This document shows, piece by piece, positions 1 through 64,000 of a stretch of 64,000 nucleotides of DNA (its first letter is position 1; every line of letters starts with the position of its first letter). The stretch is from NCBI GenBank assembly GCA_050331735.1, contig JBHJGN010000049.1:1-64000 (forward strand), written 5' to 3'. A program made the translations under genes and the position numbers. Source of the DNA: Cyanophyceae cyanobacterium (GTDB lineage: Bacteria; Cyanobacteriota; Cyanobacteriia; Cyanobacteriales; JBHJGN01). Under the pieces are notes generated by a model, which ran no database searches, had not been told where the DNA came from, and saw only the letters and a program-made list of their open reading frames with translations.

Positions 1-76
1 TTTTGGCGAAGGCGGAGCGACCTACCTTTTACTCTAATCTTGTGTAAGATGACTAGCGAATCTCTCTGACTCTTCT

Positions 77-1468
77 ATGTCCCCAACTCCTCGCCTTGTC
101 ATCATCGGTTTAGACTGCGCTGAACCATCTTTAGTATTTGAACAGTGGCGCGACGACTTGCCAACTCTCTCGCGGCTGATGCAGCAGGGCAGCTACGGTA
201 CTCTAGAAAGCTGCATTCCGGCCATTACCGTGCCTGCGTGGAGCTGTATGATGAGCGGACGCGACCCTGGAGAACTAGGCATCTATGGCTTTCGCAACCG
301 CCGCGATCGCAGCTACCACACTATGGCGATCGCCAACAGCCAAGCCGTTAAGTTTCCGCGACTGTGGAACCTCCTCGGAGATGCGGGTTGGAAAGTCACC
401 GTAGTGGGCGTACCGGGAACTTACCCGCCCCAGATTGTTAATGGAGCGCTTGTTTCCGGCTTCCTGACTCCCGATACCAACACTCAATATACTCATCCGA
501 TTGGTTTAGGCGCTCAAATCAGCGCGTGGGTTAATCGCTACCTCTTTGACGTGCCTAACTTCCGCTCTCTTGATAAAAGCCGCATTCTTCGCGACATCTA
601 CGATCTCTGCAATCAGTCTTTTACCCTAGCGCTCAATCTTCTCCAAACCGAACAGCCCGATTTCCTCATGTTTGTAGAAATGGGAGTAGACCGCATCCAT
701 CATGCTTTTTGGAAGCACATGGACGAGCGCCACCCGCTACACGTACCCGATTCTCCCTTTGCCCAGGCGATCCACGATTATTACTGCCATGTAGATCGCT
801 GCCTCGGGAAGTTTCTGGCCCATTGCGATAACGATACCGCTGTTTTAATTGTATCCGACCACGGCGCACAGCCAATGATGGGCGGATTTTGCCTCAATCA
901 GTGGCTGATTGAGAAGGGCTATCTGGTGCTGAAAGAGGAGCCAGCCACACCGCTATTTTTAGAGCAAGCGGCTGTAGACTGGAGCCGGACCCGAGCCTGG
1001 GGCGCTGGCGGCTACTACGGGCGAGTGTTTATGAATGTGCAGGGACGCGAACCCCAGGGAGTCATTGCCCCAGCAGACTATCAGCGGGAAAGGCAGCAGT
1101 TGGCTGCTCAGCTAGAAGCCCTCCAGTCCCCTGATAACGAGCCTTTAGGGGTGAAAGCCTATACTCCCCAACAGCTTTATCAGCGAGTCAGAGGCGTTGC
1201 CCCAGACCTGATCGTGTATTTTCAGGAGTTGGGGTGGCGGTCGGTGGGGACGGTGGGTGGAAAGTCGCTGTATACGTTAGAAAATGATACCGGACCAGAT
1301 GATGCCAATCATGCTCAGCAAGGACTCTTTATTTTCTGCGATCCCCAGCAGCCGAGAAGCGGACAGAAACTTTTAGGAGCGCAAATTTATGACGTTCTGC
1401 CCACTTTGCTCGACCGCTACGAGCTTCCGGTTCCTTCAGGGCTGCGGGGCAAGGTGCTCTCTTTATAA
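77..1468 (+). CDS. Alkaline phosphatase superfamily protein (type I phosphodiesterase/nucleotide pyrophosphatase)
   Basis: N-terminal 'IIGLDC' metal-binding Asp, 'PAITVPAW' nucleophile Thr, 'DRIHH', 'VSDHG' and C-terminal 'DDANH' motifs. Confidence 0.85.
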   Translation: MSPTPRLVIIGLDCAEPSLVFEQWRDDLPTLSRLMQQGSYGTLESCIPAITVPAWSCMMSGRDPGELGIYGFRNRRDRSYHTMAIANSQAVKFPRLWNLLGDAGWKVTVVGVPGTYPPQIVNGALVSGFLTPDTNTQYTHPIGLGAQISAWVNRYLFDVPNFRSLDKSRILRDIYDLCNQSFTLALNLLQTEQPDFLMFVEMGVDRIHHAFWKHMDERHPLHVPDSPFAQAIHDYYCHVDRCLGKFLAHCDNDTAVLIVSDHGAQPMMGGFCLNQWLIEKGYLVLKEEPATPLFLEQAAVDWSRTRAWGAGGYYGRVFMNVQGREPQGVIAPADYQRERQQLAAQLEALQSPDNEPLGVKAYTPQQLYQRVRGVAPDLIVYFQELGWRSVGTVGGKSLYTLENDTGPDDANHAQQGLFIFCDPQQPRSGQKLLGAQIYDVLPTLLDRYELPVPSGLRGKVLSL

Positions 1469-1678
1469 ACAGAATCTTAGGTCATCTAAAGCGTATTGAG
1501 AGGGAATGGCTCGTCCTCGGCCCAAAAGGACGCTGTATAGGGTTTGGAGAACGGTTCTGTAGCGTCGATAGAGTCGATAGAGAAGTGGTAAGGCGATCGC
1601 CAGCGCAAATAGAATAAAGGCTAAGGAGTTCATGAATGTTCCTCTTGACTAGATTTCAGCAGATGAGTTGTTAGTCTG

Positions 1679-1921
1679 CTATGGGGCGTTAAACAACGAG
1701 AAGGAAATGTCTCTTTGGGTAAGTGCGGGTGGGCGCTGATTTGTATTGACCGGTCTGCTGGCTGGGAAAAAGAAAAACCACAGCAGCGACCACAGCGAAA
1801 ACTGCCTGTACGAGAAAACAGCGAATGGAACTGATTCTTTAACGTCACCCTTCCACACTCTGATTAAACCAGCTAAAGAAAGGCTAGTAATGAAGACTGC
1901 CATCAGTATTAAGTAAACCAT
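1679..1921 (-). CDS. Small hypothetical membrane protein (80 aa)
   Basis: ATG preceded by an AGAGG Shine-Dalgarno-like sequence; hydrophobic N-terminal helix plus a second aromatic stretch; fills an otherwise empty intergenic space. Confidence 0.4.
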   Translation of the reverse strand: MVYLILMAVFITSLSLAGLIRVWKGDVKESVPFAVFSYRQFSLWSLLWFFFFPASRPVNTNQRPPALTQRDISFSLFNAP

Positions 1922-2211
1922 TAAGCCTCTTTGAGTAAAACTACTCCTGGAATTTCAATACACACGCTAACAATCTAAGCAAGGTGTTCGCAACGTTTCT
2001 TAATAAAAACTGGAAATTGTAACAAACCTCAATACCTTTCTTAGCTTTCTGAGGCCATTACTCCTAACCGATAAACCTCTATCCCTAATCAGTTGCTGTT
2101 TTTCCTCCCTAGCTCTCACAATCAGCTACCGTCAATTCGACAACGGCAGGAGACTGCCCCGGTTACAAGATTCAGATAAACTTAACAAATGGACAGAAGT
2201 TTGAGAGTGAT

Positions 2212-3798
2212 ATGGATACTGCTGCACTTTGGGAACGCTACCAGGACTGGCTCTACTACAACGAAGAACTTGGCTTTTACCTCGACGTGAGCCGAATCCG
2301 CTTCGATGAGGCTTTTGTCGACAAAATGAAGCCCAAATTTGAGAAGGCTTTTCAGGATATCAAAGACATCGAAGCTGGCGAGATTGCCAACCCTGACGAA
2401 AACCGCATGGTTGGACACTACTGGCTGCGAGATCCAGACTTGGCCCCGACGACCGAACTCCAGGAAGAAATCAAAGAAAACTTAGAGCGAGTTGAAACAT
2501 TTGCCAGCAAGATTCACAGCGGCGAGATCCATCCGCCTGGGGCTGAGCGGTTTACAACGATTCTTTCGATTGGGATTGGCGGTTCCTCCCTCGGTCCTCA
2601 GTTTGTCTCAGCAGCGTTAGCCCCCTCAAATCCACCGCTAGATATCTATTTCATCGACAATAGCGACCCAGAAGGGATTGATAAAACGTTTGCCCAAATT
2701 GGCGATCGCCTCAACACTACTCTCGTATTAGTCATCTCCAAATCGGGTGGCACACCTGAAACTCGTAACGGCATGATCGAAGCCAAAGCCGCCTATGCCG
2801 CCAAAATTTTAGACTTTGCGCCCCATGCCGTTGCCATTACCGGGATCGACAGCAAATTAGAAAACATGGCCAAATCTGAGGGGTGGGTGGCAACGTTCCC
2901 GATGCACGATTGGGTGGGCGGACGCACCTCAGAAATGTCGGCGGTCGGTTTAGTACCGGCGGCGCTACAGGGAATTGATATTCGCGCTGTGCTGGCTGGA
3001 GCAAAAACGATGGATGCCGTCACCAGAACTCCTGACTTAAAATCGAATCCGGCTGCCCTTCTCGCCTTGGCTTGGTACTTTGAAGGCAACGGGAAAGGGG
3101 AAAAAGATATGGTGGTGTTGCCCTACAAAGATAGTTTGTATCTGTTTAGTCGCTACCTCCAGCAGCTAGTGATGGAATCTTTGGGGAAAGAAAAAGATCT
3201 CGATGGCAACACCGTTTACCAAGGAATTGCTGTTTATGGGAATAAAGGCTCTACCGACCAACACGCCTATGTTCAGCAGCTTCGCGAAGGAGTTCCTAAC
3301 TTTTTCCTGACCTTTATTGAGGTGCTCGACGATCAGGAAGGAACATCGGTAGAAATCGAGCCAGGAGTCACGTCAGGAGACTATCTGTTTGGTTTTCTCC
3401 AGGGAACTCGGCAAGCCTTGTACGAAAAGGGCCGAGATTCCATTACGGTGACTATTTCCGACGACAGCCCCCACAACATCGGTGCGCTAATTGCTCTCTA
3501 CGAACGAGCAGTTGGGATTTATGCCTCTCTTGTTAATATCAATGCTTACCACCAGCCAGGAGTAGAAGCCGGAAAAAAAGCCGCCGCCAGCGTTTTGGAA
3601 TTGCAAAAAAAAGTGTTAAACGTGCTCAAAAATGCCGAGTATTCTTTATCGATTGCAGAAATAGCCAATCAAGCTGAAGTCCCTGACCAAATCGAGACAG
3701 TCTATCAACTGTTACGACACTTAGAAGCTAACGAGCGAGTCGTGTTTGGAGGCAACCCGTCTCATCTGGGCAGCTTGAAAGCATCGATAGAGAAATAA
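2212..3798 (+). CDS. pgi: Glucose-6-phosphate isomerase
   Basis: 'GIGGSSLGP', 'SKSGGTPET', 'VGGRTS', '[10 protein letters not shown]', 'GSTDQH', 'QPGVEAGK' motifs. Confidence 0.97.
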
Positions 3799-3990
3799 GA
3801 CCACAAAATGAGAGGGAACCAGCTATCTATGAGCAGTGAACGAGTGGCTAAACCTGACGACTGCTCGTTAAGCGTGAATAACTGAGCGCTGATTCAAGAA
3901 CTGCTTAACTCCCCTTCTTGCTGATAAAAGTTAATCTTAATAATTTTGGGAATGGTGAGACAATAAGAGGAGAAAAAACTCGGTATTGCC

Positions 3991-5667
3991 ATGTCTGCCT
4001 CATCTGGTCCTTACAAAAGCCGATTGTTCAGCTTTATCAATCGGCAATTCTTGCATGTGAGTACGCAGTTAGCAAAAACAGTCCGGCACGTCAGAGTCAC
4101 TGCCGAGTGGAGTGTGCAGACTCTCCTTTATCCTGTTTATCTGCTGGTGCAGTCGGGCCGGACCGTCGCGAACCGGCTTAATCAAACCTCTGCGGTGCAT
4201 CAAGCTTCTATGGCTTCATCAAAGGCTGCTTCCACGAGTGCCGATCGCCCGATTGCACAAGTTTTAGAGGTGGCGCAACCGTTGTTAGCAGCAGTGGCGG
4301 TGCCGGGAGCACTCCGTCACAAGAGAGAAAGGCAAGGTATCTGTGCAAAAATTCAGGGAGTGGCAACGCTACTGGAAACGCGCGAGCTCGTGCTTGTGGT
4401 TGAGGGGAATCACCTGGTGAATATTCTGTCTCAGCAACAGCAGCACCAGCTCCGGCAGCGGATTATTTGGGAGGTGGCGAACTATTGGTACGCTCGCCGT
4501 TCTTTAGCCGTTAAAACGAGTCAGTTGCCAGCCTTTAAGAAAGGCAACGCGAAGGTTGTAGCCCCAGTGCGCTTTTTCTGGAACGTTATGCACTGGGTAC
4601 AGAGTAGCCCAATGGCGATCGCCCTCAATTTCTTTGGAGAATCTCGCCTGGTCCGTTCTCGCTTCCAGGCTTCTCAGCCAGCGCCACCAAAATCTTCGGC
4701 AGCTCTCGATCGTCCGAGCAATCGGCTCAAATCCCAACTGGTTTCCGTTCACCATCGGGAGCAATTGGGGCAGTCTGCTGATACTGTCATGCCGATTGAT
4801 TTAACCCGTCGGGTTCGTTCCCTGATCCGCGCCGCCGTTGACTACTTTTTTGGTGATCGCCTCCAGGGACGCTGGTTTTTGCCCAATCGTCAGCCTCAAC
4901 CCCAAATTACTGGCACTGCCGCTCTGTCATTCCAGACTCACCCATCAAAACTCGCTTCTGCCTCCGGCACTCCACAGATGACCATTGCTTCAGCAGCCGA
5001 CACGATCGCTCAGACAATAAAGGGTTTAAAACTCCGCCCCCCCTTTCAATGGCCGTTAAATCAGGCAGCGATCGAATTAGAACCAGATCCTTTCGACCTC
5101 AGAATTCTAATTCGCTCAGCCGTCGATTATTTCTTCGGTCGTCAGCAAGCGGCTTTGGGGGGAAGACTGGAGCAGCCGACAGACAACATCCTGGGCAGCA
5201 CTCCTGCTTTCTCCCAGATTCCTTCGCAGCCGCTCTCCACCAGTTGGCTTGTCTGGGAAGATTTGTTTGCAGAAACGACTCCGGCAACTCAGCAGACGCA
5301 GCAGCCGGAAGCGCCTAGTTTGGTTGACTCGGGAACGGTGTTGAATCGACTAACAAGCGATGTAGAAGGCTTTGTGCCGGTAAATTCCAGACTTCTAGGA
5401 GCAGGATCTTCTCCAGCAGCGACGGCGCAGACAACCGTCCGCTCTGCATTCGCTAACCAGAACTCAGCTCCAGTGTCGCGTTCTGCTCAACCGACGACCC
5501 TTAAGCCATCGCCAGACTGGATCGAAACGAACGCTACCGGGCTTGGCTATATCAAGCATCCCTTAGAAAGAGCTTTAGCGTGGCTCGACCGCATGATGCT
5601 TTGGCTAGAGGAGTTCATTGTGGGGATGTGGCATCGATTACAGCGTGTTCTTCTAAAGACGCATTAA
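3991..5667 (+). CDS. Hypothetical protein with a duplicated 'LIRxAVDYFFG' motif
   Basis: 558-aa ORF; low-complexity S/P/Q/A linkers between short helical motifs; no catalytic motif recognised. Confidence 0.75.
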   Translation: MSASSGPYKSRLFSFINRQFLHVSTQLAKTVRHVRVTAEWSVQTLLYPVYLLVQSGRTVANRLNQTSAVHQASMASSKAASTSADRPIAQVLEVAQPLLAAVAVPGALRHKRERQGICAKIQGVATLLETRELVLVVEGNHLVNILSQQQQHQLRQRIIWEVANYWYARRSLAVKTSQLPAFKKGNAKVVAPVRFFWNVMHWVQSSPMAIALNFFGESRLVRSRFQASQPAPPKSSAALDRPSNRLKSQLVSVHHREQLGQSADTVMPIDLTRRVRSLIRAAVDYFFGDRLQGRWFLPNRQPQPQITGTAALSFQTHPSKLASASGTPQMTIASAADTIAQTIKGLKLRPPFQWPLNQAAIELEPDPFDLRILIRSAVDYFFGRQQAALGGRLEQPTDNILGSTPAFSQIPSQPLSTSWLVWEDLFAETTPATQQTQQPEAPSLVDSGTVLNRLTSDVEGFVPVNSRLLGAGSSPAATAQTTVRSAFANQNSAPVSRSAQPTTLKPSPDWIETNATGLGYIKHPLERALAWLDRMMLWLEEFIVGMWHRLQRVLLKTH

Positions 5668-5676
5668 TCTAAATGT

Positions 5677-7233
5677 TTACCAATCTTGCTGCCTTGGCTC
5701 CTCTTCCCACTCATTATTAACCACCGATGTTTCCGTTAGCGGATTAACAACGCGAGCGATCGCCTCTGAGACAAATGCTTTGATAAACTCATCCCGCTGA
5801 TTGAGCTGAAACTGTCGCTGCACCACCTCCGTCATGCCGCCGTCGCCCCAGTCCTGGTTAGCGCGAAAGTACTCAATAAAGCTTTTCCCAGCAATGCGCG
5901 TTAGATACGCTGCCGTCACTCCCTGAATCGCTTTACCAACAACATAGGTGGCCACGTTGAACTGAAGCGCCCGTGCCAGCAGCTCGACGGCTCCTTTGAC
6001 AACGCCTAAGCTCACTAACGTTCTGCCCAGAGAAAGAGCGAGTTCTCGCCCTTGGGCATTGTCTAGTTCGCAACCGTAGACCCGACCGATCTCTACCACC
6101 ATCTGGGCATTCACTGCTGCCGTTGCCAGCATATCGACGATGGGGAGAGGCGTTACGGCAATCACTCCGGCCCCAATCCACTGATAGCGATCAATGACTT
6201 TGTCTGCCTGTCCTCGCCGCTGGCGGTCTAGCAGGGAACGAGTTTCTTCTCCGAGGCGTTGCGACTGTAGCAGAATGTTGTCGGCGATGAGATCCTCGCC
6301 TTCTAAGCGCAGAACCGCGACTAATCGCTTCAGCAATGAGTCAATTTCTGGCTGGGGGACCACGGTTGCTCCCTCGATCTGAACGGGTTGGGGACGGGCA
6401 GCGATCGCCACGACATCCGCTGCTACAATTGTGGGGCAGACTCGTTCTCGGAGCTGGTGGAGAATTGCTTGCTGGTCCTCATCGGCATAGAGATCTGTTT
6501 TATTAAACACCAGCAGCGTTCGTTTGCCCATGTCGGCGATCGCCCGCAGCGGCTCGTACTCCGAAGCCCGCAGATCGTTATCCACCACAAACAGCAGCAA
6601 ATCGGCGACGGTGGCGAACTGTCGGGCTTGCTGTTCTCGCTCGGTTCCCGTCACTCCCGCTTCTAAAATTCCAGGCGTGTCTGTAATCAAAATTTCTCGC
6701 TCCAGTCCGGGCAGCTTCAGTCGGTAGGTTTCCCCCATCTTTGTGGTTCCCATCGTCGCTTCGACATTACCGACAATCTGCCCAATCAGCGCGTTCACTA
6801 AGGAAGTTTTGCCAGCCGATCCCGTTCCAAATACCACAATGTGCAGCTCGCCCCGCGCGAGATTGGCCTCAATTTCCTGCGATCGCTTCAGCAAAGCTCG
6901 CTGGGCGACGTCGTCTTGAATCTGCGTGACCTGCTGCTGAAGCGCTTTCAAATTTTCTTGCGCCGCCGCCGTCTTCTGTTCAGGAACCCGCAAGGCTGAA
7001 CGGCGCTGCTGTCTTCTCCGGCTCCGCAGCGGTACTACTCCAAAGTAGTACACAAAAGCGGCAATTAGTAACCCCAACAGCACGATCAGCATCAGGACGA
7101 GTAGATTGCCCAGGAACGGCGACGTAAAGCTGATTTGGAGATAAAGCTGATAGAAGGAAGCGATCAGCCAGATGATTAGTCCCAGAATCAGACTCAGACC
7201 AATAATAAGAGTCAGCAGGCGTGGCAGAGACAT
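5677..7233 (-). CDS. Membrane-anchored GTPase with C-terminal DUF697/YcjF domain
   Basis: Two N-terminal TM helices; G1 'GTGSAGKTS', G3 'DTPG', G4 'NKTD'; C-terminal 'PLPIVDML' YcjF-like region. Confidence 0.85.
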   Translation of the reverse strand: MSLPRLLTLIIGLSLILGLIIWLIASFYQLYLQISFTSPFLGNLLVLMLIVLLGLLIAAFVYYFGVVPLRSRRRQQRRSALRVPEQKTAAAQENLKALQQQVTQIQDDVAQRALLKRSQEIEANLARGELHIVVFGTGSAGKTSLVNALIGQIVGNVEATMGTTKMGETYRLKLPGLEREILITDTPGILEAGVTGTEREQQARQFATVADLLLFVVDNDLRASEYEPLRAIADMGKRTLLVFNKTDLYADEDQQAILHQLRERVCPTIVAADVVAIAARPQPVQIEGATVVPQPEIDSLLKRLVAVLRLEGEDLIADNILLQSQRLGEETRSLLDRQRRGQADKVIDRYQWIGAGVIAVTPLPIVDMLATAAVNAQMVVEIGRVYGCELDNAQGRELALSLGRTLVSLGVVKGAVELLARALQFNVATYVVGKAIQGVTAAYLTRIAGKSFIEYFRANQDWGDGGMTEVVQRQFQLNQRDEFIKAFVSEAIARVVNPLTETSVVNNEWEEEPRQQDW

Positions 7234-7522
7234 TAAAAATTCTTAAATTTAACTCAAAAGCGACATTCGATATTAACTTGTCACTTTAATAGTATTCTTG
7301 GAAAACCCAGACGAACGAAAATTAACAGCTCACCACAAAGAGATATTGCTCGAGTTAATCTTCGGCAGCGTGATGCTTAACTCGATGCTTTCTTCTGCCC
7401 AGCACAATGTTCTCACTCTGGCCACGACTATGATTCGCTTTTCCCCGACTAATTCCTCAATTGGCTAGAGGAAAAACGGCTCCTAACCGTGTAAAGTGCT
7501 ATCAAGCAATAGGGAGGAAAAC

Positions 7523-8038
7523 ATGGGTTTATTTAATCAGATTCTCGGAGCCCTTAATAATCCGCAACAAGAAGCCAATCCTGAACAATTAGCGGGGATT
7601 CTCGATTCCGTAGAGCAAGCGAGTCGTAGCTACAACGCCGAGCCTGCTGCGGTTCAGTCGGCCATGTCTATTGTTGGAAAATATGCTAAAAATGCTCTGC
7701 GGGAGAAACGCAGCGCTAGAGGAGACCAAGAGGCGCAGCAAATTGTTAACCAGTACGCTGGCACTCAGCCGAGTCCTCAAGGAGTCCAGGCGCTCTTCAG
7801 TATGCCCCAGATTCAGCAGCTCACTCAGGAAATCGAAAACAGAACCGGAATTAATCAAGGGATGGTGCAGGCCATGCTGCCCATTCTAGTGCCTCTGGTG
7901 CTTAATTTCCTCAAGACGGGACACTCTCGCGGGATCGGTGCCAATAACGTTCTCAGCGGCTTTTTAGACAACGATAGGGATGGCGATATCGATATCGCCG
8001 ATGCCCTACAGATGGCATCGCGCCATTTAGGTCGCTAG
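7523..8038 (+). CDS. DUF937-like hypothetical protein
   Basis: ATG after GGGAGG RBS; 'MGLFNQILG' start, 'MLPILVPLVL' and C-terminal EF-hand-like 'DNDRDGDIDIAD'. Confidence 0.7.
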   Translation: MGLFNQILGALNNPQQEANPEQLAGILDSVEQASRSYNAEPAAVQSAMSIVGKYAKNALREKRSARGDQEAQQIVNQYAGTQPSPQGVQALFSMPQIQQLTQEIENRTGINQGMVQAMLPILVPLVLNFLKTGHSRGIGANNVLSGFLDNDRDGDIDIADALQMASRHLGR

Positions 8039-8108
8039 CTGAGGAGTGGTTGAAGGGAAAGCTGACCGCTGGTTTTACCTGCCAACCTCTCATAGAACGA
8101 CCTGACCC

Positions 8109-9221
8109 TCAACTACGATGAGGTTTTAATCGCTTCCGCACAAATAATCCTAAGCCCAGTAAACCCAAGGGAAGAGCAGCCGTCGGTTCAGGAACCGAGG
8201 CAGGCGACCGGTTTTGGAGCGTTTCTAGAGCGAAATCTCCAATAATTTCGTGAGCGACGGTGGTCGGGTGAACTTCATCGAAAAAGATGTGCTCATCAGG
8301 AGCGTCACAGAGGGTCAGGTTGCCCAAATCGAGAGTCAGAGGGTTCCCCTCCAGACAGGACGTTGGCGGTACTTGAGTAAATCCGAACTCAACGGGGTCG
8401 GCTAAAATCTCCTCGAAAAGAGAATTTGCATCGAGAGTGACGATATCGATATTAGGAAGGCTACGCAAATCATTGAGGGCAGTCTCTAAAAACTGGTTAA
8501 ACTGATTCGTTCTCTGAGTGAAGAACTCGGGAGGAATCGCTGGATTTGTGAAAGCGACTGGCGTTTGTCCCGAGTCTGGCAGGGTTGACACGAGGAAAGT
8601 CCGAGCGCCAGCGTCATAGAGATTCTGTAACGCTGCTTCAACATTACTCACGGACTGCTCCGGAGCCACATCAGGCGCAAAGAGAACGTCGTTCCCTCCA
8701 ATCCACATCACGTAGAGTGCGTCCTCATCGGGGGAGAGTCCACTCTGAGCCAAATCGTTTGTGAAGAAACTAACTTGGTCTAGGAGGCTAGGAATCGATA
8801 CCCCAAATGCCCCTGGATCGAAGGAGGCTGTTTGAGCACCACCAAAGGCAAAGTTGACGCTGTTAGCAGCCGTTAACCCATTGAAATCAAGATTAATTCC
8901 GGGAGGAACTAAGGTGATTGGACTATCGGGTAACTCTGTAACGGGGACAAGCTCAATGCCGAGATCCTGAGCGAGGAAATCTATCCAGACTAAACCGTTA
9001 GAAAAACGACCGTTTTGACCGTAGGGAGGAACCGGTGGTACGACCGGAATATCTAATCCTAAAGCTTCTGTAAATGGCTGCACTGCCTGGGTAACGTTAA
9101 AAATGTTGCCTGTATCGGAAAGACTATCTCCAAAGACATACAGGCTATTCTGCGCTGAAGCTTTAACAGCTAGGGTAAAAGGAAGGATGGTTAATCCCGT
9201 GGCGAGAAGCGATTTGAACAT
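8109..9221 (-). CDS. Secreted SGNH/GDSL lipase-esterase with PEP-CTERM sorting tail
   Basis: Signal peptide; 'FGDSLSD', 'GRFSNG', 'GGND', 'DEVHP' blocks; C-terminal 'VPEP' + hydrophobic helix + basic tail. Confidence 0.9.
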   Translation of the reverse strand: MFKSLLATGLTILPFTLAVKASAQNSLYVFGDSLSDTGNIFNVTQAVQPFTEALGLDIPVVPPVPPYGQNGRFSNGLVWIDFLAQDLGIELVPVTELPDSPITLVPPGINLDFNGLTAANSVNFAFGGAQTASFDPGAFGVSIPSLLDQVSFFTNDLAQSGLSPDEDALYVMWIGGNDVLFAPDVAPEQSVSNVEAALQNLYDAGARTFLVSTLPDSGQTPVAFTNPAIPPEFFTQRTNQFNQFLETALNDLRSLPNIDIVTLDANSLFEEILADPVEFGFTQVPPTSCLEGNPLTLDLGNLTLCDAPDEHIFFDEVHPTTVAHEIIGDFALETLQNRSPASVPEPTAALPLGLLGLGLFVRKRLKPHRS

Positions 9222-9439
9222 TGTTTTTCACTGACTAAGGCTGCCTGTCTTGATTTGTGGTTGATGAGTGTGCTTGAGTTGCTCCGTCGAGTATTGTCGG
9301 CGCAATACTATAATTTAATCAGCCTACGGGATGAGGGGCACAAATACAATGCTCAGCCGGTCAAGGCGCTAGTTTTTGGTTTCTTAAAATCCTTCTTAAC
9401 TTCTTCTTCGCTTAATCAGGATTTTATCTTGCCCAAATT

Positions 9440-10027
9440 TTATTCAAGGCTAGAAACAATGTGCGGCTCCTGTATCTCAGCGAGCTTTTCTCGATCCTGC
9501 CGCCGCTTCTTGGCATAAAGCTGAATCGATGCTGCCATCGCGACGACCAAAGCGACAATCAGCCAGGTTGTCAGATCTAGGGGCAGGCTGTTTTTAAACA
9601 CGGCTAGCAAAACAATGGCGACGAGCAGCACCGTTGGCGCTTCGTTGAGTGCTCTAAACTGCTGTCCGCTCCACCGACACTCATCTTTAGCAAGCTGCTT
9701 CATGAGTCGATGGCAGAAGTGGTGGTAGCCAATGAGAACGGCAACCAACGCTAGCTTAATGTGCAGCCAGCCTGATTTGAGGACTTCGGGTTCTGTGTAA
9801 ATCAAGCCCGCCGCCATTGCGACCGTCAGCACCATTCCCGGCGTAGTAATAATACCGTAGAGGCGCTTCTCCATGAGCTGATATTGCTCTTTGAGAATTG
9901 TTTGAGCCGGTTCCGGCTTCTCTGACGCTTCTGCATGATAGACAAATAACCGCACTAAGTAGAACAACCCAGCAAACCACACGACGATGCCGACTAAGTG
10001 AAATGCTTTAAACCAGTAATAAGCCAT
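9440..10027 (-). CDS. hemJ: Protoporphyrinogen IX oxidase HemJ
   Basis: 'WFKAFH..WFAGLFYLVRLFVYH', 'MEKRLY', 'WLHIKL', 'FRALNEAPT' motifs. Confidence 0.95.
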   Translation of the reverse strand: MAYYWFKAFHLVGIVVWFAGLFYLVRLFVYHAEASEKPEPAQTILKEQYQLMEKRLYGIITTPGMVLTVAMAAGLIYTEPEVLKSGWLHIKLALVAVLIGYHHFCHRLMKQLAKDECRWSGQQFRALNEAPTVLLVAIVLLAVFKNSLPLDLTTWLIVALVVAMAASIQLYAKKRRQDREKLAEIQEPHIVSSLE

Positions 10028-10178
10028 TCGATTAATGATTTTGACGCTCCACCGCTAGTTTAGGACTTTCTTAACTGAAGAGCCTGAACCCTCAATATTA
10101 TTTTAGAAAAGTATTGAGCGAAGCAGCCGTGAGGATGAGGCGTGGATCGCTTAGGAACGGCACTGTCTCGATCCTGTC

Positions 10179-11666
10179 TTAGGTTTGTTGACGCTTCAAG
10201 GCGTATCCAGCGCCAATTCCAAAGGCAATGAAGCCGACAACGGCAGTCGGCTCCGGCACAGATGTCCTCGTTAGTTGAACGTTATCAACCAATAAGCCAG
10301 AATTGACCGCATCATCCTCAACATCCGTAACGCCAAGCCCAAGCTCATAAGTTCCTGACGCTGGGACGGTAAAAGAAAAAGTGCCATAGCCTGTTTCTGA
10401 TTCAAAAGAAGATAGAGAACTCATAAATGGAGACGAGTAAGCGTCTGCTAGTTTTGAGAGGCTAGTAACGGAGACAAAGGCAAAATCGTTGAATACCTGT
10501 TCGGGCACCTGTTCATCGGTGAGAAAATTAAAGTCAAACGTCAGGATATCTCCCGCCTGGGCTGTAAACTCTTGCAAAATGGCAGACCCTTCAATCGCCT
10601 CACCATTTCCTAATTCTCTCAAGCCGTTGGCTGCTAAACCGAGAAAAGCTTCTAATGATGAAGCCGGAACGGCATTTTGCCCCGTTGTCAATAAAGCCTG
10701 ATACAGTCCTTCTGTCCCTTGGCTGTTGCTGAAGAGGAAGTTCTCAATGCTGGTTTGACCGAGGGTGTTCCAGCCAGTAAAATCGCCCGTTTCAAACCCG
10801 CTATTCACCAAGAATGAATTGGACGTGGGCAAAGGAGAAATAGTCTCTAGGGAAAGCCTATAAAAACCAGACTCGCTGTCATTGCCCACAAAGTTAGCGT
10901 CATCCAGACCAGTCACGGCAACATTAAGCGAGCCATCGTCAGGGATAATGCCACGGACGATTCCCGTCCCATTGTCGGTTGTGAGCAGGCTACCATCCTC
11001 CGCAAATACCCCTAATAACGCATCAAACCCGGCTGGACTAATTTCTGCAGTAAAACCCTGGCTCGCTTCGCCAGCGGCAAACTCGAAAAAGTCTACATCT
11101 CCCCCCGAGAAGGTATTCGTTCCCAGGGTAATAAACAGCTCATAGTCTCCTGTTTGCAAATGATTGCCGTCGAAGTCAAAGTCGTCGAAGCCAGTGACTC
11201 CTAAATTAATCGTGCCATCTGCATTGACAGACCCCCCCAAGGCTGAGGCAAAGCCCCCGAATGGACTATCGTCGTCATCCGCGTTAATGAGCGTGTTCGT
11301 TTCATCAAAAGAGCCAAGAATAGTATCTACACCACTCGCCGTATTGTCGATTAAGGCAAAAAAGGAAGTAGATGGGGCTAATCCAGATACGGAGAAAAAG
11401 TCCACCTCTTCAGATGTTAGGCGCTCTGAAAAATTAAAATCAGCGTCGATTTCTGGGCGAAGTTCTCCCCTGACACTCGTAATCTCGGACGGCAAAAAGT
11501 CGCGATCGCTAAAGGCATCGTTAGGTTCAGATTCGGTCACTTGAGCTTGCTCCAAGCAGCAGCCGGAGATTTCTCCGGCTGAACCTTGAGCTTGTGCTGA
11601 ACCTGCTGTGAGTAAACCTAATAGAAGGGGGCCAACAACTAAGCTGGAGTTGTGCTTGAAAGTCAT
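10179..11666 (-). CDS. Secreted acidic PEP-CTERM protein with two PPC-like beta-sandwich repeats
   Basis: Start reassigned to ATG 11666 (signal peptide MTFKHNSSLVVGPLLLGLLTAGSAQA); 'ESEPND' motif; two 'DVDFF...D.LG.F' repeats; 'NSGFETGDFTGW'; C-terminal 'VPEP'-TM-basic tail. Confidence 0.85.
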   Translation of the reverse strand: MTFKHNSSLVVGPLLLGLLTAGSAQAQGSAGEISGCCLEQAQVTESEPNDAFSDRDFLPSEITSVRGELRPEIDADFNFSERLTSEEVDFFSVSGLAPSTSFFALIDNTASGVDTILGSFDETNTLINADDDDSPFGGFASALGGSVNADGTINLGVTGFDDFDFDGNHLQTGDYELFITLGTNTFSGGDVDFFEFAAGEASQGFTAEISPAGFDALLGVFAEDGSLLTTDNGTGIVRGIIPDDGSLNVAVTGLDDANFVGNDSESGFYRLSLETISPLPTSNSFLVNSGFETGDFTGWNTLGQTSIENFLFSNSQGTEGLYQALLTTGQNAVPASSLEAFLGLAANGLRELGNGEAIEGSAILQEFTAQAGDILTFDFNFLTDEQVPEQVFNDFAFVSVTSLSKLADAYSSPFMSSLSSFESETGYGTFSFTVPASGTYELGLGVTDVEDDAVNSGLLVDNVQLTRTSVPEPTAVVGFIAFGIGAGYALKRQQT

Positions 11667-12259
11667 CGGAGTTTCGCCTCTTTGATGAGAAATTGAAAAA
11701 ATTATATATTTTGCGGCAAATTGCATCAATATGGCAATTTGGTGGCAATCATAGATTCTCTTAAGAAGCACGATTAAATCAACATCTCTGTGCCTTAAAA
11801 GGTCATCACTATAGTCATAATGAACCGAAAAAGTTGCCGTAGCTTTAAAAGTCATTATCCAAGTCACAAGAATAGAAAAACATGAGCTTACCTAAAACAA
11901 ATCGAATTATTAAAGCGGCATAGTTGTTCAAAAAATGTAGTAAAAAACACAAAATTAATCTTTTAAAACTTTATGTCTTTATTTGGACGTGAATGACAAA
12001 ATTTTTGAGTTAAACGGTGACAAATATGAGCTTAGAAGGACAGTGTAGGCAGCCGAAACTTACTGCCACATTGAGCTTGCACCAGGTGATTCTTTGACGG
12101 TTGAGCGCCTGCCCTCCTGCCAAACTGACTAGCCTCCTTCAACTGAACTAAGTCCACAAGCATATCATGAGCAATGTGGATTCATTACGCCTCTTTCATT
12201 TGCACTCCTATCAGCAATAAGATGAGTAATAAATTAATGCTGGGGAAGAGAGTTATCTA

Positions 12260-13696
12260 ATGAGCTTTTTTGAGAAATTGACTAAGGCGATCGCCCGCAA
12301 CCAAAGCCTACTCGTTGTTGGTCTCGACCCCAACCCAGAAATGCTGCCCCAGCGGTACGGTGCCAACGAAAACGACAGGCTCGCGTGTTTGCAAGACTGG
12401 CTCTACTCTGTCATTACCCAGACAGGCGATCGCGTGTGTGCCTACAAGCCCACGCTGGGGTTTTATCAAGCCCTGGGTACACCGGGTTTAGAGCTGCTGT
12501 CGGCAGTGCTACAGCTCATCCCCGCAGCAGTTCCGGTGATTCTCGATGCCAAGCATGGCGACCTCAACACCAGTACCGCCTTTGCTCAAACCGCCTTTGA
12601 ACAGTGGCAGGTCGATGCAATTACCCTCAGCCCCTACAGCGGGCAAGACTGTGTCGCGCCCTTCTTGGTGTACTCGACCAAGGGAGTATTTATTCTCTGC
12701 CGTACCTCCAACCCCGGTGCTGTTGCGCTTCAGGAATATCCCAGTCCCGATGCTCCTTTTTATCTCCAGGTGGTGGAAACCGCGAAAACCTGGGGAACGC
12801 CCGAGCAGCTTTATTTAGAAGTCGGCACGACCAACGTTGAGATATTGACGAAAATTCGGGCGGCGGCGCCCGAACGAACGCTCCTCCTGCGCAGTATCTG
12901 GAAAGAGGAGGGCCATTTCCCCCAAATTTTAGCAGCCGGACTCAATCGTAGCGGCGAGGGGTTGCTCGTGCCAGTTCCTCAAGATTGGCTCGGACAAGAG
13001 CAGCTAGCTGCTAACGTCGCTTCTCTGAACGCCACCGTTAATCGAATTAAAAACGAGGTCAAACAGCAAGACTCTAGCTGCGACCTCTGGATGCCGAATA
13101 TCTGCTTGCTCAATCGCCATCCCCAACAAGATCTGATTTTACAGCTTTACGACATTGGCTGTATTCTCTTCGGCGAATACGTTCAGGCTTCTGGAGCCAC
13201 ATTTTCGTACTACATTGACCTGCGCAAAATTATCTCGAAGCCGCAAATCTTTCATCAGGTACTCAAAGCGTACGCTAAAATTCTCCAGGAGCTATCCTTC
13301 GACCGCATTGCCGGCATTCCCTACGGTTCTCTCCCCACGGCCACTGGACTGTCTTTAAACCTCAACCACCCGATGATTTTTCCCCGGAAAGAAGTAAAAG
13401 CTCATGGCACTCGCCGCCTGATTGAGGGCCACTTTGAACCGGGAGAAAAAGTTGTTGTTGTAGACGATATTCTCATCTCTGGCAGTAGCGCCATGGAAGG
13501 AGCAGCCAAGCTGCAATCGGCTGGACTAAAAGTGGAAGACATCGTTGTGTTTCTTGACCACGAGGGGGGCGTCATGGACAGGCTGCGGGCCAATGGCTAT
13601 CGCGGACATTCTGTTCTCTCTATATCAGAGGTAACAGATACGCTCCACGCCGCAGGACGCATCGATGATGAGCAGCTACAGCGCCTTCAGAATTAA
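12260..13696 (+). CDS. pyrF/pyrE: Bifunctional orotidine-5'-phosphate decarboxylase / orotate phosphoribosyltransferase
   Basis: N-half 'VGLDP', 'YKP', 'DAKHGD', 'RTSNPG'; C-half 'YYIDLR', 'RKEVKAHG', PRPP loop 'VVVVDDILISGSS'. Confidence 0.93.
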   Translation: MSFFEKLTKAIARNQSLLVVGLDPNPEMLPQRYGANENDRLACLQDWLYSVITQTGDRVCAYKPTLGFYQALGTPGLELLSAVLQLIPAAVPVILDAKHGDLNTSTAFAQTAFEQWQVDAITLSPYSGQDCVAPFLVYSTKGVFILCRTSNPGAVALQEYPSPDAPFYLQVVETAKTWGTPEQLYLEVGTTNVEILTKIRAAAPERTLLLRSIWKEEGHFPQILAAGLNRSGEGLLVPVPQDWLGQEQLAANVASLNATVNRIKNEVKQQDSSCDLWMPNICLLNRHPQQDLILQLYDIGCILFGEYVQASGATFSYYIDLRKIISKPQIFHQVLKAYAKILQELSFDRIAGIPYGSLPTATGLSLNLNHPMIFPRKEVKAHGTRRLIEGHFEPGEKVVVVDDILISGSSAMEGAAKLQSAGLKVEDIVVFLDHEGGVMDRLRANGYRGHSVLSISEVTDTLHAAGRIDDEQLQRLQN

Positions 13697-13804
13697 TAGC
13701 CTCACCAGGCTAGCAACCAGTTACCAAGATTTGTCAACAAGATTAAATGTTCAGCTCCAGCTCGAGCGTTCTACTGGTACCTGCTCGCCGAGCGCTGAAA
13801 ACTG

Positions 13805-14560
13805 TTAAATTCCCGCTCCATCAAAAAACTCTCTAAACTCTTTATCTTTAAGATGGCAACAGTCGCCCGTTGAGTCGGCATCAGCACTGACAGTTGCTAA
13901 AGACTGCTCTCCTAGATGAGGCTGTGGCGATTGCTGTAGTTCCTGCATCTGCTCTTCTAGGGATTCGATGCGGTCAACTAAGGCACGGATTACCGTTGCT
14001 TCTGAATCCGGTAGGTTCCCATGTTCGAGAGGATTAACCCGGACACCAGAACGGTAAATAACGCGACCAGGAACGCCAACCACGGTGCAGTCTGAAGGCA
14101 CATCTCGCAGCACGACTGAGCCAGCACCAATGCGAACATTATTGCCAATGTAGAGATTCCCCAGCACTTTGGCCCCGCTGCCGACAACCACGTTTTCCCC
14201 AAGCGTCGGGTGTCTCTTCCCGCTTTCTTTACCGGTTCCGCCGAGGGTAACGCCTTGATAAATAAGAGCGTAGTCGCCAATGATGGCCGTTTCTCCCACC
14301 ACAACCCCCATACCGTGGTCGATAAAGACTCCCTTGCCAATTTGCGCTCCTGGATGAATTTCTACTCCCGTGAGGAAGCGGGCCAAATGGGAAATGAAGC
14401 GGGGAACGAAGGGCATGCCCAGTTTGTATAGCCAATGAGAGAGCCGATGAAACAGGAGGGCCTGCAAGCCGGGGTAGCAGAACAGAACTTCGAGCCAGTT
14501 ACGAGCAGCCGGGTCGCGTTCGAAGATTATTTGGAAATCTGCGAGCAGTAAAGAGAGCAC
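13805..14560 (-). CDS. cysE: Serine O-acetyltransferase
   Basis: 'ERDPAARN', 'EIHPGA', 'IDHGMG', 'TLGGTGKESGKRHPT' and hexapeptide repeats; GTG start. Confidence 0.96.
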   Translation of the reverse strand: MLSLLLADFQIIFERDPAARNWLEVLFCYPGLQALLFHRLSHWLYKLGMPFVPRFISHLARFLTGVEIHPGAQIGKGVFIDHGMGVVVGETAIIGDYALIYQGVTLGGTGKESGKRHPTLGENVVVGSGAKVLGNLYIGNNVRIGAGSVVLRDVPSDCTVVGVPGRVIYRSGVRVNPLEHGNLPDSEATVIRALVDRIESLEEQMQELQQSPQPHLGEQSLATVSADADSTGDCCHLKDKEFREFFDGAGI

Positions 14561-14650
14561 GGGGAAATTCTTGAGTTTTTCTCATTCATCACTGTCTATC
14601 TTATCGTTCAATCGGCCTTCTGAAACTAGATCTAATGGGGGAAACCCAAA

Positions 14651-15106
14651 CTACTGCACGGATAGCCGGTAGGTCCAGTAGCGCCTGGGTTCCATAGAGC
14701 CGACCCAAATTTTGTAAGTTCCGGCTTGCCAGTTTGGCTCGGTAATGCGGGCATCTCCGCTGCTGCTAAATTCACAGCGAAAATTTTTGTTCGGCCCCTG
14801 AATGACGAGGGTGGTATCGTGACCGCCACTGTCTACCTGAAGACTAAGCCGGGGAAAATGGTTTTTCAGCGTCAAGATGTGGTCCGGGTCCGGATCTCCG
14901 TAGCCAATGCACGGACGCTCGTGGCGATCGCGGTTAGCTAGCGACGATAGCGAATAGGCTCCGCCTGTATGCCCACTGACGACGGCGCTGGCTTGGTCAA
15001 ATCCCAGAGCGAGGGTTAACTGCCCGAAGCGAGCGCTTTGGGCGAGCGCTGGAGCTCCCCTGGGAAAAGCGGCCACGAGCATCATCAGACAACCAATCCA
15101 TCGCAT
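14651..15106 (-). CDS. Hypothetical secreted protein (small beta-sandwich, PPC-like)
   Basis: Signal peptide from ATG 15106 (MRWIGCLMMLVAAF...ALA); 'CIGY..PDH', 'DTTLVIQGP', 'GTYKIWVGS'. Confidence 0.7.
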   Translation of the reverse strand: MRWIGCLMMLVAAFPRGAPALAQSARFGQLTLALGFDQASAVVSGHTGGAYSLSSLANRDRHERPCIGYGDPDPDHILTLKNHFPRLSLQVDSGGHDTTLVIQGPNKNFRCEFSSSGDARITEPNWQAGTYKIWVGSMEPRRYWTYRLSVQ

Positions 15107-15215
15107 TTGCCGGCCCTCCCGTTTGTTCAAGTTCTGCTTGGCGACGCTGCACTGAAGGCGTTGTCTACTAGTTTACAAAACCACCTCTCCAACCGACTAG
15201 TCCTGTTTTGGCCAT

Positions 15216-15249
15216 AAAAATCCCCCTGCTTACCGGAGAAGCTGGGGGA
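15216..15249 (-). terminator. Probable intrinsic terminator of the porin gene
   Basis: TCCCCC...GGGGGA stem (15221-15249) followed on the minus strand by a T5 run, ~35 nt past the porin stop. Confidence 0.65.
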
Positions 15250-15282
15250 GAAAATTAAGCTGATGCCAAGACTATTTTCAGC

Positions 15283-17061
15283 TTAGAAATCGAAGGTGCC
15301 GCGAATTACGCCGACTAAGATAGGCGCGTTATCCGAGTTTTGATTCGGGTTAACGATGACGTAAGCACCCGGAGTAATCGTGATGTTGTCGTTGAGCGGG
15401 AAGCGGAACTGACCCTCAAAGAAAAGAGGCACCGAGTCAAAATCGCCTAACTCGTCAAAATCTTCGTTCCCCAGATCGTCACTAAGATCGACATCAGCAT
15501 CATCAACATCCAGATTGTACGGCGGAATACCGGCAATCAAACCCAAAACAGTTCCCTCTCTAAAGAGATCTAGAAAAGCAACGTTCACGGCAGCGGTGAG
15601 GATATTAGCATCCTCGTAATCAATATCCTCAAAGTTATTTTCAACGCTATCGCTGGACTCGACGTTTGCAAAAGCAAAGCCAAACCAGCCAGCAAGGTTG
15701 ATGCGCTCGCCAAGCTGGAAGCTAGCCTGAGCGCCAAGACGATGCGCTCTTGTTCCGGTACTGCCGAAGGGGGCATTCGCGAGGGCAGAACTGGTGGAAC
15801 CAGCGAGGTTAACATCAGCACCAGGCTGATAGGTGTAGGCATAGGTAAGAGCCGCTGCTAGCCTGTCGTTCGGCTCAAAATTGATCTGTGCGGCAGCCGC
15901 AAAGTCACCGTTGAAGAGACCTTCTTCTTCAACGGGCTCATTGCCACCATCAACCAAGTAAGCAATATCAAGACTGAGGGCCTCGCTGAAGGCGAAATTG
16001 ACTCCTAAACCTTGGTCAGTACTGAGTCGATAAACAAGCGGGTTACGACGAGCGAAGCGGCTGAGAGCACCGTTTCCACTACTTTCAAAGTAGGGGTTGA
16101 CAACGGAAGCAACCAGGTCGTCTAAATCGATGTCTTCGACCCCAACTATTACTCTAAATCGGTCTCCAATAGGAGTTTCGTAGAACGATTCCTGGAGGTT
16201 AACGTCGTTGTCTGTGGCTTCTTCAAAGCCAAGGCGAGTGGCATCGGAGCCAGTCACTTCGTCGAATTCAGGATTGTTACCAGCCTCTAGGCGAAGTCTT
16301 AAGCGATCTTCCCCGGTAAAGCTAGCCTCAAAGTTGAGGCGGACGCGATCGCTGAGAGTGGTAATGCTATCGATGTCGTCTAGGTCATCGGCGTCGTCCG
16401 GAACCAAACTGACTTCACCAAGCTCGTTAAACTCTAGGTCAATCGGCTGGTCTTCTCCGTCAATTGGAAACGGCGTGGCGATAGCGAAAATGGCTTCCCC
16501 GTCCAGTTTGGTTGTTGTCGAGAACTGGTTATCCTCTAAAAAAGCAACGCGACCTTCTAAATTGTCTACCCGCGCTCCAATCGTTGCTAGTTCTGCTTCA
16601 AACTCCTGCGCTAGCCGCTGCAAACGCTCGAGATCCTCAGGGGCAAGCCCGGTGCCGCTAGAAGCGATCAACCGCTCAATGGCGTTTAAACAAGAGTTCA
16701 AGCCAGCAGCAAACTCGTAGCGAGTGAGCGCTCGGTTGCCGCGATAGGTTTGATCTGGATAACCTTCAATACAGCCGTAGCGCTCCACTAAACTGCGTAG
16801 CGCTTCAAAGGCCCAGTCTCCAGGAGAAACGTCCCGTAACTGCTCGACGCTGGTTACCTGGTCGGAACTAGAGTCTTCGCTGTAGCGGTCAATCTGCTCA
16901 AGCAAGTCTTCTTCTGTTTCTGCTGCTTGAGCAATCAGCGTTTCAGCAGTCTCCACTTCCTTTGGCCCTACAGGAGCTGCCGCTACGCTGCTTGCCATTA
17001 GCAGAGAAGCGCTAATCATTGCAGGAGAAGCTTTGCATACTTGCCAGAATAGCTTTGTCAT
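15283..17061 (-). CDS. Cyanobacterial outer-membrane porin (SLH domain + OprB-type barrel; SomA/iron-uptake porin family)
   Basis: Signal peptide, 'QVTSVEQLRDV..DWAFEALRSLVERYGCI', 'TRYEFAAGL', 'QFSTTTKL', terminal Phe. Confidence 0.95.
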   Translation of the reverse strand: MTKLFWQVCKASPAMISASLLMASSVAAAPVGPKEVETAETLIAQAAETEEDLLEQIDRYSEDSSSDQVTSVEQLRDVSPGDWAFEALRSLVERYGCIEGYPDQTYRGNRALTRYEFAAGLNSCLNAIERLIASSGTGLAPEDLERLQRLAQEFEAELATIGARVDNLEGRVAFLEDNQFSTTTKLDGEAIFAIATPFPIDGEDQPIDLEFNELGEVSLVPDDADDLDDIDSITTLSDRVRLNFEASFTGEDRLRLRLEAGNNPEFDEVTGSDATRLGFEEATDNDVNLQESFYETPIGDRFRVIVGVEDIDLDDLVASVVNPYFESSGNGALSRFARRNPLVYRLSTDQGLGVNFAFSEALSLDIAYLVDGGNEPVEEEGLFNGDFAAAAQINFEPNDRLAAALTYAYTYQPGADVNLAGSTSSALANAPFGSTGTRAHRLGAQASFQLGERINLAGWFGFAFANVESSDSVENNFEDIDYEDANILTAAVNVAFLDLFREGTVLGLIAGIPPYNLDVDDADVDLSDDLGNEDFDELGDFDSVPLFFEGQFRFPLNDNITITPGAYVIVNPNQNSDNAPILVGVIRGTFDF

Positions 17062-17070
17062 CTGTAATCA

Positions 17071-17078
17071 CCTCACAC
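17071..17078 (-). promoter_or_regulatory. Putative Yfr1 sRNA target site overlapping the porin RBS
   Basis: Minus strand reads GTGTGAGG, ending 10 nt upstream of the ATG; complementary to the CCUCACAC core of the conserved Yfr1 motif ACUCCUCACAC. Confidence 0.55.
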
Positions 17079-17571
17079 CTAAAGTGAACTATTTTTTGAC
17101 ACGAAAGCCTATTAATGTAAGACCTGCTATAGTTACTGCCTGAAATTTTGTGCTTTTAGCTACTAAGGAGTTTTAATCCCTATGATATTGCAAAATATTA
17201 GATTCGACAATAAAGAATTGCAAAGTCGTTGAGCTACGCTCAGCGATTGATGCGGCAGCAAAACCTAGCCAGTCAGACATCAACCCCAGCAAATAGGGCT
17301 AAATGAACAAGTTCAGGCCTCTAATCCTACTAGATTTTGTTGACTGGAGCTGCCCTTCGAGAAGAAAATCATGTTTCAACGAGCGGAGCAGCCCATATTA
17401 CTAATATAAGTTTACAAGTTTATTGGCTATTAATGGTGAGGTAAGTATTCGGTTAAGTTTTACCGACAGCAGAAACGAACCGAGACACAAGCAGGAGAAA
17501 GCTTCAGAGGCAGCTAACGCTTGTAGGCGTTATGCACTGGCCCCTCAACCTTCTTGGAGGTACACAGAAAA

Positions 17572-18240
17572 CTAGCCCCGTTGGCCTGTTACTATATAAG
17601 AGACGCGCTGGCCAATATTAGTGGCGTGATCCGCCATTCTCTCTAGATGACGAATGACCAGTCCTAACAGGAGAATGGGCTCGACCACTCCTTCAATATC
17701 GCGCTGGTAAGCAAGCGTATGGTAGACCTGATCGTGAATATCATCTACCGTGTCGTCCAAATCTTTCACTGTTTTTCCTGCTGTCGCATCTAAATCGGCA
17801 AGAGCCACCAAACTGGTGGCCAACATGAGTTGAGCGTGCAAAGACATGGCTTCGATATCTGCCATGCACGGTTGAGGCGGATAAGCAAACAGTTTAACCG
17901 CTAATTCGATGAGATCTTCTGCATAGTCCCCAATGCGCTCTAAATCCCGCACGAGCTGCATAGAAGCACTCAGAATCCGCAGCTCCTGAGCCACCGGAGC
18001 CTGTAGGGTCATAATCGTGACGCAGTTGAGTTCGATCTGGCGGTAATACTGGTCGATTTCATCATCGAGAGCAGTAATTTTGTCCGCCACCTCAAGATTA
18101 CGAGCAAACAAGCATTGATGACTCAAGCGAAACGCTTCTTCAACGAGCGCTCCCATGCGGAGGACGTCTTGCTCTAAGCGTCTGATACTTCGCCGGAGGC
18201 GATCGCGTTCGGACCTGTCATTGTGAAAATAGAGGATCAC
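17572..18240 (-). CDS. phoU: Phosphate signalling protein PhoU (SphU)
   Basis: Two PhoU repeats: 'QAPVAQELR', 'DLERIGDYA', 'HLERMADHATNI'. Confidence 0.95.
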   Translation of the reverse strand: MILYFHNDRSERDRLRRSIRRLEQDVLRMGALVEEAFRLSHQCLFARNLEVADKITALDDEIDQYYRQIELNCVTIMTLQAPVAQELRILSASMQLVRDLERIGDYAEDLIELAVKLFAYPPQPCMADIEAMSLHAQLMLATSLVALADLDATAGKTVKDLDDTVDDIHDQVYHTLAYQRDIEGVVEPILLLGLVIRHLERMADHATNIGQRVSYIVTGQRG

Positions 18241-18299
18241 TGATAAAAGGCTCAGTTCAAACTAATTTAACTACAGTAATAACAAAAAAAATTGTTAAT

Positions 18300-19574
18300 T
18301 TACTGAGCTGGTAGTGTTACCTGTAGCCACCCTCCTCCTAACGGATGATTTTTAGCAGCAATCGAGCCGCCATGAGCTTGAACAATTTGCTGCACTATCG
18401 ATAGTCCTAAGCCACTGCCATGATGGTCAGCTTCAGTTTCAAGACGTGCTCTAGATGGTTCTCCCCGGTAGAGGCGCTTGAAAATATGGGGCAGATCGGC
18501 TTCAATAAAGCCACCTCCAGAATCAATTATATCAATCTGGATCTGAGGACGAGCACCGTCCTCAGAACTAGCCACACTCGTCACAGAAACATCAATGTTT
18601 CCCCCAGTCGAGCTATGCTTAATCCCATTATCAAACAAATTGAGAAATACCTGAGAGAGACGAGATGCATCTGCCTGAAGCAGGATAGATTCGGGTCCAG
18701 AGTAGTTTAAGGAAACCGCTTTTTTTTGCGCTAGCGGTGCTAACGTTTGCCAGCAGGAAAAAAGCACTTCCCGCAGTTCAACTGGTTGACAATCAAGATG
18801 CCGAGCCGGATCTTCATTGAGTTGACTAATTTCCAACCAGCTTTGCACCAATTGAATCAGGCGAGCCGTTTCCTGCTGCATTTGCTCCACCCAGCGTCGC
18901 TCTGAATTTTGGAGACGTTTTTCGAGAGCTTCGGCCACCAGCGCCATAGAGGTTAACGGGGTTCTCAACTCGTGGGCTAAATCGGAAAAAGCGCGATCGC
19001 GGGACTGAGATAGCTCCACTAACGGCTGTAAATTTTCCAGAAATACGCTGACATGACCTTGTGCCAACGGATAGCTAGAGGCTTTGAGGGTAAGTTGAGT
19101 CTTCTTATTTTTATCGTCTAAGCGGTGACTGGTGTTGTAATAGACCCATTCCCGAGTCTGAGGCTGTTGCCGTTTGCGGGTCTTTTCAATTAGCTGATCG
19201 AGTTCGTAGGAGCGCACTAACTCTAGCAGTAACCGCACCTGACCTTGCTGCCAGCGATCGATTTTGAGCAATTGACGCGAGTAAGCGTTACACCACAGCA
19301 GTTGGTTCTCTTCATCAACACGAAGATAGCCAATGGCAGCTTGGTCCAAAAGCCAGTACCAGGTTTGCAGTTCCTCCTCCCTCTGTTGGCAGTCAGCAAC
19401 AAGACGCACAACCTCCCGACGGACCAAAGACACACTCGACATTGAAGGCACCAGCTCGGCATTAGTTAACGAGCACAGCATCTGCCTCAACTGCTGTTTG
19501 AGCCGGTAACGATTCCAGCAGTCGATCCCTAGTCCTAGGAACACTCCAAAAACGAAGGCAAGAAGAGTAGTCAT
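18300..19574 (-). CDS. sphS: Phosphate-sensing histidine kinase SphS (PhoR-like)
   Basis: N-terminal TM, PAS-like region, H-box 'LAHELRTPL', N-box 'NLFDNGIKHS', G-box 'GSGLGLSIV'; between the phoB-like and phoU genes. Confidence 0.88.
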   Translation of the reverse strand: MTTLLAFVFGVFLGLGIDCWNRYRLKQQLRQMLCSLTNAELVPSMSSVSLVRREVVRLVADCQQREEELQTWYWLLDQAAIGYLRVDEENQLLWCNAYSRQLLKIDRWQQGQVRLLLELVRSYELDQLIEKTRKRQQPQTREWVYYNTSHRLDDKNKKTQLTLKASSYPLAQGHVSVFLENLQPLVELSQSRDRAFSDLAHELRTPLTSMALVAEALEKRLQNSERRWVEQMQQETARLIQLVQSWLEISQLNEDPARHLDCQPVELREVLFSCWQTLAPLAQKKAVSLNYSGPESILLQADASRLSQVFLNLFDNGIKHSSTGGNIDVSVTSVASSEDGARPQIQIDIIDSGGGFIEADLPHIFKRLYRGEPSRARLETEADHHGSGLGLSIVQQIVQAHGGSIAAKNHPLGGGWLQVTLPAQ

Positions 19575-19735
19575 TAGCTGCTAGTTTACTCCCATAAGGG
19601 GGTAGAGTATCGATTGCTGAAGTACCAAACAGGAGTGGCTAATGACTAAGCTGCATGTTTATAGCAGAGAACTAGGCTTGGCGAATCGCTTGTTTCGGCT
19701 CATCGCTAGCAGCTAGACGCTCTTTAGAGCAGGGA

Positions 19736-20488
19736 TTACCCAAAGCGATAGCCAAACCCGCGAACAGTAATCAGATATTCTGGCTGACTTGGATCTTGCT
19801 CAAGCTTTTCGCGGAGCCAGCGAATGTGAACGTCCACTGTTTTAGTATCTCCTAAAAAATCTGGTCCCCAAACTCGCTCAATGAGCTGCTCCCGCGACCA
19901 GACTCGCCGGGGATAGCTCATGAACAGTTCCAGCAACCGAAATTCTTTCGGAGACAGGCTGGCTTCGTTTCCCCGCACCGTGACGCGGCATTCTTGCGGA
20001 TAGAGATGAATCTCCCGATATTGCTGAAGGGAAGCATGGGACGAAACGCTGTAGCTTTGGCGACGAATCAAAGCCCGACAGCGAGCCACCAGTTCTCGCA
20101 TACTAAAAGGCTTAGTGAGGTAGTCGTCTGCTCCCACTTCTAAGCCCAACACTCGATCTGTTTCACTGGCTTTGGCACTCAGAATCAAAATTGGAATCGT
20201 ATTCCCCTCATAGCGTAATAAACGACAAATATCTAACCCATTAATTTGAGGCAGCATGAGATCGAGAATCACCAAGTCAAAGGGAAACTCAGTCTCGCTG
20301 GCCGGAGAATTTTGCAGAAATTTTAGTGCGGTCCGCCCATCGTTGGCCGTACTAACCTCATACCCTTCCTCCTCCAGTGCTAAAACGATCATGTCTCGAA
20401 TTAAATCTTCATCCTCGACGACAAGAATGCGGCTTGCCTGTACTAACTTAGAACTAGGAGAACTTTGAGGAATGTCCAGGGATAGCAT
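19736..20488 (-). CDS. sphR: OmpR-family response regulator SphR (PhoB-like)
   Basis: Start reassigned to ATG 20488; 'ILVVEDE', 'LDLMLP', 'GADDYLTKPF', 'TKTVDVHIRWLREKLE'; first gene of the sphR-sphS-phoU run. Confidence 0.9.
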   Translation of the reverse strand: MLSLDIPQSSPSSKLVQASRILVVEDEDLIRDMIVLALEEEGYEVSTANDGRTALKFLQNSPASETEFPFDLVILDLMLPQINGLDICRLLRYEGNTIPILILSAKASETDRVLGLEVGADDYLTKPFSMRELVARCRALIRRQSYSVSSHASLQQYREIHLYPQECRVTVRGNEASLSPKEFRLLELFMSYPRRVWSREQLIERVWGPDFLGDTKTVDVHIRWLREKLEQDPSQPEYLITVRGFGYRFG

Positions 20489-20662
20489 AAAAGTATTTAA
20501 TTTATTTGCTCTATGCTCACATATACAACAAAACCTGTGGTTTTGATCTAAGCAATTGGGATTAACCAAGGCTTGACAGGCGACACAAGCCCCCGAATCG
20601 AATTCGGGGAGCGCGCCTTTACTTTTAGCATAGATCTATGTCGTTCCAAAAGTCTAATCAGC

Positions 20663-21409
20663 ATGTTACTGCATTTAAGCACCTGGCAAGAGGTCGAAAC
20701 CTATTTACAAACATCTCAAGGCATGATTCTGCCGATCGGCTCAACCGAACAACACGGGCCAACAGGGTTAATCGGGACTGATGCTATCTGCGCAGAGGCG
20801 ATCGCTGCCGGAGTGGGAGAAGCGACCGGGGCCCTCGTCGGTCCAACAATTAACGTGGGGATGGCGCTTCACCATACCGAGTTTCCCGGCACGATCAGCC
20901 TGCGTCCCAGTACGCTCATTGCCGTTATCCTAGACTATACAACTTGCCTGGTGCGGGCTGGTTTCACTCGCTTTTTCTTCATCAACGGACACGGCGGCAA
21001 CATCGCGACCCTCAAAGCCGCCTTTGCTGAAACCTACTACCACTTGAGCCATCTTCCTCTTCCCCACGCCACTGCCGTTCAGTGTCGCCTCGGCAACTGG
21101 TTTATGTGTCGCTCCGTTTACCAGCTTGCCAAAGAACTATACGGGAATCAGGAAGGCTCTCACGCAACTCCCAGCGAAGTCGCTCTTACCCAATATGTTT
21201 ATCCGGAGTCTATCAAGCAGGCTCCCCTAGCAGACGTCGCCTCTGGATATCCTATCTATGGCGCTGCCAACTTCCGCGAGCGCTACCCTGATGGACGCAT
21301 GGGGTCCAACCCCGCCCTCGCCACGCCAGAACACGGCAAGCAACTTTACGACCGAGCCGTTGAAGAACTCAGCAAAACCTATCTAGAGTTTGTTAATAGT
21401 GAACAATAG
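20663..21409 (+). CDS. Creatininase family amidohydrolase
   Basis: 'PIGSTEQHG', 'NGHGGN', 'SHA..SE' metal ligands; start at ATG 20663 (MLLHLSTWQEV). Confidence 0.9.
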   Translation: MLLHLSTWQEVETYLQTSQGMILPIGSTEQHGPTGLIGTDAICAEAIAAGVGEATGALVGPTINVGMALHHTEFPGTISLRPSTLIAVILDYTTCLVRAGFTRFFFINGHGGNIATLKAAFAETYYHLSHLPLPHATAVQCRLGNWFMCRSVYQLAKELYGNQEGSHATPSEVALTQYVYPESIKQAPLADVASGYPIYGAANFRERYPDGRMGSNPALATPEHGKQLYDRAVEELSKTYLEFVNSEQ

Positions 21410-21452
21410 GCCACGAACAATCAACGTTTGGTTTCTGTTGATTGTTCGTGGC

Positions 21453-22046
21453 TCAAAAACTATAGCGTTCTTCTGCCCAGGGTTCTCCCCGGCGATGATA
21501 GCCGTTGCGTTCCCAAAATCCCATTTCTTCTCGATCGAGAAATTCGATGCCGTTGATCCACTTAGCGCTTTTCCAGGCGTAAAGATGAGGCACCACTAAC
21601 CGCATCGGCCCCCCGTGTTCTGCCGGGAGGGGATCTCCGAAGAGCCTATGGGCAAAAAAGTTTTCTTCCCGCACAAAGTCCTCTAGAGCAAGGTTGGTCG
21701 TATAGCCACCGTAACAGTGCTCCATAATGTGAGTGGCTCTGGGATCGAGTTCGACTAGCTTCATCAAGTCGGTCACTTTGATGCCCGTCCACTTAACATC
21801 CAATTTAGACCAGCGCGTGACGCAGTGAAAATCTTCGGTAAACTCGTGCTGCGGCAGCTCCATAAAATCTGACCACGACAGCGACTGGGGGGCTGCTAAC
21901 CCCCAAACCCGAAACTCCCAATCATCCGAGTTGACGCGGGGGGTTTCTCCATAGGTCAGCACCGGAAACCCCTTGGTTAAGTACTGACCAGGAGGCACAC
22001 GATCGCTCTGGGAGGAGTCTGGCTTTTGAAAAAACTTTCCTAACAT
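21453..22046 (-). CDS. Sulfite oxidase-like molybdopterin oxidoreductase
   Basis: 'PPGQY', 'DFHCVTRWS', 'EHGGPMRLVVPHLYAWKSAKW', 'GFWERNGYH'. Confidence 0.9.
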   Translation of the reverse strand: MLGKFFQKPDSSQSDRVPPGQYLTKGFPVLTYGETPRVNSDDWEFRVWGLAAPQSLSWSDFMELPQHEFTEDFHCVTRWSKLDVKWTGIKVTDLMKLVELDPRATHIMEHCYGGYTTNLALEDFVREENFFAHRLFGDPLPAEHGGPMRLVVPHLYAWKSAKWINGIEFLDREEMGFWERNGYHRRGEPWAEERYSF

Positions 22047-22151
22047 GCTCTTTAAAATTAAAAATGCAAAATTAAGCCTTAGTAATTTTCACAGGGCAAA
22101 TCTTTAATGACTCCGTACTCAAACGGAGATTGGGTTTCTTGCCGTTTGGGC

Positions 22152-22325
22152 TTAATCTTCTTCCTCTTCCTCTGAAGATGGATAGACAAAGCTATTCGAG
22201 CGTCCGGTTAACACTGATTTGCCCAGGGAAAGCGCTTTTTGAGCTTCGAGGGCGGCTTTTCTCTTCCAGTGGGCTTTGCGCTGATTTCTTTTGGTTTTGG
22301 AGGTCTTTTTCTTAGGAACAGCCAT
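22152..22325 (-). CDS. rpmF: 50S ribosomal protein L32 (57 aa; below the ORF-track cutoff)
   Basis: Manual translation: [57 protein letters not shown]. Confidence 0.96.
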
Positions 22326-22431
22326 ACTTGGTTACCTTTTACTAATTAGCCTTACCATTTTAGAAGATGAATGCAGGATGAGCATTAAAAACTGAATCAC
22401 CCCCGAAGGTCCGGCTCATCCTGGATATTTT

Positions 22432-24177
22432 CTAGGAGGCAACGGTGGCGGTAGAACGCCGCCGGCGATAGGTTCTGGTGTCTTGTTCTGGCGGGGCGAT
22501 TGTCTGTAGGGAGAAAATGACCAGCGGATAGCTTTGCAGTTCTCGACGGGCCAGACGCTGGAGACTGCTTTCGATTTCTTGACGCAGGTTCTCCCAGTCA
22601 ACATCGACTGAGCCATCATTATGAGAATCGAGGCGATCGCTCAACGCTTTTTCAATGGTGCGATTAACGAGATCCTGCAAAAATGATTTTTTCACCGTTG
22701 TGACCACACCTTTCCAGATGATTTCTGGCGGAGTTACTAAGTTACCGTCGCTGTCAACAGTGACGGCTACAGCGATCACGCCGTCCTCGGCTAGCTGCTG
22801 TCGTTCTTGGAGCGTATTTCTGTGAACGACTCCAGCGCGGTCTACGAGCTCAATCCCGGCAGGAACCTGCCCAATGATGCCAATGCCATCCTCGGCTACT
22901 TCAACAACATCACCATTATGGATAATCACGGTGTTTTCTGGAGCAATTCCCATACTGTGAGCCATCTGCGCGTGCTGCGTCAGCATCCGATGTTCTCCAT
23001 GAACGGGAATGAAATACCGAGGGCGCGTCAAAGCGAGCATCAGCTTTTGGTCTTCTTGGGAACCGTGGCCTGAGACGTGAATGCCTTCGTGACGACCATA
23101 AACGACCGTGGCTCCCTGCATCATCAAACGATCGATAGTATTAACGACGGCAATGGTATTGCCAGGGATGGGATTGGCGGAAAAGACCACGGTATCGCCA
23201 GAGCGGATTTTAACGTGTCGATGTTCGCCCCAAGAAATTCGGGTGAGGGCAGAAAGAGGTTCTCCTTGAGAACCAGTCGTCAGGATCAAGATCTGCTCAT
23301 CGCTGAGGCGGCCAATTTGCCTGATCGGCTCAAACAGACTATCGGGACATTTGATGTAGCCTAAGTTACGGGCATGAGCAATAATATTGAGCATAGAACG
23401 CCCAACGACAGCGACCTTGCGATTGTGCTTCTGGGCCAGTTCTAAAATCATATTGACCCGATGGACAGAGGAGGCAAACGTCGTTACCAGCAGCCGCCCC
23501 GGTGCCTGAGCGATCGCGCGATCTAGATTCGGAAAAACAGAGCGTTCTGATGGAGTGTAACCCGGTACTTCAGCGTTGGTAGAATCGCTTAAAAGACACA
23601 AAACGCCCTGTTCGCCGTACTTGGCTAGCTTTTGTAAATCAAAGTATTCTCCATCGACGGGGGTGTGATCGACCTTGAAATCTCCGCTGTGGATAACGAT
23701 GCCCAGAGGAGTCCGAATCGCTACGGTAAAGCTATCGGAAATCGAATGGGTGTTCCGCAAAAATTCCACGGAAAACGACTGGCCAATCCGGACAGTTTCG
23801 CGCGGAAGAACGCTTTTTAGGTGAGTCCGGTCTTTCACTCCGGCCTCTTCTAGTTTGTCCCGCAGCAACGCCATGGCGAGACGAGGACCGTAAATAATCG
23901 GGACGTCGAACTGTTTTAAATGGTAGGGAATGCCGCCGATATGATCTTCATGACCGTGGGTGACGATCATCCCTCGAATTTTGTGGCGATTTTCCCGGAG
24001 GTAAGTTGTATCGGGAAGAACGACGTTGACGCCGTGCATGTCATCGCTGGGAAAAGCAATGCCAGCGTCGAGCAGCAGAATTTCGTCGTTGTATTCAAAT
24101 ACACAGGTGTTCTTGCCAATCTCGTGCAGACCACCCAAAGGAATAATTTTAAGTGTATTGGCTTCGTCTTGTTTCAT
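22432..24177 (-). CDS. rnj: Ribonuclease J
   Basis: 'PLGGLHEIGKN', MBL 'THGHEDHIG', 'HSGDFK', 'DSTNA', 'HVSGH', 'PVHGE'. Confidence 0.96.
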   Translation of the reverse strand: MKQDEANTLKIIPLGGLHEIGKNTCVFEYNDEILLLDAGIAFPSDDMHGVNVVLPDTTYLRENRHKIRGMIVTHGHEDHIGGIPYHLKQFDVPIIYGPRLAMALLRDKLEEAGVKDRTHLKSVLPRETVRIGQSFSVEFLRNTHSISDSFTVAIRTPLGIVIHSGDFKVDHTPVDGEYFDLQKLAKYGEQGVLCLLSDSTNAEVPGYTPSERSVFPNLDRAIAQAPGRLLVTTFASSVHRVNMILELAQKHNRKVAVVGRSMLNIIAHARNLGYIKCPDSLFEPIRQIGRLSDEQILILTTGSQGEPLSALTRISWGEHRHVKIRSGDTVVFSANPIPGNTIAVVNTIDRLMMQGATVVYGRHEGIHVSGHGSQEDQKLMLALTRPRYFIPVHGEHRMLTQHAQMAHSMGIAPENTVIIHNGDVVEVAEDGIGIIGQVPAGIELVDRAGVVHRNTLQERQQLAEDGVIAVAVTVDSDGNLVTPPEIIWKGVVTTVKKSFLQDLVNRTIEKALSDRLDSHNDGSVDVDWENLRQEIESSLQRLARRELQSYPLVIFSLQTIAPPEQDTRTYRRRRSTATVAS

Positions 24178-24589
24178 TTGCCTCCTTCGTATTTATCTCA
24201 TTGGTCGGTGTTGCTTAAAACGGTGTTTAGATACTGCAAATTTTATAAAGGTTAAAATAAAAAGCTCACGCTCGAAGCAGCGGGATTGCCTCTGAAAGCC
24301 AGCTTATTTTCGATAGTTTTAATAAAAGCTCAGCTCAAGACTTTTAGAAATTCACAGAATCGGTCTCGAATTGCTGCGACTCTGTTATGTTAATAGATTA
24401 AAATATTAATATACTTATATTAACAGTTTAAATTTAAAAATTCGCAACTCTTCTGCATCAATGAGGCCGGTAGAAGAAGTTGTGATTCCGCCGAGGCAAG
24501 CTGACTCAAGGCGGCTTCGCTGAGGAGAGCCACAGGCTACGGCGAGCAAAACTTCTAGAGCAGCCACGATTTTAGTTCTTGTTGTGAGT

Positions 24590-25633
24590 TTAAACAGACG
24601 CGCTGGGCATCAGGGAGCGCAGCAGATTTTCTTGCAGCAGGAGTTCAGCAATTTGTACAGCGTTCAGCGCCGCTCCTTTGCGAATTTGATCGCCACAGAG
24701 CCAGAGTTCTAAACCGCAGGAATGAGAAAGATCCTGGCGAATTCTTCCAACGAGCACCTCATCTCGCCCCGTTGCCTCTATTGGCATCGGAAAATAATTG
24801 GCCTGCCAATCCTCGACCAATCTTACTCCCGGAGCAGATGACAAAGTTTTTCTCGCCTCTTCGACAGCAAAGGGCTGCTCAAATTCGAGATTGATGGCTT
24901 CTGAATGAGCCCGGAGAATCGGCACCCGTACGCAGGTAGCGCTTAAGCGCAAGTTTTGATCGCCAAATATTTTTCGCGTCTCGTTGATCATTTTCATCTC
25001 CTCCTCGCAGTACCCTAGCTCATTCAGAGGAGAATTGTGCGGAAAGAGATTGAACGCCAAAGGATAAGGAAAAACTTCAGGCTGAGGGGATTGCTGGTTT
25101 AGCACAGCCTGCGCTTGAGCTTTAACTTCTGCCATCGCTCGATTCCCAGCGCCGCTGGCCGATTGATAGGTTGCCGCGACTATCCGCTGAATCGGCTGCA
25201 CCTGATGCAGGGGCCAGACTGCCATGCCCATGAGAATCGTTGTACAGTTAGGGTTGGCAATAATGCCCCGATGCTGAGCCGCTGCTTGGGGATTGATCTC
25301 TGGGACGACTAACGGCACTTCGCTGACCATCCGAAAAGCGCTAGAGTTATCGACTATCACGGCTCCAGCTTCAACAATTTTGGCTGCCCAAGTTTTGGAG
25401 GCCGTGCTGCCAGCCGAAGCAAGCACTAAATCAATTCCTTGAAACGAATCTTCGCTGACTGATTCTACCGGGACTGTTTCTCCTTGAAAGGGAAGAGTTG
25501 TGCCGGCAGAACGAGGCGAAGCCAGCAACTTGAGGCGCTGAATCGGAAACCGACGCTCTTCTAAAATTTTAATTAACTCCAGACCAACGGCTCCCGTTGC
25601 CCCTAGAATGGCAAGATTAACTTGGCTCGTCAC
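24590..25633 (-). CDS. asd: Aspartate-semialdehyde dehydrogenase
   Basis: 'GATGAVG', 'DNSSAFR', 'ANPNCTT', 'YQSASGAG', 'DQIRKGAALNAVQI'. Confidence 0.97.
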   Translation of the reverse strand: MTSQVNLAILGATGAVGLELIKILEERRFPIQRLKLLASPRSAGTTLPFQGETVPVESVSEDSFQGIDLVLASAGSTASKTWAAKIVEAGAVIVDNSSAFRMVSEVPLVVPEINPQAAAQHRGIIANPNCTTILMGMAVWPLHQVQPIQRIVAATYQSASGAGNRAMAEVKAQAQAVLNQQSPQPEVFPYPLAFNLFPHNSPLNELGYCEEEMKMINETRKIFGDQNLRLSATCVRVPILRAHSEAINLEFEQPFAVEEARKTLSSAPGVRLVEDWQANYFPMPIEATGRDEVLVGRIRQDLSHSCGLELWLCGDQIRKGAALNAVQIAELLLQENLLRSLMPSASV

Positions 25634-26000
25634 TGTTTTTCCTCTTAAACGTTATTCATCGTAGACGCGATCGCACTCAACATCTGCTGGTCTATATGAA
25701 ATTATTCTAGTTTACGCTATCAGCTTCACAAGCTCGCGACCATCAGAGCATAGCATCAATTTTAAACAACGCCTCAAGAAAGAGATGGCCTTATTCACCG
25801 ATGAATGATGATTCCTCCCCATACAGCTCAGCAGTCCGCCAAAATTCCCGCTGCTCATCTCGCATAAAACTCAGGAAGTTGTTGCAAACAGTTCAGGGAC
25901 ATCTGCCACAATAGAATATTGCTAGGAGCAGTTTGAATTTCTCTTGGAATGGAAACTGACTCTTATCAGAATAGAAATAAAGTCAAGAGTAAAGTGTCAC

Positions 26001-27446
26001 ATGAAAGTTACTCAGGAGAAGCTTCCTGCCAGCCGTATCGGCTTAGAAATAGAAATTTCTGCAGAAACGTCGCAACAGACCTACGAAAAAGTGGTTCAAA
26101 ACCTGGCTCGTTCTGCTAATATTCCTGGGTTTCGCAAAGGCAAAGTACCGCGCCCAATTTTAATTCAGCGACTGGGAGCCCAGCGCATCAAGGCAGCCGC
26201 TCTTGAAGAAATGATTCAAAACTCTCTCAAAGAAGCCGTTGAGAGCGAATCGATTGAATCTTTGGGGAACTATCAGCTTCGCTCTCAGTTTGAAGAATTG
26301 ATTGAGCAGTATCAGCCTGGAAAACCGTTCACGTTTTCAGCGTCTGTAGACGTGCCGCCGGAAGTACAGCTAGGAGACTACCAAAATCTGTCGGTGATAG
26401 CAGAGGAAACGACCTACGAGAATACCAAGGTTGATGAATTTTTAGAGCAGCAGCGTACTCAACAGGCAACACTCGTCCCGGTCGAAGACCGTCCGGCGCA
26501 AATGCTGGATGTGGCGGTGGTAGACTACACGGCCCGCTCGCTTACCGAGTCAGGAGAACCTGGAGACGTCATTCCAGATGTGCAAGCCACTGATTTCCAG
26601 GTTGAGCTAGAAGCAGGAAAATTTGTTGAAGGCTTGGTCGCGGGAATCGTTGGCATGAATTTGGAGGAAACGAAAGCAATTACCGTGACCTTTCCCACAG
26701 ATTATCCGAGAGAAGACTTAGCCGGAAAGCCAGTTCTGTTTACGGTAACGCTTAAAGAACTTAAGGAAAAAGAGCTGCCAGAGTTGGACGACGACTTTGC
26801 TGAGGAAGTGAGCGAGTTTGAAACTATGGCGGAGTTTCGAGAGTCCTTGGAGACTCAGTTTCAAGAGAAAGCCGAGCGCGAGACGAAAAGCAGTATACAC
26901 CAGGCGATTATCGCCAAGCTACTGGAGCAAAGCACCATTGATTTACCCGAATCGATGGTGGAAAAAGAAGTTGATAATCTGCTGACCCAAACCGCCATGC
27001 AAATGCAGAACTACGGTATGGACATCAAGCAACTATTTACGGCAGAAATGATTCCGCAGATGCGTCAGCGATCGCGTCCAGAGGCCATTGAGCGCATTAA
27101 GCAATCGTTGATTCTCGCAGAAATAGCCAAGCAAGAATCGCTCGAGGTTGAGCCAGAAGCGATTGAGGCAAGAGTCACAGAAATCAGTGAACAGATGCGA
27201 GAGCGAGAATTTGATTTAGAGCGGTTGCGCGAGGCTGTAGCTGAAGAATTGTTAACTGAAAAAACCCTGGACTGGCTTCAGGAGCAAGCCACCATCGAAC
27301 TCGTGAGCGCCGGGAGTTTGGCAGAGCCAGAGGAAGAATTATCAACAGATCCCGCTACTGAAGAGGAAGCCGTCGTGGACACATCGGCAGAAGCCGTCCG
27401 AGACGAAGAGGAAGCCGTCGTGGACAAACCGGCTGAGCCGCAATAA
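26001..27446 (+). CDS. tig: Trigger factor
   Basis: ATG 26001 'MKVTQEKLP'; ribosome-binding 'IPGFRKGK'; FKBP domain; 'ELPELDDDFA'. Confidence 0.96.
   Translation: MKVTQEKLPASRIGLEIEISAETSQQTYEKVVQNLARSANIPGFRKGKVPRPILIQRLGAQRIKAAALEEMIQNSLKEAVESESIESLGNYQLRSQFEELIEQYQPGKPFTFSASVDVPPEVQLGDYQNLSVIAEETTYENTKVDEFLEQQRTQQATLVPVEDRPAQMLDVAVVDYTARSLTESGEPGDVIPDVQATDFQVELEAGKFVEGLVAGIVGMNLEETKAITVTFPTDYPREDLAGKPVLFTVTLKELKEKELPELDDDFAEEVSEFETMAEFRESLETQFQEKAERETKSSIHQAIIAKLLEQSTIDLPESMVEKEVDNLLTQTAMQMQNYGMDIKQLFTAEMIPQMRQRSRPEAIERIKQSLILAEIAKQESLEVEPEAIEARVTEISEQMREREFDLERLREAVAEELLTEKTLDWLQEQATIELVSAGSLAEPEEELSTDPATEEEAVVDTSAEAVRDEEEAVVDKPAEPQ
27360..27426 (+). repeat. 22-bp direct repeat (45-nt period) in the tig 3' end
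   Basis: GAAGAGGAAGCCGTCGTGGACA at 27360-27381 and 27405-27426, encoding EEEAVVD twice. Confidence 0.9.
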
Positions 27447-27634
27447 AGTAGACAGTCCTTTTCTTGGCTAGCAAGGTTGTTATTCCGTTCGCTGGCTCCC
27501 AATCCCTCAAGAGATAGGGCATAATGTTCACTAGAAGAGCATTTTTTCGATGTTGTTTAGGCTCAAACGGTTTTAAGTTAATCTCCATTTAATCTACGCA
27601 GCAGCCTCGTACAGTTTTTTAAGGGATAAATTTC

Positions 27635-28324
27635 ATGGTTCAATCTAGATCGCCCCAGTATCCAATCGTTAGCTACCAGCGTCCGCAAATCTACTCGATG
27701 AGCCAAAATGTTGTGCCAATGGTGGTAGAACAGTCCGGCATGGGCGAGCGGGCGTTTGATATTTACTCGCGACTGCTGCGAGAGCGGATCGTGTTTCTGG
27801 GCACTCCTGTTGACGATACGGTTGCCGACTCAATCGTGGCTCAATTACTGTTCCTAGAGGCCGAAGATCCAGAGAAGGATATTCAGCTTTACATCAACTC
27901 TCCTGGAGGCTCCGTTTATGCGGGGATGGCTATATACGATACCATGCAGCAAATTCGCCCGGACGTGGTGACGATCTGCTTTGGATTAGCGGCTAGCATG
28001 GGAGCTTTTCTTCTCTCTGGAGGAACTCAAGGCAAACGGATGGCGCTACCGAGCGCCCGCATTATGATTCACCAGCCTCTAGGGGGTGCGCAGGGACAAG
28101 CCGTTGAAATTGAGATTCAGGCCAAAGAGATTCTCTATATCAAGAAAAAACTTAACGAGTTGCTAGCCGAACACACCGGACAACCCTATGAGACAATTGC
28201 AAACGATACCGAACGAGATTTCTTCATGTCTTCTCAGGAGGCTAAAGAATACGGCTTGATCGATCAAGTCATTTCTCGACCGGAACTGTCTAACCCTGAA
28301 GTTCCCGTAACGTCCCTATCTTAA
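27635..28324 (+). CDS. clpP: ATP-dependent Clp protease proteolytic subunit
   Basis: '[11 protein letters not shown]', 'YINSPGGSV', 'AASMGAFLL', 'IMIHQP', 'ERDFFM'. Confidence 0.97.
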
Positions 28325-28334
28325 GAGGATTAGC

Positions 28335-29645
28335 ATGTCCAAATACGACTCCCATCTAAAATGTTCATTCTGCGGTAAGTCCCAGGAGCAGGTCCGTAAG
28401 TTGATTGCTGGTCCGGGAGTCTACATCTGTGATGAATGCGTTGAGCTTTGTAATGAAATTCTAGACGAGGAGTTGATCGATGCTTCTCCCTCGGTTTCTT
28501 CAGTATCGCGGACAGAAGAACAGGGTCAGAAACGCCGTCATGGTCGCGGAATTTCCTTCAGTCAAATTCCTAAACCGAGAGAGATTAAAAAGTACCTCGA
28601 CGAATACGTGATTGGTCAGGAGGATGCTAAGAAGGTGCTCTCGGTAGCGGTGTACAATCACTACAAGCGGCTGAGCTGTAACCAAGGGACCGCAGACGAT
28701 GCTGTCGAACTGCAGAAGTCGAATATTCTACTCATCGGCCCAACTGGCTGTGGAAAAACCCTCCTGGCTCAAACCCTGGCCAAAATTCTCGATGTTCCCT
28801 TTGCCGTTGCCGACGCGACCACCCTTACAGAAGCCGGATACGTCGGAGAAGATGTTGAAAATATCTTGCTACGGCTGCTTCAGGTGGCAGATTTTGATGT
28901 CGAGGAAGCACAGCGAGGGATTATTTACATCGACGAAATTGACAAAATTGCTCGCAAGAGCGAAAACCCATCGATTACCCGCGATGTTTCTGGAGAAGGA
29001 GTGCAGCAGGCCCTCCTGAAGATGCTAGAGGGAACCGTCGCCAACGTTCCGCCTCAGGGAGGACGCAAGCATCCCTACCAAGACTGCATTCAAATTGACA
29101 CTAGCAACATCTTGTTTGTCTGTGGCGGGGCTTTTGTCGGCTTAGATAAAGTGTTAGAGCAAAGAGCTGGCAAGAAATCGATGGGCTTTGTGCGTCCTGG
29201 AGAAGGAGCGAAGTGGTCAGCCGAAAAGCTGAACAATCTCCAGCCGGATGACTTGGTAAAATTTGGGATGATTCCCGAATTTGTTGGTCGGATTCCGGTC
29301 ATGGCGGCCCTATCGTCCCTCGACGAAGAAGCGCTGATGGCTATTCTGACCAAGCCCCGCAACGCTCTGGTGAAGCAGTATCAGAAACTGCTCAAGATGG
29401 ATAACGTCCAGCTAGAATTTAAAGCCGATGCCGTCCGGGCGATCGCACAAGAAGCCTATCGCCGCAGAACAGGAGCTAGAGCGCTCAGAGGGATTGTTGA
29501 AGAACTGATGCTGGAAGTGATGTACGAGTTGCCGTCCCGCAAAGATGTCCGTCGCTGCCTGATTACGAAAGAAATGGTCGAGAAACGTTCGACTGCTGAA
29601 CTACTGCTTCATCCCTCTTCCTTGCCTAAGCAAGAATCAGCCTAG
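28335..29645 (+). CDS. clpX: ATP-dependent Clp protease ATP-binding subunit
   Basis: Zn finger 'CSFCGK..CDEC', Walker A 'GPTGCGKT', 'GYVGEDVE', 'IDEIDK', 'RKH' loop. Confidence 0.98.
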
Positions 29646-29739
29646 AAGGGAGCGGTTGCCGCTTGATAGTGCTGAGTGTGAGAAGAGAGTGCTGAGTTAT
29701 CCGTGACCCGGTTAATCACTTACTGGTCACTGCTTACGA

Positions 29740-30615
29740 ATGAAGATGTCTAAGTTAACTGTACGCGGTGTCGATCATTACTACGAGTGGATTCGACAGC
29801 CAGAACGCGAGAATCAGAAGCCAGTCATGGTGTTTATTCATGGCTGGGGAGGGTCGGCACGATACTGGGAGAGTACCGCGCAAGCCCTGTGCGCTCAATT
29901 TGACTGTCTGCTGTACGATCTCAGAGGATTTGGTCGCTCTTTATTATCGGACAAAACATCGGCGAGCTACGAACTGGAAACCTATGCGGAGGACTTGGCG
30001 GCTCTACTGACGGCTCTTAACTTAGAGACGGTGTACATTAATGCCCATTCAATGGGAGCTTCCATCGCGACTCTATTTCTCAATCTCTATCCTCATCATG
30101 TTCACCGAGCCATTTTAACCTGTAGCGGAATTTTTGAGTACGACGAAAAAGCGTTTGCTGCCTTCTACAAGTTTGGCGGTTACGTGGTGAAATTTCGCTA
30201 TCGGTGGTTTCTCAATCTCCCTTTTATGGACCGGATGTTTATGGCGCGGTTTCTGCATCGACCCATCAGAGGCCAAGAACGACGAGCGTTTTTAGAGGAT
30301 TTTCTGGTCGCTGACTACGAAGCGGCTCTCAACACGATTTTCACCTCAGTAAGCAAGCAAGCCGTCGAAGTGATGCCCAAGGAATTTGCGAAAATTCAGG
30401 TGCCGACTCTATTAGTGGCCGGAGAAAAAGATATTATTATTCCTGCCAAGATGGGGCGACAGGCCGCAGCGCTCAGTGAGAATATTGAGTACGTCGAGAT
30501 AGCTAAAACGGCTCACTTTCCGATGCTAGAGGATGCTTCGACTTATCTAAGCATCGTGCGCGAGTTTTTGGGGGTGAGCGAGGAGCCGCATGACCGACAA
30601 TCTGAGTCAGAGTAG
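29740..30615 (+). CDS. Alpha/beta-fold hydrolase
   Basis: 'FIHGWGG', 'YDLRGFG', nucleophile elbow 'AHSMG', 'GEKD', 'AHFP'. Confidence 0.9.
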   Translation: MKMSKLTVRGVDHYYEWIRQPERENQKPVMVFIHGWGGSARYWESTAQALCAQFDCLLYDLRGFGRSLLSDKTSASYELETYAEDLAALLTALNLETVYINAHSMGASIATLFLNLYPHHVHRAILTCSGIFEYDEKAFAAFYKFGGYVVKFRYRWFLNLPFMDRMFMARFLHRPIRGQERRAFLEDFLVADYEAALNTIFTSVSKQAVEVMPKEFAKIQVPTLLVAGEKDIIIPAKMGRQAAALSENIEYVEIAKTAHFPMLEDASTYLSIVREFLGVSEEPHDRQSESE

Positions 30616-30703
30616 TTATAGTGATGAAGGAACTTGTTTCACTTCAGTCAGCGTTGAGGAGAAACAACCGCCAACCAGCGACTAGCCAGCAGACACGAAG
30701 ACA

Positions 30704-32098
30704 ATGCCGCCAAGCGCCACTGCCCGAAACTATGAACGTAAAGAGCTAGACGTTAATTTAGCTCTGGTTTTAGCGATCGCCTCAGGAATGACGGTCGGGA
30801 TTTACGTCCTGCTCGTGCCCGCGAGAGAGTCCTATCTGGGAATACTGCTCTACGAACGGGGATTCACTCAGTACGTTGTTGTTTTCCTCGCCTGCTTGGT
30901 CATTGTTCTCAGTGCGCTAAAGTATTATAAACTTTCCAAAGAAGCTCGTATTCTGCGGCAAAGCTGGTTTCCCGATACCGTTTCCTTTAGTGAACCCAGT
31001 TCCCCACAGCTCCTCAACTTACAGAAGAATTTGGCCCTCAGCAAAAGCGTTATCGCCATTCGCTGTAGCCGCATTATCGCTGCCTATCGCCATTCCGGTA
31101 GTCGCCAAACGGCAGCCGATTTGGCCCTAGACGACTCCTCCTTTTACCTGAGCGCTTCCGAATCGTCCTATACCCTGCCGCGCGTTCTAGTCGGGATGAT
31201 TCCGATCCTCGGCTTCATTGGTACCGTCATCGGTATTACCCAGGCGGTGACAGGATTTTCTAGCTTTTTAGAAGAAGCGGGCGAAATCGAACAAATCAGA
31301 GCCGGAATTAGCACCGTTACCAGTGGATTGGCCACCGCTTTTGATACTACTCTGCTGGCTCTACTCCTGAGCGTTCTGGTCACGATTCCGCTTGCCATCG
31401 TCGAACGGCTTGAATCTCGCTTACTGCTGTCTATTGATATCTATATCAATGACCAAATTCTGCCGAGACTCAAAGTCAAATCCGACGAAGATACCGCAAC
31501 CGCAGCTACTGTCCATCAAGCGGTGAGCGAGGCGGTTCAAGAACATTTCCCAGCGCCAGAAGCGCTGATTGAACCAGCCCGCGAGTATGCTCAACAAGCC
31601 GCCAGGGAATTAGCCGCCAGCTTTGTCGCGGAAATTGGTAAAGTCCAGGAAGTCAGCGCCACTTTATTAGAGCAAATGAGTCAGGCCAATCAGCAGTCCT
31701 GGCAGGATCGCCAAGAATTTATGGGAGCGTTGGCTACGCAGCAGCAAACGACAAAAGATTTGGTGCTGGATGTTCAAAGCATCATGAATGAAGTGAAAGC
31801 GAGCTATGCTTCTATTTCTATTGAACTCACCGGTCAATCGGAACAGATTGGCGCTCAGCTCGAGAAAGCCGCCAACGCTCTCGAAACGCGCATTGCGGCT
31901 TTAGAGGCCAGTACGGCAAGAGTCGGAGAATTTGCCCAGCTTCAGCAGAATCTTGAGCAAAGTCTGCGCTCCTTAGAGCAGGCGGCACAGCTCGAACACG
32001 TTCTGGTGGAGGTCAGGAGCAGCTTAGCCCAGCTCAAGCCGGTGTTAGAACAGCTCAGCAAGCCTCGCCGAATCATGCTGATGGAAGACGAGAGGTAA
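30704..32098 (+). CDS. MotA/TolQ/ExbB-family proton channel protein with long C-terminal coiled-coil tail
   Basis: Four hydrophobic segments; signature 'PILGFIGTVIGI...GLATAFDTTLLAL'; last ~200 aa are Q/E/A/L-rich heptads. Confidence 0.85.
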   Translation: MPPSATARNYERKELDVNLALVLAIASGMTVGIYVLLVPARESYLGILLYERGFTQYVVVFLACLVIVLSALKYYKLSKEARILRQSWFPDTVSFSEPSSPQLLNLQKNLALSKSVIAIRCSRIIAAYRHSGSRQTAADLALDDSSFYLSASESSYTLPRVLVGMIPILGFIGTVIGITQAVTGFSSFLEEAGEIEQIRAGISTVTSGLATAFDTTLLALLLSVLVTIPLAIVERLESRLLLSIDIYINDQILPRLKVKSDEDTATAATVHQAVSEAVQEHFPAPEALIEPAREYAQQAARELAASFVAEIGKVQEVSATLLEQMSQANQQSWQDRQEFMGALATQQQTTKDLVLDVQSIMNEVKASYASISIELTGQSEQIGAQLEKAANALETRIAALEASTARVGEFAQLQQNLEQSLRSLEQAAQLEHVLVEVRSSLAQLKPVLEQLSKPRRIMLMEDER

Positions 32099-32102
32099 AC
32101 CA

Positions 32103-32558
32103 ATGCGGAGGCAACGGATATCTCGACCGGCCACTCGAATAGACCTATTTCCGTTTCTGTCAATTCTGGCCTGTACGATTGGCACCCTCATTCTGCTCAT
32201 TATTGTGATTACCACTCAAACCTTTGGCAGCTCTCGCGAAGTTACCATCGTTGCTGAGAGCGAGTCAGGGGTTAACCAAACAAAATCTCCGCGGTATATT
32301 GAGTGCCGCGAGGATGGCGTGGTGCTTCATCCGAGTCTAGAGTTTGTGCCCCAGGAACAGATCGACCAGCCTAACTCAGCCCTGACCGAGTTAATTGTTG
32401 AAGTCAGCAACAACCGCGACTCTGAGTACCTAATTGTTGCTGTTCGTCCTGACGGCATTGAGGTGTTTCAAGAAGTAAGAGAGCTGATCGAGCAACAAGG
32501 CATTGACATTGGCTACGAACCCATCGACCAAAACTGGAAGCTCAAAATTCAGGAATAG
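32103..32558 (+). CDS. ExbD/TolR-like single-pass membrane protein (channel Asp replaced by Ser)
   Basis: Basic N-terminus, 'IDLFPFLSILACTIGTLILLII' TM, C-terminal 'YLIVAVRPDG...IGYEP'; 4 nt after the MotA-like gene. Confidence 0.7.
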   Translation: MRRQRISRPATRIDLFPFLSILACTIGTLILLIIVITTQTFGSSREVTIVAESESGVNQTKSPRYIECREDGVVLHPSLEFVPQEQIDQPNSALTELIVEVSNNRDSEYLIVAVRPDGIEVFQEVRELIEQQGIDIGYEPIDQNWKLKIQE

Positions 32559-32575
32559 AGCCGCAGGAGAGACCC

Positions 32576-33280
32576 GTGAGAAGAAGACGACAGCGACAAA
32601 CAATTTATCCCAGCCAGAACCTAGACTCGTTTTTAGATATTCTCACCAATACAGTTGGGGTACTAATGTTTATCGGTCTGTTCGTCGCCCTGGTTTCTGC
32701 GGAAGCTGGCAATATTATTCAAACGCCGCTCGTGACGAATAGCGCTAAATTTCCGCATTTTTTTGAGGTGAGAGATGACCAGGTTGTCTATGTCGATCAT
32801 CAAACAATCGATCAACAGGTCGATCGATTGCTAGCCTCTTTGCCTGCCTGTCGCCGGCCTGAAGATACTTTCTCAGATGCAGATTCGTATTTCTACGAAT
32901 ACTATATTCAGCAAATGCAGCAGTATAATAACTGCCTGCAAAACAAGATAGAACAGCTAGAAACGATTCGGTTTGAAACCGCTCACTACCGGGTCAAGTT
33001 TGTCAATCTCGATTCATTACTGTACGAGCCAATAGAGTCAGCCCCAGGAGAAACTCCCGAAGAGCTGTCTCAAAAGGGTTCAGAGTTTAGCACGATTTTG
33101 AAGCAGCTAGATCCGATCAATGATTATCTAGCGTTTGTGGTGAGGCCCGATAGTTTTGATGCGTTTAGAAAAGCGAGAGCCCAGGCTAGACGAGCTGGGT
33201 TTGAAGTTGGCTGGGAGCCGTATCAAGAGGAAACTCCGATTGTCTTTGGCTCTGGTGGTCGCTCGATTGGAGTCCAGTAA
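32576..33280 (+). CDS. ExbD/TolR-like single-pass membrane protein (channel Asp retained)
   Basis: GTG start after AGGAG; 'NLDSFLDILTNTVGVLMFIGL' TM; C-terminal 'YLAFVVRPDS...VGWEP' paralogous to the preceding gene. Confidence 0.7.
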   Translation: MRRRRQRQTIYPSQNLDSFLDILTNTVGVLMFIGLFVALVSAEAGNIIQTPLVTNSAKFPHFFEVRDDQVVYVDHQTIDQQVDRLLASLPACRRPEDTFSDADSYFYEYYIQQMQQYNNCLQNKIEQLETIRFETAHYRVKFVNLDSLLYEPIESAPGETPEELSQKGSEFSTILKQLDPINDYLAFVVRPDSFDAFRKARAQARRAGFEVGWEPYQEETPIVFGSGGRSIGVQ

Positions 33281-33366
33281 AGCAGTAACCAGCAACCAGT
33301 GGATTAGAGCAACTAATTGGGTCACTGGTAATGAAGCACAGTCGCTGGACACTCAGCACTACTAGC

Positions 33367-34146
33367 TTATTCCTCAATGCTGACTCGCTGTGTCACAATC
33401 GTCATGCCGTCTGCTCGGACTAAAACCGCTGACAGCCAGCGATCGCCAGGTTCGTCCGGGGCGTTGACAAGCTTAAAAATGCCTCCGGCAGGCAGAATAT
33501 CTAACTCTAGAGTGCTGGGGTCGAAGTAGCGATCGCTCGCCGTTAGTTCCTCGGTAGCGGCTCCGAGGAGGACATCGTTCCCCAACGGTTTGTCCACAAT
33601 GACATCAAAATTAAACTGCTCTCCCGACTGCACTTGCTCGGGGAGGTTGACCCAGACCTGCGGCGGGTTGTCCCCAGAAGATAGCTGCGTCTGCTCTGCC
33701 AAAGTTTCCTGCCGGACGAGCTTGAGGTCTCTAAAGTACTGGCGCGAGCGAATCGTCGAATCGAGCCGGGTGCTTCTCCCGTTGCTATTGCCCGTGCCGC
33801 GAATCACCGTCACGGTGTCTGCCACCAACTCATTTCCTTCCCGTTCCCAGGACTGAAGCTCGGTGGTATAGGTCAAGTCAGGGTAACGCTCCCAAAGCTG
33901 GGTAAGGGCTTGAAATAGAGCAGAGCTGCTCATGCCTTCGGCGGTGGTAAAATTCGGACTGTAGAACCCGCCAATCGCCTCGACATCCTGGCTATTGGCG
34001 GCAGCTTCGAGTTGAGCGATGGTCTGCTGCAGTTCTTCAGGAGCCGTCTGGGGAGGCTCAGCGACAGCAACGCTACACGATAACGAGGCTCCTAAGCCCA
34101 AGCAAAACAGCTTGAGCTTAGAAAATTTGGAAGTGGCATTACGCAT
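33367..34146 (-). CDS. Secreted NTF2/SnoaL-like fold protein
   Basis: Signal peptide; 'AANSQD..IGGFYSPNF..EG' pattern typical of NTF2-like domains. Confidence 0.65.
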   Translation of the reverse strand: MRNATSKFSKLKLFCLGLGASLSCSVAVAEPPQTAPEELQQTIAQLEAAANSQDVEAIGGFYSPNFTTAEGMSSSALFQALTQLWERYPDLTYTTELQSWEREGNELVADTVTVIRGTGNSNGRSTRLDSTIRSRQYFRDLKLVRQETLAEQTQLSSGDNPPQVWVNLPEQVQSGEQFNFDVIVDKPLGNDVLLGAATEELTASDRYFDPSTLELDILPAGGIFKLVNAPDEPGDRWLSAVLVRADGMTIVTQRVSIEE

Positions 34147-34240
34147 TAGTGGTAGTTTGAATAACTGCTAGTCTATTGTTGACATAAGAAGGCTAGTATC
34201 TACCTATTCTAAACCCAGACCCAATCATTCTTAGTGCATA

Positions 34241-35311
34241 ATGCGACTACTCATTGCCGCGAGCGGAACTGGCGGTCACCTATTTCCGGCCCTGGCCCTG
34301 GCTCAACAACTAGACGATTCGATCGAATGGCTTGGCGTTCCTGACCGTTTGGAACAAACTCTCGTTCCGGAGTGCTACCCGCTGCATACTGTCCCCGTTG
34401 AAGGGTTGCAGACGCGGCTAAGCTTCGGTGCTTTGCCAGTCTTCTGGCGGTTTTTGACCTCAATTTTTAAAGTCCGTCAGCTTCTCAAAGACCGAAAAAT
34501 TGATGCGGTATTGACGACAGGAGGGTACATCGCCGGTCCGGCTATTCTGGCGGCTCGCCTAGAGCGGATTCCGGTCGTGCTGCACGAATCTAACTTCATT
34601 CCTGGCAAAATGACGCGCCTGTTTGGTTCTCTCTGTAGTGCGATCGCTCTCGGCTTTGCCGGAACCGCTCAGTATCTGAAAAATTCCCACACCGTTTGGG
34701 TGGGAACTCCGGTGCGCTCTCAGTTTTTAAGTCAGTCTTCTCTAGAGCTACCCGTGCCTACAGAGGTGCCTTTGATTGTCGTCGTTGGCGGTTCCCAAGG
34801 AGCGCTTGCCGTCAATCAGTTGGTGCGGCAGTGTGCCCCGGCGTGGTTTGCAGCCGGAGCATGGGTCGTCCATTTAACCGGAGAGAATGACCCCGAGGCC
34901 AAGAGTCTGCAACATCGGCAGTATTTATCGATGCCTTTTTATCACCAGATGGCCGGTCTGCTCCAGAGAGCCGATTTAGCCATTAGTCGGGCGGGTGCGG
35001 GAACCTTAACCGAATTGGCGGTGACGCAAACGCCTGCTATTCTAATTCCCTATCCATTTGCCGCAGAAGACCATCAGGCTTATAATGCTCAGGTTTTTGC
35101 CGACGCCGGAGCGGCGCTGATGTATCGCCAGGAGCAACTGACCCCAGAACTGCTAACCAGAAAGGTGTTAGAGCTGCTGCCAGCGCAGGACACCCCAGGA
35201 GATGCTCCTCATCAGCTACAGACAATGGCTCAAAAAGCTGCTTCGCTTGCTGTAACAGATAGTGCTCAACAGTTAGCGACGCTAGTGCGTCAAACTGTTG
35301 AGCAGGGCTGA
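34241..35311 (+). CDS. murG: Undecaprenyl-PP-MurNAc-pentapeptide GlcNAc transferase
   Basis: 'GTGGHLFP', 'GGYIAGP', 'HESN..PG', 'GGSQGA', 'SRAGAGTLTE', 'DHQAYNA'. Confidence 0.97.
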   Translation: MRLLIAASGTGGHLFPALALAQQLDDSIEWLGVPDRLEQTLVPECYPLHTVPVEGLQTRLSFGALPVFWRFLTSIFKVRQLLKDRKIDAVLTTGGYIAGPAILAARLERIPVVLHESNFIPGKMTRLFGSLCSAIALGFAGTAQYLKNSHTVWVGTPVRSQFLSQSSLELPVPTEVPLIVVVGGSQGALAVNQLVRQCAPAWFAAGAWVVHLTGENDPEAKSLQHRQYLSMPFYHQMAGLLQRADLAISRAGAGTLTELAVTQTPAILIPYPFAAEDHQAYNAQVFADAGAALMYRQEQLTPELLTRKVLELLPAQDTPGDAPHQLQTMAQKAASLAVTDSAQQLATLVRQTVEQG

Positions 35312-35346
35312 AGGAAAGAGAAATGTTGAAAAAGGGCTAGGTCTGA

Positions 35347-37362
35347 TTATTCATAGGCTTTGACAGAGGCTGACAGTTTCTGTCGCTGTCGCTTGAGCAT
35401 GGTACTGATGCCAAAACCAGCGAGCATCAGCAGACTAACAACCGCCGAAGGTTCGGGAACAGTAGTGGGTTGAGGGTCAGAAGGATAAGGGTTGTCCACT
35501 AAGTTTGTCAACCCAGAACCATCGGCTTCTACCCCAATTTCAGCGATAAAATCCTGGAAATAGCTGTCTAGAAAGTCTGCCATTTCCTCATCAGCGGGGG
35601 AGCGATCGCTCGGACTATCTGGCACGACCTCTAAGTTATTTAAGGTTGTCCCTGAACCGCTAAACTCTTGTAATTCCCCGGATGCAGCGTCTAGTTTCGT
35701 TAACCAAGTATCAAAAGACCCGACGTTCGTTGCTCCTAAAGATCCCCCGGTGATTCCGGTCGCGTATAGGTTGCCAGCGTTGTCTGCCGTAATGCCGTAG
35801 GCTTGCTCCAGTTCAGCCGTGCCAAACTGCTGGATCCAAGCCTGATTGCCATCGGTATCAAAGAGAGTCGCCCAAGCATCGAAAGAGCCAGCATTGTCTC
35901 CCTCTAAGCTACTGTTGGTATAGCCGGTGAGGAAAATATTGTCGTCGGCATCGATGAACAGGTCAAAGGGTTCGTCGTCGCCGGAAGTGCCAAACTGTTG
36001 AATCCACTGCTGGTTTCCCAACTCGTCATACTTAATCAGCCAGACATCATAGGAGCCAGCATTATCGCCCCCTAAGTTGCCCAAAGTCCAGCCGGTCGCA
36101 TAGACGTTCCCTTCGCTGTCGGTATCCACTCCCCAGGCCCACTCGTAATCCGTCGTACCGAACTGCTGAATCCAGTTTAAGTTGCCATCGTTATCTAGCT
36201 GAGACACCCAGGTATCGTAGAGTCCGGCGTTTTCTCCTTCTAGGTCGCCATAGGTCCAGCCAGTGGCATAAACATTACCATCGCTACCAACCGTCACTCC
36301 ATAGGATTCGTCGTAGTCTTCGACCCCAGGCACATCAGGAGTTCCAAAGAGGGTCAGCCACTGGCGGTTGCCGTTGGTGTCATATTTGGCGACGATAACA
36401 TCGTCGGTGGCAATATCTGCCGACGCTTCAACCCTTGTTCCCGAGACGTAGGCATTGCCCTCCTGGTCAACGTCAATGCTAAAGGTTTGCTCAATGACTT
36501 CTTCCCCAAACTGCTCTAGCCACTGCTGATTGCCATCGCCGTCGAATTTACCGATCCAGGCATCGTAGACTTCGGCTTGCCGGGGGCTGGCCAACTCGCC
36601 TTGGGTAATTCCGGTGAGAAAGAAGTTGCCTTGGTCGTCGGTGGCAATGTCGTAAGCGGTGTCGAAGCGGGAACTCCCAAACTGTTTCGCCCAAAGCTGA
36701 TTGCCTTGGTTATCGTATTTAGCAACCAGCACATCCCGCAGCCCAGAGTTTTCTTCGACTGCACCATTTGTCCCTCCTGCTATATAAATATTGCCTTCGG
36801 GATCGGTTGCCGTACCGAGACTGAGATCGTAATCTGTTGACCCTAATTGCTGCGCCTGATTCAAGACTGGTCCGGGGGGGGGAGACTCTCCTTCATATTG
36901 AAAGGAGTTACTCTCCAGGTCGAGATTAGACCCTCCGAGAATAAAGCCGACCACATCAGGGACATCCTGTTGCAGATATACGGCTGAACCGACTCCAACC
37001 TCTAAAAGTTGGTAATTATTTGAAGTTCCATGAAGCTCAACGGTATCCTCTCCGGCATTAAAGTCGGCAATAAAACCAAAGTTGTTTAAACCAAAGCTGT
37101 CTGGATTCCCGTTCGCGTAATAGGGTTGGGTCCAGTCACCAAGGACAAACGTATCATTCCAGGTTCGGAAAGCCGGGTCTTCAAAAGCAAGGTCGCCGAG
37201 GAAAATATCTACCTGGAGCTCGTTGGGATTAGCAGGCATAGATTGCTCGCCGAGAAAGGTGTCGTTACCAGTTCGACCGTAGATAATTTGACTAGGCACA
37301 AAGCCTGCGGCCACGTCGCTACCTGGATTGTAGGTTTGGACGGTAAATAGTTCTTCTTCCAT
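35347..37362 (-). CDS. CylK/BrtB-like alkyl-halide-using alkylating enzyme (RTX-like N-domain + seven-blade SBBP beta-propeller) with C-terminal PEP-CTERM
   Basis: N-domain 'IIYGRTGNDTFLG..DIFLGD..WNDTFVLGDWTQPYY..DFNAGEDTVELHG' resembles the CylK N-domain as recalled; seven 'GNxYxxGxT..DxWxxKxDxxGNQxWxxQFG' repeats; 'VPEP'-TM-basic tail; AAGGAG RBS; located beside a CylC-type halogenase cluster. Confidence 0.8.
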   Translation of the reverse strand: MEEELFTVQTYNPGSDVAAGFVPSQIIYGRTGNDTFLGEQSMPANPNELQVDIFLGDLAFEDPAFRTWNDTFVLGDWTQPYYANGNPDSFGLNNFGFIADFNAGEDTVELHGTSNNYQLLEVGVGSAVYLQQDVPDVVGFILGGSNLDLESNSFQYEGESPPPGPVLNQAQQLGSTDYDLSLGTATDPEGNIYIAGGTNGAVEENSGLRDVLVAKYDNQGNQLWAKQFGSSRFDTAYDIATDDQGNFFLTGITQGELASPRQAEVYDAWIGKFDGDGNQQWLEQFGEEVIEQTFSIDVDQEGNAYVSGTRVEASADIATDDVIVAKYDTNGNRQWLTLFGTPDVPGVEDYDESYGVTVGSDGNVYATGWTYGDLEGENAGLYDTWVSQLDNDGNLNWIQQFGTTDYEWAWGVDTDSEGNVYATGWTLGNLGGDNAGSYDVWLIKYDELGNQQWIQQFGTSGDDEPFDLFIDADDNIFLTGYTNSSLEGDNAGSFDAWATLFDTDGNQAWIQQFGTAELEQAYGITADNAGNLYATGITGGSLGATNVGSFDTWLTKLDAASGELQEFSGSGTTLNNLEVVPDSPSDRSPADEEMADFLDSYFQDFIAEIGVEADGSGLTNLVDNPYPSDPQPTTVPEPSAVVSLLMLAGFGISTMLKRQRQKLSASVKAYE

Positions 37363-38209
37363 CTTTCGCTCCTTCGTTTAAATCTGATTAAGAAAAGTCG
37401 GTATTTTGGCCAAAAAAATGGGATGAGGCGCTTTTGTGTGGTTTGCTCTTTTAAGCAAAGCCTTAATAATGTTTCAAATAACCACAGCAAACTTATCCTG
37501 CTTCTCCCCTGAAGCAAATACGCATGGATGCGTTGGTAGCAATCGAAGCTACGGGTGTTGCTGAAGTCGGTTCGTGCCTCGTTAAGAGTCAGCGCGCTTC
37601 TATATATAGTGCTATCTTGAAGTCTTCTTCGCCGTTGGTATCTTCGCGTACAGTCACCAGGGCGGCGATCGCTTTTACTAGTAGAATCAAACTAAGCAGC
37701 GAGCAGCTTAACTGCTAGTTCCGTTAAGCTCAAGCGCTTGAGAATTAGCGGCTCCGGTATCAGGCGAAACTGGTTTCTACTATTGCTTACTATCCGCTTA
37801 TTTAAGCAAGACTAAACTAGCGCCGAATTGCCTAAAAAGACTGGCTCCTTTAGCGTTTTATCAGCACGTCAGCACTAGTGATGGTGTTTCTAACGACTTG
37901 AAGCCAACCTTTAGCTGTTGCCGGACAAAAAAGGTGAAAGAAAGCAGATTAAGCATGATGTTTTTCTCCTGTAATATTGCATTCGCAGGGTGTTTTTGAA
38001 ATCCTCAACGAATGGAAATGCAATCTACAGTATTCATAACTTCTATCTCGCTCAGCGCACAAGTCGCTTTTGTCAGGTAGTTGTTTTTGTTTAGCTTGTT
38101 TATACTACTCTATTTATGCGACTTGCCTCTTCAGAGCTTCGCGATAAACTAACAATTACACTGAATTTTTTTTCACGCTGACTGTCGATTACACTCAAAT
38201 TTTTCTTAG

Positions 38210-39085
38210 ATGAATAATTACTCTCAACATTCTCGTTTGAGCTGCGTTCTCGATCCTGCCCTCGGTTTGTCCCGCTTTGGGGTTTATCTGGTGGAAAACC
38301 TGGGAGAAACGATGGAATTATGGGTGGGACGAGAATTTTGGAACGTGATTGGCAATCCTAATTTTTACCAACAACGACCAGAGTTAGTGCTTCCCAAAAA
38401 AGCTTTTTCTCAAACTACCCATGAAGAATGTGCTGCTATAGAAGAAACGTTATGGTCTCTTCAGCAGTGGGAAAAACTCAAAAAGAAAACTGATCTGGCA
38501 AGGCTTAATTTGCACTGGATTGGAGATAGTCTACAAGAATCGTATTTGCCTAAAAATATTGCTCTAGAAATATTTTGGCGCTGGGAATTTTTAGCGCGAT
38601 CGCTCGATGCTGAACTGAGCCACCATACTGATGAAGTCATGTCTCTTGCTTTTCGAGATACGGCAGCACTTGCTGCCAGTTTGGGGCCTGCATTCGTGTT
38701 AACCTACCAATCCCCGGAGAACGTGGCTCATAACACGCCCCCGGATATTTGCGTTGCTCTAGAAAACTGGGGCATTCCTTGCCATGCTCTTACCCAGGAG
38801 CAAACGATGATTGAAGAGCGAAATTATTTTCGCCAAATTCTGATTCGGAGTGGTTTGACTAAACTTTTTTGGACAAATCTGCACTTTATCGTTTTACATT
38901 TTGTTGCCCCTGCTGTATCTGCCTATTCCGGCTTCAGAGAGGATGAGCCAATTCAAGTATCTACTAATATTTCTACTAGCAAACCTGAGCGAACACTTAT
39001 ATCCCCAGACGAACTTCTCAAGAATCTAGAGTCAAAAAAATATTCTTGGCAGAACATTGAAGCATTTTGGTATCCGTTATCGTGA
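38210..39085 (+). CDS. Hypothetical protein, possibly a degenerate PIN-like fold
   Basis: 291-aa ORF; 'SCVLDP', 'LWVGREFW', 'RDTAALAASL', 'FVLTYQ' spacing resembles PIN-domain elements. Confidence 0.7.
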   Translation: MNNYSQHSRLSCVLDPALGLSRFGVYLVENLGETMELWVGREFWNVIGNPNFYQQRPELVLPKKAFSQTTHEECAAIEETLWSLQQWEKLKKKTDLARLNLHWIGDSLQESYLPKNIALEIFWRWEFLARSLDAELSHHTDEVMSLAFRDTAALAASLGPAFVLTYQSPENVAHNTPPDICVALENWGIPCHALTQEQTMIEERNYFRQILIRSGLTKLFWTNLHFIVLHFVAPAVSAYSGFREDEPIQVSTNISTSKPERTLISPDELLKNLESKKYSWQNIEAFWYPLS

Positions 39086-39376
39086 AGAGTCGCGTTCTTA
39101 GCGCATCGATTTAGCTATGTAAATGTAGCGATTAGGTTGTGTTTAATGGAAATAAACAGCTACTAAAGCCTAGTTATTAATAATAGCAAATGATAAACTA
39201 GTTTCACAAATGCAATTGCTTTAAATTAATTGTTTTACAATTTTTCTTACCTCTTCAGTTTTTCAAAACAAAGCCATACTTTTCTCAGGTATTTATCTTA
39301 CTAAAATAGAAATGACAATGCTATTTTTTAGGTAAAATATGTTTAAACTCCGTGCAAAGTTTTTTAGAAATTATGC

Positions 39377-39883
39377 TTGTCTACTTTGTTTAATGCCATG
39401 AATGATTCATCCAGTCGAGACACTGCTTGTTTAAAATCGGCGGCTCAACTTTCAAGATCGAGAATTGTTGACGGTTTCCAGGTTGAAGACTCCCGATTTT
39501 TAATTGTCTCCTGCCAGGATATTCCAGAACAACATCAACATATTAGAACTATCGTTTTTGATGATTCTGCTTGTTGTGCGGTGGTCGATCGTCTTGAAAT
39601 TGGCAAAAAACATTATTTAGTTGTAGAGGCACAAATAGACTTCGTCCATAATTACTCTAATCTTTCTGAGCTTTTGACAGACAGAGAGTTGCAGATTGTT
39701 GCCTTTGTTGCTCTAGGATGGTCTAACAAGCAGATCGCTAAACGGCTAGAGATTAGCGAGTGGACTGTTTCTACTCACTTACGGCGGACTTTCATTAAGC
39801 TTAATGTAGATAGTCGTGCTGCAATGGTGTATCGCTGTGCTCCTCTTATTCAGGGAATATTGCAAGAACAAGCAGTGTATTAA
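39377..39883 (+). CDS. LuxR-family HTH transcriptional regulator without a receiver domain
   Basis: C-terminal 'LTDRELQIVAFVALGWSNKQIAKRLEISEWTVSTHLRRTFIKLNV'; start may be ATG 39398. Confidence 0.88.
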   Translation: MSTLFNAMNDSSSRDTACLKSAAQLSRSRIVDGFQVEDSRFLIVSCQDIPEQHQHIRTIVFDDSACCAVVDRLEIGKKHYLVVEAQIDFVHNYSNLSELLTDRELQIVAFVALGWSNKQIAKRLEISEWTVSTHLRRTFIKLNVDSRAAMVYRCAPLIQGILQEQAVY

Positions 39884-39912
39884 AGAATACTCGCAATTCT
39901 TTAATACACTGC
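39872..39912. terminator. Perfect 17-bp inverted repeat over the luxR stop codon; probable terminator between the convergent luxR and methyltransferase genes
   Basis: GCAGTGTATTAAAGAAT (39872-39888), 7-nt loop, ATTCTTTAATACACTGC (39896-39912). Confidence 0.7.
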
Positions 39913-40137
39913 CTATTAGAAATCAATAAGGTTTTCAAAAACAATGTTTGTTTGAACTAGTTTATCAACACTTTTTAAGGCAAACAATATAAAAACAGAT
40001 CCGATAAGAGAACAAGCTTCAAGCTTCAAAGAAGCTAAACCAAATAAGAGTGACACCAAGAAATTCATTCAAACGCGCCCAGACAACACAATTTGCTTAT
40101 TGCTTAATACAGCAACGTTTACATCAGCAAATTTTGT

Positions 40138-40932
40138 TTATTCAGGATATATTGAAGTTAAATTTGTGCTATTTGGTCTGGCAGTTACTAATAGTTGAGG
40201 CATAGAAACGCCACCTCTGAAAATAAAGTCCCGCAAAATCCACCATCCTCTCCAAGTAGCAAACACGCGCAGCGCCGGTTTGGCTGACGGATAGAGTTGT
40301 CTCCAACGGAGAAGGTCAGCGCGAGACAAAAACCAATCATCGCAGCGGTAGAGGTCAACCGAGAATCTTGCTTTCTTAAGCAGCGCAAACACATCCCCCT
40401 GACTAAAGGCGTGGAGGTGATAGGGATCGATATGTCGGGTTTCACCAAGAGGTGCAGAAAGCAACAGATCTCCCTCTGGAACTAAAAGGTGGTGAATACG
40501 CTCGAGGAACTTGTTAGGATGGGGAACGTGTTCTATCGTCTCAAAAGAAACAACAACATCGAACGGCTCTGACCAATTAAACTGCTCTGCATCGGCGCAA
40601 ACAAATTCTAGGTTGTCCTCCTGATAGTTCTGCCTAGCATACTGCACCGTCTCTGGACACACATCAACTCCCACTACGGTCTGTGCACCAGCAAGGCATA
40701 ATATCTGGCTGCCGTACCCCGTACCGCAGGCAATATCAAGAACTCGTTTTCCTTTCACATAGCGTGCCGCCGTTTTATAGCGCTCAAAGTGAATATTAAA
40801 AATTTTTTGACTAGCCGGATCGTTCTGGGTCTTTTTGGGAATAAAGCGTTCCCAGGTCACGGTGAGAGCCTGGTTGGAGAGCACTACTGAGTTATACTGG
40901 TCTGCTTGTTCTTGGGGGATTTTGTCTTGCAT
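40138..40932 (-). CDS. Class I SAM-dependent methyltransferase (probable O-methyltransferase)
   Basis: 'HFERY', motif I 'VLDIACGTGYG', 'FDVVVSFETIEH', 'PYHLH'. Confidence 0.9.
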   Translation of the reverse strand: MQDKIPQEQADQYNSVVLSNQALTVTWERFIPKKTQNDPASQKIFNIHFERYKTAARYVKGKRVLDIACGTGYGSQILCLAGAQTVVGVDVCPETVQYARQNYQEDNLEFVCADAEQFNWSEPFDVVVSFETIEHVPHPNKFLERIHHLLVPEGDLLLSAPLGETRHIDPYHLHAFSQGDVFALLKKARFSVDLYRCDDWFLSRADLLRWRQLYPSAKPALRVFATWRGWWILRDFIFRGGVSMPQLLVTARPNSTNLTSIYPE

Positions 40933-41069
40933 AAAAACCTCTGAAAAATTGCAGGAGTTGATGGCTTGATCAGGAGAAGACTGACATGAGTTAGTTGAAT
41001 CAGCGTTGCTGAATCGGGAATGATTGAAGAGGATAGTCGTTAATGATTAACCATCAATTTCATAACGGT

Positions 41070-42287
41070 TTAATTAAGGTTGACACGACGATTAGCAGCC
41101 AGGCCGTTTAATAAATGCTGATAGTAGTGATGAAGCTTTTGACAGCCTTGCTCGACCGAAAACTGCTTGGCATCTTGCAATGCTCGCTGAGTAATGTCTG
41201 TAGTGTTGCTGGCTAAAACCCTTTCTAAGCAGTTCGCTAACTCTTCGACGTTATCAGGGGGAGCAAGATAGCCGTTGACGCTATCAATTAGATAGTCCGA
41301 TACGGCACCGCTATTGACCGTGACGACCGGAATGCCGGATGCCATGGCCTCTACTATCGTGAGTCCAAAGGTTTCATAGGGAGAAGGACTACAGAAAACA
41401 TCACCGGACGCTAAAACATTCGCCTTCGTTTCTCCGAGCAGAAAACCGGTAAAGTGAATATTAGAAATAGGTGCGGCTAGGCGTTTTAAGTGTTTAACCA
41501 CCTCATCAGGACCATCTCCGACAATGAGCAAAGCACAGTTAGGGTGAGATTGTTTGAGGAGGGCAAAGGCTTCGATGAGCAAATCGACTCGTTTTTCAAA
41601 GCCAAGACGACCTAAAAAAAGCAAGACTTGGCGATCCTCACTTCCTAGCCACGGTTCCAAGTGTTTCCGATGCCGACGCTCTGGAGAATAGGTAGAAATA
41701 TCAGTTCCGAAGAAAGGAATGACTTCAGTGTTCTGGATGCCCATTGCTTGGCAGCTTTGAGCCGCCGCCTGACTCGGACATACGGTGACATCGAGCTGAT
41801 GATAGAGATAGCTGGGAAGTCGCAAGCGACTGAACAAACTGCGCAACCACTGCCAGCCAGGATAGGTCTCGGAAAAATTGTAGACATCCGTATGGTACTC
41901 GGCGATGTAGGGAATGTGCTGCGAGTTCGCATAGCGCTGTCCCGGTAAATGCCACGCACTCAACAAAAAAAACCGCTCTACGTCTGTTGTTATAATCAAA
42001 TCCGGCTGATAATCCGCCAGCTTTCGGCTAATCTGGCGAGCGGCGGCTATGGTTGGGACATAGGTAAGTTTGTAGGGCAGCCAGGGTTTTGAACGGTAGC
42101 GTTCAACGGTCAGCTCTGAATCGGCTTCAGGGGATGCCGCTTGCCCATCTGGGGCAAACACCACGACCCGATATCCGTGCTGGGCCAACCACTGCACTCG
42201 CGCCCAGTTAAATAGAGCAGAACCACTCACTTCTGGAGGAAAAGCAGTGACAAGGAAAACAAGAGTATAAACGCGATCGAGGCTCAT
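41070..42287 (-). CDS. GT4-family (GT-B) glycosyltransferase
   Basis: Start reassigned to ATG 42287; 'FPPEVSG', 'YHTD', 'GRLGFEKR', 'ETFGLTIVEAMASG'. Confidence 0.92.
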   Translation of the reverse strand: MSLDRVYTLVFLVTAFPPEVSGSALFNWARVQWLAQHGYRVVVFAPDGQAASPEADSELTVERYRSKPWLPYKLTYVPTIAAARQISRKLADYQPDLIITTDVERFFLLSAWHLPGQRYANSQHIPYIAEYHTDVYNFSETYPGWQWLRSLFSRLRLPSYLYHQLDVTVCPSQAAAQSCQAMGIQNTEVIPFFGTDISTYSPERRHRKHLEPWLGSEDRQVLLFLGRLGFEKRVDLLIEAFALLKQSHPNCALLIVGDGPDEVVKHLKRLAAPISNIHFTGFLLGETKANVLASGDVFCSPSPYETFGLTIVEAMASGIPVVTVNSGAVSDYLIDSVNGYLAPPDNVEELANCLERVLASNTTDITQRALQDAKQFSVEQGCQKLHHYYQHLLNGLAANRRVNLN

Positions 42288-42321
42288 GGCTTGTATAAAA
42301 GAAACGTTAACTGATTCAGCT

Positions 42322-45300
42322 TCATATCCTCCTAGCCGCGACTGGAGCCGAAATAAACCCACTGCGGACTAAGTACGAAAAATAAGTGTCAAGCAAGCGA
42401 AAATCGAGAGGAGGGCAATCAATATTAGAGTCAGCTAGAGCAGCCAGCGTTGCTTGACAGCCGATTTTGGGTCTTTTATCTTGCTGATTCAGCTCAATAT
42501 AGGTGAGGTCATCAAGCCAGCGATGCACAAAAAACGGCAGCAGCGGATAGAGGGGATTGTCTCGACTATCGTTGAGCTTGGCTTGCCAGTTGGAATACGC
42601 TTCGCGATCTATGGCATAGCCAAAGAAGCGCATAAACTCGCTCAATTGGCTCCAGTGGAGCGGTGACGGGTTTTGCAGGTGAAATGCCTGACCAAAAGAC
42701 TGCTTCTGCTTTGACAAATAGACGATCGCCTGAGCGACGTAATCTACTGGCGACAGATCTAAGAGCACGTCGAGATCTGCCATACTGCCCATCTGAATAC
42801 AGCCTTTGATCATGCGGCATAAAAAGCCACTAGTATTCCAAACGCCCGTGCGACTGTGCCCAGAAATCAACGGAGGGCGGTAGATACACATCGGCAGTCC
42901 GCGCTCACCGGCCTTTGTTACCAGCCTTTCCGACACCCACTTACTCTGAGAGTAGCCGAGGTAAATGCCCTCGCTTGGCACTACCAAGTCGGCTTCCGTG
43001 ACCGCTTTGCCATAAAAAGCCGATGACTCAAACACCGCTACGCTGGAAACATGATGAACTGGTTTTATCCTGTCGGTAGTAGCTAATTTCAGGACTTCTT
43101 GAGTTCCGAGAACATTGATCGATTTCAGTCTGGAGTAGGGATAGACATAGCTCAAAAACGCTCCATTGTGGTAGATCGTCTCGATATGAGCGGCTAAGTG
43201 TTGCCACTGGTCGTTAGCCAGACCCAGTTGCGGCTGAGCGAGATCGCCCACCACCGGAACGATTCTCGCCCTGAAATCTTGCTGCCAGAGAGCGTAGGTG
43301 GCCAAATTTTGTTGCAGCCTTAGATAACCGGACTCGGCATCGGCAGTACGCACTAAACAGTAGATGTCGGCTTGAGTTTGCTGAAGGAGTTCGTAGAGTA
43401 AAAAGGCTCCTAAAAAACCGGTGGCTCCGGTTAATAAAACTGCCGTCGGTTCAGTAATCAGCTCAACGGGGTCCGTCCCCGGAGCAATGGTCCGCTCTAG
43501 AGTCGCTTCAGCGTCCAAATCCACCTCATTGACAACCGCCGTCGGTTTTCCCGGTGTTAGCTGCTCGGTTAAGAGGGTCAAGAGGTTAGCAACGCTCGGC
43601 TCCTCGATGAACGCTCGAATCGGTAGCTCCGCCTGGAGCTGAGTTTGCACTGCGTTTCTGAGATCCACCGCCATAAGCGAGTCGAAGCCCAAATCTTGAA
43701 GAGACTGATGGATATCGATCTCAGCGGGGGCTACCTCCAGCAGCTTCGCCACCTGACCTTGAATGTAGGTGGTTAACAGGTGAGAGCGATCGCCCTCGTC
43801 AGCCTCCTGCCACTGGGATAAAATCGACCGCTGGTTTGATGCCGCTGCCTGGGTCGGACTCACTAGTTCAGCTAACAGGGGTAGCTGAGTCCCAGCGCCA
43901 AACTGCTGCTGAAACGCCGACCACTCGAACGGCAGCACCGCCACCTGCGGCTCCAGTCCCAGCACTTTAGCCAGCGCCTGCAAACCTTGCTCTGGAGCAA
44001 TCGTGCTGCCCTGGGTTACTTCCCCATAGCGGCTACTGAGCTTCGCTGCCATCCCGCCATCGCTCCACGGTCCCCAGTTAATGCTTAACCCCGGTAGTCC
44101 GAGGAAACAGCGATAGTGGGCTAGCGCATCCAAAAAGGCATTGGCGGCAGCGTAATTGCCTTGACCGGGCGAACCTAGCACCGAGGCGGCGGAGGAAAAC
44201 ATCACAAAGAAATCGAGCGGCAGGTGTTGAGTCAACTGATGCAGATTCCAGGCTCCTTCAACCTTCGGTGCTAGCACTCGACTAAACTGCTGCCAGTCCT
44301 GGTGCAGCAGAATTCCATCATCAAGCACTCCCGCCGCATGAATCACCCCACGCAGAGGCGGCAGGGAGGTTTGCATCTCGTCAAAGAGGGCGTTCATGTC
44401 CGAGCGATCGCTAACATCCGCCTGAACCACGCGCACCTCGGCTCCTCTAAGCTGGTTGAGAACCTCCTGAACCGACGGAGAAGCCCCCCGACGACTGGTG
44501 AGTACCAGATGCTGCACTCCCCGCTCTACCAGCCAGCGAGCCACCCTCAAACCTAAAGCCCCTAAGCCCCCCGTGATTAAATAAGTTCCGTCTGAGCGAA
44601 ACGGCACGGGGGGCGAATCGCTCAGTTGACGGCGCACCAAACGAGCGACATAAAGCTGTCCTTCCCGACACGCAATCTGTTCCCCCAGCAAGTCCATCGC
44701 TGCCAACAGCATTTCCCCCTCATCAGCGGACGGTTCGGGAGCTAAATCGATCGTGCCTCCCCAGAGTTCAGGGTGTTCTAGGGCAATAACTTTTCCCAGT
44801 CCCCCCAGCGGCGCTGGCGAGAGTTCTGGCTGAGTCCCCACTGGGACCGCTCTCGTCACCAACCATAGCTGAGCAGCAGTGAAGCGACCGTGTTTGACCA
44901 ATGCCTGCACTAAATAAAGGACGCACCCGCAGCCCCAGGTTTTTGGCTGCTCCCCAGACCAAATCGGTAAATTTTCCAGATATTCCTGGCCAGTCCACAG
45001 GTAAACAATGCTGAGCGGTTCTTGACTAACTGCCGATAGCTCTTGAAACAACCGCTCAAAATCTTCTCGCCGAGACGGATTGAGATAATAAATACCGTTC
45101 TGGTGCTGATAGGTTTTTCCCGGATAAACCAGAAAACACCGTTGTCCCTGCTGAGCAATGGCTGGTCCGGTTCCGGCATCATCAGCGAAAATGAGCCAGT
45201 TGCTCCCGTCTCGTTCTGAAGCTACTGGACGCGGCTGAGGCTGCCACTCTATCTGATAAAACCAGTCTTGAAGCGATGCCGTTTGCTGTTGCTCGCTCAG

Positions 45301-48069
45301 CAAATTTAGCAGCTTAGGCAACACTTTCGCCTCATCCGCTGATAGTTGGCCGGTCGCGAGCAGTTGCTGTTCGATTGAGCGGCGTTCGTCTGTGGGGAGC
45401 GCTAGCGAGGAAGCCTGACGATGACCATTCGCCTCTTTAAACCAGTAGCGCTGTCGCTGAAAGGGATACGTTGGCAGCACGACGCGACAACGGTGATAGT
45501 CTCGATCGAAGCCCATCCAGTCTACCGCGACTCCCCCCACATAGAGCTGCGCTAAACTTTGCAGAAGCGTTTGCCAAGGCGAACGCCTCGGCTCTAAACT
45601 AGCCAACCACCTCAATGGGGTGTAAGTGTTGCCGTCATTTTCGACCGCTAAACGTCCCATTCCCGTCAAAATTGGCTTGGGACCGCATTCTAAACCGATA
45701 TCAGCTTGGGCTTGCAGCACCTTGATGCCGTCCGCAAATCTCACCGGCTGGCGCAGGTGACGACACCAGTATTGCGGAGTGGCAATTTCTGCGGTGGCCA
45801 AGGCTCCAGTCACGTTGGAGATCAGCTTAACGGTCGGAGGGAAGTAGGTGACTTCCGAGGCCACCGCCTCGAAATCCGCCAGCATCGGCTCCATCAACGG
45901 AGAATGAAAGGCATGGGAAACCGTCAGGGGTTTCGTCTTGATTCCCTGGGCGGTGAGGGTTGCTCTGACGGCCTCAACGGACTTGCTCCGGCCAGAAATA
46001 ACCACGCTACGGGGTCCATTGAGCGCCGCGAGGGCAACTTGAGGGTAGGGAGCGATCGCTGCGGCCACCTGCTCGGCCCCGGCCATCACCGCTACCATCG
46101 CTCCATTAGCAGGAAGCGCCTGCATCAGCCGACCCCGAGCAGCAATCAGCTTCAAGCCATCTTCAAGGCTGAATACTCCGGCAAGACAGGCCGCGACGTA
46201 TTCCCCAACGCTGTGACCCATGACTATGGCGGGTTTGATGCCCCAAGCCATCCACATCTGCGCGAGGGCGTATTCCAGGGCAAAGAGAGCGGGTTGCGTG
46301 TAGGCGGTCTCGTCGAGCAGGGCGGAGGGTTGTTGAGGATACAGCAGCTCCAGTAAAGCATAGTCTAAGTAAGGGGCGAGGATAGTAGCACAGCGGTCGA
46401 GGGCGGCGCGGAAGGTGGGTTGAGTTTCGTAGAGCTGCTGACCCATACCGACGTATTGAGACCCCTGTCCGGTGAATAAAAAGGCAATTTTGGGACGCTT
46501 TTTGCTGGTGAGATGACCGCTAGCTAGCTCCGCTCCCGTTGCAAACGCTTCGAGAGCCGTGCGTAGCTGGGCCGCATCTGTGGCGGGGACCGCTAAGCGA
46601 TGGTTAAAGTGCGCTCGCCCGGTATTGGCCGTAAAGCACACATCGGCGATCGCCTCCTCCTGAGCGACAACGGCATAGCGCTGCGCTAATTCTTTCAGAG
46701 CGTCTGCACTCTTAGCAGAAAGGGTCAGCAGATGCAGCGGACGATCACAGTGACCTGCCTTCCGCCGATCAACCTTATTCGCGCTGGCGGGAACTTCCGG
46801 TGCCGCGGCTAACACGGCATGGCAATTTGTGCCTCCAAAGCCAAAGGCGCTGATGCCTGCTATCCGCTCGGGAGTATTCCAACGTTGATTCTCGGTGGGA
46901 ATGCGAAAGGAAGCTTCTAGGGTAATGTACGGATTGAGCTGCTGAAGGTGGAGATGAGGCGGAATCTCTCGATGCTGAAGCGCCAGCACCACCTTAATCA
47001 GGCTCGCCAGCCCTGCTGCTGCTTCCAGATGCCCAATATTGGTCTTCACCGAGCCAATCCAGCAGGGCTGATCCGCTTGGCGACCTTCCCGCAGGGCAGC
47101 CTGAATGAATTCCGCTTCGATCGGATCTCCTAAAGCGGTTCCGGTGCCGTGAGCTTCCACGTAGCTAATCTGCGCGGGAGCCACGCCCGCGCTGTCTAAA
47201 GCTTGACGAATCACTCGCTGCTGCGAAGGACCGTTGGGAGCCGTCAACCCATTGCTCAACCCATCCTGATTGACTGCTGAGCCGCGAATCACGGCCCGAA
47301 CGGTGTCTCCATCTCTGAGGGCATCCGAGAGACGCTTGAGGGCGATCGCCCCGCCGCCTTCTCCCCGCACATAGCCATCGGCCCGCGCGTCAAAGGTCTT
47401 ACAGCGACCGTCACTTGCCATCATGCGGGCTTGAGAATAATTAATCGTTGGCTCCGGCGACAGCATCAGGCTCACTCCCCCCACTAAGCAGAGCTCCGAC
47501 TCTCCCTGACGCAGACTTTGACAAGCGACGTGTACCGCCACCAACGACGAGGAGCAGGCCGTTTCTACCACCATGCTGGGTCCGCGCAGATTCAGCAGAT
47601 AGGACAGCCGATTCGCTGCGATGCACAGAGTATTCCCGGTGCCATCGTAGGCACTAATTTGGTTCAAATCCTGCGCCAGCAAGCGACCGTAATCGTAATT
47701 CCCAATGGCAATAAATACTCCTGTTTGACTGCCAGACAGCGTTTGAGGCGCAATTCCCGCATCTTCTAAACACTCCCAGGCCACCTCTAGCATCAGGCGC
47801 TGCTGCGGGTCGAGGCGCTCTGCTTCGCGGGGAGAAATATTAAAAAAACCAGGGTCGAACTGATCTACCTGCTCCAGAAATCCGCCCCAGCGCGTATTCA
47901 TCTTTCCAGGAGTGGCTGGTTCCGAAGCATAGAAAGCATCGACATCCCAGCGATTTCCTGGCACTTCCGTAATGGCATCGCCACCGCTCTGCAAAAGTTC
48001 CCAGAAAGCTTTGGGGTTGCTCGCTCCCGGAAAGCGACAGCCCATTCCAATAATTGCTATAGGTTCCAC
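42322..48069 (-). CDS. Single-module type I PKS: KS-AT-KR-ACP-thioester reductase
   Basis: KS 'TACSSS', 'EAHGTGT', 'NIGHLE'; AT 'GHSVG' + 'HAFH' (malonyl); KR 'GGLGALG', 'LDD', 'YAAAN'; ACP 'GFDSL'; R domain 'TGATGFLG', 'YSQSK'; GTG start after GAGGAG. Confidence 0.95.
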   Translation of the reverse strand: MEPIAIIGMGCRFPGASNPKAFWELLQSGGDAITEVPGNRWDVDAFYASEPATPGKMNTRWGGFLEQVDQFDPGFFNISPREAERLDPQQRLMLEVAWECLEDAGIAPQTLSGSQTGVFIAIGNYDYGRLLAQDLNQISAYDGTGNTLCIAANRLSYLLNLRGPSMVVETACSSSLVAVHVACQSLRQGESELCLVGGVSLMLSPEPTINYSQARMMASDGRCKTFDARADGYVRGEGGGAIALKRLSDALRDGDTVRAVIRGSAVNQDGLSNGLTAPNGPSQQRVIRQALDSAGVAPAQISYVEAHGTGTALGDPIEAEFIQAALREGRQADQPCWIGSVKTNIGHLEAAAGLASLIKVVLALQHREIPPHLHLQQLNPYITLEASFRIPTENQRWNTPERIAGISAFGFGGTNCHAVLAAAPEVPASANKVDRRKAGHCDRPLHLLTLSAKSADALKELAQRYAVVAQEEAIADVCFTANTGRAHFNHRLAVPATDAAQLRTALEAFATGAELASGHLTSKKRPKIAFLFTGQGSQYVGMGQQLYETQPTFRAALDRCATILAPYLDYALLELLYPQQPSALLDETAYTQPALFALEYALAQMWMAWGIKPAIVMGHSVGEYVAACLAGVFSLEDGLKLIAARGRLMQALPANGAMVAVMAGAEQVAAAIAPYPQVALAALNGPRSVVISGRSKSVEAVRATLTAQGIKTKPLTVSHAFHSPLMEPMLADFEAVASEVTYFPPTVKLISNVTGALATAEIATPQYWCRHLRQPVRFADGIKVLQAQADIGLECGPKPILTGMGRLAVENDGNTYTPLRWLASLEPRRSPWQTLLQSLAQLYVGGVAVDWMGFDRDYHRCRVVLPTYPFQRQRYWFKEANGHRQASSLALPTDERRSIEQQLLATGQLSADEAKVLPKLLNLLSEQQQTASLQDWFYQIEWQPQPRPVASERDGSNWLIFADDAGTGPAIAQQGQRCFLVYPGKTYQHQNGIYYLNPSRREDFERLFQELSAVSQEPLSIVYLWTGQEYLENLPIWSGEQPKTWGCGCVLYLVQALVKHGRFTAAQLWLVTRAVPVGTQPELSPAPLGGLGKVIALEHPELWGGTIDLAPEPSADEGEMLLAAMDLLGEQIACREGQLYVARLVRRQLSDSPPVPFRSDGTYLITGGLGALGLRVARWLVERGVQHLVLTSRRGASPSVQEVLNQLRGAEVRVVQADVSDRSDMNALFDEMQTSLPPLRGVIHAAGVLDDGILLHQDWQQFSRVLAPKVEGAWNLHQLTQHLPLDFFVMFSSAASVLGSPGQGNYAAANAFLDALAHYRCFLGLPGLSINWGPWSDGGMAAKLSSRYGEVTQGSTIAPEQGLQALAKVLGLEPQVAVLPFEWSAFQQQFGAGTQLPLLAELVSPTQAAASNQRSILSQWQEADEGDRSHLLTTYIQGQVAKLLEVAPAEIDIHQSLQDLGFDSLMAVDLRNAVQTQLQAELPIRAFIEEPSVANLLTLLTEQLTPGKPTAVVNEVDLDAEATLERTIAPGTDPVELITEPTAVLLTGATGFLGAFLLYELLQQTQADIYCLVRTADAESGYLRLQQNLATYALWQQDFRARIVPVVGDLAQPQLGLANDQWQHLAAHIETIYHNGAFLSYVYPYSRLKSINVLGTQEVLKLATTDRIKPVHHVSSVAVFESSAFYGKAVTEADLVVPSEGIYLGYSQSKWVSERLVTKAGERGLPMCIYRPPLISGHSRTGVWNTSGFLCRMIKGCIQMGSMADLDVLLDLSPVDYVAQAIVYLSKQKQSFGQAFHLQNPSPLHWSQLSEFMRFFGYAIDREAYSNWQAKLNDSRDNPLYPLLPFFVHRWLDDLTYIELNQQDKRPKIGCQATLAALADSNIDCPPLDFRLLDTYFSYLVRSGFISAPVAARRI

Positions 48070-48245
48070 AATCGCTCCTCGATCGTCCAGTTCTGCTGCT
48101 TTACACCCATCTTGACTGTGTGCTTGTCAACAATTATTTGCTCACCGTGAAATCTGGGTGGCGGTTCTTAACCATGAACAATCAACAAAAAGCAAGGCTG
48201 TCAGTTAATTTCTTAGGCCATCGAGAACCGCTACTCTCCAACTCG

Positions 48246-49595
48246 CTACTGATGCATAGAGCGAGAAAACTGCTTAAACGCCTTAACGTTGTTTTGCAGA
48301 GCTTGCTCAATCGAGCCTCCAGCAGCCATCAGGCGCATCTCTCGATTGACAGCCCACAGGTAGTCAACCCCGTCGAAGAAGCGGCGCAGATCGCTCAGCA
48401 GACGCTGATGATACTTAAGATTGATGTGAAATCCTTCGTGTTCTTGACACAAACATCTTTCTAGCCAGTACAGTGAATCTTGGGCAGAGAGATTAAAGAG
48501 CGGAGACTGAAGTAGCTGATAAAACGAGAGCATAAAGGGAGCATCATGTTTGCAGATAGCCGGCAGTCCACCCGAAAGACCATTGAGACTCACCTTTTGC
48601 ACCCGATAGATAGTGAGGTTAGCAACGAATTTTTCGTAGGCCGTCGGTTTAGAGAAGTCTTTATAGAGCTCTTTCCCAATCAGTTGAGAGGTGGTGGTGT
48701 GGAAAGATTCATCTAAAAGATGATAGTAGGATACCGCTGTTGGCACCGGAATAAACTCGCCAGCCTTCTCCAATTTTCGGTAGTACTGAACGTAGCGGTA
48801 TTCATAATTTTTGAGCAGCAGGTTAGCGATATAGCGCGTGACGTAGAACAGGCAGGCTAAGAAGGGGGAACTGCCGCAGTTTAACGTGAACAACTGCTGT
48901 ACTGAGCGGGGGGCTAATTGTCCGAGCAACCCCGTTGTTTGGGCTGGCAGCTTTTCCCCTTTAAGGTCCAGTTCTCGCAGGTACTGAGAATAACAATGGC
49001 CGGGTCTTAGCATTTGAGTCGTGAAGAAGCGAAAGGTAGATTCCTGGAGCGACTCGAATGGCTGCTGAGGCGCTATTCCTCTAGCAATCTGCTCGGTTCG
49101 TCTACCGTGACTAGCGGTTTTTAAGTCAGATCTTCCGAGTAGGGCTCGTTTTGTTTTCGATCCAATTCTTTGAAAGGCATGAATATGGGAGTATTCTTGC
49201 TCGGTTTCTAGCTGGAGCTCCTGGCAGAGGGTATCGTACCCGCCCAAGCTGGCGAAAACACCCGCCGTTACCTGATTGTAAAGCACTGCATTGGCTTCGG
49301 TTGCCGCCGTTTGGCTGTATTGCCTCATCCAGTAGAGATGGTTGAGTGCTCGTTGTTGTGAGGGGGAGGCTTCTACGTATAGCGGAGTGCCATAGAGGGT
49401 AGAAAGTTCCGGAGGACTCCAGTAATCATTAGCGTTATGAGCGTAGCTAAAGCTTTTCTCCAGCTCCTCTATTCTTTCGGTGTAGTCGGAATCAACGTTG
49501 CGCTGATAGGTAATTTCCGTTAGTTTGACGTGTTTTTTGACTCCCTGAGAGGAAGATGACAATTGGTTTTGAGGAGAGACAAGAGTATTGAGCAT
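48246..49595 (-). CDS. CylC-type dimetal-carboxylate halogenase (AurF-like ferritin fold)
   Basis: 'YWSPPELSTLYGTPLY', 'LNHLYW', 'EANAVLYN', 'ETEQEYSHIHAF' (ExxH), 'HLLDESFH', 'HEGFH'; directly after FAAL-ACP, as in cyl/col/brt-type clusters. Confidence 0.85.
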   Translation of the reverse strand: MLNTLVSPQNQLSSSSQGVKKHVKLTEITYQRNVDSDYTERIEELEKSFSYAHNANDYWSPPELSTLYGTPLYVEASPSQQRALNHLYWMRQYSQTAATEANAVLYNQVTAGVFASLGGYDTLCQELQLETEQEYSHIHAFQRIGSKTKRALLGRSDLKTASHGRRTEQIARGIAPQQPFESLQESTFRFFTTQMLRPGHCYSQYLRELDLKGEKLPAQTTGLLGQLAPRSVQQLFTLNCGSSPFLACLFYVTRYIANLLLKNYEYRYVQYYRKLEKAGEFIPVPTAVSYYHLLDESFHTTTSQLIGKELYKDFSKPTAYEKFVANLTIYRVQKVSLNGLSGGLPAICKHDAPFMLSFYQLLQSPLFNLSAQDSLYWLERCLCQEHEGFHINLKYHQRLLSDLRRFFDGVDYLWAVNREMRLMAAGGSIEQALQNNVKAFKQFSRSMHQ

Positions 49596-49640
49596 TAATT
49601 TTTCCTGACAGATAAAGAATCTGGTGACGATGGTGGTAGT

Positions 49641-49943
49641 TTATGATTGGTCTTGGCAGTCTTGAGCAATGCGCTCAGCTAACGCCTCAATGGTGGGGTA
49701 GTTATATAGCAGAGTCGGATTGAGTTTCCGCTCGAGCCAGTCTTCCAAATCTCCAGAGAGTTCAACAGCCTCCGCAGAATCAAGACCGTATTGCTCAAAC
49801 GGAAGCGTTACATCAACCTGTTCTGGCTCTTCTTCTAGCAGTTCGGCTAAATAGTTCACGATCCAGGTTTGAATGTCTTCGGGTGAAGGAGATTTCTGGG
49901 TGGGGACTGAAACCGTTGATGGGGCGTTATTCGGTTGATTCAT
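49641..49943 (-). CDS. Stand-alone acyl carrier protein
   Basis: 'IQTWIVNYLAELL', phosphopantetheine site 'YGLDSAEAV', 'PTLLYNYPTIEALA'. Confidence 0.93.
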   Translation of the reverse strand: MNQPNNAPSTVSVPTQKSPSPEDIQTWIVNYLAELLEEEPEQVDVTLPFEQYGLDSAEAVELSGDLEDWLERKLNPTLLYNYPTIEALAERIAQDCQDQS

Positions 49944-49984
49944 CAGGTTTTTTTAGTAGCAGTGCAGGTTGGGATTGAAGTTGC

Positions 49985-51811
49985 TTAGTGCTTCGATCCG
50001 GGGCTGGGGGAGAGTTGCCGGAATACCGCCTCGACCTCAGCTTGCAAATGCAAAAACTCGGCTTTATTCTGAGGATTTTCGCTCCAGTCCTCAACAACAT
50101 TCAGAGTGCCGTTGAGAAATCCAGAGAGACAGGCGTACCGCTGAATTTTGCCGCTGGTTGTCCTTGGAATACTGCCAGTTTTCACGAGGACGGTGGCGTA
50201 AACCTTCAGATCGTGCTGCACGTTGACAGCTCGACGAATACTATCAACGACGTCTTTCACGTTGAGCTTGCGGAGGTAGCTGCGCTTCACTTCCTGCACA
50301 ATGACCAACCGTTCTGTCCCTTTAATGGCTGCGGCAACCGCTGCCCCACAGTTGGGTCGTAGGGCGGGATGACTGTTCTCAACCGTTAGCTCAATATCTT
50401 GGGGATAGTGGTTTTGCCCGCGAATAATGATGACATCCTTAATTCTGCCAGTGATGAATAGCTCGTCATTTCGTAAAAATCCGAGGTCTCCAGTCCGCAG
50501 AAACGGTCCTGCTCCCGTGGCTAGATGAGCCTGAAAATCCCGCTGGGTTGCGTCGGGGCGTTGCCAATAGCCCTGGGCCACGCTCGGTCCCGCGACCCAG
50601 ATTTCTCCCACTTGGTTTGCCGGACTCGGCATCAACGTGTCGGGGTCAACGATCAGGAGGTTTTGGTCCGTTAAGCTCCGACCGCAGCCAACGAGGGCTT
50701 GGCTCTCTGGGGCAGTGCTTAGTACTACTTGGTCTTGCTCGAGGGCCGCTCTCTCTACCGAGCAAATGACGGGCGGCGCCGTTTTTTCTCCGCCAGAGAC
50801 GATCAAAGTCGCCTCTGCCATGCCATAGCAGGGATAAAAAGCTTCTTTGCGGAAGCCGCAGGGCGCAAACGTAGTCGCAAAGTTTTCTAGGGTTTGAGCG
50901 CGAACGGGTTCAGCCCCAACAAACGCTACCTCCCAACTGCTCAGGTCCAGACTTGCGCGCTGCTGAGCAGTAATTTTACGCACACAGTAATCGTAAGCAA
51001 AATTAGGAGCACCGCTGATCGTTGCTTGAAGGCGAGAGATAGCCTGAAGCCACCGGAGCGGTTTTTGCAGAAAATCTACGGACGACATCAGGGTGACGGG
51101 AAATCCGGCGTAGAGGGGCTGCAGTAATCCGCCGATCAAGCCCATATCGTGGTAAGGCGGCAGCCAGATTACTCCCTGAGTCGAGGGTGAATGAGCAAAG
51201 TACTGTTCGATGAGGTTGAGGTTGTGCATGAGGTTGCGGTGACTCACCATCACCCCCTTTGGCGTTCCCGTTGAACCCGAGGTGTATTGCAAAAACGCAA
51301 TCTCGGATTTGCGGGGTTTTGCTTCCCAAGTTCCTGCCTCGTGGGGGGTGAGGTGAGCTGTCGTCAGCCAACGCAGTTTCGCTAACTCTGAATTTTCGGG
51401 AAACCACCGCTCTATACTGGTAAATAATGAGGGTGTGGTGAGAGCAACAACCGCCTGAGCATCGCCGAGAATGGCCTCCAGCCTAGCTAAGTTTTGATTG
51501 CGGCGAGGCGGATAAGCCGGAGTAGCGATCGCTCCGGCATACAAACACCCAAAGAAAGCCGCAATAAACTCTAACCCAGACGGATACAGCAGCAAGACTG
51601 GTTTTCCGGTCGCGCCGGCTTCGAGAAGAGCGGCGGCGATCGCTCGAGCCTGTTCGTCTAATTCTCCATAGGTCAGTTTCCCAACCTCTTCTCCCTGCTG
51701 CAAAAATACATAAGTTTTTTGGTCGGGCTGACTCTGCGCTCGAGCGCGCAGTACGTCTACTAAACTCCCGACGGGCTTGCCTGGGCGCGAATAGTCGCAA
51801 TAAGCCGTCAT
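49985..51811 (-). CDS. Fatty acyl-AMP ligase (FAAL)
   Basis: 'FLQYTSGSTGTPKGV', 'WLPPYHDMGLIG', 'YGMAEATL', FAAL-type insertion, 'LRTGDLGF', 'IPRTTSGKIQR'. Confidence 0.93.
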   Translation of the reverse strand: MTAYCDYSRPGKPVGSLVDVLRARAQSQPDQKTYVFLQQGEEVGKLTYGELDEQARAIAAALLEAGATGKPVLLLYPSGLEFIAAFFGCLYAGAIATPAYPPRRNQNLARLEAILGDAQAVVALTTPSLFTSIERWFPENSELAKLRWLTTAHLTPHEAGTWEAKPRKSEIAFLQYTSGSTGTPKGVMVSHRNLMHNLNLIEQYFAHSPSTQGVIWLPPYHDMGLIGGLLQPLYAGFPVTLMSSVDFLQKPLRWLQAISRLQATISGAPNFAYDYCVRKITAQQRASLDLSSWEVAFVGAEPVRAQTLENFATTFAPCGFRKEAFYPCYGMAEATLIVSGGEKTAPPVICSVERAALEQDQVVLSTAPESQALVGCGRSLTDQNLLIVDPDTLMPSPANQVGEIWVAGPSVAQGYWQRPDATQRDFQAHLATGAGPFLRTGDLGFLRNDELFITGRIKDVIIIRGQNHYPQDIELTVENSHPALRPNCGAAVAAAIKGTERLVIVQEVKRSYLRKLNVKDVVDSIRRAVNVQHDLKVYATVLVKTGSIPRTTSGKIQRYACLSGFLNGTLNVVEDWSENPQNKAEFLHLQAEVEAVFRQLSPSPGSKH

Positions 51812-51841
51812 ATTTTACTCCTAAAAATTTTGCAGAAGCCT

Positions 51842-51865
51842 CTCAGCAAGCGCAAGCTTGCTGAG
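51842..51865. promoter_or_regulatory. 10-bp perfect hairpin ~30 nt upstream of the FAAL start
   Basis: CTCAGCAAGC-GCAA-GCTTGCTGAG. Confidence 0.5.
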
Positions 51866-52743
51866 GGCCACTGACAGCGGACTTAGTTCCTGCTACGGTT
51901 GCGTGGCCGAGCTAAGCGCTCCCCTTCTGCTTGACCTAGCCCAGCGAGCTTCCGGGTTTTCTCTGACGAAAGTACCCTAGAACCAGTTACTACTACCACC
52001 CTAGTGATTTTGCCGCTGCCGGCCCATAAATCGCCAGCACAACGTTTCGCTGCCTGAGTCGTGTTCCAGTGGGAAAAACAGCAAGGCTCAGGGTTAGCCA
52101 GAGAAAGGCAGCTACGTTGGCTCTAACCAATTAGAATTTTCAGATGAACCGCCGACTGCTTTTGCGTTTGTAGCTCTTCATCAGCAGTGGGCTCCTGAGG
52201 ATTGGCGATATAATCGTGACCAATCACTCATAAACAAGTTACTTATTAGCAACCGAAAATATGGCATAATGGCATCATCTCCGTTTGTATGTGCTTCAAG
52301 GGTGCTACATTCGGGGACATATGCCTAGGTTCAGTGGTACCAGCACTGAGCTTAGGCGCATCCACGATATTGTATTTCTGACGCAGAGCGGGTGTCTGTA
52401 CGTTATACGACTAAACAACTTCTTGGTAGTGTATTAGCTTTAGTTCTAAACTCTAACCCGAGCTAAAGCAATTGAGTTCCAAGATAATATTGTTGCCATT
52501 CTAAAGACTAGTCTACCGAGCTCAGCTAAGGCAATTTGTATCTCCGTAAACACTTTACCAAAACTTTAAACAAGCGGAAAAGAAAAGCTGAGTAGCGGTT
52601 CAGGCCACCGGAAAAGGCTTGGATGAAAAACGGTGGGTTTAAATTAAAAATAGAGCAAAATTGGCTTTCAGGAGTCTTTCTCTAGGTAGAACTTATCCAA
52701 ATGACGCCAGCAACTCGCCGAGAACAAAGGCGTGTCACTGTCG

Positions 52744-53802
52744 CTAAGAATCAGTAAACACCTTTAAAGACTGGGGATTAACCACTAACCGGACGGATAT
52801 TCCTTCTGGTAGACGGATGTTTGCGGTCGTCCGAGCATACAGATGTTTGCCAGACGGAATTTCTAGGCAGTAGCGGTACTCTCTTCCTAAAAACTGCCGC
52901 TCTACAATTCGGACAGGCGAGGAATCGTCGGGGATGAGAACGATATCTTCTTGACGAAGCATCAGCTCACTATCTTTGCTGCCATTGAGGTGACTGGCTG
53001 TTGGCAGGAGCCACTCTCCGAGCTCAGTTTGCCAGCGCTCACCGGAGCGGGTAGCGGTCAGAAAATTAGCTCCGGTGACAAATTCAGCGACAAATCGAGA
53101 AGTAGGATGGGCATACAGCTCTTCTGGCGTACCAATTTGCTCAATTCTTCCCTGGCGCATCACGGCAACGCGATCGGAAATAGCGAGAGCTTCTTCGCGA
53201 TCGTGAGTGACAAAAATAGCCGAAGTATGAGCCGCTTTGAGAATGCGGCGCACTTCCTGGCGGAGTCGCTGACGCACCTGAACGTCCAAATTACTGAGTG
53301 GTTCATCCAGCAGCATCATGGCTGGCTGAGGCGCTAAAGCTCTGGCGAGGGCGACTCGCTGTTGCTGACCCCCCGATAGCTGATGAGGATATCGCTTTTC
53401 TAGCTCAGACAAACCAACCAAAGCAAGCACTTCAGCCACCCGCTTCTGCTTCTGCTGAGCGCTGCCCCGCAGTCCAAACGCGATATTGCGAGCGACAGTT
53501 AAGTGGGGAAAGAGAGCATAATCTTGAAACACCATGCCAGTATGACGTTTTTCTGGAGGAACCCACCTGTGAGCGCTAGAGACGATCTGTCCGGCTAACT
53601 GAACGGTTCCGGCAGAGGGATGCTCAAATCCGGCTAGAATTCTGAGTAAGGTCGTCTTGCCACAGCCTGATGGTCCGAGCAGCCCCAGCAATTCTCCCTG
53701 ATTGAGGGTCAAGCTAACGTTGTCCAGCGCAGGAGCCGCAGGAGCCGCGAATTTTTTAGTAATGTTCTCCAAATAAAGAAGTGCTGGTTGTGTCATGCCC
53801 AT
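52744..53802 (-). CDS. ABC transporter ATP-binding protein, FutC/FbpC (Fe3+)-like
   Basis: Walker A 'GPSGCGKT', 'FQDYALFPH', signature 'LSGGQQQ', 'LLDEP', 'VTHD'; C-terminal TOBE-like region; substrate is inferred. Confidence 0.85.
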   Translation of the reverse strand: MGMTQPALLYLENITKKFAAPAAPALDNVSLTLNQGELLGLLGPSGCGKTTLLRILAGFEHPSAGTVQLAGQIVSSAHRWVPPEKRHTGMVFQDYALFPHLTVARNIAFGLRGSAQQKQKRVAEVLALVGLSELEKRYPHQLSGGQQQRVALARALAPQPAMMLLDEPLSNLDVQVRQRLRQEVRRILKAAHTSAIFVTHDREEALAISDRVAVMRQGRIEQIGTPEELYAHPTSRFVAEFVTGANFLTATRSGERWQTELGEWLLPTASHLNGSKDSELMLRQEDIVLIPDDSSPVRIVERQFLGREYRYCLEIPSGKHLYARTTANIRLPEGISVRLVVNPQSLKVFTDS

Positions 53803-54195
53803 ACCGTATTCAAAACCACCGGCTCAAACCTCACCGGCTAACTAGCTATTAAGCTCGAACAACCTTTACTGACCAATAGAGGTAGCCTGTGGCTATCGAG
53901 ACTGCCTAATACTATCCTTAGCAGATTTTGGTAGCTGCTTTAAGCAAGTTCAAGATCAGGAACACTCAGCAGAAATTAAGCCGGTTGATTTAAGGTTCAA
54001 TAGAATAGCAACTCGCTGTTCGCTAATCTGCTTGAGGACGCTGTGGCAGTGATTGCACGACCGGAGAAAATAGTATCCGCTATTGTCTGAGAAGCCGTTA
54101 GCCACAGCTTGAACGGAGAGCTTTAGCCCGAATAGCTTACAGCTCGTTGCTTTTTGAGCTTAGCTCCCGCTCAGGATTCTCGTGGAGCTCCCCAT

Positions 54196-54239
54196 TTTTG
54201 GTAAATTTGACTATAATATTATGGTAAGAATAACTATAA
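54196..54239. promoter_or_regulatory. Two tandem NrtR-like operators upstream of nadA
   Basis: TTTTGGTAAATTTGACTATAA (54196-54216) and TTATGGTAAGAATAACTATAA (54219-54239) fit the 21-bp TTxTxGT-N7-ACTATAA palindrome; each overlaps a TATAAT. Confidence 0.75.
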
Positions 54240-54269
54240 TTAGCTCACAGTAACGCTTTATCTCTGCCA

Positions 54270-55229
54270 GTGTTTACAACCGTCCTTCCTCAATCTGAAT
54301 CACTAATGCCTCGCGATCTCTCGAGCGCGATTGACGCTCTTAAGCAAGAGCTAAAGGCAGTCGTCTTGGCTCACTACTACCAAGATCCCGACATTCAAGA
54401 TATTGCTGATTACATTGGTGATTCCCTCGGTCTTTCTCAGCAAGCAGCGGCAACAGACGCGGATGTTATTGTCTTTGCGGGAGTACACTTCATGGCAGAA
54501 ACCGCTAAAATTCTTAACCCTCATAAACTGGTGCTGCTGCCGGATTTAGAGGCAGGCTGCTCCTTGGCCGATAGCTGTCCTCCTGATGAGTTTGCGGCGT
54601 TCAAGGCGGCTCATCCGGGACATCTGGTAGTGTCTTACATCAACTGCTCCGCCCAAATCAAGGCGATGAGCGATATTATCTGTACCAGCTCTAACGCTGT
54701 TAAGATTGTCAACCAAATTCCTCCAGACCAGCCGATTATTTTTGCCCCTGACAGGAATTTGGGCCGCTACGTCATGCAGCAAACCGGGCGAGATTTAGTG
54801 TTGTGGTCCGGTAGCTGTATTGTTCACGAAACGTTTTCAGAGAAGAAAATAGTTTTACTAAAGATGGAGTATCCTGAGGCAGAAGTCGTCGCTCACCCCG
54901 AATGCGAACCGGCTGTCCTGCGTCACGCTAGCTACATTGGCTCTACCACGGCCTTGCTCAGATACTGCCAGCAAAGCCCCAGCGAATCATTTATTGTGGC
55001 GACCGAGCCAGGAATTATCCACCAAATGCAGAAAGAAGCCCCCCGAAAACGTTTTATTCCCGCTCCACCAACCAATAGCTGCAATTGCAACGAGTGTCCC
55101 TATATGCGGCTTAATACCCTCGAAAAGCTCTACCTGGCTATGAAAAATCGCTCGCCGGAAATCCAAATGGAGGAAGAGGTGCGAGTTGCCGCTCTGCGTC
55201 CTATTCAGAGAATGCTCGAGCTATCTTAA
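54270..55229 (+). CDS. nadA: Quinolinate synthase
   Basis: 'LAHYYQ', 'GDSL', 'AGCSLA', 'YINCSA', 'GSCIVH', 'AHPEC', 'CPYM'. Confidence 0.97.
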
Positions 55230-55407
55230 CTCAGCGATCAGTTGTCGGTTTAGCTAATCGCTTGCTTACTGGTCACTGTTACATCAATTCAGAGTGGGGA
55301 ATGTCCCCTTTAGGAAAGCTGGGAAGAGCAAAGCTCGCAATTGGGCTGTTGACAACAGAGGCACAAACCGATTGTTGCTCTTTGCCCTTTCCCCGTCACG
55401 GAGCGAC

Positions 55408-56127
55408 TTATTTCATCCCCTCCCCTGCGGCGGCGTCTAACAGCCACCACAGTTCTCCTTGAGGCTGCACCAAGCGCGCGGGGTAGGCGCGCTCGTCTGC
55501 GGCAGCAGCAAAAATTTGCTGGAGCGCTGAGCGTTTGTTGGCTCCCGACACGATAAAAATGACGCAACGAGCCTGATTCAGCAGGGGAACCGTAAACGTA
55601 ATCCGGGGTTGACCCTCTTTGTGGCCCACCGTCACCAGGCGATCGCGGACGGCCAAAGCTTCAGTATGAGGGAATAGCGAGGCGGTATGGCCATCGTCAC
55701 CAAGACCGAGCAAAATCATGTCGAAGGCTGGCACCTCGCCTTCAGAGGTCTTAAAAGTCTGGCGCAGTTCCCTCTCGTACTGTTCCGCGTCTGCTTCCGG
55801 CGACGCTGCCCCCGTTGGCACCGGGTGAACGTTGGCGCTGGGAATAGAAACTCGATTGAGCCAAGCCTGACGCGCCATCTTTTGGTTGCTGTCGGCATGC
55901 TCGGCGCTGACGTAGCGTTCGTCTCCCCAAAATACCTGCACTTTTTCCCAGGGTAACGACTGCTCTGCTAGAGCTTCATAGAGGGGTTTGGGAGTACTCC
56001 CTCCTGCAAGAGCGATGGTGCATTCTCCCCGTTCTTGGATAGCTGCCTGGACTTTTTCAATGACAACCGCCAGCGATCGCTCAATCAGAGCATTTTTGTC
56101 TGGGAGAACCTCAACTTGTTGATTCAT
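55408..56127 (-). CDS. pgl: 6-phosphogluconolactonase
   Basis: 'LAGGSTP', 'WGDERYV', 'LLGLGDDGHTASLFP', 'RITFT'. Confidence 0.96.
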   Translation of the reverse strand: MNQQVEVLPDKNALIERSLAVVIEKVQAAIQERGECTIALAGGSTPKPLYEALAEQSLPWEKVQVFWGDERYVSAEHADSNQKMARQAWLNRVSIPSANVHPVPTGAASPEADAEQYERELRQTFKTSEGEVPAFDMILLGLGDDGHTASLFPHTEALAVRDRLVTVGHKEGQPRITFTVPLLNQARCVIFIVSGANKRSALQQIFAAAADERAYPARLVQPQGELWWLLDAAAGEGMK

Positions 56128-56427
56128 CTTCTATTCGACTCTTTTGTATTCCTACTGATAGCATGGACGAAAAATCTTAATTAATTATGGTGCTGTCGAT
56201 GAAAAACTGATCAAAACTTAGCGTTTAAGCAGGCATTGACCCAGGAAGCCATCTAAGTCCCTGTAGTTCTTGAATCAGTCAATATATTGCTCCTCTTCCT
56301 GGCTGTAGTGCATGGGCGACGATGCCGTTTTTCTCAATTATTTTGCCCTCAGAGATTAAAATGTGATCTCGCCAGGGAAAACTAAACTAACAAAAAAGCT
56401 TATTCTTTTACTCAGTGACAGATAGCT

Positions 56428-57225
56428 ATGAACACCCCCTCTCCTGTTTCCTCCTATACATCGTTATGCCTAAAGCTAGTCGGAGCGATTTTGATTCTTT
56501 CTTCACTCATTGACTACCTTGCTTTAGCAATTCCCTTTAATGCTTTAGACTCTGATTGGCAAATCAACTTTACCACTCAAATTGTCGATCGAGGAATTGT
56601 TCCGCTGGTGGGCATTATTTTTCTCCTCATCGGCTACTGGATCGACAGCAGCGTTAACACCGGAGGCAAATCTCTTGACCTTAGAGTACCCGTTTTTGTG
56701 CTCGCTAGTTTTTTGGGTCTGTTATTTCTTCTGTTAGTGCCTTTGCATCTCAATAATCTTCGCGTCGCCAGCAGTAATGTGATTGAACAAATCGAGCAAG
56801 GAGCTGGCGAAGCGGAAACGCGAATTCAAAGTCAGTTTAATCAGCTTAATGCTCTATCTCAAGACCCGCAACGTCTGCAACAGCTCAACCAACAGCTAGC
56901 ACAAATTGATCAGGCTCTCAGCAGCGGTCAATTTCAGGGACAGCCGCTGCAAGCCGAGCAGCGCCAGCAGCTTCAGCAAACCAGAACTCAGCTCCAAAAT
57001 CTCCGCGAGCTATCTCAAAATCCAGAAGCGCTTGAAGCCAGACTGACTGAACTTCAGGTTCAGCTCCAAGACCAAAAGCTCGAACGGGAAAATCGCGCTA
57101 GAACAGAAGCACTTAAGCAAGGTTTGCGGATTGGCTTAAGTAGCTTGATGCTGGCTATCGGTTACATTGCCGTAGGGTGGCTCGGGTTACGCGGTCTCAG
57201 TCGCTCCAAACCCGCTCGTCGCTGA
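56428..57225 (+). CDS. HpsJ-family membrane protein
   Basis: Three N-terminal TM helices with 'WQINFTTQIVDRGIVPLVG', Q-rich coiled coil, C-terminal TM; usual neighbour of DUF502-nusB-ftsY in cyanobacteria. Confidence 0.75.
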   Translation: MNTPSPVSSYTSLCLKLVGAILILSSLIDYLALAIPFNALDSDWQINFTTQIVDRGIVPLVGIIFLLIGYWIDSSVNTGGKSLDLRVPVFVLASFLGLLFLLLVPLHLNNLRVASSNVIEQIEQGAGEAETRIQSQFNQLNALSQDPQRLQQLNQQLAQIDQALSSGQFQGQPLQAEQRQQLQQTRTQLQNLRELSQNPEALEARLTELQVQLQDQKLERENRARTEALKQGLRIGLSSLMLAIGYIAVGWLGLRGLSRSKPARR

Positions 57226-57466
57226 ACCCTGGTCAGTTTAGGGCCGGATGAGGAAGGGGGAACGGAGAAAATGTCGCTCCGCGACGGGAAAACAGAGAGC
57301 TCAGGCCTGAGCTTGGTAATTCCTTCTTTTCTCCCGCGCCTCCGGCGCTTTTCCTTACCTGCACCCGCGGTGCATCCCCAACCGAGAGTAAAATGTAAAG
57401 TAGAATGCCAAAGCCCAACAAATCTACCCAGTTCTGAGCTAAATTAGAGATATGGGGATCTTTGTC

Positions 57467-57496
57467 TTGTCAAGATTTGCAATGATTCTTTACAAT
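57467..57496 (+). promoter_or_regulatory. Putative sigma70-type promoter
   Basis: TTGTCA (57467-57472), 18 nt, TACAAT (57491-57496); predicted start ~57503. Confidence 0.5.
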
Positions 57497-57510
57497 AAGC
57501 ACAACGAGTG

Positions 57511-57666
57511 GTTAACGGCAGAATTTAACTTGCTAAACGCAGTCCCCCGAACTTGTTCCGGGAGCCAAACTGGCCGCGCCGAACTTTCCTACCGATTCTC
57601 GGCAGGAATCTGGCGGGCGTGAACGTTTTGGTTCAGCTACAGACAGCAGCTAGTTTTGCCGTCAGC
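57511..57666 (+). ncRNA. Candidate structured ncRNA or 5' leader, family not assigned
   Basis: Ends pair 14/15 (GTTAACGGCAGAATT with AGTTTTGCCGTCAGC; G-U pairs favour the + strand) and enclose four internal hairpins; no ORF; directly after the promoter-like motif. Confidence 0.55.
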
Positions 57667-57741
57667 AACGCGACAATCGTTTTGCTGTCGTTAGGCCAAT
57701 CCCAAAAACAGTAGCAAGACGATACTCATCAACCATAACGT

Positions 57742-58503
57742 ATGGAGAAACTGTCTTCTGTGCTCCAACGCCTCAAGCAAGATTTCAAAAACGACCTGAT
57801 AGCGGGACTGTTAGTCGTAATTCCTTTAGCGACGACCATCTGGTTGTCGTTCACCATCGCTAACTGGGTCATTAGCTTTTTAACTCGGATTCCAAAGCAG
57901 CTCAATCCGTTTGAAGGTCTACATCCCATTCTGACGAACCTGCTGAACATTGGAGTCGGGCTCACGGTTCCTTTGCTGTTTATTTTGCTAATTGGTTTAA
58001 TGGCCCGAAATATCGTCGGTCAGTGGCTGTTAGACTTCGGCGAGAAATTTTTGCAGGCGATTCCTTTAGCGGGTTCGGTTTACAAAACGCTAAAGCAAAT
58101 TTTAGAGACCCTACTCAAGGACTCGAAAAGTAAGTTTCGTCGCGTGGTGATGGTGGAGTATCCGCGCCGGGGAATCTGGACCCTTGGTTTTGTCACTGGA
58201 ACGCTCAGCGGTCAGCTTCAGTCCCATCTATCCAAGCCGATGTTGAGTATTTTTATTCCCACGACTCCCAACCCAACTTCAGGATGGTATGCCATTATAC
58301 CGGAAGATGATGTAATTACGCTTTCTATTTCCATTGAGGATGCCTTTAAGGTGTTGATCTCTGGAGGCATCGTCAGCCCCCTTGCCACTCCTTCAGTTCC
58401 CATTTCTCTTCCCAGAGGATACAAAGACAAGCAGCTCCAAAAGCTTCCTTTGGATGCGGCCTCGGAGGAGCGGCAGAGAGTGCCTCTAGAAGAAGACGCT
58501 TAG
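57742..58503 (+). CDS. DUF502 domain membrane protein
   Basis: '[14 protein letters not shown]', 'YKTLKQ', 'VEYPRRG', '[12 protein letters not shown]', 'ISGG'. Confidence 0.9.
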
Positions 58504-58601
58504 TCAACTCAGAAGCGAATATCAATCTCCCCTCATTGGCGCTCGGGAGATTTTTAGTCATGGGCGGGCGTACGCCTAGACTAAATCATGATGGACATAC
58601 T

Positions 58602-59228
58602 ATGCTAACTCGAAAACAACCCAGACGGATTTCTCGCGAACTGACCCTGCTGAGCTTGAGTCAAATTCGCGCTTCCGAACGGCTCGAACACCAAGAATTG
58701 AATAAATTAGTTTTAGCGGCTATTCGTACTCTCAGCAACGAAGTCCAAGAAACTCTAGAGACTGCCGCCGAGGAAGCAAAACGCGGCAGCGATCGCTTAG
58801 CGAGTAGCGAATGGGCCAGCAACGTCAACAGCGCCAGAGTCATGATTGATGAAGCCCTGGAGCTGACTCAAACAGCGATCAATCGCCTTGGAGCCGCCGT
58901 TGAGCTACCGGAACTGATTCAGCTTGCCAACCAGCAGGAAGTCCGGCAGTACGCTGTTGAGTTAATTGGTCTGGTGAAGCGCCGACGGGAGGAAATTGAT
59001 CGGCAAATTGAAGCGGCGCTCGTCGATTGGCAGTTTAGCCGTCTCCCCAAAATCGATCAGGATATTCTCCGCATCGCCGTTGCCGAAATTCTCTTCCTTG
59101 GCGTTAAAGACAAAATTGCGATCAATGAAGCGGTTGAGCTTGCCAAACGTTATTCCGATGAAGACGGTTATCGTTTTCTTAACGGAGTCTTGAGAAGAGT
59201 GATGAACCGATTAAACAGTCACCCATGA
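58602..59228 (+). CDS. nusB: Transcription antitermination factor NusB
   Basis: ATG 58602; '[15 protein letters not shown]', '[11 protein letters not shown]', 'FLNGVL'. Confidence 0.93.
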
Positions 59229-59344
59229 ACAGCGATCGGTTACCGGTCCTTGCCTTTACTCGTGTACTGCTAGCGGGTCACTGGTAACTGTCAAGTTTGT
59301 CTCGCTATAATGAAGGGCACTGCCCCTCACGCCGATTGTCATTA

Positions 59345-60847
59345 ATGTTTAACTGGTTTCGCCGTCAGTTTGATCGTTCTCAGCCAGAACCAGAGCAACC
59401 TGCTGAAGTAGAGCCATCGCCGCCGGAGCCTGAAGAAGACAAGCCCGATGATCCCTACCTGGAATGGGCTAAAACCGCGTTTCAAACGATTCAGCAGCGA
59501 AAAGCCGCTGAACCAGAACAGATACAGCCCGAGTCGGCAGAAAGCGTTATCGAAGCAGCGCCAGCACCAACCGCATCGGCAGACCCTGGGGGGACTGAAG
59601 CAGAGCCCGAACGTGCCGCCCCTGCTGAAGTTGAGGCAGCAGAACCGCTGGAAAACGCTGCGGTTGAAGCTCAACTAGACAACGGTGCTGCTGACGTCGA
59701 CAAGGGTGAAGCTCCGAGCGCGCCTCCAGCGGAAACAGTTCCCGCCTGGATGCAGAAGTCGAATCGGTTAGCAACGCTCAAAGAAACAGCGATTGAAACG
59801 TCCAGTCCGGAGGAGTCCGCACCAGCCGCTGAGGACGCCGTCACTTTCGACGAAGAATTTGTTTGGTCAGCTCAGGTGTTGGCCGCCCAGGGTAGAAGCC
59901 CAGCAGACGTTTCCTCTGAAGAGATTAGCTGGCTAAAAAAACTGCGTCAGGGGCTCGGAAAAACGAGACGGAGCCTCGTTAATCAGCTCAAAGCGATCGT
60001 CGGCCAGGGACCGCTCAATCAAGACGCGGTAATGGAAATTGAGGCGCTGCTGCTGCAGGCCGATGTGGGCATCGAGGCGACAGACTACATCATCGAAACG
60101 TTACAAAACCGACTTCGCCAAGAAGCTCTACCACCAGAAGCCGCGATCGCTTACCTCAAAGCAATCCTGCGCGATCTGTTGGACAAACCCCTACGGGATT
60201 TAGAGCCGACCCTGGTGCCGCAAAAAGACACCCTCAATATTTGGCTGCTTACTGGGGTTAACGGAGCTGGCAAGACAACCACCATTGGCAAACTTGCTCA
60301 CCTGGCTCAGAAATCTGGCTATAGCTGCCTGATTGCGGCGGCGGATACCTTTCGGGCGGCGGCGGTTGAGCAGGTGAAGGTATGGGGCGAACGAAGCCAG
60401 ACTCCGGTGATCGCGAATCCGGGGAAAAATACCGATCCCGCCGCCGTTGTTTACGATGGAGTGGCGGCAGCTCAGTCTCGCAATGTAGAACTTTTGCTAG
60501 TAGACACCGCAGGACGGTTGCAAAACAAGAAAAACCTCATGGAGGAGCTCGCTAAGATTCGCCGCATCGTTGACAAAAAAGCTCCCAATGCCACCGTTGA
60601 GTCTCTGCTGGTATTAGACGCTACACTAGGGCAAAATGGTCTTCGGCAGGCACAGGTGTTCTCAGAATCCGCTAAGCTGAGCGGCGTTGTGCTGACGAAG
60701 CTAGACGGAACGGCTAAAGGAGGAGTGGCCCTTGCGGTATCGCAACAGCTCAACCTGCCAATTCGCTTTATCGGTGCTGGGGAGGGGATTGATGATTTAC
60801 GTCCTTTTTCCAGCTATGAATTTGTGGAAGCGCTCTTGAGTAGTTGA
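59345..60847 (+). CDS. ftsY: Signal recognition particle receptor FtsY
   Basis: ATG 59345; acidic A-domain; 'GVNGAGKTTT', 'DTFRAAA', 'DTAGR', 'TKLDGTAKGG'. Confidence 0.97.
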   Translation: MFNWFRRQFDRSQPEPEQPAEVEPSPPEPEEDKPDDPYLEWAKTAFQTIQQRKAAEPEQIQPESAESVIEAAPAPTASADPGGTEAEPERAAPAEVEAAEPLENAAVEAQLDNGAADVDKGEAPSAPPAETVPAWMQKSNRLATLKETAIETSSPEESAPAAEDAVTFDEEFVWSAQVLAAQGRSPADVSSEEISWLKKLRQGLGKTRRSLVNQLKAIVGQGPLNQDAVMEIEALLLQADVGIEATDYIIETLQNRLRQEALPPEAAIAYLKAILRDLLDKPLRDLEPTLVPQKDTLNIWLLTGVNGAGKTTTIGKLAHLAQKSGYSCLIAAADTFRAAAVEQVKVWGERSQTPVIANPGKNTDPAAVVYDGVAAAQSRNVELLLVDTAGRLQNKKNLMEELAKIRRIVDKKAPNATVESLLVLDATLGQNGLRQAQVFSESAKLSGVVLTKLDGTAKGGVALAVSQQLNLPIRFIGAGEGIDDLRPFSSYEFVEALLSS

Positions 60848-61323
60848 AGCAGACAAAAGTTATTTGTCAACGGTCATTGGTCACAAGTTGCTTTCCTTCT
60901 ACTCCGGATCGATAACAAAGCACGTTAGAAGATTTCACCAGATTGAGCATTGGCAGAAACCACAATAAGCGCTATCATGAACCAACTCTCAGTTCAATTT
61001 GGTGTTAAGCTTGAGCAGCAACGGACGAGTTGTTGAGTACTAACCCGCTGACTCTATTACTGGCACGGCCACTGCTAGCTGCGCCCCCCTTTCGGTTTAG
61101 AGTCTCTGGAATTTTAGCGCTTTACCACCGTCATTTGCATCACAAAGTGTATTTTTCCTAACATCAAATGCGTTAAACTCCTGAAAATATCGGCTTGATA
61201 TCGATGGAATCTCCACTAACCTTGACACCACTCATAACTGGGTGCCAGGGATGAGAAGCCTGACTCGGCTGTAGCCCTACCGGTAACGAGTCTGTCCGTT
61301 TGATGTCTCCACCGCTTGAGATT

Positions 61324-62739
61324 ATGACCGCTGTGCCCACTCGACAGTCATCCGTTGATGTAGAAGCTACCATTGCTCAGGCTAATACTAAGGCAACGCC
61401 GGTGTTAGCTCTTAAAGAACTGGTCGCTACTCTCCATCGAGAGCAAAACAAAATCCAGAATTTGTTGAGTTCTTTGGGCTTCGCCCTGCGTAGCTTCAAC
61501 AATCTCAATCAGTTTTTGGAATTGACTCCTCTGATGGCCGCACGAGTGACGGATGCTGAAGGAGGAGCGTTAATTTTATCTCAGGCGGAGGGAGGATTTC
61601 GATTAGAACAGCTCTACGGCCAACCAAGCCAAACCACTCAAAAGCTGCGGAGCACCATTGAGCAGGCCATTCGTTCTGAACAATCTGGTGCCGGTTCCTT
61701 CTATGACTCTCTTGATGCCAAGCTAAAGCAAGATCTGAAGGGGCTTCGTCTTTTCGGAACCTCCATCCTCGTCAAAAATGTCGAACGGGGACGGCTCTAC
61801 ATTCTGAGCAATAAACCAGATTATGCATGGACCCCAACGCGACAAAAACTCGCTCAGCTTGTTGCCGATCAAACGGCAGTCGCGATCGCTAATCATGAAT
61901 TGACCGTAGAACTCCGCTCGAAAGAGCGTCAAGAGCGAGAGCTAGAAATCGCCTCGGAAATCCAGCTGCGTTTGTTGCCCAGAAACTGCCCCCAAATCAG
62001 GGGAGTAGACCTGGCAGCCCGCTGTAAAACTGCCAATCGAGTCGGCGGCGATTACTACGATTTTATTCCGACAAACTACGACCAGCTTCGGCAGAATTCA
62101 ACGGAAAACGACCTCCAGACAGCGAGCGTTCCCTGGAGCATCGTCATCGGCGATGTTATGGGAAAAGGCGTACCCGCTGGCTTGATTATGACCATGACGC
62201 GAGGAATGCTGCGGGCAGAAGTGTTGAATCGCCATTCCCCCGAGCAGGTGTTGCAGCACCTCAACCGAGTCATGTATGCCGATCTGGAAAATTCACATCG
62301 GTTTGTGACCTTGTTTTATTCGGAGTACGATCCGCAAACGGGAATGCTGGCTTTTAGTAACGCCGCCCACCATCCTCCCCTGCTGTGGAGTGCTAAAGAC
62401 CATTCTACCAAGCAGCTAGATACCTGGGGGATGTGGATTGGTCTCGACGCTAATTCTGAATACCACTCCGCTACAGAACAGCTCCACCCGGGAGACAAAA
62501 TTATTTACTACACAGACGGATTTACTGACGCGATTAACCAGCATGGGGAGCGCTTCGACGAAGAGAACTTACTGCAGGCTTTTGAGTGGGCTTGCCAACA
62601 TACCAACACAGCTCAGGAAATGCTCGACTATCTGTTTGAGGAAATCGAAACCTTTGTGGGCTCGGGAAGCCACAGTGACGATATGACCCTGATCGTGATG
62701 CAGATTGAAGAAGTGCCGGAAGGACAGGGCAAAGGGTAA
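61324..62739 (+). CDS. GAF-PP2C (SpoIIE/RsbU-type) Ser/Thr phosphatase
   Basis: GAF-like N-half; 'VGGDYYD', 'IGDVMGKG', 'YTDG', 'DDMT'. Confidence 0.92.
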   Translation: MTAVPTRQSSVDVEATIAQANTKATPVLALKELVATLHREQNKIQNLLSSLGFALRSFNNLNQFLELTPLMAARVTDAEGGALILSQAEGGFRLEQLYGQPSQTTQKLRSTIEQAIRSEQSGAGSFYDSLDAKLKQDLKGLRLFGTSILVKNVERGRLYILSNKPDYAWTPTRQKLAQLVADQTAVAIANHELTVELRSKERQERELEIASEIQLRLLPRNCPQIRGVDLAARCKTANRVGGDYYDFIPTNYDQLRQNSTENDLQTASVPWSIVIGDVMGKGVPAGLIMTMTRGMLRAEVLNRHSPEQVLQHLNRVMYADLENSHRFVTLFYSEYDPQTGMLAFSNAAHHPPLLWSAKDHSTKQLDTWGMWIGLDANSEYHSATEQLHPGDKIIYYTDGFTDAINQHGERFDEENLLQAFEWACQHTNTAQEMLDYLFEEIETFVGSGSHSDDMTLIVMQIEEVPEGQGKG

Positions 62740-62898
62740 GGGGGACCAGGGAAAAACCGCCTCGCCATTGAGCTAATAGCTAAGAGCTAACAGCCAGAGC
62801 GCGGTTATTTTGTTATAGTCAGGGTGATTTGGCTAAACTAACTGGCAAAGATCGTTTTTTGACGACCGCCTATTCGAGCAACACCTGATTGACGAACC

Positions 62899-64000
62899 GT
62901 GACCGAGAAAAAAACCTGGAGCGATCGCTTTGAAGGAGCCCTCCACCCATTCATTGCCCACTTTAACGCCAGCATTGGCTTTGACATGGCGCTGATTGAG
63001 TACGATCTGACTGGATCGGTGGCTCACGCTAAAATGCTTGTCCATACCGGCATCATCTCTAAAGACGAGGGGGGGGTAATTGTCTCTGGCCTAGAGCAAA
63101 TCCGCCGCGAATATCGAGAGGGAAACTTCACTCCCAGCATCGATGACGAAGACGTTCATTTTGCTGTGGAGCGACGCTTGACGGAAATTATCGGCACGGT
63201 TGGTAAAAAACTGCACACGGCGCGATCGCGCAACGACCAGGTGGGCACTGATATTCGCCTGTATCTCAAAGACCAAATTACCCAAATTCGCGCTCAGCTT
63301 GGGGAATTTCAGAGCGTACTGCTGAATCTGGCTCAGGCCCACGTCGAAACGCTGATTCCGGGATATACCCACCTCCAGCGAGCGCAGCCGCTCAGTTTAG
63401 CACATCATCTCCTCGCGTATTTCCAGATGGCGCAGCGGGACTGGGAACGATTGGGAGACGTCTATCGGCGCACCGATCTTTCTCCCTTGGGCAGCGGGGC
63501 GCTGGCGGGAACCACCTTTCCGATTGACCGGCACTATGCCGCCTCAGCACTAGGATTTGCCGGGGTGTATGCGAACAGCTTGGATGGAGTGAGCGATCGC
63601 GACTTTGCCATTGAGTTCTTAGGAGCCGCGAGTCTGGTGATGGTGCATCTCAGCCGCCTGAGTGAAGAAGTCATTTTGTGGGCGTCTCAAGAGTTTGGCT
63701 TTGTTAGTCTCACCGATAGCTGTGCCACTGGCTCGAGTATCATGCCGCAGAAGAAAAATCCGGATGTTCCTGAATTGATCCGAGGCAAATCCGGACGCGT
63801 CTTTGGCCATCTCCAGGGAATGCTGGTGCTGATGAAGGGGCTGCCGCTGGCCTACAACAAGGATCTGCAAGAAGACAAAGAGGCCCTCTTTGATGGAGTG
63901 ACTGCTGTCAAAGCCTGTTTAGCAGCGATGACTATTCTGCTCCGCGAGGGCATTGAATTTCGCCGCGAACGTCTAGCAGCGGCTGTTGCGGAAGATTACT
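62899..64000 (+). CDS. argH: Argininosuccinate lyase (runs off the window end)
   Basis: Manual translation from GTG 62899: [11 protein letters not shown]..., 'EDVH', '[11 protein letters not shown]', '[11 protein letters not shown]', '[12 protein letters not shown]'. Confidence 0.96.

What the first reader, a model, noticed from the sequence alone, without database searches (positions are those of the whole stretch)
35347..51811. Compact halogenated-glycolipid biosynthetic cluster: FAAL, ACP, CylC halogenase, reductive PKS, GT4, methyltransferase and a CylK-like alkylase
Seen: six co-oriented minus-strand genes (FAAL, ACP, dimetal enzyme, PKS, GT4, methyltransferase), a convergent regulator pair, and a seven-blade beta-propeller gene, sitting between the housekeeping genes murG and an ABC ATPase. 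Known: FAAL-ACP-CylC cassettes chlorinate acyl-ACPs in cylindrocyclophane and columbamide pathways, and CylC homologs also act in bartoloside biosynthesis. CylK/BrtB enzymes use the alkyl chloride as an electrophile. The closest precedent I recall is the nostochloroside (ngl) chlorinated-glycolipid cluster of Nostoc punctiforme. Inferred: a fatty acid is loaded, chlorinated, extended once, released as an alcohol, glycosylated, O-methylated, then joined to a nucleophile with loss of chloride. This version looks minimal (one PKS module, one GT, no type III PKS or dialkylresorcinol genes, no transporter), so the product is probably not a known compound.
Basis: partly seen in the sequence, partly recalled or inferred. 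Interest (0 to 1): 0.9.

Follow-up and report, generated by a model that had tools for sequence, protein, structure and literature searches.

The report
Compact chlorinated-glycolipid gene cluster, cyanobacterium
A cyanobacterium from a metagenome carries a small, intact gene cluster that most likely makes a chlorinated sugar-lipid and then uses the chlorine as a leaving group to link it to another molecule; it is an uncharacterised variant of a recently discovered type of pathway and one of a widespread family.

Summary
Six co-oriented minus-strand genes are present: FAAL, ACP, a CylC-type diiron halogenase, one PKS module (KS-AT-KR-ACP-R), a GT4 and a methyltransferase. A CylK homologue (E 9e-139 to solved CylK) also lies between murG and an ABC ATPase.

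The halogenase carries both signature motifs (QExxH, HxxDExxH). The CylK homologue keeps the halide-binding Arg and Tyr. At the nucleophile-activating position it has Glu, as in the O-alkylating BrtB and NglO.

The cluster is not unique. Twelve other loci share FAAL-ACP-CylC-PKS(R)-GT4, and one same-order genome is collinear including the methyltransferase and the CylK homologue. It differs clearly from the only characterised chlorinated-glycolipid cluster, ngl (36 kb, multi-module PKS). My searches found no product for this architecture.

- The CylK homologue ends in a PEP-CTERM sorting tail, and the genome encodes cyanoexosortases A and B.
- The "regulator pair" is a conserved two-gene cassette in low-GC DNA.
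- Sister clusters carry DevBCA-like exporters that are missing here.

Verdict: a real, orphan, new variant of a known kind. All chemistry is inferred. Interest is moderate (0.5), not 0.9.

The parts
49985..51811 (-). Fatty acyl-AMP ligase (FAAL), 608 aa, first gene of the operon
   Evidence: Pfam AMP-binding 245 bits and AMP-dom_DIP2-like. The best NCBIfam matches are fatty-acid--AMP ligase models, all below their cut-offs. 54-66% identical to the FAALs of sister clusters.
49641..49943 (-). Stand-alone acyl carrier protein, 100 aa
   Evidence: Pfam PP-binding 58.6 bits. GLDSA serine motif seen in the translation.
48246..49595 (-). CylC-type diiron (dimetal-carboxylate) halogenase, 449 aa
   Evidence: QEYSH at residue 133 and HLLDESFH at residue 292. 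AurF Pfam score only 25.2 bits against a 29.6 cut-off. No PDB relative. 50 related loci at 41-69% identity. Clade with SH-aLRT support of 99.
42322..48069 (-). Single-module type I PKS, 1915 aa: KS-AT-KR-ACP-R
   Evidence: Pfam domains. Motifs: ACSSS/HGTGT/NIGH in KS; GHSVG plus HAFH in AT (malonyl type, recalled rule); LDD in KR (B-type, recalled rule); GFDSL in ACP; TGATGFLG and YxxxK in R. The R domain matches MxaA, PDB 4u7w, at E 1.2e-100.
41070..42287 (-). GT4-family glycosyltransferase (ORF runs to 42362 from a GTG; probable start at Met26, 42287)
   Evidence: Pfam Glycos_transf_1 134 bits and Glyco_transf_4. 59-71% identical to the GT that follows the PKS in 10 loci and in G013 and G027. 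Only distant PDB relatives, such as PimA.
40138..40932 (-). Class I SAM methyltransferase, 264 aa
   Evidence: Pfam Methyltransf_11/31/25. NCBIfam gives UbiG, Mtf2 and phthiotriol O-methyltransferase matches below cut-off. A 56% identical orthologue sits in the same position in G027. Not found in any of the 50 loci at E 1e-10.
39377..39883 (+). LuxR/GerE-type transcription regulator, 168 aa, convergent with the operon
   Evidence: Pfam GerE 60.6 bits at residues 99-151; the N-terminal half has no family. A homologue lies beside the GT4 in L016. Paired with a relative of the 291-aa ORF in 5 of 8 other genomes.
38210..39085 (+). Conserved protein of unknown family, 291 aa, upstream partner of the LuxR gene
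   Evidence: No Pfam or NCBIfam match. 77 homologues, most without any name and the few that are named, including all JGI ones, called hypothetical. Found in 8 of 400 other cyanobacterial genomes. GC 0.43, in a segment whose spacers fall to 0.29-0.32.
35347..37362 (-). CylK-family alkyl-halide-utilising enzyme homologue, 671 aa (Ca-binding N-domain plus SBBP propeller plus linker plus tail)
   Evidence: PDB CylK 7fh6/7fh7/7ron at E about 1e-138, collinear over residues 25-574. R30, Y382 and E352 stand at CylK positions 105, 473 and 440. Only one full-length copy in the genome.
35383..35460 (-). PEP-CTERM sorting motif (VPEPS, hydrophobic helix, KRQRQK) at residues 635-660 of the CylK homologue
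   Evidence: TIGR02595 scores 21.0 bits against a 16 cut-off when the last 57 residues are scanned alone. Not listed for the whole protein. It is the only hydrophobic segment of the protein. Similar tails occur in G027 and in the second G013 copy.
39867..39917 (.). 22-nt inverted repeat overlapping the LuxR stop codon, between the convergent LuxR and methyltransferase genes
   Evidence: the repeat finder pair I1, 91% complementary with a 7-nt loop. A role as a terminator is inferred only.

Best explanation
This is an intact, orphan biosynthetic cluster for a chlorinated fatty-diol glycoside that is then coupled through its carbon-chlorine bond.

Proposed pathway:
1. The FAAL activates a free fatty acid and loads it on the stand-alone ACP.
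2. The CylC-type diiron halogenase chlorinates an unactivated carbon of the acyl-ACP.
3. The single PKS module adds one malonyl unit and reduces the beta-keto group to a hydroxyl. Its MxaA-like R domain releases the chain reductively, most likely as a primary alcohol, which gives a chloro-1,3-diol.
4. The GT4 attaches a sugar and the methyltransferase O-methylates the sugar or a lipid hydroxyl.
5. The CylK homologue binds the secondary alkyl chloride with Arg30 and Tyr382. It uses Glu352 to activate an oxygen nucleophile and displaces chloride. The nucleophile is either a hydroxyl of a second glycolipid molecule (ether oligomers, as with NglO) or a fatty-acid carboxylate (esters, as with BrtB).
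6. Its PEP-CTERM tail places this last step at a membrane or outside the cytoplasm.

Shown: gene identities, motifs, domain order, synteny and sorting-system genes. Inferred: every chemical step, the substrate chain length, the chlorination site, the sugar, the methylation site, the nucleophile and the location.
For: Domain and motif evidence is. The R domain's closest solved relative is MxaA (E 1.2e-100), a 4-electron, alcohol-forming reductase according to passages of PMC5655351.

The CylK homologue matches solved CylK at E about 1e-138. Arg and Tyr are invariant in 10 of 10 aligned homologues, and Glu is present in at least 9 of 10. The roles of these residues are taken from PMC8916777 and PMC10849952.

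The resorcinol-binding positions Glu374 and Leu438 of CylK are Gln292 and Tyr350 here. No type III PKS reaches the Pfam cut-off in this genome, which is 99.98% complete.

The core order FAAL-ACP-CylC-PKS(R)-GT4 is conserved in 10 of 50 loci, and also in G013 and G027. A CylK homologue is within reach in 8 of those 12.

The precedent is ngl, which makes chlorinated 6-O-methylgulose glycolipids that NglO etherifies.

The PEP-CTERM tail scores above its cut-off. Cyanoexosortases A and B, each with its associated protein, are present above their cut-offs.
Against: - No experiment and no expression data exist for this cluster.
- The halogenation site, chain length and sugar cannot be read from sequence.
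- A 2-electron release to an aldehyde is not excluded.
- The methyltransferase is not a conserved member of the family. It is absent from all 50 loci at E 1e-10. L001, L012 and G013 carry a different MT type.
- The CylK homologue is separated from the operon by a 2.8-kb low-GC insert and needs its own promoter. No promoter signal above chance was found.
- The protein has no N-terminal hydrophobic signal, and none is evident in the homologues' N-termini as printed. This is atypical for exosortase substrates (recalled).
- No exporter lies in the window.
- Dialkylresorcinol (DarAB-type) genes elsewhere in the genome were not searched for.
Confidence: 0.6

Rival explanations
1. The pathway ends at the chlorinated (methylated) glycolipid. 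The propeller protein is a PEP-CTERM surface or adhesion protein that happens to lie next to the cluster and does no chemistry on the product.
For: SBBP propellers are extremely common: 89,617 library proteins match at E 0.001, and most of the best 150 are giant surface proteins. The gene is separated from the operon by an inserted low-GC cassette. It carries a surface-sorting tail. At least three sister clusters (L008, L010, L013) show no CylK homologue within reach.
Against: The match covers the catalytic N-domain as well as the propeller (residues 25-574). The two residues required for CylK catalysis are invariant. Full-length homologues occur in only 2 of 40 same-order genomes, and in both they lie inside the same cluster type. 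In G027 the gene directly follows the MT on the same strand.
Confidence: 0.12
2. The CylK homologue performs carbon-carbon (Friedel-Crafts-type) alkylation of a resorcinol made elsewhere in the genome, as in cylindrocyclophane biosynthesis.
For: By score it is very close to CylK itself (E about 1e-138). The genome is rich in other PKS/FAAL loci.
Against: The Asp440 equivalent is Glu, and Glu374 and Leu438 are replaced. No type III PKS reaches the Pfam cut-off in the genome, and there is none in the cluster. According to PMC8916777 only 19% of Arg/Tyr-bearing CylK homologues sit with a CylI-type enzyme.
Confidence: 0.05
3. The substitution is intramolecular. The 3-hydroxyl or a sugar hydroxyl of the same molecule displaces the chloride, giving a cyclic ether glycolipid rather than oligomers or esters.
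For: The predicted monomer would carry both a nucleophile (1,3-diol or sugar hydroxyls) and an electrophile. The Glu base fits an alcohol nucleophile. O-methylation could block competing hydroxyls.
Against: There is no precedent. NglO gave no macrocyclisation products. Ring size depends on an unknown chlorination site.
Confidence: 0.08
4. The cluster is decaying or silent. The inserted cassette has uncoupled the CylK gene, the exporter has been lost, and no product is made.
For: It lacks the DevBCA-like exporter and the response-regulator/AraC gene found beside sister clusters. The halogenase has the longest end branch of its clade (0.52). A low-GC cassette lies between the MT and CylK genes.
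Against: All nine reading frames are open and all catalytic motifs are intact. HIP1 sites within the insert suggest long residence. Six DevBC-like loci elsewhere could act in trans.
Confidence: 0.1

Closest known systems
ngl (nostochloroside) cluster of Nostoc punctiforme ATCC 29133 (PMC10849952; I read the outline, passages, and sections 7 and 10)
   Same: It has the FAAL, CylC-type halogenase, PKS, glycosyltransferase and CylK homologue logic. The product is a chlorinated glycolipid with an O-methyl sugar. The CylK homologue has Arg, Tyr and a Glu base and carries a C-terminal extension. The chloride serves as a leaving group for O-alkylation.
   Different: ngl is 36 kb with 18 genes, has several PKS proteins with DH, ER and KS* domains, a sugar epimerase and a C21 odd-chain tail. 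NglO carries an RTX tail. Here the cluster is 16.5 kb with one KS-AT-KR-ACP-R module, reductive release, a GT4, no epimerase and a PEP-CTERM tail. I did not have the ngl protein sequences, so there is no identity figure. A multi-module Nostoc CylC/CylK cluster used as a stand-in (G041) has GT28-like GTs, no match to this GT4, MT or R domain, and CylK homologues at 38-41% identity.
cyl (cylindrocyclophane) pathway: CylA/B/C and CylK (PMC8916777: abstract and passages; PMC12101540: passages)
   Same: It has the FAAL-ACP-halogenase cassette. The CylK fold matches at E about 1e-138, and the halide-binding Arg105 and Tyr473 are conserved.
   Different: There is no type III PKS or resorcinol here. 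Asp440 is Glu, Glu374 is Gln and Leu438 is Tyr. The protein lacks about 75 N-terminal residues of CylK and gains a roughly 97-residue linker plus sorting tail.
brt (bartoloside) pathway: BrtJ/BrtB (details taken from passages of PMC8916777 and PMC10849952; of PMC7081238 I saw only the search listing and the start of its abstract)
   Same: A CylC-type halogenase works with a CylK homologue that has a Glu at the 440 position and forms C-O bonds. The products are glycosylated lipids.
   Different: brt builds a dialkylresorcinol (DarAB type). BrtB has Arg at the 374 position, where this protein has Gln.
'Type I PKS' class of CylC-encoding clusters (columbamide, chlorosphaerolactylate, microginin, puwainaphycin types) in PMC8406957 (passages)
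   Same: [quoted passage not shown]
   Different: In the text I could read, those clusters are not described with a terminal reductase, a GT or a CylK homologue. The supplement that shows the clusters could not be read.
Heterocyst glycolipid pathway (fatty-alcohol glycosides; DevBCA export)
   Same: Both involve a long-chain alcohol glycoside, which PMC10849952 compares to nostochlorosides. Sister clusters carry a HlyD, FtsX/MacB-type and ABC ATPase trio of the DevBCA kind (the DevBCA name and role are recalled).
   Different: That pathway has no halogenase or CylK homologue. This window has no exporter. The relation is by analogy only and was not tested by sequence.

Membership tests
CylC-type dimetal (diiron) halogenases | QExxH and HxxDExxH motifs holding seven of the nine conserved active-site residues (PMC12101540) | tested here: met
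   QEYSH at residue 133 and HLLDESFH at residue 292. Both motifs are also present in 56 of 56 homologue ORFs from the loci and in the second genomic copy.
CylC-type dimetal (diiron) halogenases | Only remote similarity to AurF; not a member of the N-oxygenase family | tested here: met
   Pfam AurF scores 25.2 bits, below the 29.6 cut-off, over residues 53-151 only. No PDB sequence match at E 1.
CylC-type dimetal (diiron) halogenases | Encoded behind a FAAL and an ACP whose acyl-thioester is the substrate | tested here: met
   The gene order FAAL-ACP-halogenase has 41- and 45-nt spacers. In one search, 39 of the 50 related loci show both a FAAL and an ACP match.
CylC-type dimetal (diiron) halogenases | Chlorination activity on acyl-ACP | not testable with these tools
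   Needs an enzyme assay.
CylK family of alkyl-halide-utilising enzymes | Fusion of an N-terminal Ca-binding beta-roll domain with a C-terminal beta-propeller | tested here: met
   Collinear alignment to PDB CylK over query residues 25-242 and 379-574, with the middle blades placed by a second search. No 3D model was obtained.
CylK family of alkyl-halide-utilising enzymes | Halide-binding Arg105 and Tyr473 | tested here: met
   R30 and Y382; both are invariant in 10 of 10 aligned homologues.
CylK family of alkyl-halide-utilising enzymes | Acidic nucleophile-activating residue at position 440 | tested here: met
   E352 (Glu, as reported for NglO and BrtB; Asp in CylK).
CylK family of alkyl-halide-utilising enzymes | [quoted passage not shown] | tested here: met
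   The halogenase gene lies 10.9 kb away in the same cluster. The same pairing occurs in L001, L004, L006, L007, L012, L015, L017, G013 and G027.
CylK sensu stricto (resorcinol C-alkylation) | Resorcinol-contacting Glu374 and Leu438, and a co-clustered type III PKS | tested here: not met
   Gln292 and Tyr350 stand at these positions. No type III PKS in the cluster, and none above the cut-off in the genome.
ngl-type nostochloroside cluster | Multi-module PKS with DH, ER and KS* domains; about 36 kb; 18 genes; sugar epimerase | tested here: not met
   One module without DH or ER; nine genes in 16.5 kb; no epimerase gene (compared).
ngl-type nostochloroside cluster | Glycosyltransferase plus O-methylated sugar plus a CylK homologue that etherifies | tested here: inconclusive
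   A GT4, an MT and a CylK homologue with a Glu base are present. The sugar, the methylation site and the reaction are unknown.
PEP-CTERM / exosortase substrates | C-terminal PEP motif, a transmembrane helix and a basic cluster matching TIGR02595 | tested here: met
   21.0 bits against a 16 cut-off on the 57-residue tail. The whole-protein scan did not list it.
PEP-CTERM / exosortase substrates | An exosortase is encoded in the genome | tested here: met
   Cyanoexosortase B scores 445 bits (cut-off 300) and cyanoexosortase A 320 bits (cut-off 150). Each lies next to its associated protein.
PEP-CTERM / exosortase substrates | N-terminal signal peptide (this expectation is recalled) | tested here: not met
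   There is no hydrophobic window in the first 600 residues. The N-terminus aligns from residue 1 with L006, and the homologues' printed N-termini show no evident hydrophobic leader by eye. No dedicated signal-peptide predictor was available.
Fatty acyl-AMP ligases | Curated FAAL model score, or the FAAL-specific insertion | tested here: inconclusive
   The best NCBIfam matches are FAAL models (PRK05850 at 470 bits), but all fall below their cut-offs. The insertion motif was not examined.

The most novel reading that the evidence does not exclude
The last step of this pathway takes place outside the cytoplasm. The CylK homologue would be handed to a cyanoexosortase through its PEP-CTERM tail and would polymerise the exported chlorinated glycolipid on the cell envelope. 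It would use chloride as the leaving group and so need no ATP. The result would be an ether-linked lipid-sugar layer, a new way to build an envelope polymer in non-heterocystous cyanobacteria.

Several observations would then have one explanation: the family-wide C-terminal appendages typical of secreted proteins (RTX, DUF4114-like ends, PEP-CTERM), the Ca-dependent RTX-like N-domain (PMC8916777), and the DevBCA-like exporters of sister clusters.
Probability: 0.15. Interest if true: 0.8.

Novelty: new variant of a known kind. Interest (0 to 1): 0.5.

Why it matters
Cryptic halogenation, in which a chlorine is installed only to be displaced, is a recently recognised biosynthetic strategy. Only three CylK-type reactions are characterised: C-C with resorcinols, C-O with carboxylates and C-O with alcohols.

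The one known glycolipid example (ngl) is 36 kb and comes from a slow grower. Its oligomer linkage could not be solved for lack of material.

This cluster has the same logic in seven biosynthetic genes and about 14 kb of coding sequence. It is small enough to synthesise and express, so it could serve as a tractable model for three things: the halogenase, reductive release followed by glycosylation, and the O-alkylating CylK reaction.

The survey also defines a family of at least 13 such clusters across several cyanobacterial orders whose product class is unknown.

The PEP-CTERM tail raises a testable question about where CylK-type enzymes act in the cell. Neither paper that I read on CylK or NglO settles this.

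Tried and rejected
- **Rfam** over the whole window found no family at gathering score.
- **Promoter and terminator scan** of 34.8-53 kb gave counts equal to shuffles: 15 promoter-like sites against 14.0, and 21 terminator-like sites against 20.1.
- **Expression:** no RNA holder is listed. The only holder is one DNA run, which may be the source.
- **Read laying** showed one contig that skips 44087-45442 with only 23 letters on one side. This is not interpretable.
- **Structure prediction** of the CylK homologue was not sent, twice, because the queue was full. There is therefore no model, no fold search and no blade count from structure.
- **Possible wrong start or frameshift at the CylK 5' end** (overlapping ORF 37209-37517): rejected. 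That frame is full of stops upstream, and the L006 homologue aligns from residue 1 of both proteins.
- **Possible misassembly of the low-GC cassette:** not supported.
- **Island borders:** no flanking direct repeats. There is no genome of the same family or genus to compare the empty site.
- **The 291-aa ORF:** no Pfam or NCBIfam hit even at E 1. The Atlas lead (LIC12162 transferase; score 0.91, 162 shared features) is below the tool's own reliability guide, and the Atlas model is poor (pLDDT 0.30).
- **Stand-in for ngl:** a multi-module Nostoc cluster (G041) was examined. Its gene content (UDP-galactopyranose mutase, MFS transporter, two CylK copies) does not let me equate it with ngl.
- **Supplements:** the BMC Genomics supplement could not be read. 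It may already depict members of this cluster family. The eLife supplements held none of the four organism names I searched for.
- **Earlier findings of this scan:** nothing near the window, nothing for all five words, and the eight CylK notes shown (of 18 found) concern unrelated propeller proteins.
- **Literature:** 'nostochloroside' occurs in 3 papers and none describes this architecture. The CylK/NglO/BrtB search from 2023 on returned 3 papers. 'PEP-CTERM' together with 'CylK' returned 0 papers.

Full report
**What is there**

The finding's coordinates hold exactly. On the minus strand, from 51811 down to 40138, lie six genes with spacers of 34-176 nt:
- a FAAL (608 aa);
- a 100-aa ACP;
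- a 449-aa protein with only a sub-threshold AurF match;
- a 1915-aa PKS;
- a GT4 glycosyltransferase;
- a class I SAM methyltransferase.

Two plus-strand genes follow: a 291-aa ORF without any family and a LuxR/GerE regulator. After them, again on the minus strand, comes a 671-aa SBBP-propeller protein that ends 35 nt from the convergent murG.

The other side is bounded by a 932-nt spacer and a MalK-like ABC ATPase, followed by nadA. The other 33 window ORFs that I scanned are housekeeping or of unknown family, and none showed a further biosynthetic or exporter domain.

The genome is a 5.57-Mb, 49.5% GC, 99-contig cyanobacterial assembly, 99.98% complete. All named relatives of the cluster genes are cyanobacteria, apart from two bins with implausible labels. 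HIP1 (GCGATCGC) occurs 44 times in the window.

**The halogenase**

PMC12101540 (passages) defines the diiron halogenases by nine conserved residues, seven of which lie in a QExxH and an HxxDExxH motif. It describes them as only 12% identical to AurF. The window protein has QEYSH at residue 133 and HLLDESFH at residue 292. All 56 homologue ORFs in the fetched loci, and a second copy in the same genome, also have both motifs.

Its Pfam AurF score (25.2 bits) is below the cut-off, and it has no PDB relative. In a 60-row tree it falls in a clade of 19 rows with SH-aLRT support of 99.

Thirteen rows of that clade, the window's among them, are followed by the PKS and the GT4. One (L007) has a GT28-like GT instead. 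Four (L002, L003, L009, L011) are cut by contig ends. One (L005) shows no match to the window's FAAL, ACP or PKS.

**The PKS**

- The KS has its Cys/His/His residues.
- The AT has GHSVG and HAFH, which is the malonyl type by the recalled rule.
- The KR has the LDD motif, which is B-type by the recalled rule.
- The ACP has GFDSL.
- The R domain has TGATGFLG and YxxxK.
- There is no DH or ER.

The closest solved relative of the R domain is the myxalamid MxaA reductase (E 1.2e-100). A review describes MxaA as a 4-electron, primary-alcohol-forming release domain (PMC5655351, passages). One extension, one ketoreduction and reductive release predict a 1,3-diol two carbons longer than the loaded acid.

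**The CylK homologue**

It matches the four solved CylK sequences at E about 1e-138. The match is collinear from residue 25 to residue 574. A second search with the middle blades fixed the register.

Using the 7fh7 numbering, which reproduces the paper's Leu438, Asp440 and Tyr473, the equivalents are:
- Arg105 = R30;
- Tyr473 = Y382;
- Asp440 = E352;
- Leu438 = Y350;
- Glu374 = Q292.

According to PMC8916777 and PMC10849952, Arg and Tyr bind the alkyl halide and are required for catalysis. Asp440 activates the resorcinol, and the two O-alkylating relatives, BrtB and NglO, have Glu there.

In my alignment of ten homologues, R30 and Y382 are invariant and E352 is nearly so.

The genome holds no other full-length copy. 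It holds no type III PKS above the Pfam cut-off.

I therefore read the enzyme as an alkyl-chloride-activating member of the family with an oxygen nucleophile. The choice between alcohol and carboxylate stays open.

After the propeller come a roughly 60-residue linker and a tail made of VPEPS, a hydrophobic helix and KRQRQK. Scanned alone, the tail passes the curated PEP-CTERM model (21.0 bits against 16). The whole-protein scan did not list it.

The genome encodes cyanoexosortase A and cyanoexosortase B, each next to its associated protein, all above their cut-offs.

The collinear homologue in G027 (VPEPS) and the second copy in G013 (VPEAS) have similar tails. Other homologues end in RTX repeats, as published for NglO, or in other appendages.

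From the 150 best library representatives I picked by eye the 37 whose single match spans both domains. One of these (P0033) has a PEP-CTERM-like end by my pattern. Several have RTX-type or GGGDxDFND-type ends.

Against export: the protein has no N-terminal hydrophobic segment, and I saw none in the homologues' printed N-termini. A cytoplasmic, tail-anchored arrangement is therefore equally possible.

No paper in the library mentions PEP-CTERM together with CylK.

**Family and relatives**

- Of 50 loci fetched through the halogenase, 10 carry the GT4 right behind a roughly 2000-aa PKS that aligns through the R domain. Eight of the 50 carry a CylK homologue.
- Among 40 same-order genomes, full-length CylK homologues occur only in G013 (two copies) and G027.
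- G027 is collinear with the window: FAAL, ACP, CylC, PKS, GT4, MT (56% identical) and CylK, all on one strand with nothing in between.
- Many sister loci also have a divergent unit of a response-regulator/AraC gene and a HlyD plus FtsX/MacB plus ABC ATPase exporter. Some have FabF-like and FabA-like genes, a P450 or a PapA-like acyltransferase.
- The window has none of these. Six DevBC-like loci lie elsewhere in the genome.
- The methyltransferase is the least conserved part. It has no match in the 50 loci at E 1e-10. A different MT type occurs in L001, L012 and G013.

**The inserted cassette**

The 2.8 kb between the MT and CylK genes has a GC of 0.29-0.43, against 0.47-0.56 for the biosynthetic genes.

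The 291-aa ORF belongs to a real but unnamed family. It has 77 homologues and occurs in 8 of 400 other cyanobacterial genomes. In 5 of those 8, a homologue of the LuxR gene lies within 1.5 kb, in four of them directly downstream on the same strand. One such pair (L077) abuts a KS.

The 'regulator pair' is therefore a conserved, probably mobile two-gene module. Only one of its genes is demonstrably a regulator.

Independent contigs bridge both junctions at even depth.

**Comparison with what is known**

Nostochlorosides are chlorinated glycolipids with 6-O-methylgulose. They are made by the 36-kb ngl cluster and oligomerised by NglO through etherification.

The present cluster shares that logic but not its parts. 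This answers the second refutation test.

PMC8916777 and PMC10849952 already state that many CylK genes sit with CylC genes in uncharacterised clusters without resorcinol enzymes. The existence of such orphans is therefore known. This particular architecture, its spread and its tail are not described in the texts I could search. The unread supplement of PMC8406957 may show some members.

**Verdict**

The cluster is a new variant of a known kind and a member of a family of at least 13 clusters.

My confidence is 0.6 in the full pathway with O-alkylation. The remainder is spread over an unrelated surface role for the propeller protein, intramolecular etherification, C-alkylation, and a silent cluster. 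Interest is 0.5.

Noticed in passing
G000 contig C11:825-8392 (locus L073): A second CylC-type halogenase (about 40% identical overall, 46-50% over the two best-matching parts; both motifs present) sits in a different cluster. That cluster has a KAS III, two sulfotransferases, a cytochrome P450 and a fatty-acid hydroxylase, with an IS240-type transposase fragment behind it. This is the 'P450/sulfotransferase' architecture that PMC8406957 found only once, in a Stanieria strain.
   Followed up: partly
window 38210-39883; loci L075, L076, L077, L080, L082: The 291-aa protein of unknown family and the LuxR-type gene form a conserved pair in 5 of 8 other cyanobacterial genomes that hold the 291-aa gene. 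In L077 the pair lies next to a ketosynthase. It may be a portable regulatory cassette of secondary-metabolite clusters.
   Followed up: partly
G013:C15:3189-26594 (L063, L064): A sister cluster carries two CylK homologues. One, with an RTX-type end, lies between the PKS and the GT4. A convergent one has a VPEA-type tail. The cluster also has a DevBC-like exporter, a response-regulator/AraC gene, a Methyltransf_23 MT and a FabA-like gene.
   Followed up: partly
library proteins P0012, P0038, P0054, P0133 and others: Full-length CylK-like proteins carry very varied C-terminal appendages: RTX repeats, ends of the type GGGDxDFND, Ser/Thr-rich linkers and PEP-CTERM. Most of these are typical of secreted or surface proteins.
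   Followed up: no
L031 (Desmonostoc vinosum MAG), positions about 700-2700 and 7600-14000: Homologues of the window's murG (58%) and of the neighbouring 259-aa protein (47%) lie a few kb from another FAAL-ACP-CylC-PKS cluster of a different halogenase clade. This may be coincidence or a shared insertion neighbourhood.
   Followed up: no
L016 (labelled Chloroflexaceae) and L024 (labelled Candidatus Gracilibacteria): These two bins carry typical cyanobacterial CylC clusters. L016 has a PKS broken into five ORFs. The labels are probably binning errors, and the breaks may be assembly frameshifts.
   Followed up: no
L005 (uncultured bacterium MAG), 9971-11365: This is the closest halogenase homologue (69%). 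The window's FAAL, ACP and PKS found no match in the 10 kb before it or the 4.6 kb after it, unlike the rest of its clade.
   Followed up: no
window 30704-33280 and 33367-34146: Three co-oriented ORFs (464, 151 and 234 aa) give almost no family signal; the first has a weak MotA/ExbB match. A 259-aa ORF has only sub-threshold SnoaL/DUF4440 hints. All lie just outside the cluster next to murG.
   Followed up: no
window 41070-42362: The longest GT4 reading frame starts at a GTG that overlaps the PKS stop by 41 nt. Homologues align from Met26, so 42287 is the likelier start.
   Followed up: yes

Follow-up and report, generated by a model that had tools for sequence, protein, structure and literature searches.

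A CylK-family enzyme with a borderline PEP-CTERM tail beside a predicted chlorinated-glycolipid gene cluster in a cyanobacterium

Introduction

Few enzymes are known to exploit an alkyl chloride as a leaving group already present in the substrate. Those of the CylK type do so, and no more than three of them have been characterised. In Cylindrospermum licheniforme, CylK (PDB 7RON/7ROO/7FH6) is reported to form C-C bonds to a resorcinol, with Arg105, Tyr473 and Asp440 tied to halide binding and nucleophile activation (eLife 2022, PMC8916777). BrtB, from the bartoloside system of Synechocystis salina (Nat Commun 2020), is described as esterifying free fatty acids onto dialkylresorcinol glycosides, and experiments placed it both in the outer-membrane fraction and in the exoproteome (mBio 2026, PMC13712857). 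That study presents the C-Cl bond as a means of activation-free chemistry at the envelope, and mentions neither PEP-CTERM nor exosortase. In Nostoc punctiforme, NglO (Npun_F3370) is reported to polymerise the chlorinated glycolipid nostochloroside A by etherification; the ngl cluster, also known as pks3, has genes for a glycosyltransferase, a fatty acyl-AMP ligase (FAAL) and homologues of both CylC and CylK, and 6-O-methylgulose is found in its products (Nat Chem 2024, PMC10849952).

PEP-CTERM tails, made up of a PEP motif, about 14-18 hydrophobic residues and a basic cluster at the very C-terminus, belong to the exosortase pathway, the standard model of which is described as placing Sec export first (PMC12188702), and a signal peptide was found in 97% of PEP-CTERM members after start-site re-analysis (Haft 2006). 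ScyD, ScyE and ScyF are PEP-CTERM enzymes of scytonemin biosynthesis that are reported to depend on cyanoexosortase B (mSphere 2025, PMC12188702). Our literature search found no report of the CylK family and PEP-CTERM together, and a PEP-CTERM tail on this family appears unreported so far. Since NglO glycolipid polymerisation, BrtB envelope chemistry and the PEP-CTERM enzymes ScyD/E/F are known already, the novelty of the protein described here is moderate and lies in that tail.

Results

A CylK-family protein with conserved catalytic residues

We analysed a 64,000-nucleotide stretch of cyanobacterial DNA (hereafter the window). Its open reading frames, phmmer and AF2/Foldseek pointed to a gene for a CylK-family alkyl-halide-utilising enzyme of 671 residues on the minus strand (35347..37362). 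A Shine-Dalgarno-like AAGGAG (minus strand, 37369..37374), read from the sequence, lies 6 nt before the ATG. All four PDB sequences matched by phmmer were CylK (E 8.8e-139 to 8.5e-136). Both domains of the protein were aligned, residues 25-242 pairing with CylK 100-325 of 7fh7_A, of which about 75 N-terminal residues have no counterpart here. The CylK-type N-terminal domain occupies approximately residues 1-165 in the phmmer alignment (minus strand, 36868..37362) and is, judged by sequence, homologous to the CylK N-domain, predicted to be of the Ca2+-binding type. It is followed by a seven-bladed SBBP beta-propeller (approximately residues 166-575; minus strand, 35638..36867), which a Pfam scan of the protein detected as seven SBBP stretches (E 1.2e-36).

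An AF2 model (pLDDT 87.1, pTM 0.87) was compared by Foldseek with CylK 7roo and gave TMq 0.78 / TMt 0.81 with an rmsd of 2.6 Å and 43% identity over 581 columns. The CylK-like N-domain and the seven blades, which had been noticed in an earlier reading made without database searches (the sequence-only reading), are thus confirmed, and the structural superposition proposed there as a check agrees. The window protein shares with CylK the two-domain fold (TM ~0.8, 42-43% identity), equivalents of Arg105 and Tyr473, and a CylC partner, whereas CylK stops soon after the propeller and the window protein continues for about 95 extra C-terminal residues. Alignment and model together place the protein in the CylK/BrtB/NglO family. 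It contains no cysteine and is very acidic and glycine-rich. A generic SBBP protein or LipL53-type lipoprotein was rejected as its identity: NF047494 reached 198.6 bits, below its cut-off of 400, and the CylK N-domain and catalytic residues are present.

In the phmmer alignment, with the numbering of PMC8916777, Arg30 (IIYGR; codon 37273-37275) pairs with Arg105 in IIWGR of CylK, and Tyr382 (AGLYD; codon 36217-36219) pairs with Tyr473 in AGEYD. The sequence-only reading had matched these two residues to the halide-binding Arg/Tyr pair of CylK, and its alignment was correct. Glu352 (codon 36307-36309) stands at the Asp440 position. All these residue equivalences are taken from HMMER alignments and not from a structure-based superposition, because Foldseek gave scores alone. 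Arg30, Tyr382 and Glu352 are invariant in 54/54 aligned homologues. In another set of 34 proteins Tyr382 was found in 34/34, an acidic residue at 352 in 34/34 and Arg30 in 33/34; the sole protein that lacks Arg30 is N-terminally truncated.

At four positions the protein differs from CylK, whose Glu374, Leu438, Asp440 and Trp442 are replaced by Gln292, Tyr350, Glu352 and Tyr. The resulting Q-Y-E-Y signature is distinct, among the 34 proteins, from the E/D-L-D-W of cyclophane-type loci and from the Arg of the Pleurocapsales group; Arg at the Glu374 position was seen in four Pleurocapsales-type loci only.

A C-terminal PEP-CTERM signal assigned from its motif and conservation

Beyond the propeller lies an acidic linker (residues 576-632; minus strand, 35467..35637) with a predicted helix at 592-608, a conserved NPY just ahead of the tail and block-mean pLDDT values of 56 to 91; it matched no family in Pfam or NCBIfam. 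In the 24 PEP-tailed homologues described below, F602 is invariant and P625 and Y626 are at least 90% conserved, the remainder being variable in length. The sorting signal itself spans residues 633-662 (minus strand, 35377..35466) and consists of TTVPEP, the hydrophobic stretch SAVVSLLMLAGFGISTML and KRQRQK, followed by nine residues, LSASVKAYE, and the stop codon (35347-35376); VPEP, the hydrophobic helix and KRQRQK all fall within the last 39 residues. The sequence-only reading had seen such a tail but had put it at 35347-35460, so that its presence stands and its coordinates are corrected here.

TIGR02595 scored 16.0 bits on residues 635-659, exactly its cut-off of 16 (E 0.017), and 19.6 bits at 35383-35460 in a six-frame scan of the genome; it is a short model that fires in 7/14 control genomes, above cut-off in two of them. 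Only 11/24 tailed homologues reach E <= 1 for it in whole-protein scans. The stronger evidence comes from conservation, which outweighs the borderline score: VPEP, the hydrophobic stretch and the basic residues are kept in the 24 homologues despite the variable linker before them, with P636 invariant and E637 at least 90% conserved. On these sequence grounds we assign the tail as a PEP-CTERM signal of borderline score. No RTX repeats were detected in the protein (no Pfam HemolysinCabind match at E <= 1, no GGxGxD motif), nor did ScyE_fam match it at E <= 1; weak ScyE_fam matches occur in 7/24 PEP-tailed homologues.

The tail is present in 24/120 closest homologues by a regular expression and in 8/33 loci from named genomes. 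Sister proteins bear RTX or type-I-secretion-like tails instead. On a FastTree tree, a quick method, applied to columns some of which may come from the tail and with truncated proteins among the 41 rows labelled 'other', the PEP label needs nine changes, at least seven of them forced by starred branches; with at least 7-9 changes, a single origin of the tail is unsupported. A library of representatives at 50% identity was also searched, and its best 150 matches were mostly multi-repeat SBBP proteins. Thirty-one of these were kept as having CylK architecture (one stretch that starts ahead of query residue 35 and spans most of 1-570) and 119 were dropped. The tail was found in one of the 31 (P0147), and outside them in the 516-residue P0139; this survey is uninformative, and PEP-tailed and RTX-tailed forms fall into the same clusters at 50%.

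Exosortases are encoded in the genome, but the protein lacks a signal peptide

The genome encodes cyanoexosortase A (CrtA, 319.4 bits) and cyanoexosortase B (CrtB, 446.2 bits), and holds 35 six-frame TIGR02595 matches above cut-off. An exosortase was also present in 5/5 other tested genomes that have a PEP-tailed homologue. By our own heuristic, not SignalP, the N-terminus (MEEELFTVQ...) bears neither a Sec nor a Tat signal peptide. It lacks a hydrophobic core, the best mean hydropathy over 10 residues being 1.33, and its first 29 residues include four acidic and no basic ones; in the AF2 model the N-terminus sits inside the predicted fold. All 24 tailed homologues likewise lack a signal peptide, whereas by the same heuristic 31/32 other usable PEP-CTERM open reading frames of this genome have a signal-peptide-like N-terminus. 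An upstream start that would uncover a hidden signal peptide was considered and rejected, there being just five in-frame open codons upstream and a good Shine-Dalgarno sequence ahead of the ATG; the N-terminus is also alike in all homologues, which counts against a hidden signal peptide.

The sequence-only reading had proposed a biosynthetic enzyme tethered at the cell surface. The PEP-CTERM tail and the two exosortases favour this, but simple tethering is weakened because the Sec signal peptide that the standard exosortase model requires is absent. Its absence across the whole PEP-tailed group is the remaining puzzle.

The neighbouring genes form a compact predicted pathway

A set of biosynthetic genes lies on the same strand as the CylK-like gene, 2.8-14.4 kb from it, and makes up a cluster of about 12 kb. 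The first gene encodes a FAAL (minus strand, 49985..51811; Pfam AMP-binding, 1.1e-72), which also matched NCBIfam fatty-acid--AMP ligase models, all under their curated cut-offs. Next comes a small acyl carrier protein candidate of 100 residues with the motif GLDSAEAVEL (minus strand, 49641..49943), recognised from its translation; its counterpart in another locus, L016, matches PP-binding (9.2e-16). A 449-residue protein (minus strand, 48246..49595), which neither the Pfam nor the NCBIfam copy we used could match, is assigned as a CylC-type dimetal-carboxylate halogenase, since its nearest ESM Atlas clusters are 100% PF28091 CylC-like (feature score 0.97, structure TM 0.88). This gene is about 10.9 kb from the CylK-like gene, and its orthologues, 50-65% identical, adjoin CylK-like genes in other loci. 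It is followed by a type I PKS of 1915 residues (minus strand, 42322..48069) with KS-AT-KR-ACP and a terminal reductase (Pfam ketoacyl-synt, Acyl_transf_1, KR, PP-binding and NAD_binding_4), a GT4 glycosyltransferase (minus strand, 41070..42362; Glycos_transf_1, 4.3e-39) and a SAM-dependent methyltransferase (minus strand, 40138..40932; Methyltransf_11, 3.8e-21).

The cluster and the CylK-like gene stand 2.8 kb apart; the DNA between them is low in GC and carries two genes on the other strand. Elsewhere, L016 and L022 are colinear in the order CylC-PKS-GT4-MT-CylK, with the methyltransferase directly preceding the CylK-like gene, and in L016 a DevBCA-like exporter follows it. PKS and GT4 genes lie within 10 kb in 7/8 PEP-tailed loci. 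Pfam scans of 44 open reading frames of the window found neither dialkylresorcinol genes nor the type III PKS family, which sets the window apart from the CylK system with its CylI. No glycolipid exporter was found in the window, no EPS genes were seen beside the CylK-like gene in the Pfam scan, and an Rfam scan of the whole window gave no matches. A chlorinated glycolipid substrate, as the sequence-only reading had predicted, is reasonable because the CylC-type halogenase, FAAL, acyl carrier protein candidate, PKS, GT4 and methyltransferase adjoin the gene.

Comparison with described systems

NglO and BrtB were compared with the window protein by their published descriptions and not by sequence identity. 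NglO was not among the listed homologue matches, and the N-terminus that can be deduced for it from the primers used for cloning in PMC10849952 equals none of those of the 120 closest homologues. The likeness to the NglO system lies in a cluster with FAAL, CylC, PKS and glycosyltransferase, in sugar O-methylation (represented here by the methyltransferase) and, going by the published account of NglO, in the halide-binding Arg/Tyr pair, a Glu rather than Asp base and an additional C-terminal module past the propeller. In NglO that module is described as an RTX domain, whereas the window protein has PEP-CTERM and no RTX; the ngl cluster is also given as 36 kb with more genes, including a sugar epimerase, against about 12 kb here.

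BrtB, as portrayed in its own reports, is similar in being an O-alkylating member of the family that lacks a signal peptide and is very acidic, glycine-rich and cysteine-free. It has Arg at the CylK Glu374 position, where the window protein has Gln292, and Glu at the Asp440 position (PMC8916777). Its C-terminal anchoring region, which PMC13712857 describes as a Pro-rich segment that has a GS linker, is not PEP-CTERM. With RTX in NglO, another C-terminal region in BrtB and a CylK that ends near the propeller, the earlier suggestion that no characterised CylK/BrtB enzyme carries PEP-CTERM agrees with these descriptions; the fusion is nevertheless not unique to the window, given its recurrence among the closest homologues and named-genome loci. 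ScyD/E/F provide the precedent of cyanobacterial PEP-CTERM natural-product enzymes, their late coupling (dimerisation) step being placed outside the cytoplasm. They belong to another enzyme family with other chemistry, and PMC12188702 models them as leaving the cytoplasm through Sec by means of signal peptides.

Discussion

Because the neighbouring cluster resembles ngl, the window protein most likely O-alkylates a chlorinated glycolipid at the cell envelope, as NglO would. On balance we favour, by a little, the fuller reading in which a compact pathway to a chlorinated glycolipid ends with this enzyme, an outward-facing exosortase client that performs NglO-like ether coupling. Our observations are the family membership, the catalytic residues and their invariance, a tail kept across homologues, the genome's exosortases and the conserved gene context; from them we infer a substrate, an ether product, a topology and exosortase processing as follows. 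FAAL and the acyl carrier protein would load a fatty acid, which the CylC-type halogenase would chlorinate at an unactivated carbon. The KS-AT-KR-ACP-reductase module may carry out one extension and then release the chain reductively as a hydroxylated fatty alcohol, to which the GT4 enzyme and the methyltransferase would add an O-methylated sugar. The alkyl chloride would be bound by Arg30 and Tyr382, with Glu352 as the base, and chloride would be displaced by an oxygen nucleophile, most likely the hydroxyl of a second glycolipid molecule, to give ether-linked oligomers comparable with those of NglO and nostochloroside A. The PEP-CTERM signal would hold the enzyme outward-facing in the cytoplasmic membrane and make it a client of either cyanoexosortase, A or B, so that coupling would proceed in the envelope without ATP. 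The secretion-type tails of sister proteins, the DevBCA-like exporter in L016 and the reported whereabouts of BrtB speak for this location. Against the reading as a whole stand the missing signal peptide, the TIGR02595 score at its cut-off, the DNA that separates the gene from the cluster and the lack of a glycolipid exporter in the window. Two ideas of the sequence-only reading are thus less new than they seemed: polymerisation of chloro-glycolipids has been published for NglO, and activation-free chemistry through the C-Cl bond at the envelope for BrtB, with ScyD/E/F as precedent for PEP-CTERM enzymes.

The same enzyme and substrate might be combined with a PEP-CTERM-like tail that is a mere membrane anchor or vestigial, the catalytic domain never being presented to exosortase and acting on a lipophilic substrate at either face of the cytoplasmic membrane. 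The missing signal peptide in the window protein and the other 23 tailed homologues, a TIGR02595 score at threshold and the fact that CylK does without a sorting tail all fit this reading, but it is rather unlikely, since conservation extends beyond hydrophobicity to the PEP motif itself (P636, E637) and sister proteins carry secretion-type RTX tails. Under the positive-inside rule a basic cluster after the helix marks the inner side, and the one found here predicts an outward N-terminal domain. BrtB, moreover, is reported to be exported although it too lacks a signal peptide (PMC13712857), and the window protein shares with it the absence of cysteine and the strong acidity. The BrtB reaction itself, in which free fatty acids rather than a second glycolipid would be joined as esters to the chlorinated glycolipid at the envelope, has the support of that enzyme's published activity there (PMC13712857), of the Glu that both proteins have at the Asp440 position (PMC8916777) and of the fatty-acid ester adducts reported among nostochlorosides (PMC10849952). 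We regard it as improbable here, given Gln292 in place of an Arg that is confined to the four Pleurocapsales-type loci among the 34 proteins, a window free of dialkylresorcinol genes and a cluster whose make-up is that of ngl, not brt.

An exosortase-delivered enzyme could also use the chloro-glycolipid to alkylate hydroxyls of sheath, EPS or surface proteins and so lipidate the envelope matrix. Exosortase systems are associated with EPS (PMC12188702), deletion of nglO is reported to alter the surface traits of aggregation and motility, and the nucleophiles of the family are said to include carbon, carboxylate oxygen and hydroxyl oxygen (PMC10849952). None of our results indicates a polysaccharide or protein nucleophile, however, no EPS genes adjoin the CylK-like gene, and sugars are said to be unlikely to enter the hydrophobic active sites of NglO and CylK (PMC10849952), which makes matrix lipidation very improbable; attachment to sheath or EPS hydroxyls, which the sequence-only reading had offered as an option, is supported by no result. 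Automatic annotation would make the protein a non-catalytic SBBP-repeat surface protein: homologues are named merely 'SBBP repeat-containing protein' or 'hemolysin' in their sources, and there are generic SBBP proteins that combine a signal peptide with PEP-CTERM (for example P0179). The CylK-specific N-domain, the invariant Arg, Tyr and Glu and the conserved link to CylC halogenase clusters leave this reading scarcely credible.

A broader and more speculative possibility, which we hold only tentatively, is that the whole CylK family consists of extracytoplasmic 'ligases without ATP'. The C-Cl bond would be installed inside the cell at an energy cost, and the chlorinated glycolipid exported and then polymerised or grafted outside. 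Delivery modules would have been swapped repeatedly, with exchange of type-I-secretion/RTX tails and PEP-CTERM tails. If so, the PEP-tailed group would comprise the first PEP-CTERM clients to reach exosortase without a Sec signal peptide, and this would imply that the pathway can be entered in a way not yet described. As it stands, a whole clade of PEP-CTERM proteins that lack signal peptides is anomalous under the accepted Sec-then-exosortase model, and the experimental claim of envelope-located chemistry is supported independently, on genomic grounds, by a conserved subgroup that bears an exosortase signal. Exosortase mutants would offer a simple genetic handle on the site of the coupling step. 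Many cyanobacteria share the compact FAAL-ACP-CylC-PKS-GT4-MT-CylK cluster, and it leads one to expect chlorinated glycolipids, with their oligomers, of a family yet to be isolated.

A CylK-family enzyme with its catalytic residues in place

The CylK-like gene (35347..37362, minus strand) is an ORF encoding 671 aa with a Shine-Dalgarno-like AAGGAG 6 nt ahead of its ATG, upstream of which just five more in-frame codons are open. Seven SBBP stretches (E = 1.2e-36) were the only notable family found in Pfam. A PDB sequence search returned four distinct sequences, all of them CylK (E = 8.8e-139 to 8.5e-136), and the alignment with CylK takes in the propeller as well as the N-terminal domain (residues 25-242, paired with CylK 100-325). 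An AlphaFold2 model, computed from an alignment of 54 homologues (mean pLDDT 87.1, pTM 0.87), falls below a pLDDT of 50 only at residues 1-3 and 630-671. When it was submitted to Foldseek, five CylK entries were the top matches (7roo: TMq 0.78, TMt 0.81, rmsd 2.6 Å, 43% identity), and the first non-CylK match was a designed propeller with a TMq of 0.28. Sequence search and superposition thus place the window protein in the CylK family.

CylK Arg105 and Tyr473 form a halide-binding pair needed for catalysis (eLife 2022, PMC8916777). In the HMMER alignment, IIYGR of the window protein pairs with CylK IIWGR and AGLYD with AGEYD, so that Arg30 and Tyr382 occupy these two positions, as the sequence-only reading had correctly proposed. 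A second search, with residues 243-400 as the query, gave a colinear CylK alignment that sets YDESYG against LDDNWG, placing Glu352 at the position of Asp440, Tyr350 at that of Leu438 and Gln292 at that of Glu374. NglO and BrtB likewise carry Glu at the Asp440 position. R30, E352 and Y382 are invariant in 54/54 aligned homologues.

We also compared four substrate-side positions across 34 aligned proteins (the window protein and 33 from named genomes). The combination typical of CylK (E/D, L, D, W) occurs in five Nostoc/Calothrix proteins; in four proteins of Pleurocapsales type the first residue is Arg, as is reported for BrtB (eLife 2022, PMC8916777). The window protein shares Q/S/N, F/Y, E, Y with proteins of glycolipid-type clusters. 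This signature, together with an ORF family scan that found no type III PKS or dialkylresorcinol genes in the window, leads us to favour a hydroxyl, the nucleophile type of NglO, over a resorcinol or carboxylate. The Arg-type, CylK-type and Gln/Glu-type classes track cluster content (related loci L018-L021, L030, L033-L035 and L037), and a four-position signature of this kind might predict nucleophile class from sequence.

The PEP-CTERM tail is recurrent in the family

The tail had been reported at nt 35347-35460; it is present, but lies slightly off those coordinates, at nt 35377-35466 (minus strand, residues 633-662). It comprises TTVPEP, an 18-residue hydrophobic stretch and KRQRQK, beyond which nine residues remain before the protein end. 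TIGR02595 scored 16.0 bits on the protein, exactly its cut-off, and 19.6 bits on the same tail in a six-frame genome scan that gave 35 matches above cut-off. As this profile is short and fires in control genomes too, more weight was given to conservation. Among the best 120 of 858 homologues, 24 have a C-terminus of this kind, with [VI]P[ED][PAS] leading into a hydrophobic stretch and then basic residues; whole-protein scans with TIGR02595 bring just 11 of them to E ≤ 1. The linker ahead of their tails differs from protein to protein in both sequence and length, while P636 never changes and conservation is 90% or more at E637, P625 and Y626. Profile score and conserved motif together identify the tail as PEP-CTERM. 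Two exosortases are encoded in the genome, cyanoexosortase A (319.4 bits against a cut-off of 150) and cyanoexosortase B (446.2 bits against 300), and an exosortase was above cut-off in all five other genomes tested that carry a PEP-tailed homologue. Because many cyanobacteria possess such enzymes, this co-occurrence is weak evidence.

In a FastTree phylogeny of these 120 proteins the PEP label requires 9 changes, at least 7 of which are forced by well-supported branches, against a mean of 22 when the label is shuffled. PEP-tailed proteins form a grade beside clades ending in RTX repeats and a type-I-secretion-like C-terminus, and account for 8/33 CylK-like proteins of named genomes (Microseira, Coleofasciculus, Elainellales and others). 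The fusion is therefore recurrent, and it is uncharacterised. PEP-CTERM and CylK were not found together in the literature searched, and no exosortase term was combined with BrtB, NglO, nostochloroside or bartoloside among the matches listed. Delivery modules in the family seem interchangeable, which fits an extracytoplasmic workplace.

Two further elements were observed. One is the linker (35467-35637, minus strand, residues 576-632), which has no family match. A helix is predicted there with confidence at 592-608, Phe602 is invariant and an NPY motif is conserved; the linker may serve in recognition or secretion. The other is a tail class distinct from both RTX and PEP-CTERM, carried by the homologous proteins P0015, P0034, P0039 and P0050: an extended, strongly basic segment with K-S/L-W-C-K-Q at its end.

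A PEP-tailed protein without a signal peptide

The most interesting loose end of the window protein is its absent signal peptide. The accepted model, as outlined in PMC12188702, runs from Sec export through signal-peptide removal and anchoring by the PEP-CTERM helix to exosortase processing, and signal peptides are reported for 97% of PEP-CTERM proteins once start sites were re-analysed (Haft 2006). By a hydropathy heuristic, 31 of the genome's 32 usable PEP-CTERM ORFs have a Sec-type N-terminus, the window protein being the exception; of the 35 matches, three did not qualify (no start codon, not C-terminal, an 83-aa ORF). Its N-terminus, MEEELFTVQTYNPGSD, is an acidic stretch that the AlphaFold2 model places inside the fold (strand 7-11), and RTX-tailed relatives share it. 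The tail may instead be a tail anchor that leaves the acidic 630-residue domain facing the cytoplasm, but the basic cluster after the tail helix argues against this.

BrtB is described as lacking a signal peptide and as acidic, glycine-rich and cysteine-free; it ranks second in abundance among the exoproteins and also occurs in the outer-membrane fraction (mBio 2026, PMC13712857). Neither 'PEP-CTERM' nor 'exosortase' appears in that paper. The window protein has a BrtB-like composition, with 0 Cys, 110 D+E against 19 K+R, and 11.8% Gly.

A probable glycolipid-type cluster lies upstream of the gene

Upstream of the CylK-like gene, and like it on the minus strand, Pfam/NCBIfam scans identified a FAAL (49985-51811), a KS-AT-KR-ACP-reductase PKS (42322-48069), a GT4 glycosyltransferase and a methyltransferase, which are accompanied by a 100-aa ACP candidate (ORF 49641-49943) and a 449-aa CylC-like protein. 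The latter hit nothing in the copies of Pfam and NCBIfam that were searched, and was assigned through CylC-like clusters of the ESM Atlas (score 0.97, TM 0.88). Between methyltransferase and CylK-like gene lies a 2.8-kb gap (37363-40137; GC 0.386 for 38001-40000) with a LuxR-type regulator (39377-39883) and a 291-aa orphan (38210-39085), both on the plus strand and without a tblastn counterpart in any of 42 related loci. Two of these loci, L016 and L022, keep the colinear order CylC-PKS-GT4-MT-CylK with the last two genes directly adjacent; the low-GC segment is an insertion. PKS and GT4 orthologues lie inside the 10-kb flank at 7/8 PEP-tailed loci, the eighth being a 5.5-kb contig.

The gene that comes next after the PEP-tailed CylK-like gene in L016 (12118-18012) and L022 (12155-14191) encodes a 717-aa RTX protein with 12 repeat stretches, and its two versions are 70% identical. 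In L016 it precedes HlyD-type, MacB/FtsX-type and ABC ATPase genes resembling the DevBCA glycolipid exporter. DevBC-like pairs stand next to CylK-like genes at 5/42 loci; the window's genome has six, none within the 64-kb window.

The ngl cluster of Nostoc punctiforme (alias pks3) is described as combining a FAAL, a glycosyltransferase and CylC and CylK homologues, its products being nostochlorosides, chlorinated glycolipids with 6-O-methylgulose (PMC10849952). ScyD, ScyE and ScyF, which act in scytonemin synthesis, are reported to carry PEP-CTERM and to require cyanoexosortase B (mSphere 2025, PMC12188702). What the sequence-only reading observed is confirmed, and its interpretation holds for family, tail and probable substrate; its novelty in chemistry and concept was overstated, and attachment to sheath or EPS goes past the evidence. 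We class the window protein as NglO-like, with the PEP-CTERM tail as its delivery module.

Elsewhere in the window, a GDSL-family lipase/acylhydrolase (8109-9221, minus strand; Pfam 4e-24) combines an evident signal peptide with a PEP-CTERM tail of its own (21.3 bits); it is another enzyme, not an adhesin, routed via the exosortase system. A 562-aa ORF (10179-11867, minus strand) has a PEP-CTERM end (17.7 bits) and no Pfam family; the true gene is probably shorter, as a signal-peptide-like start occurs 75 codons into the open frame. On the plus strand, 30704-33280 encodes a 464-aa MotA/ExbB-family protein that weakly matches a ZorA-type model (24.5 bits against a cut-off of 100). Two orphan ORFs (151 and 234 aa) come after it, and the segment may be a proton-channel-based system.
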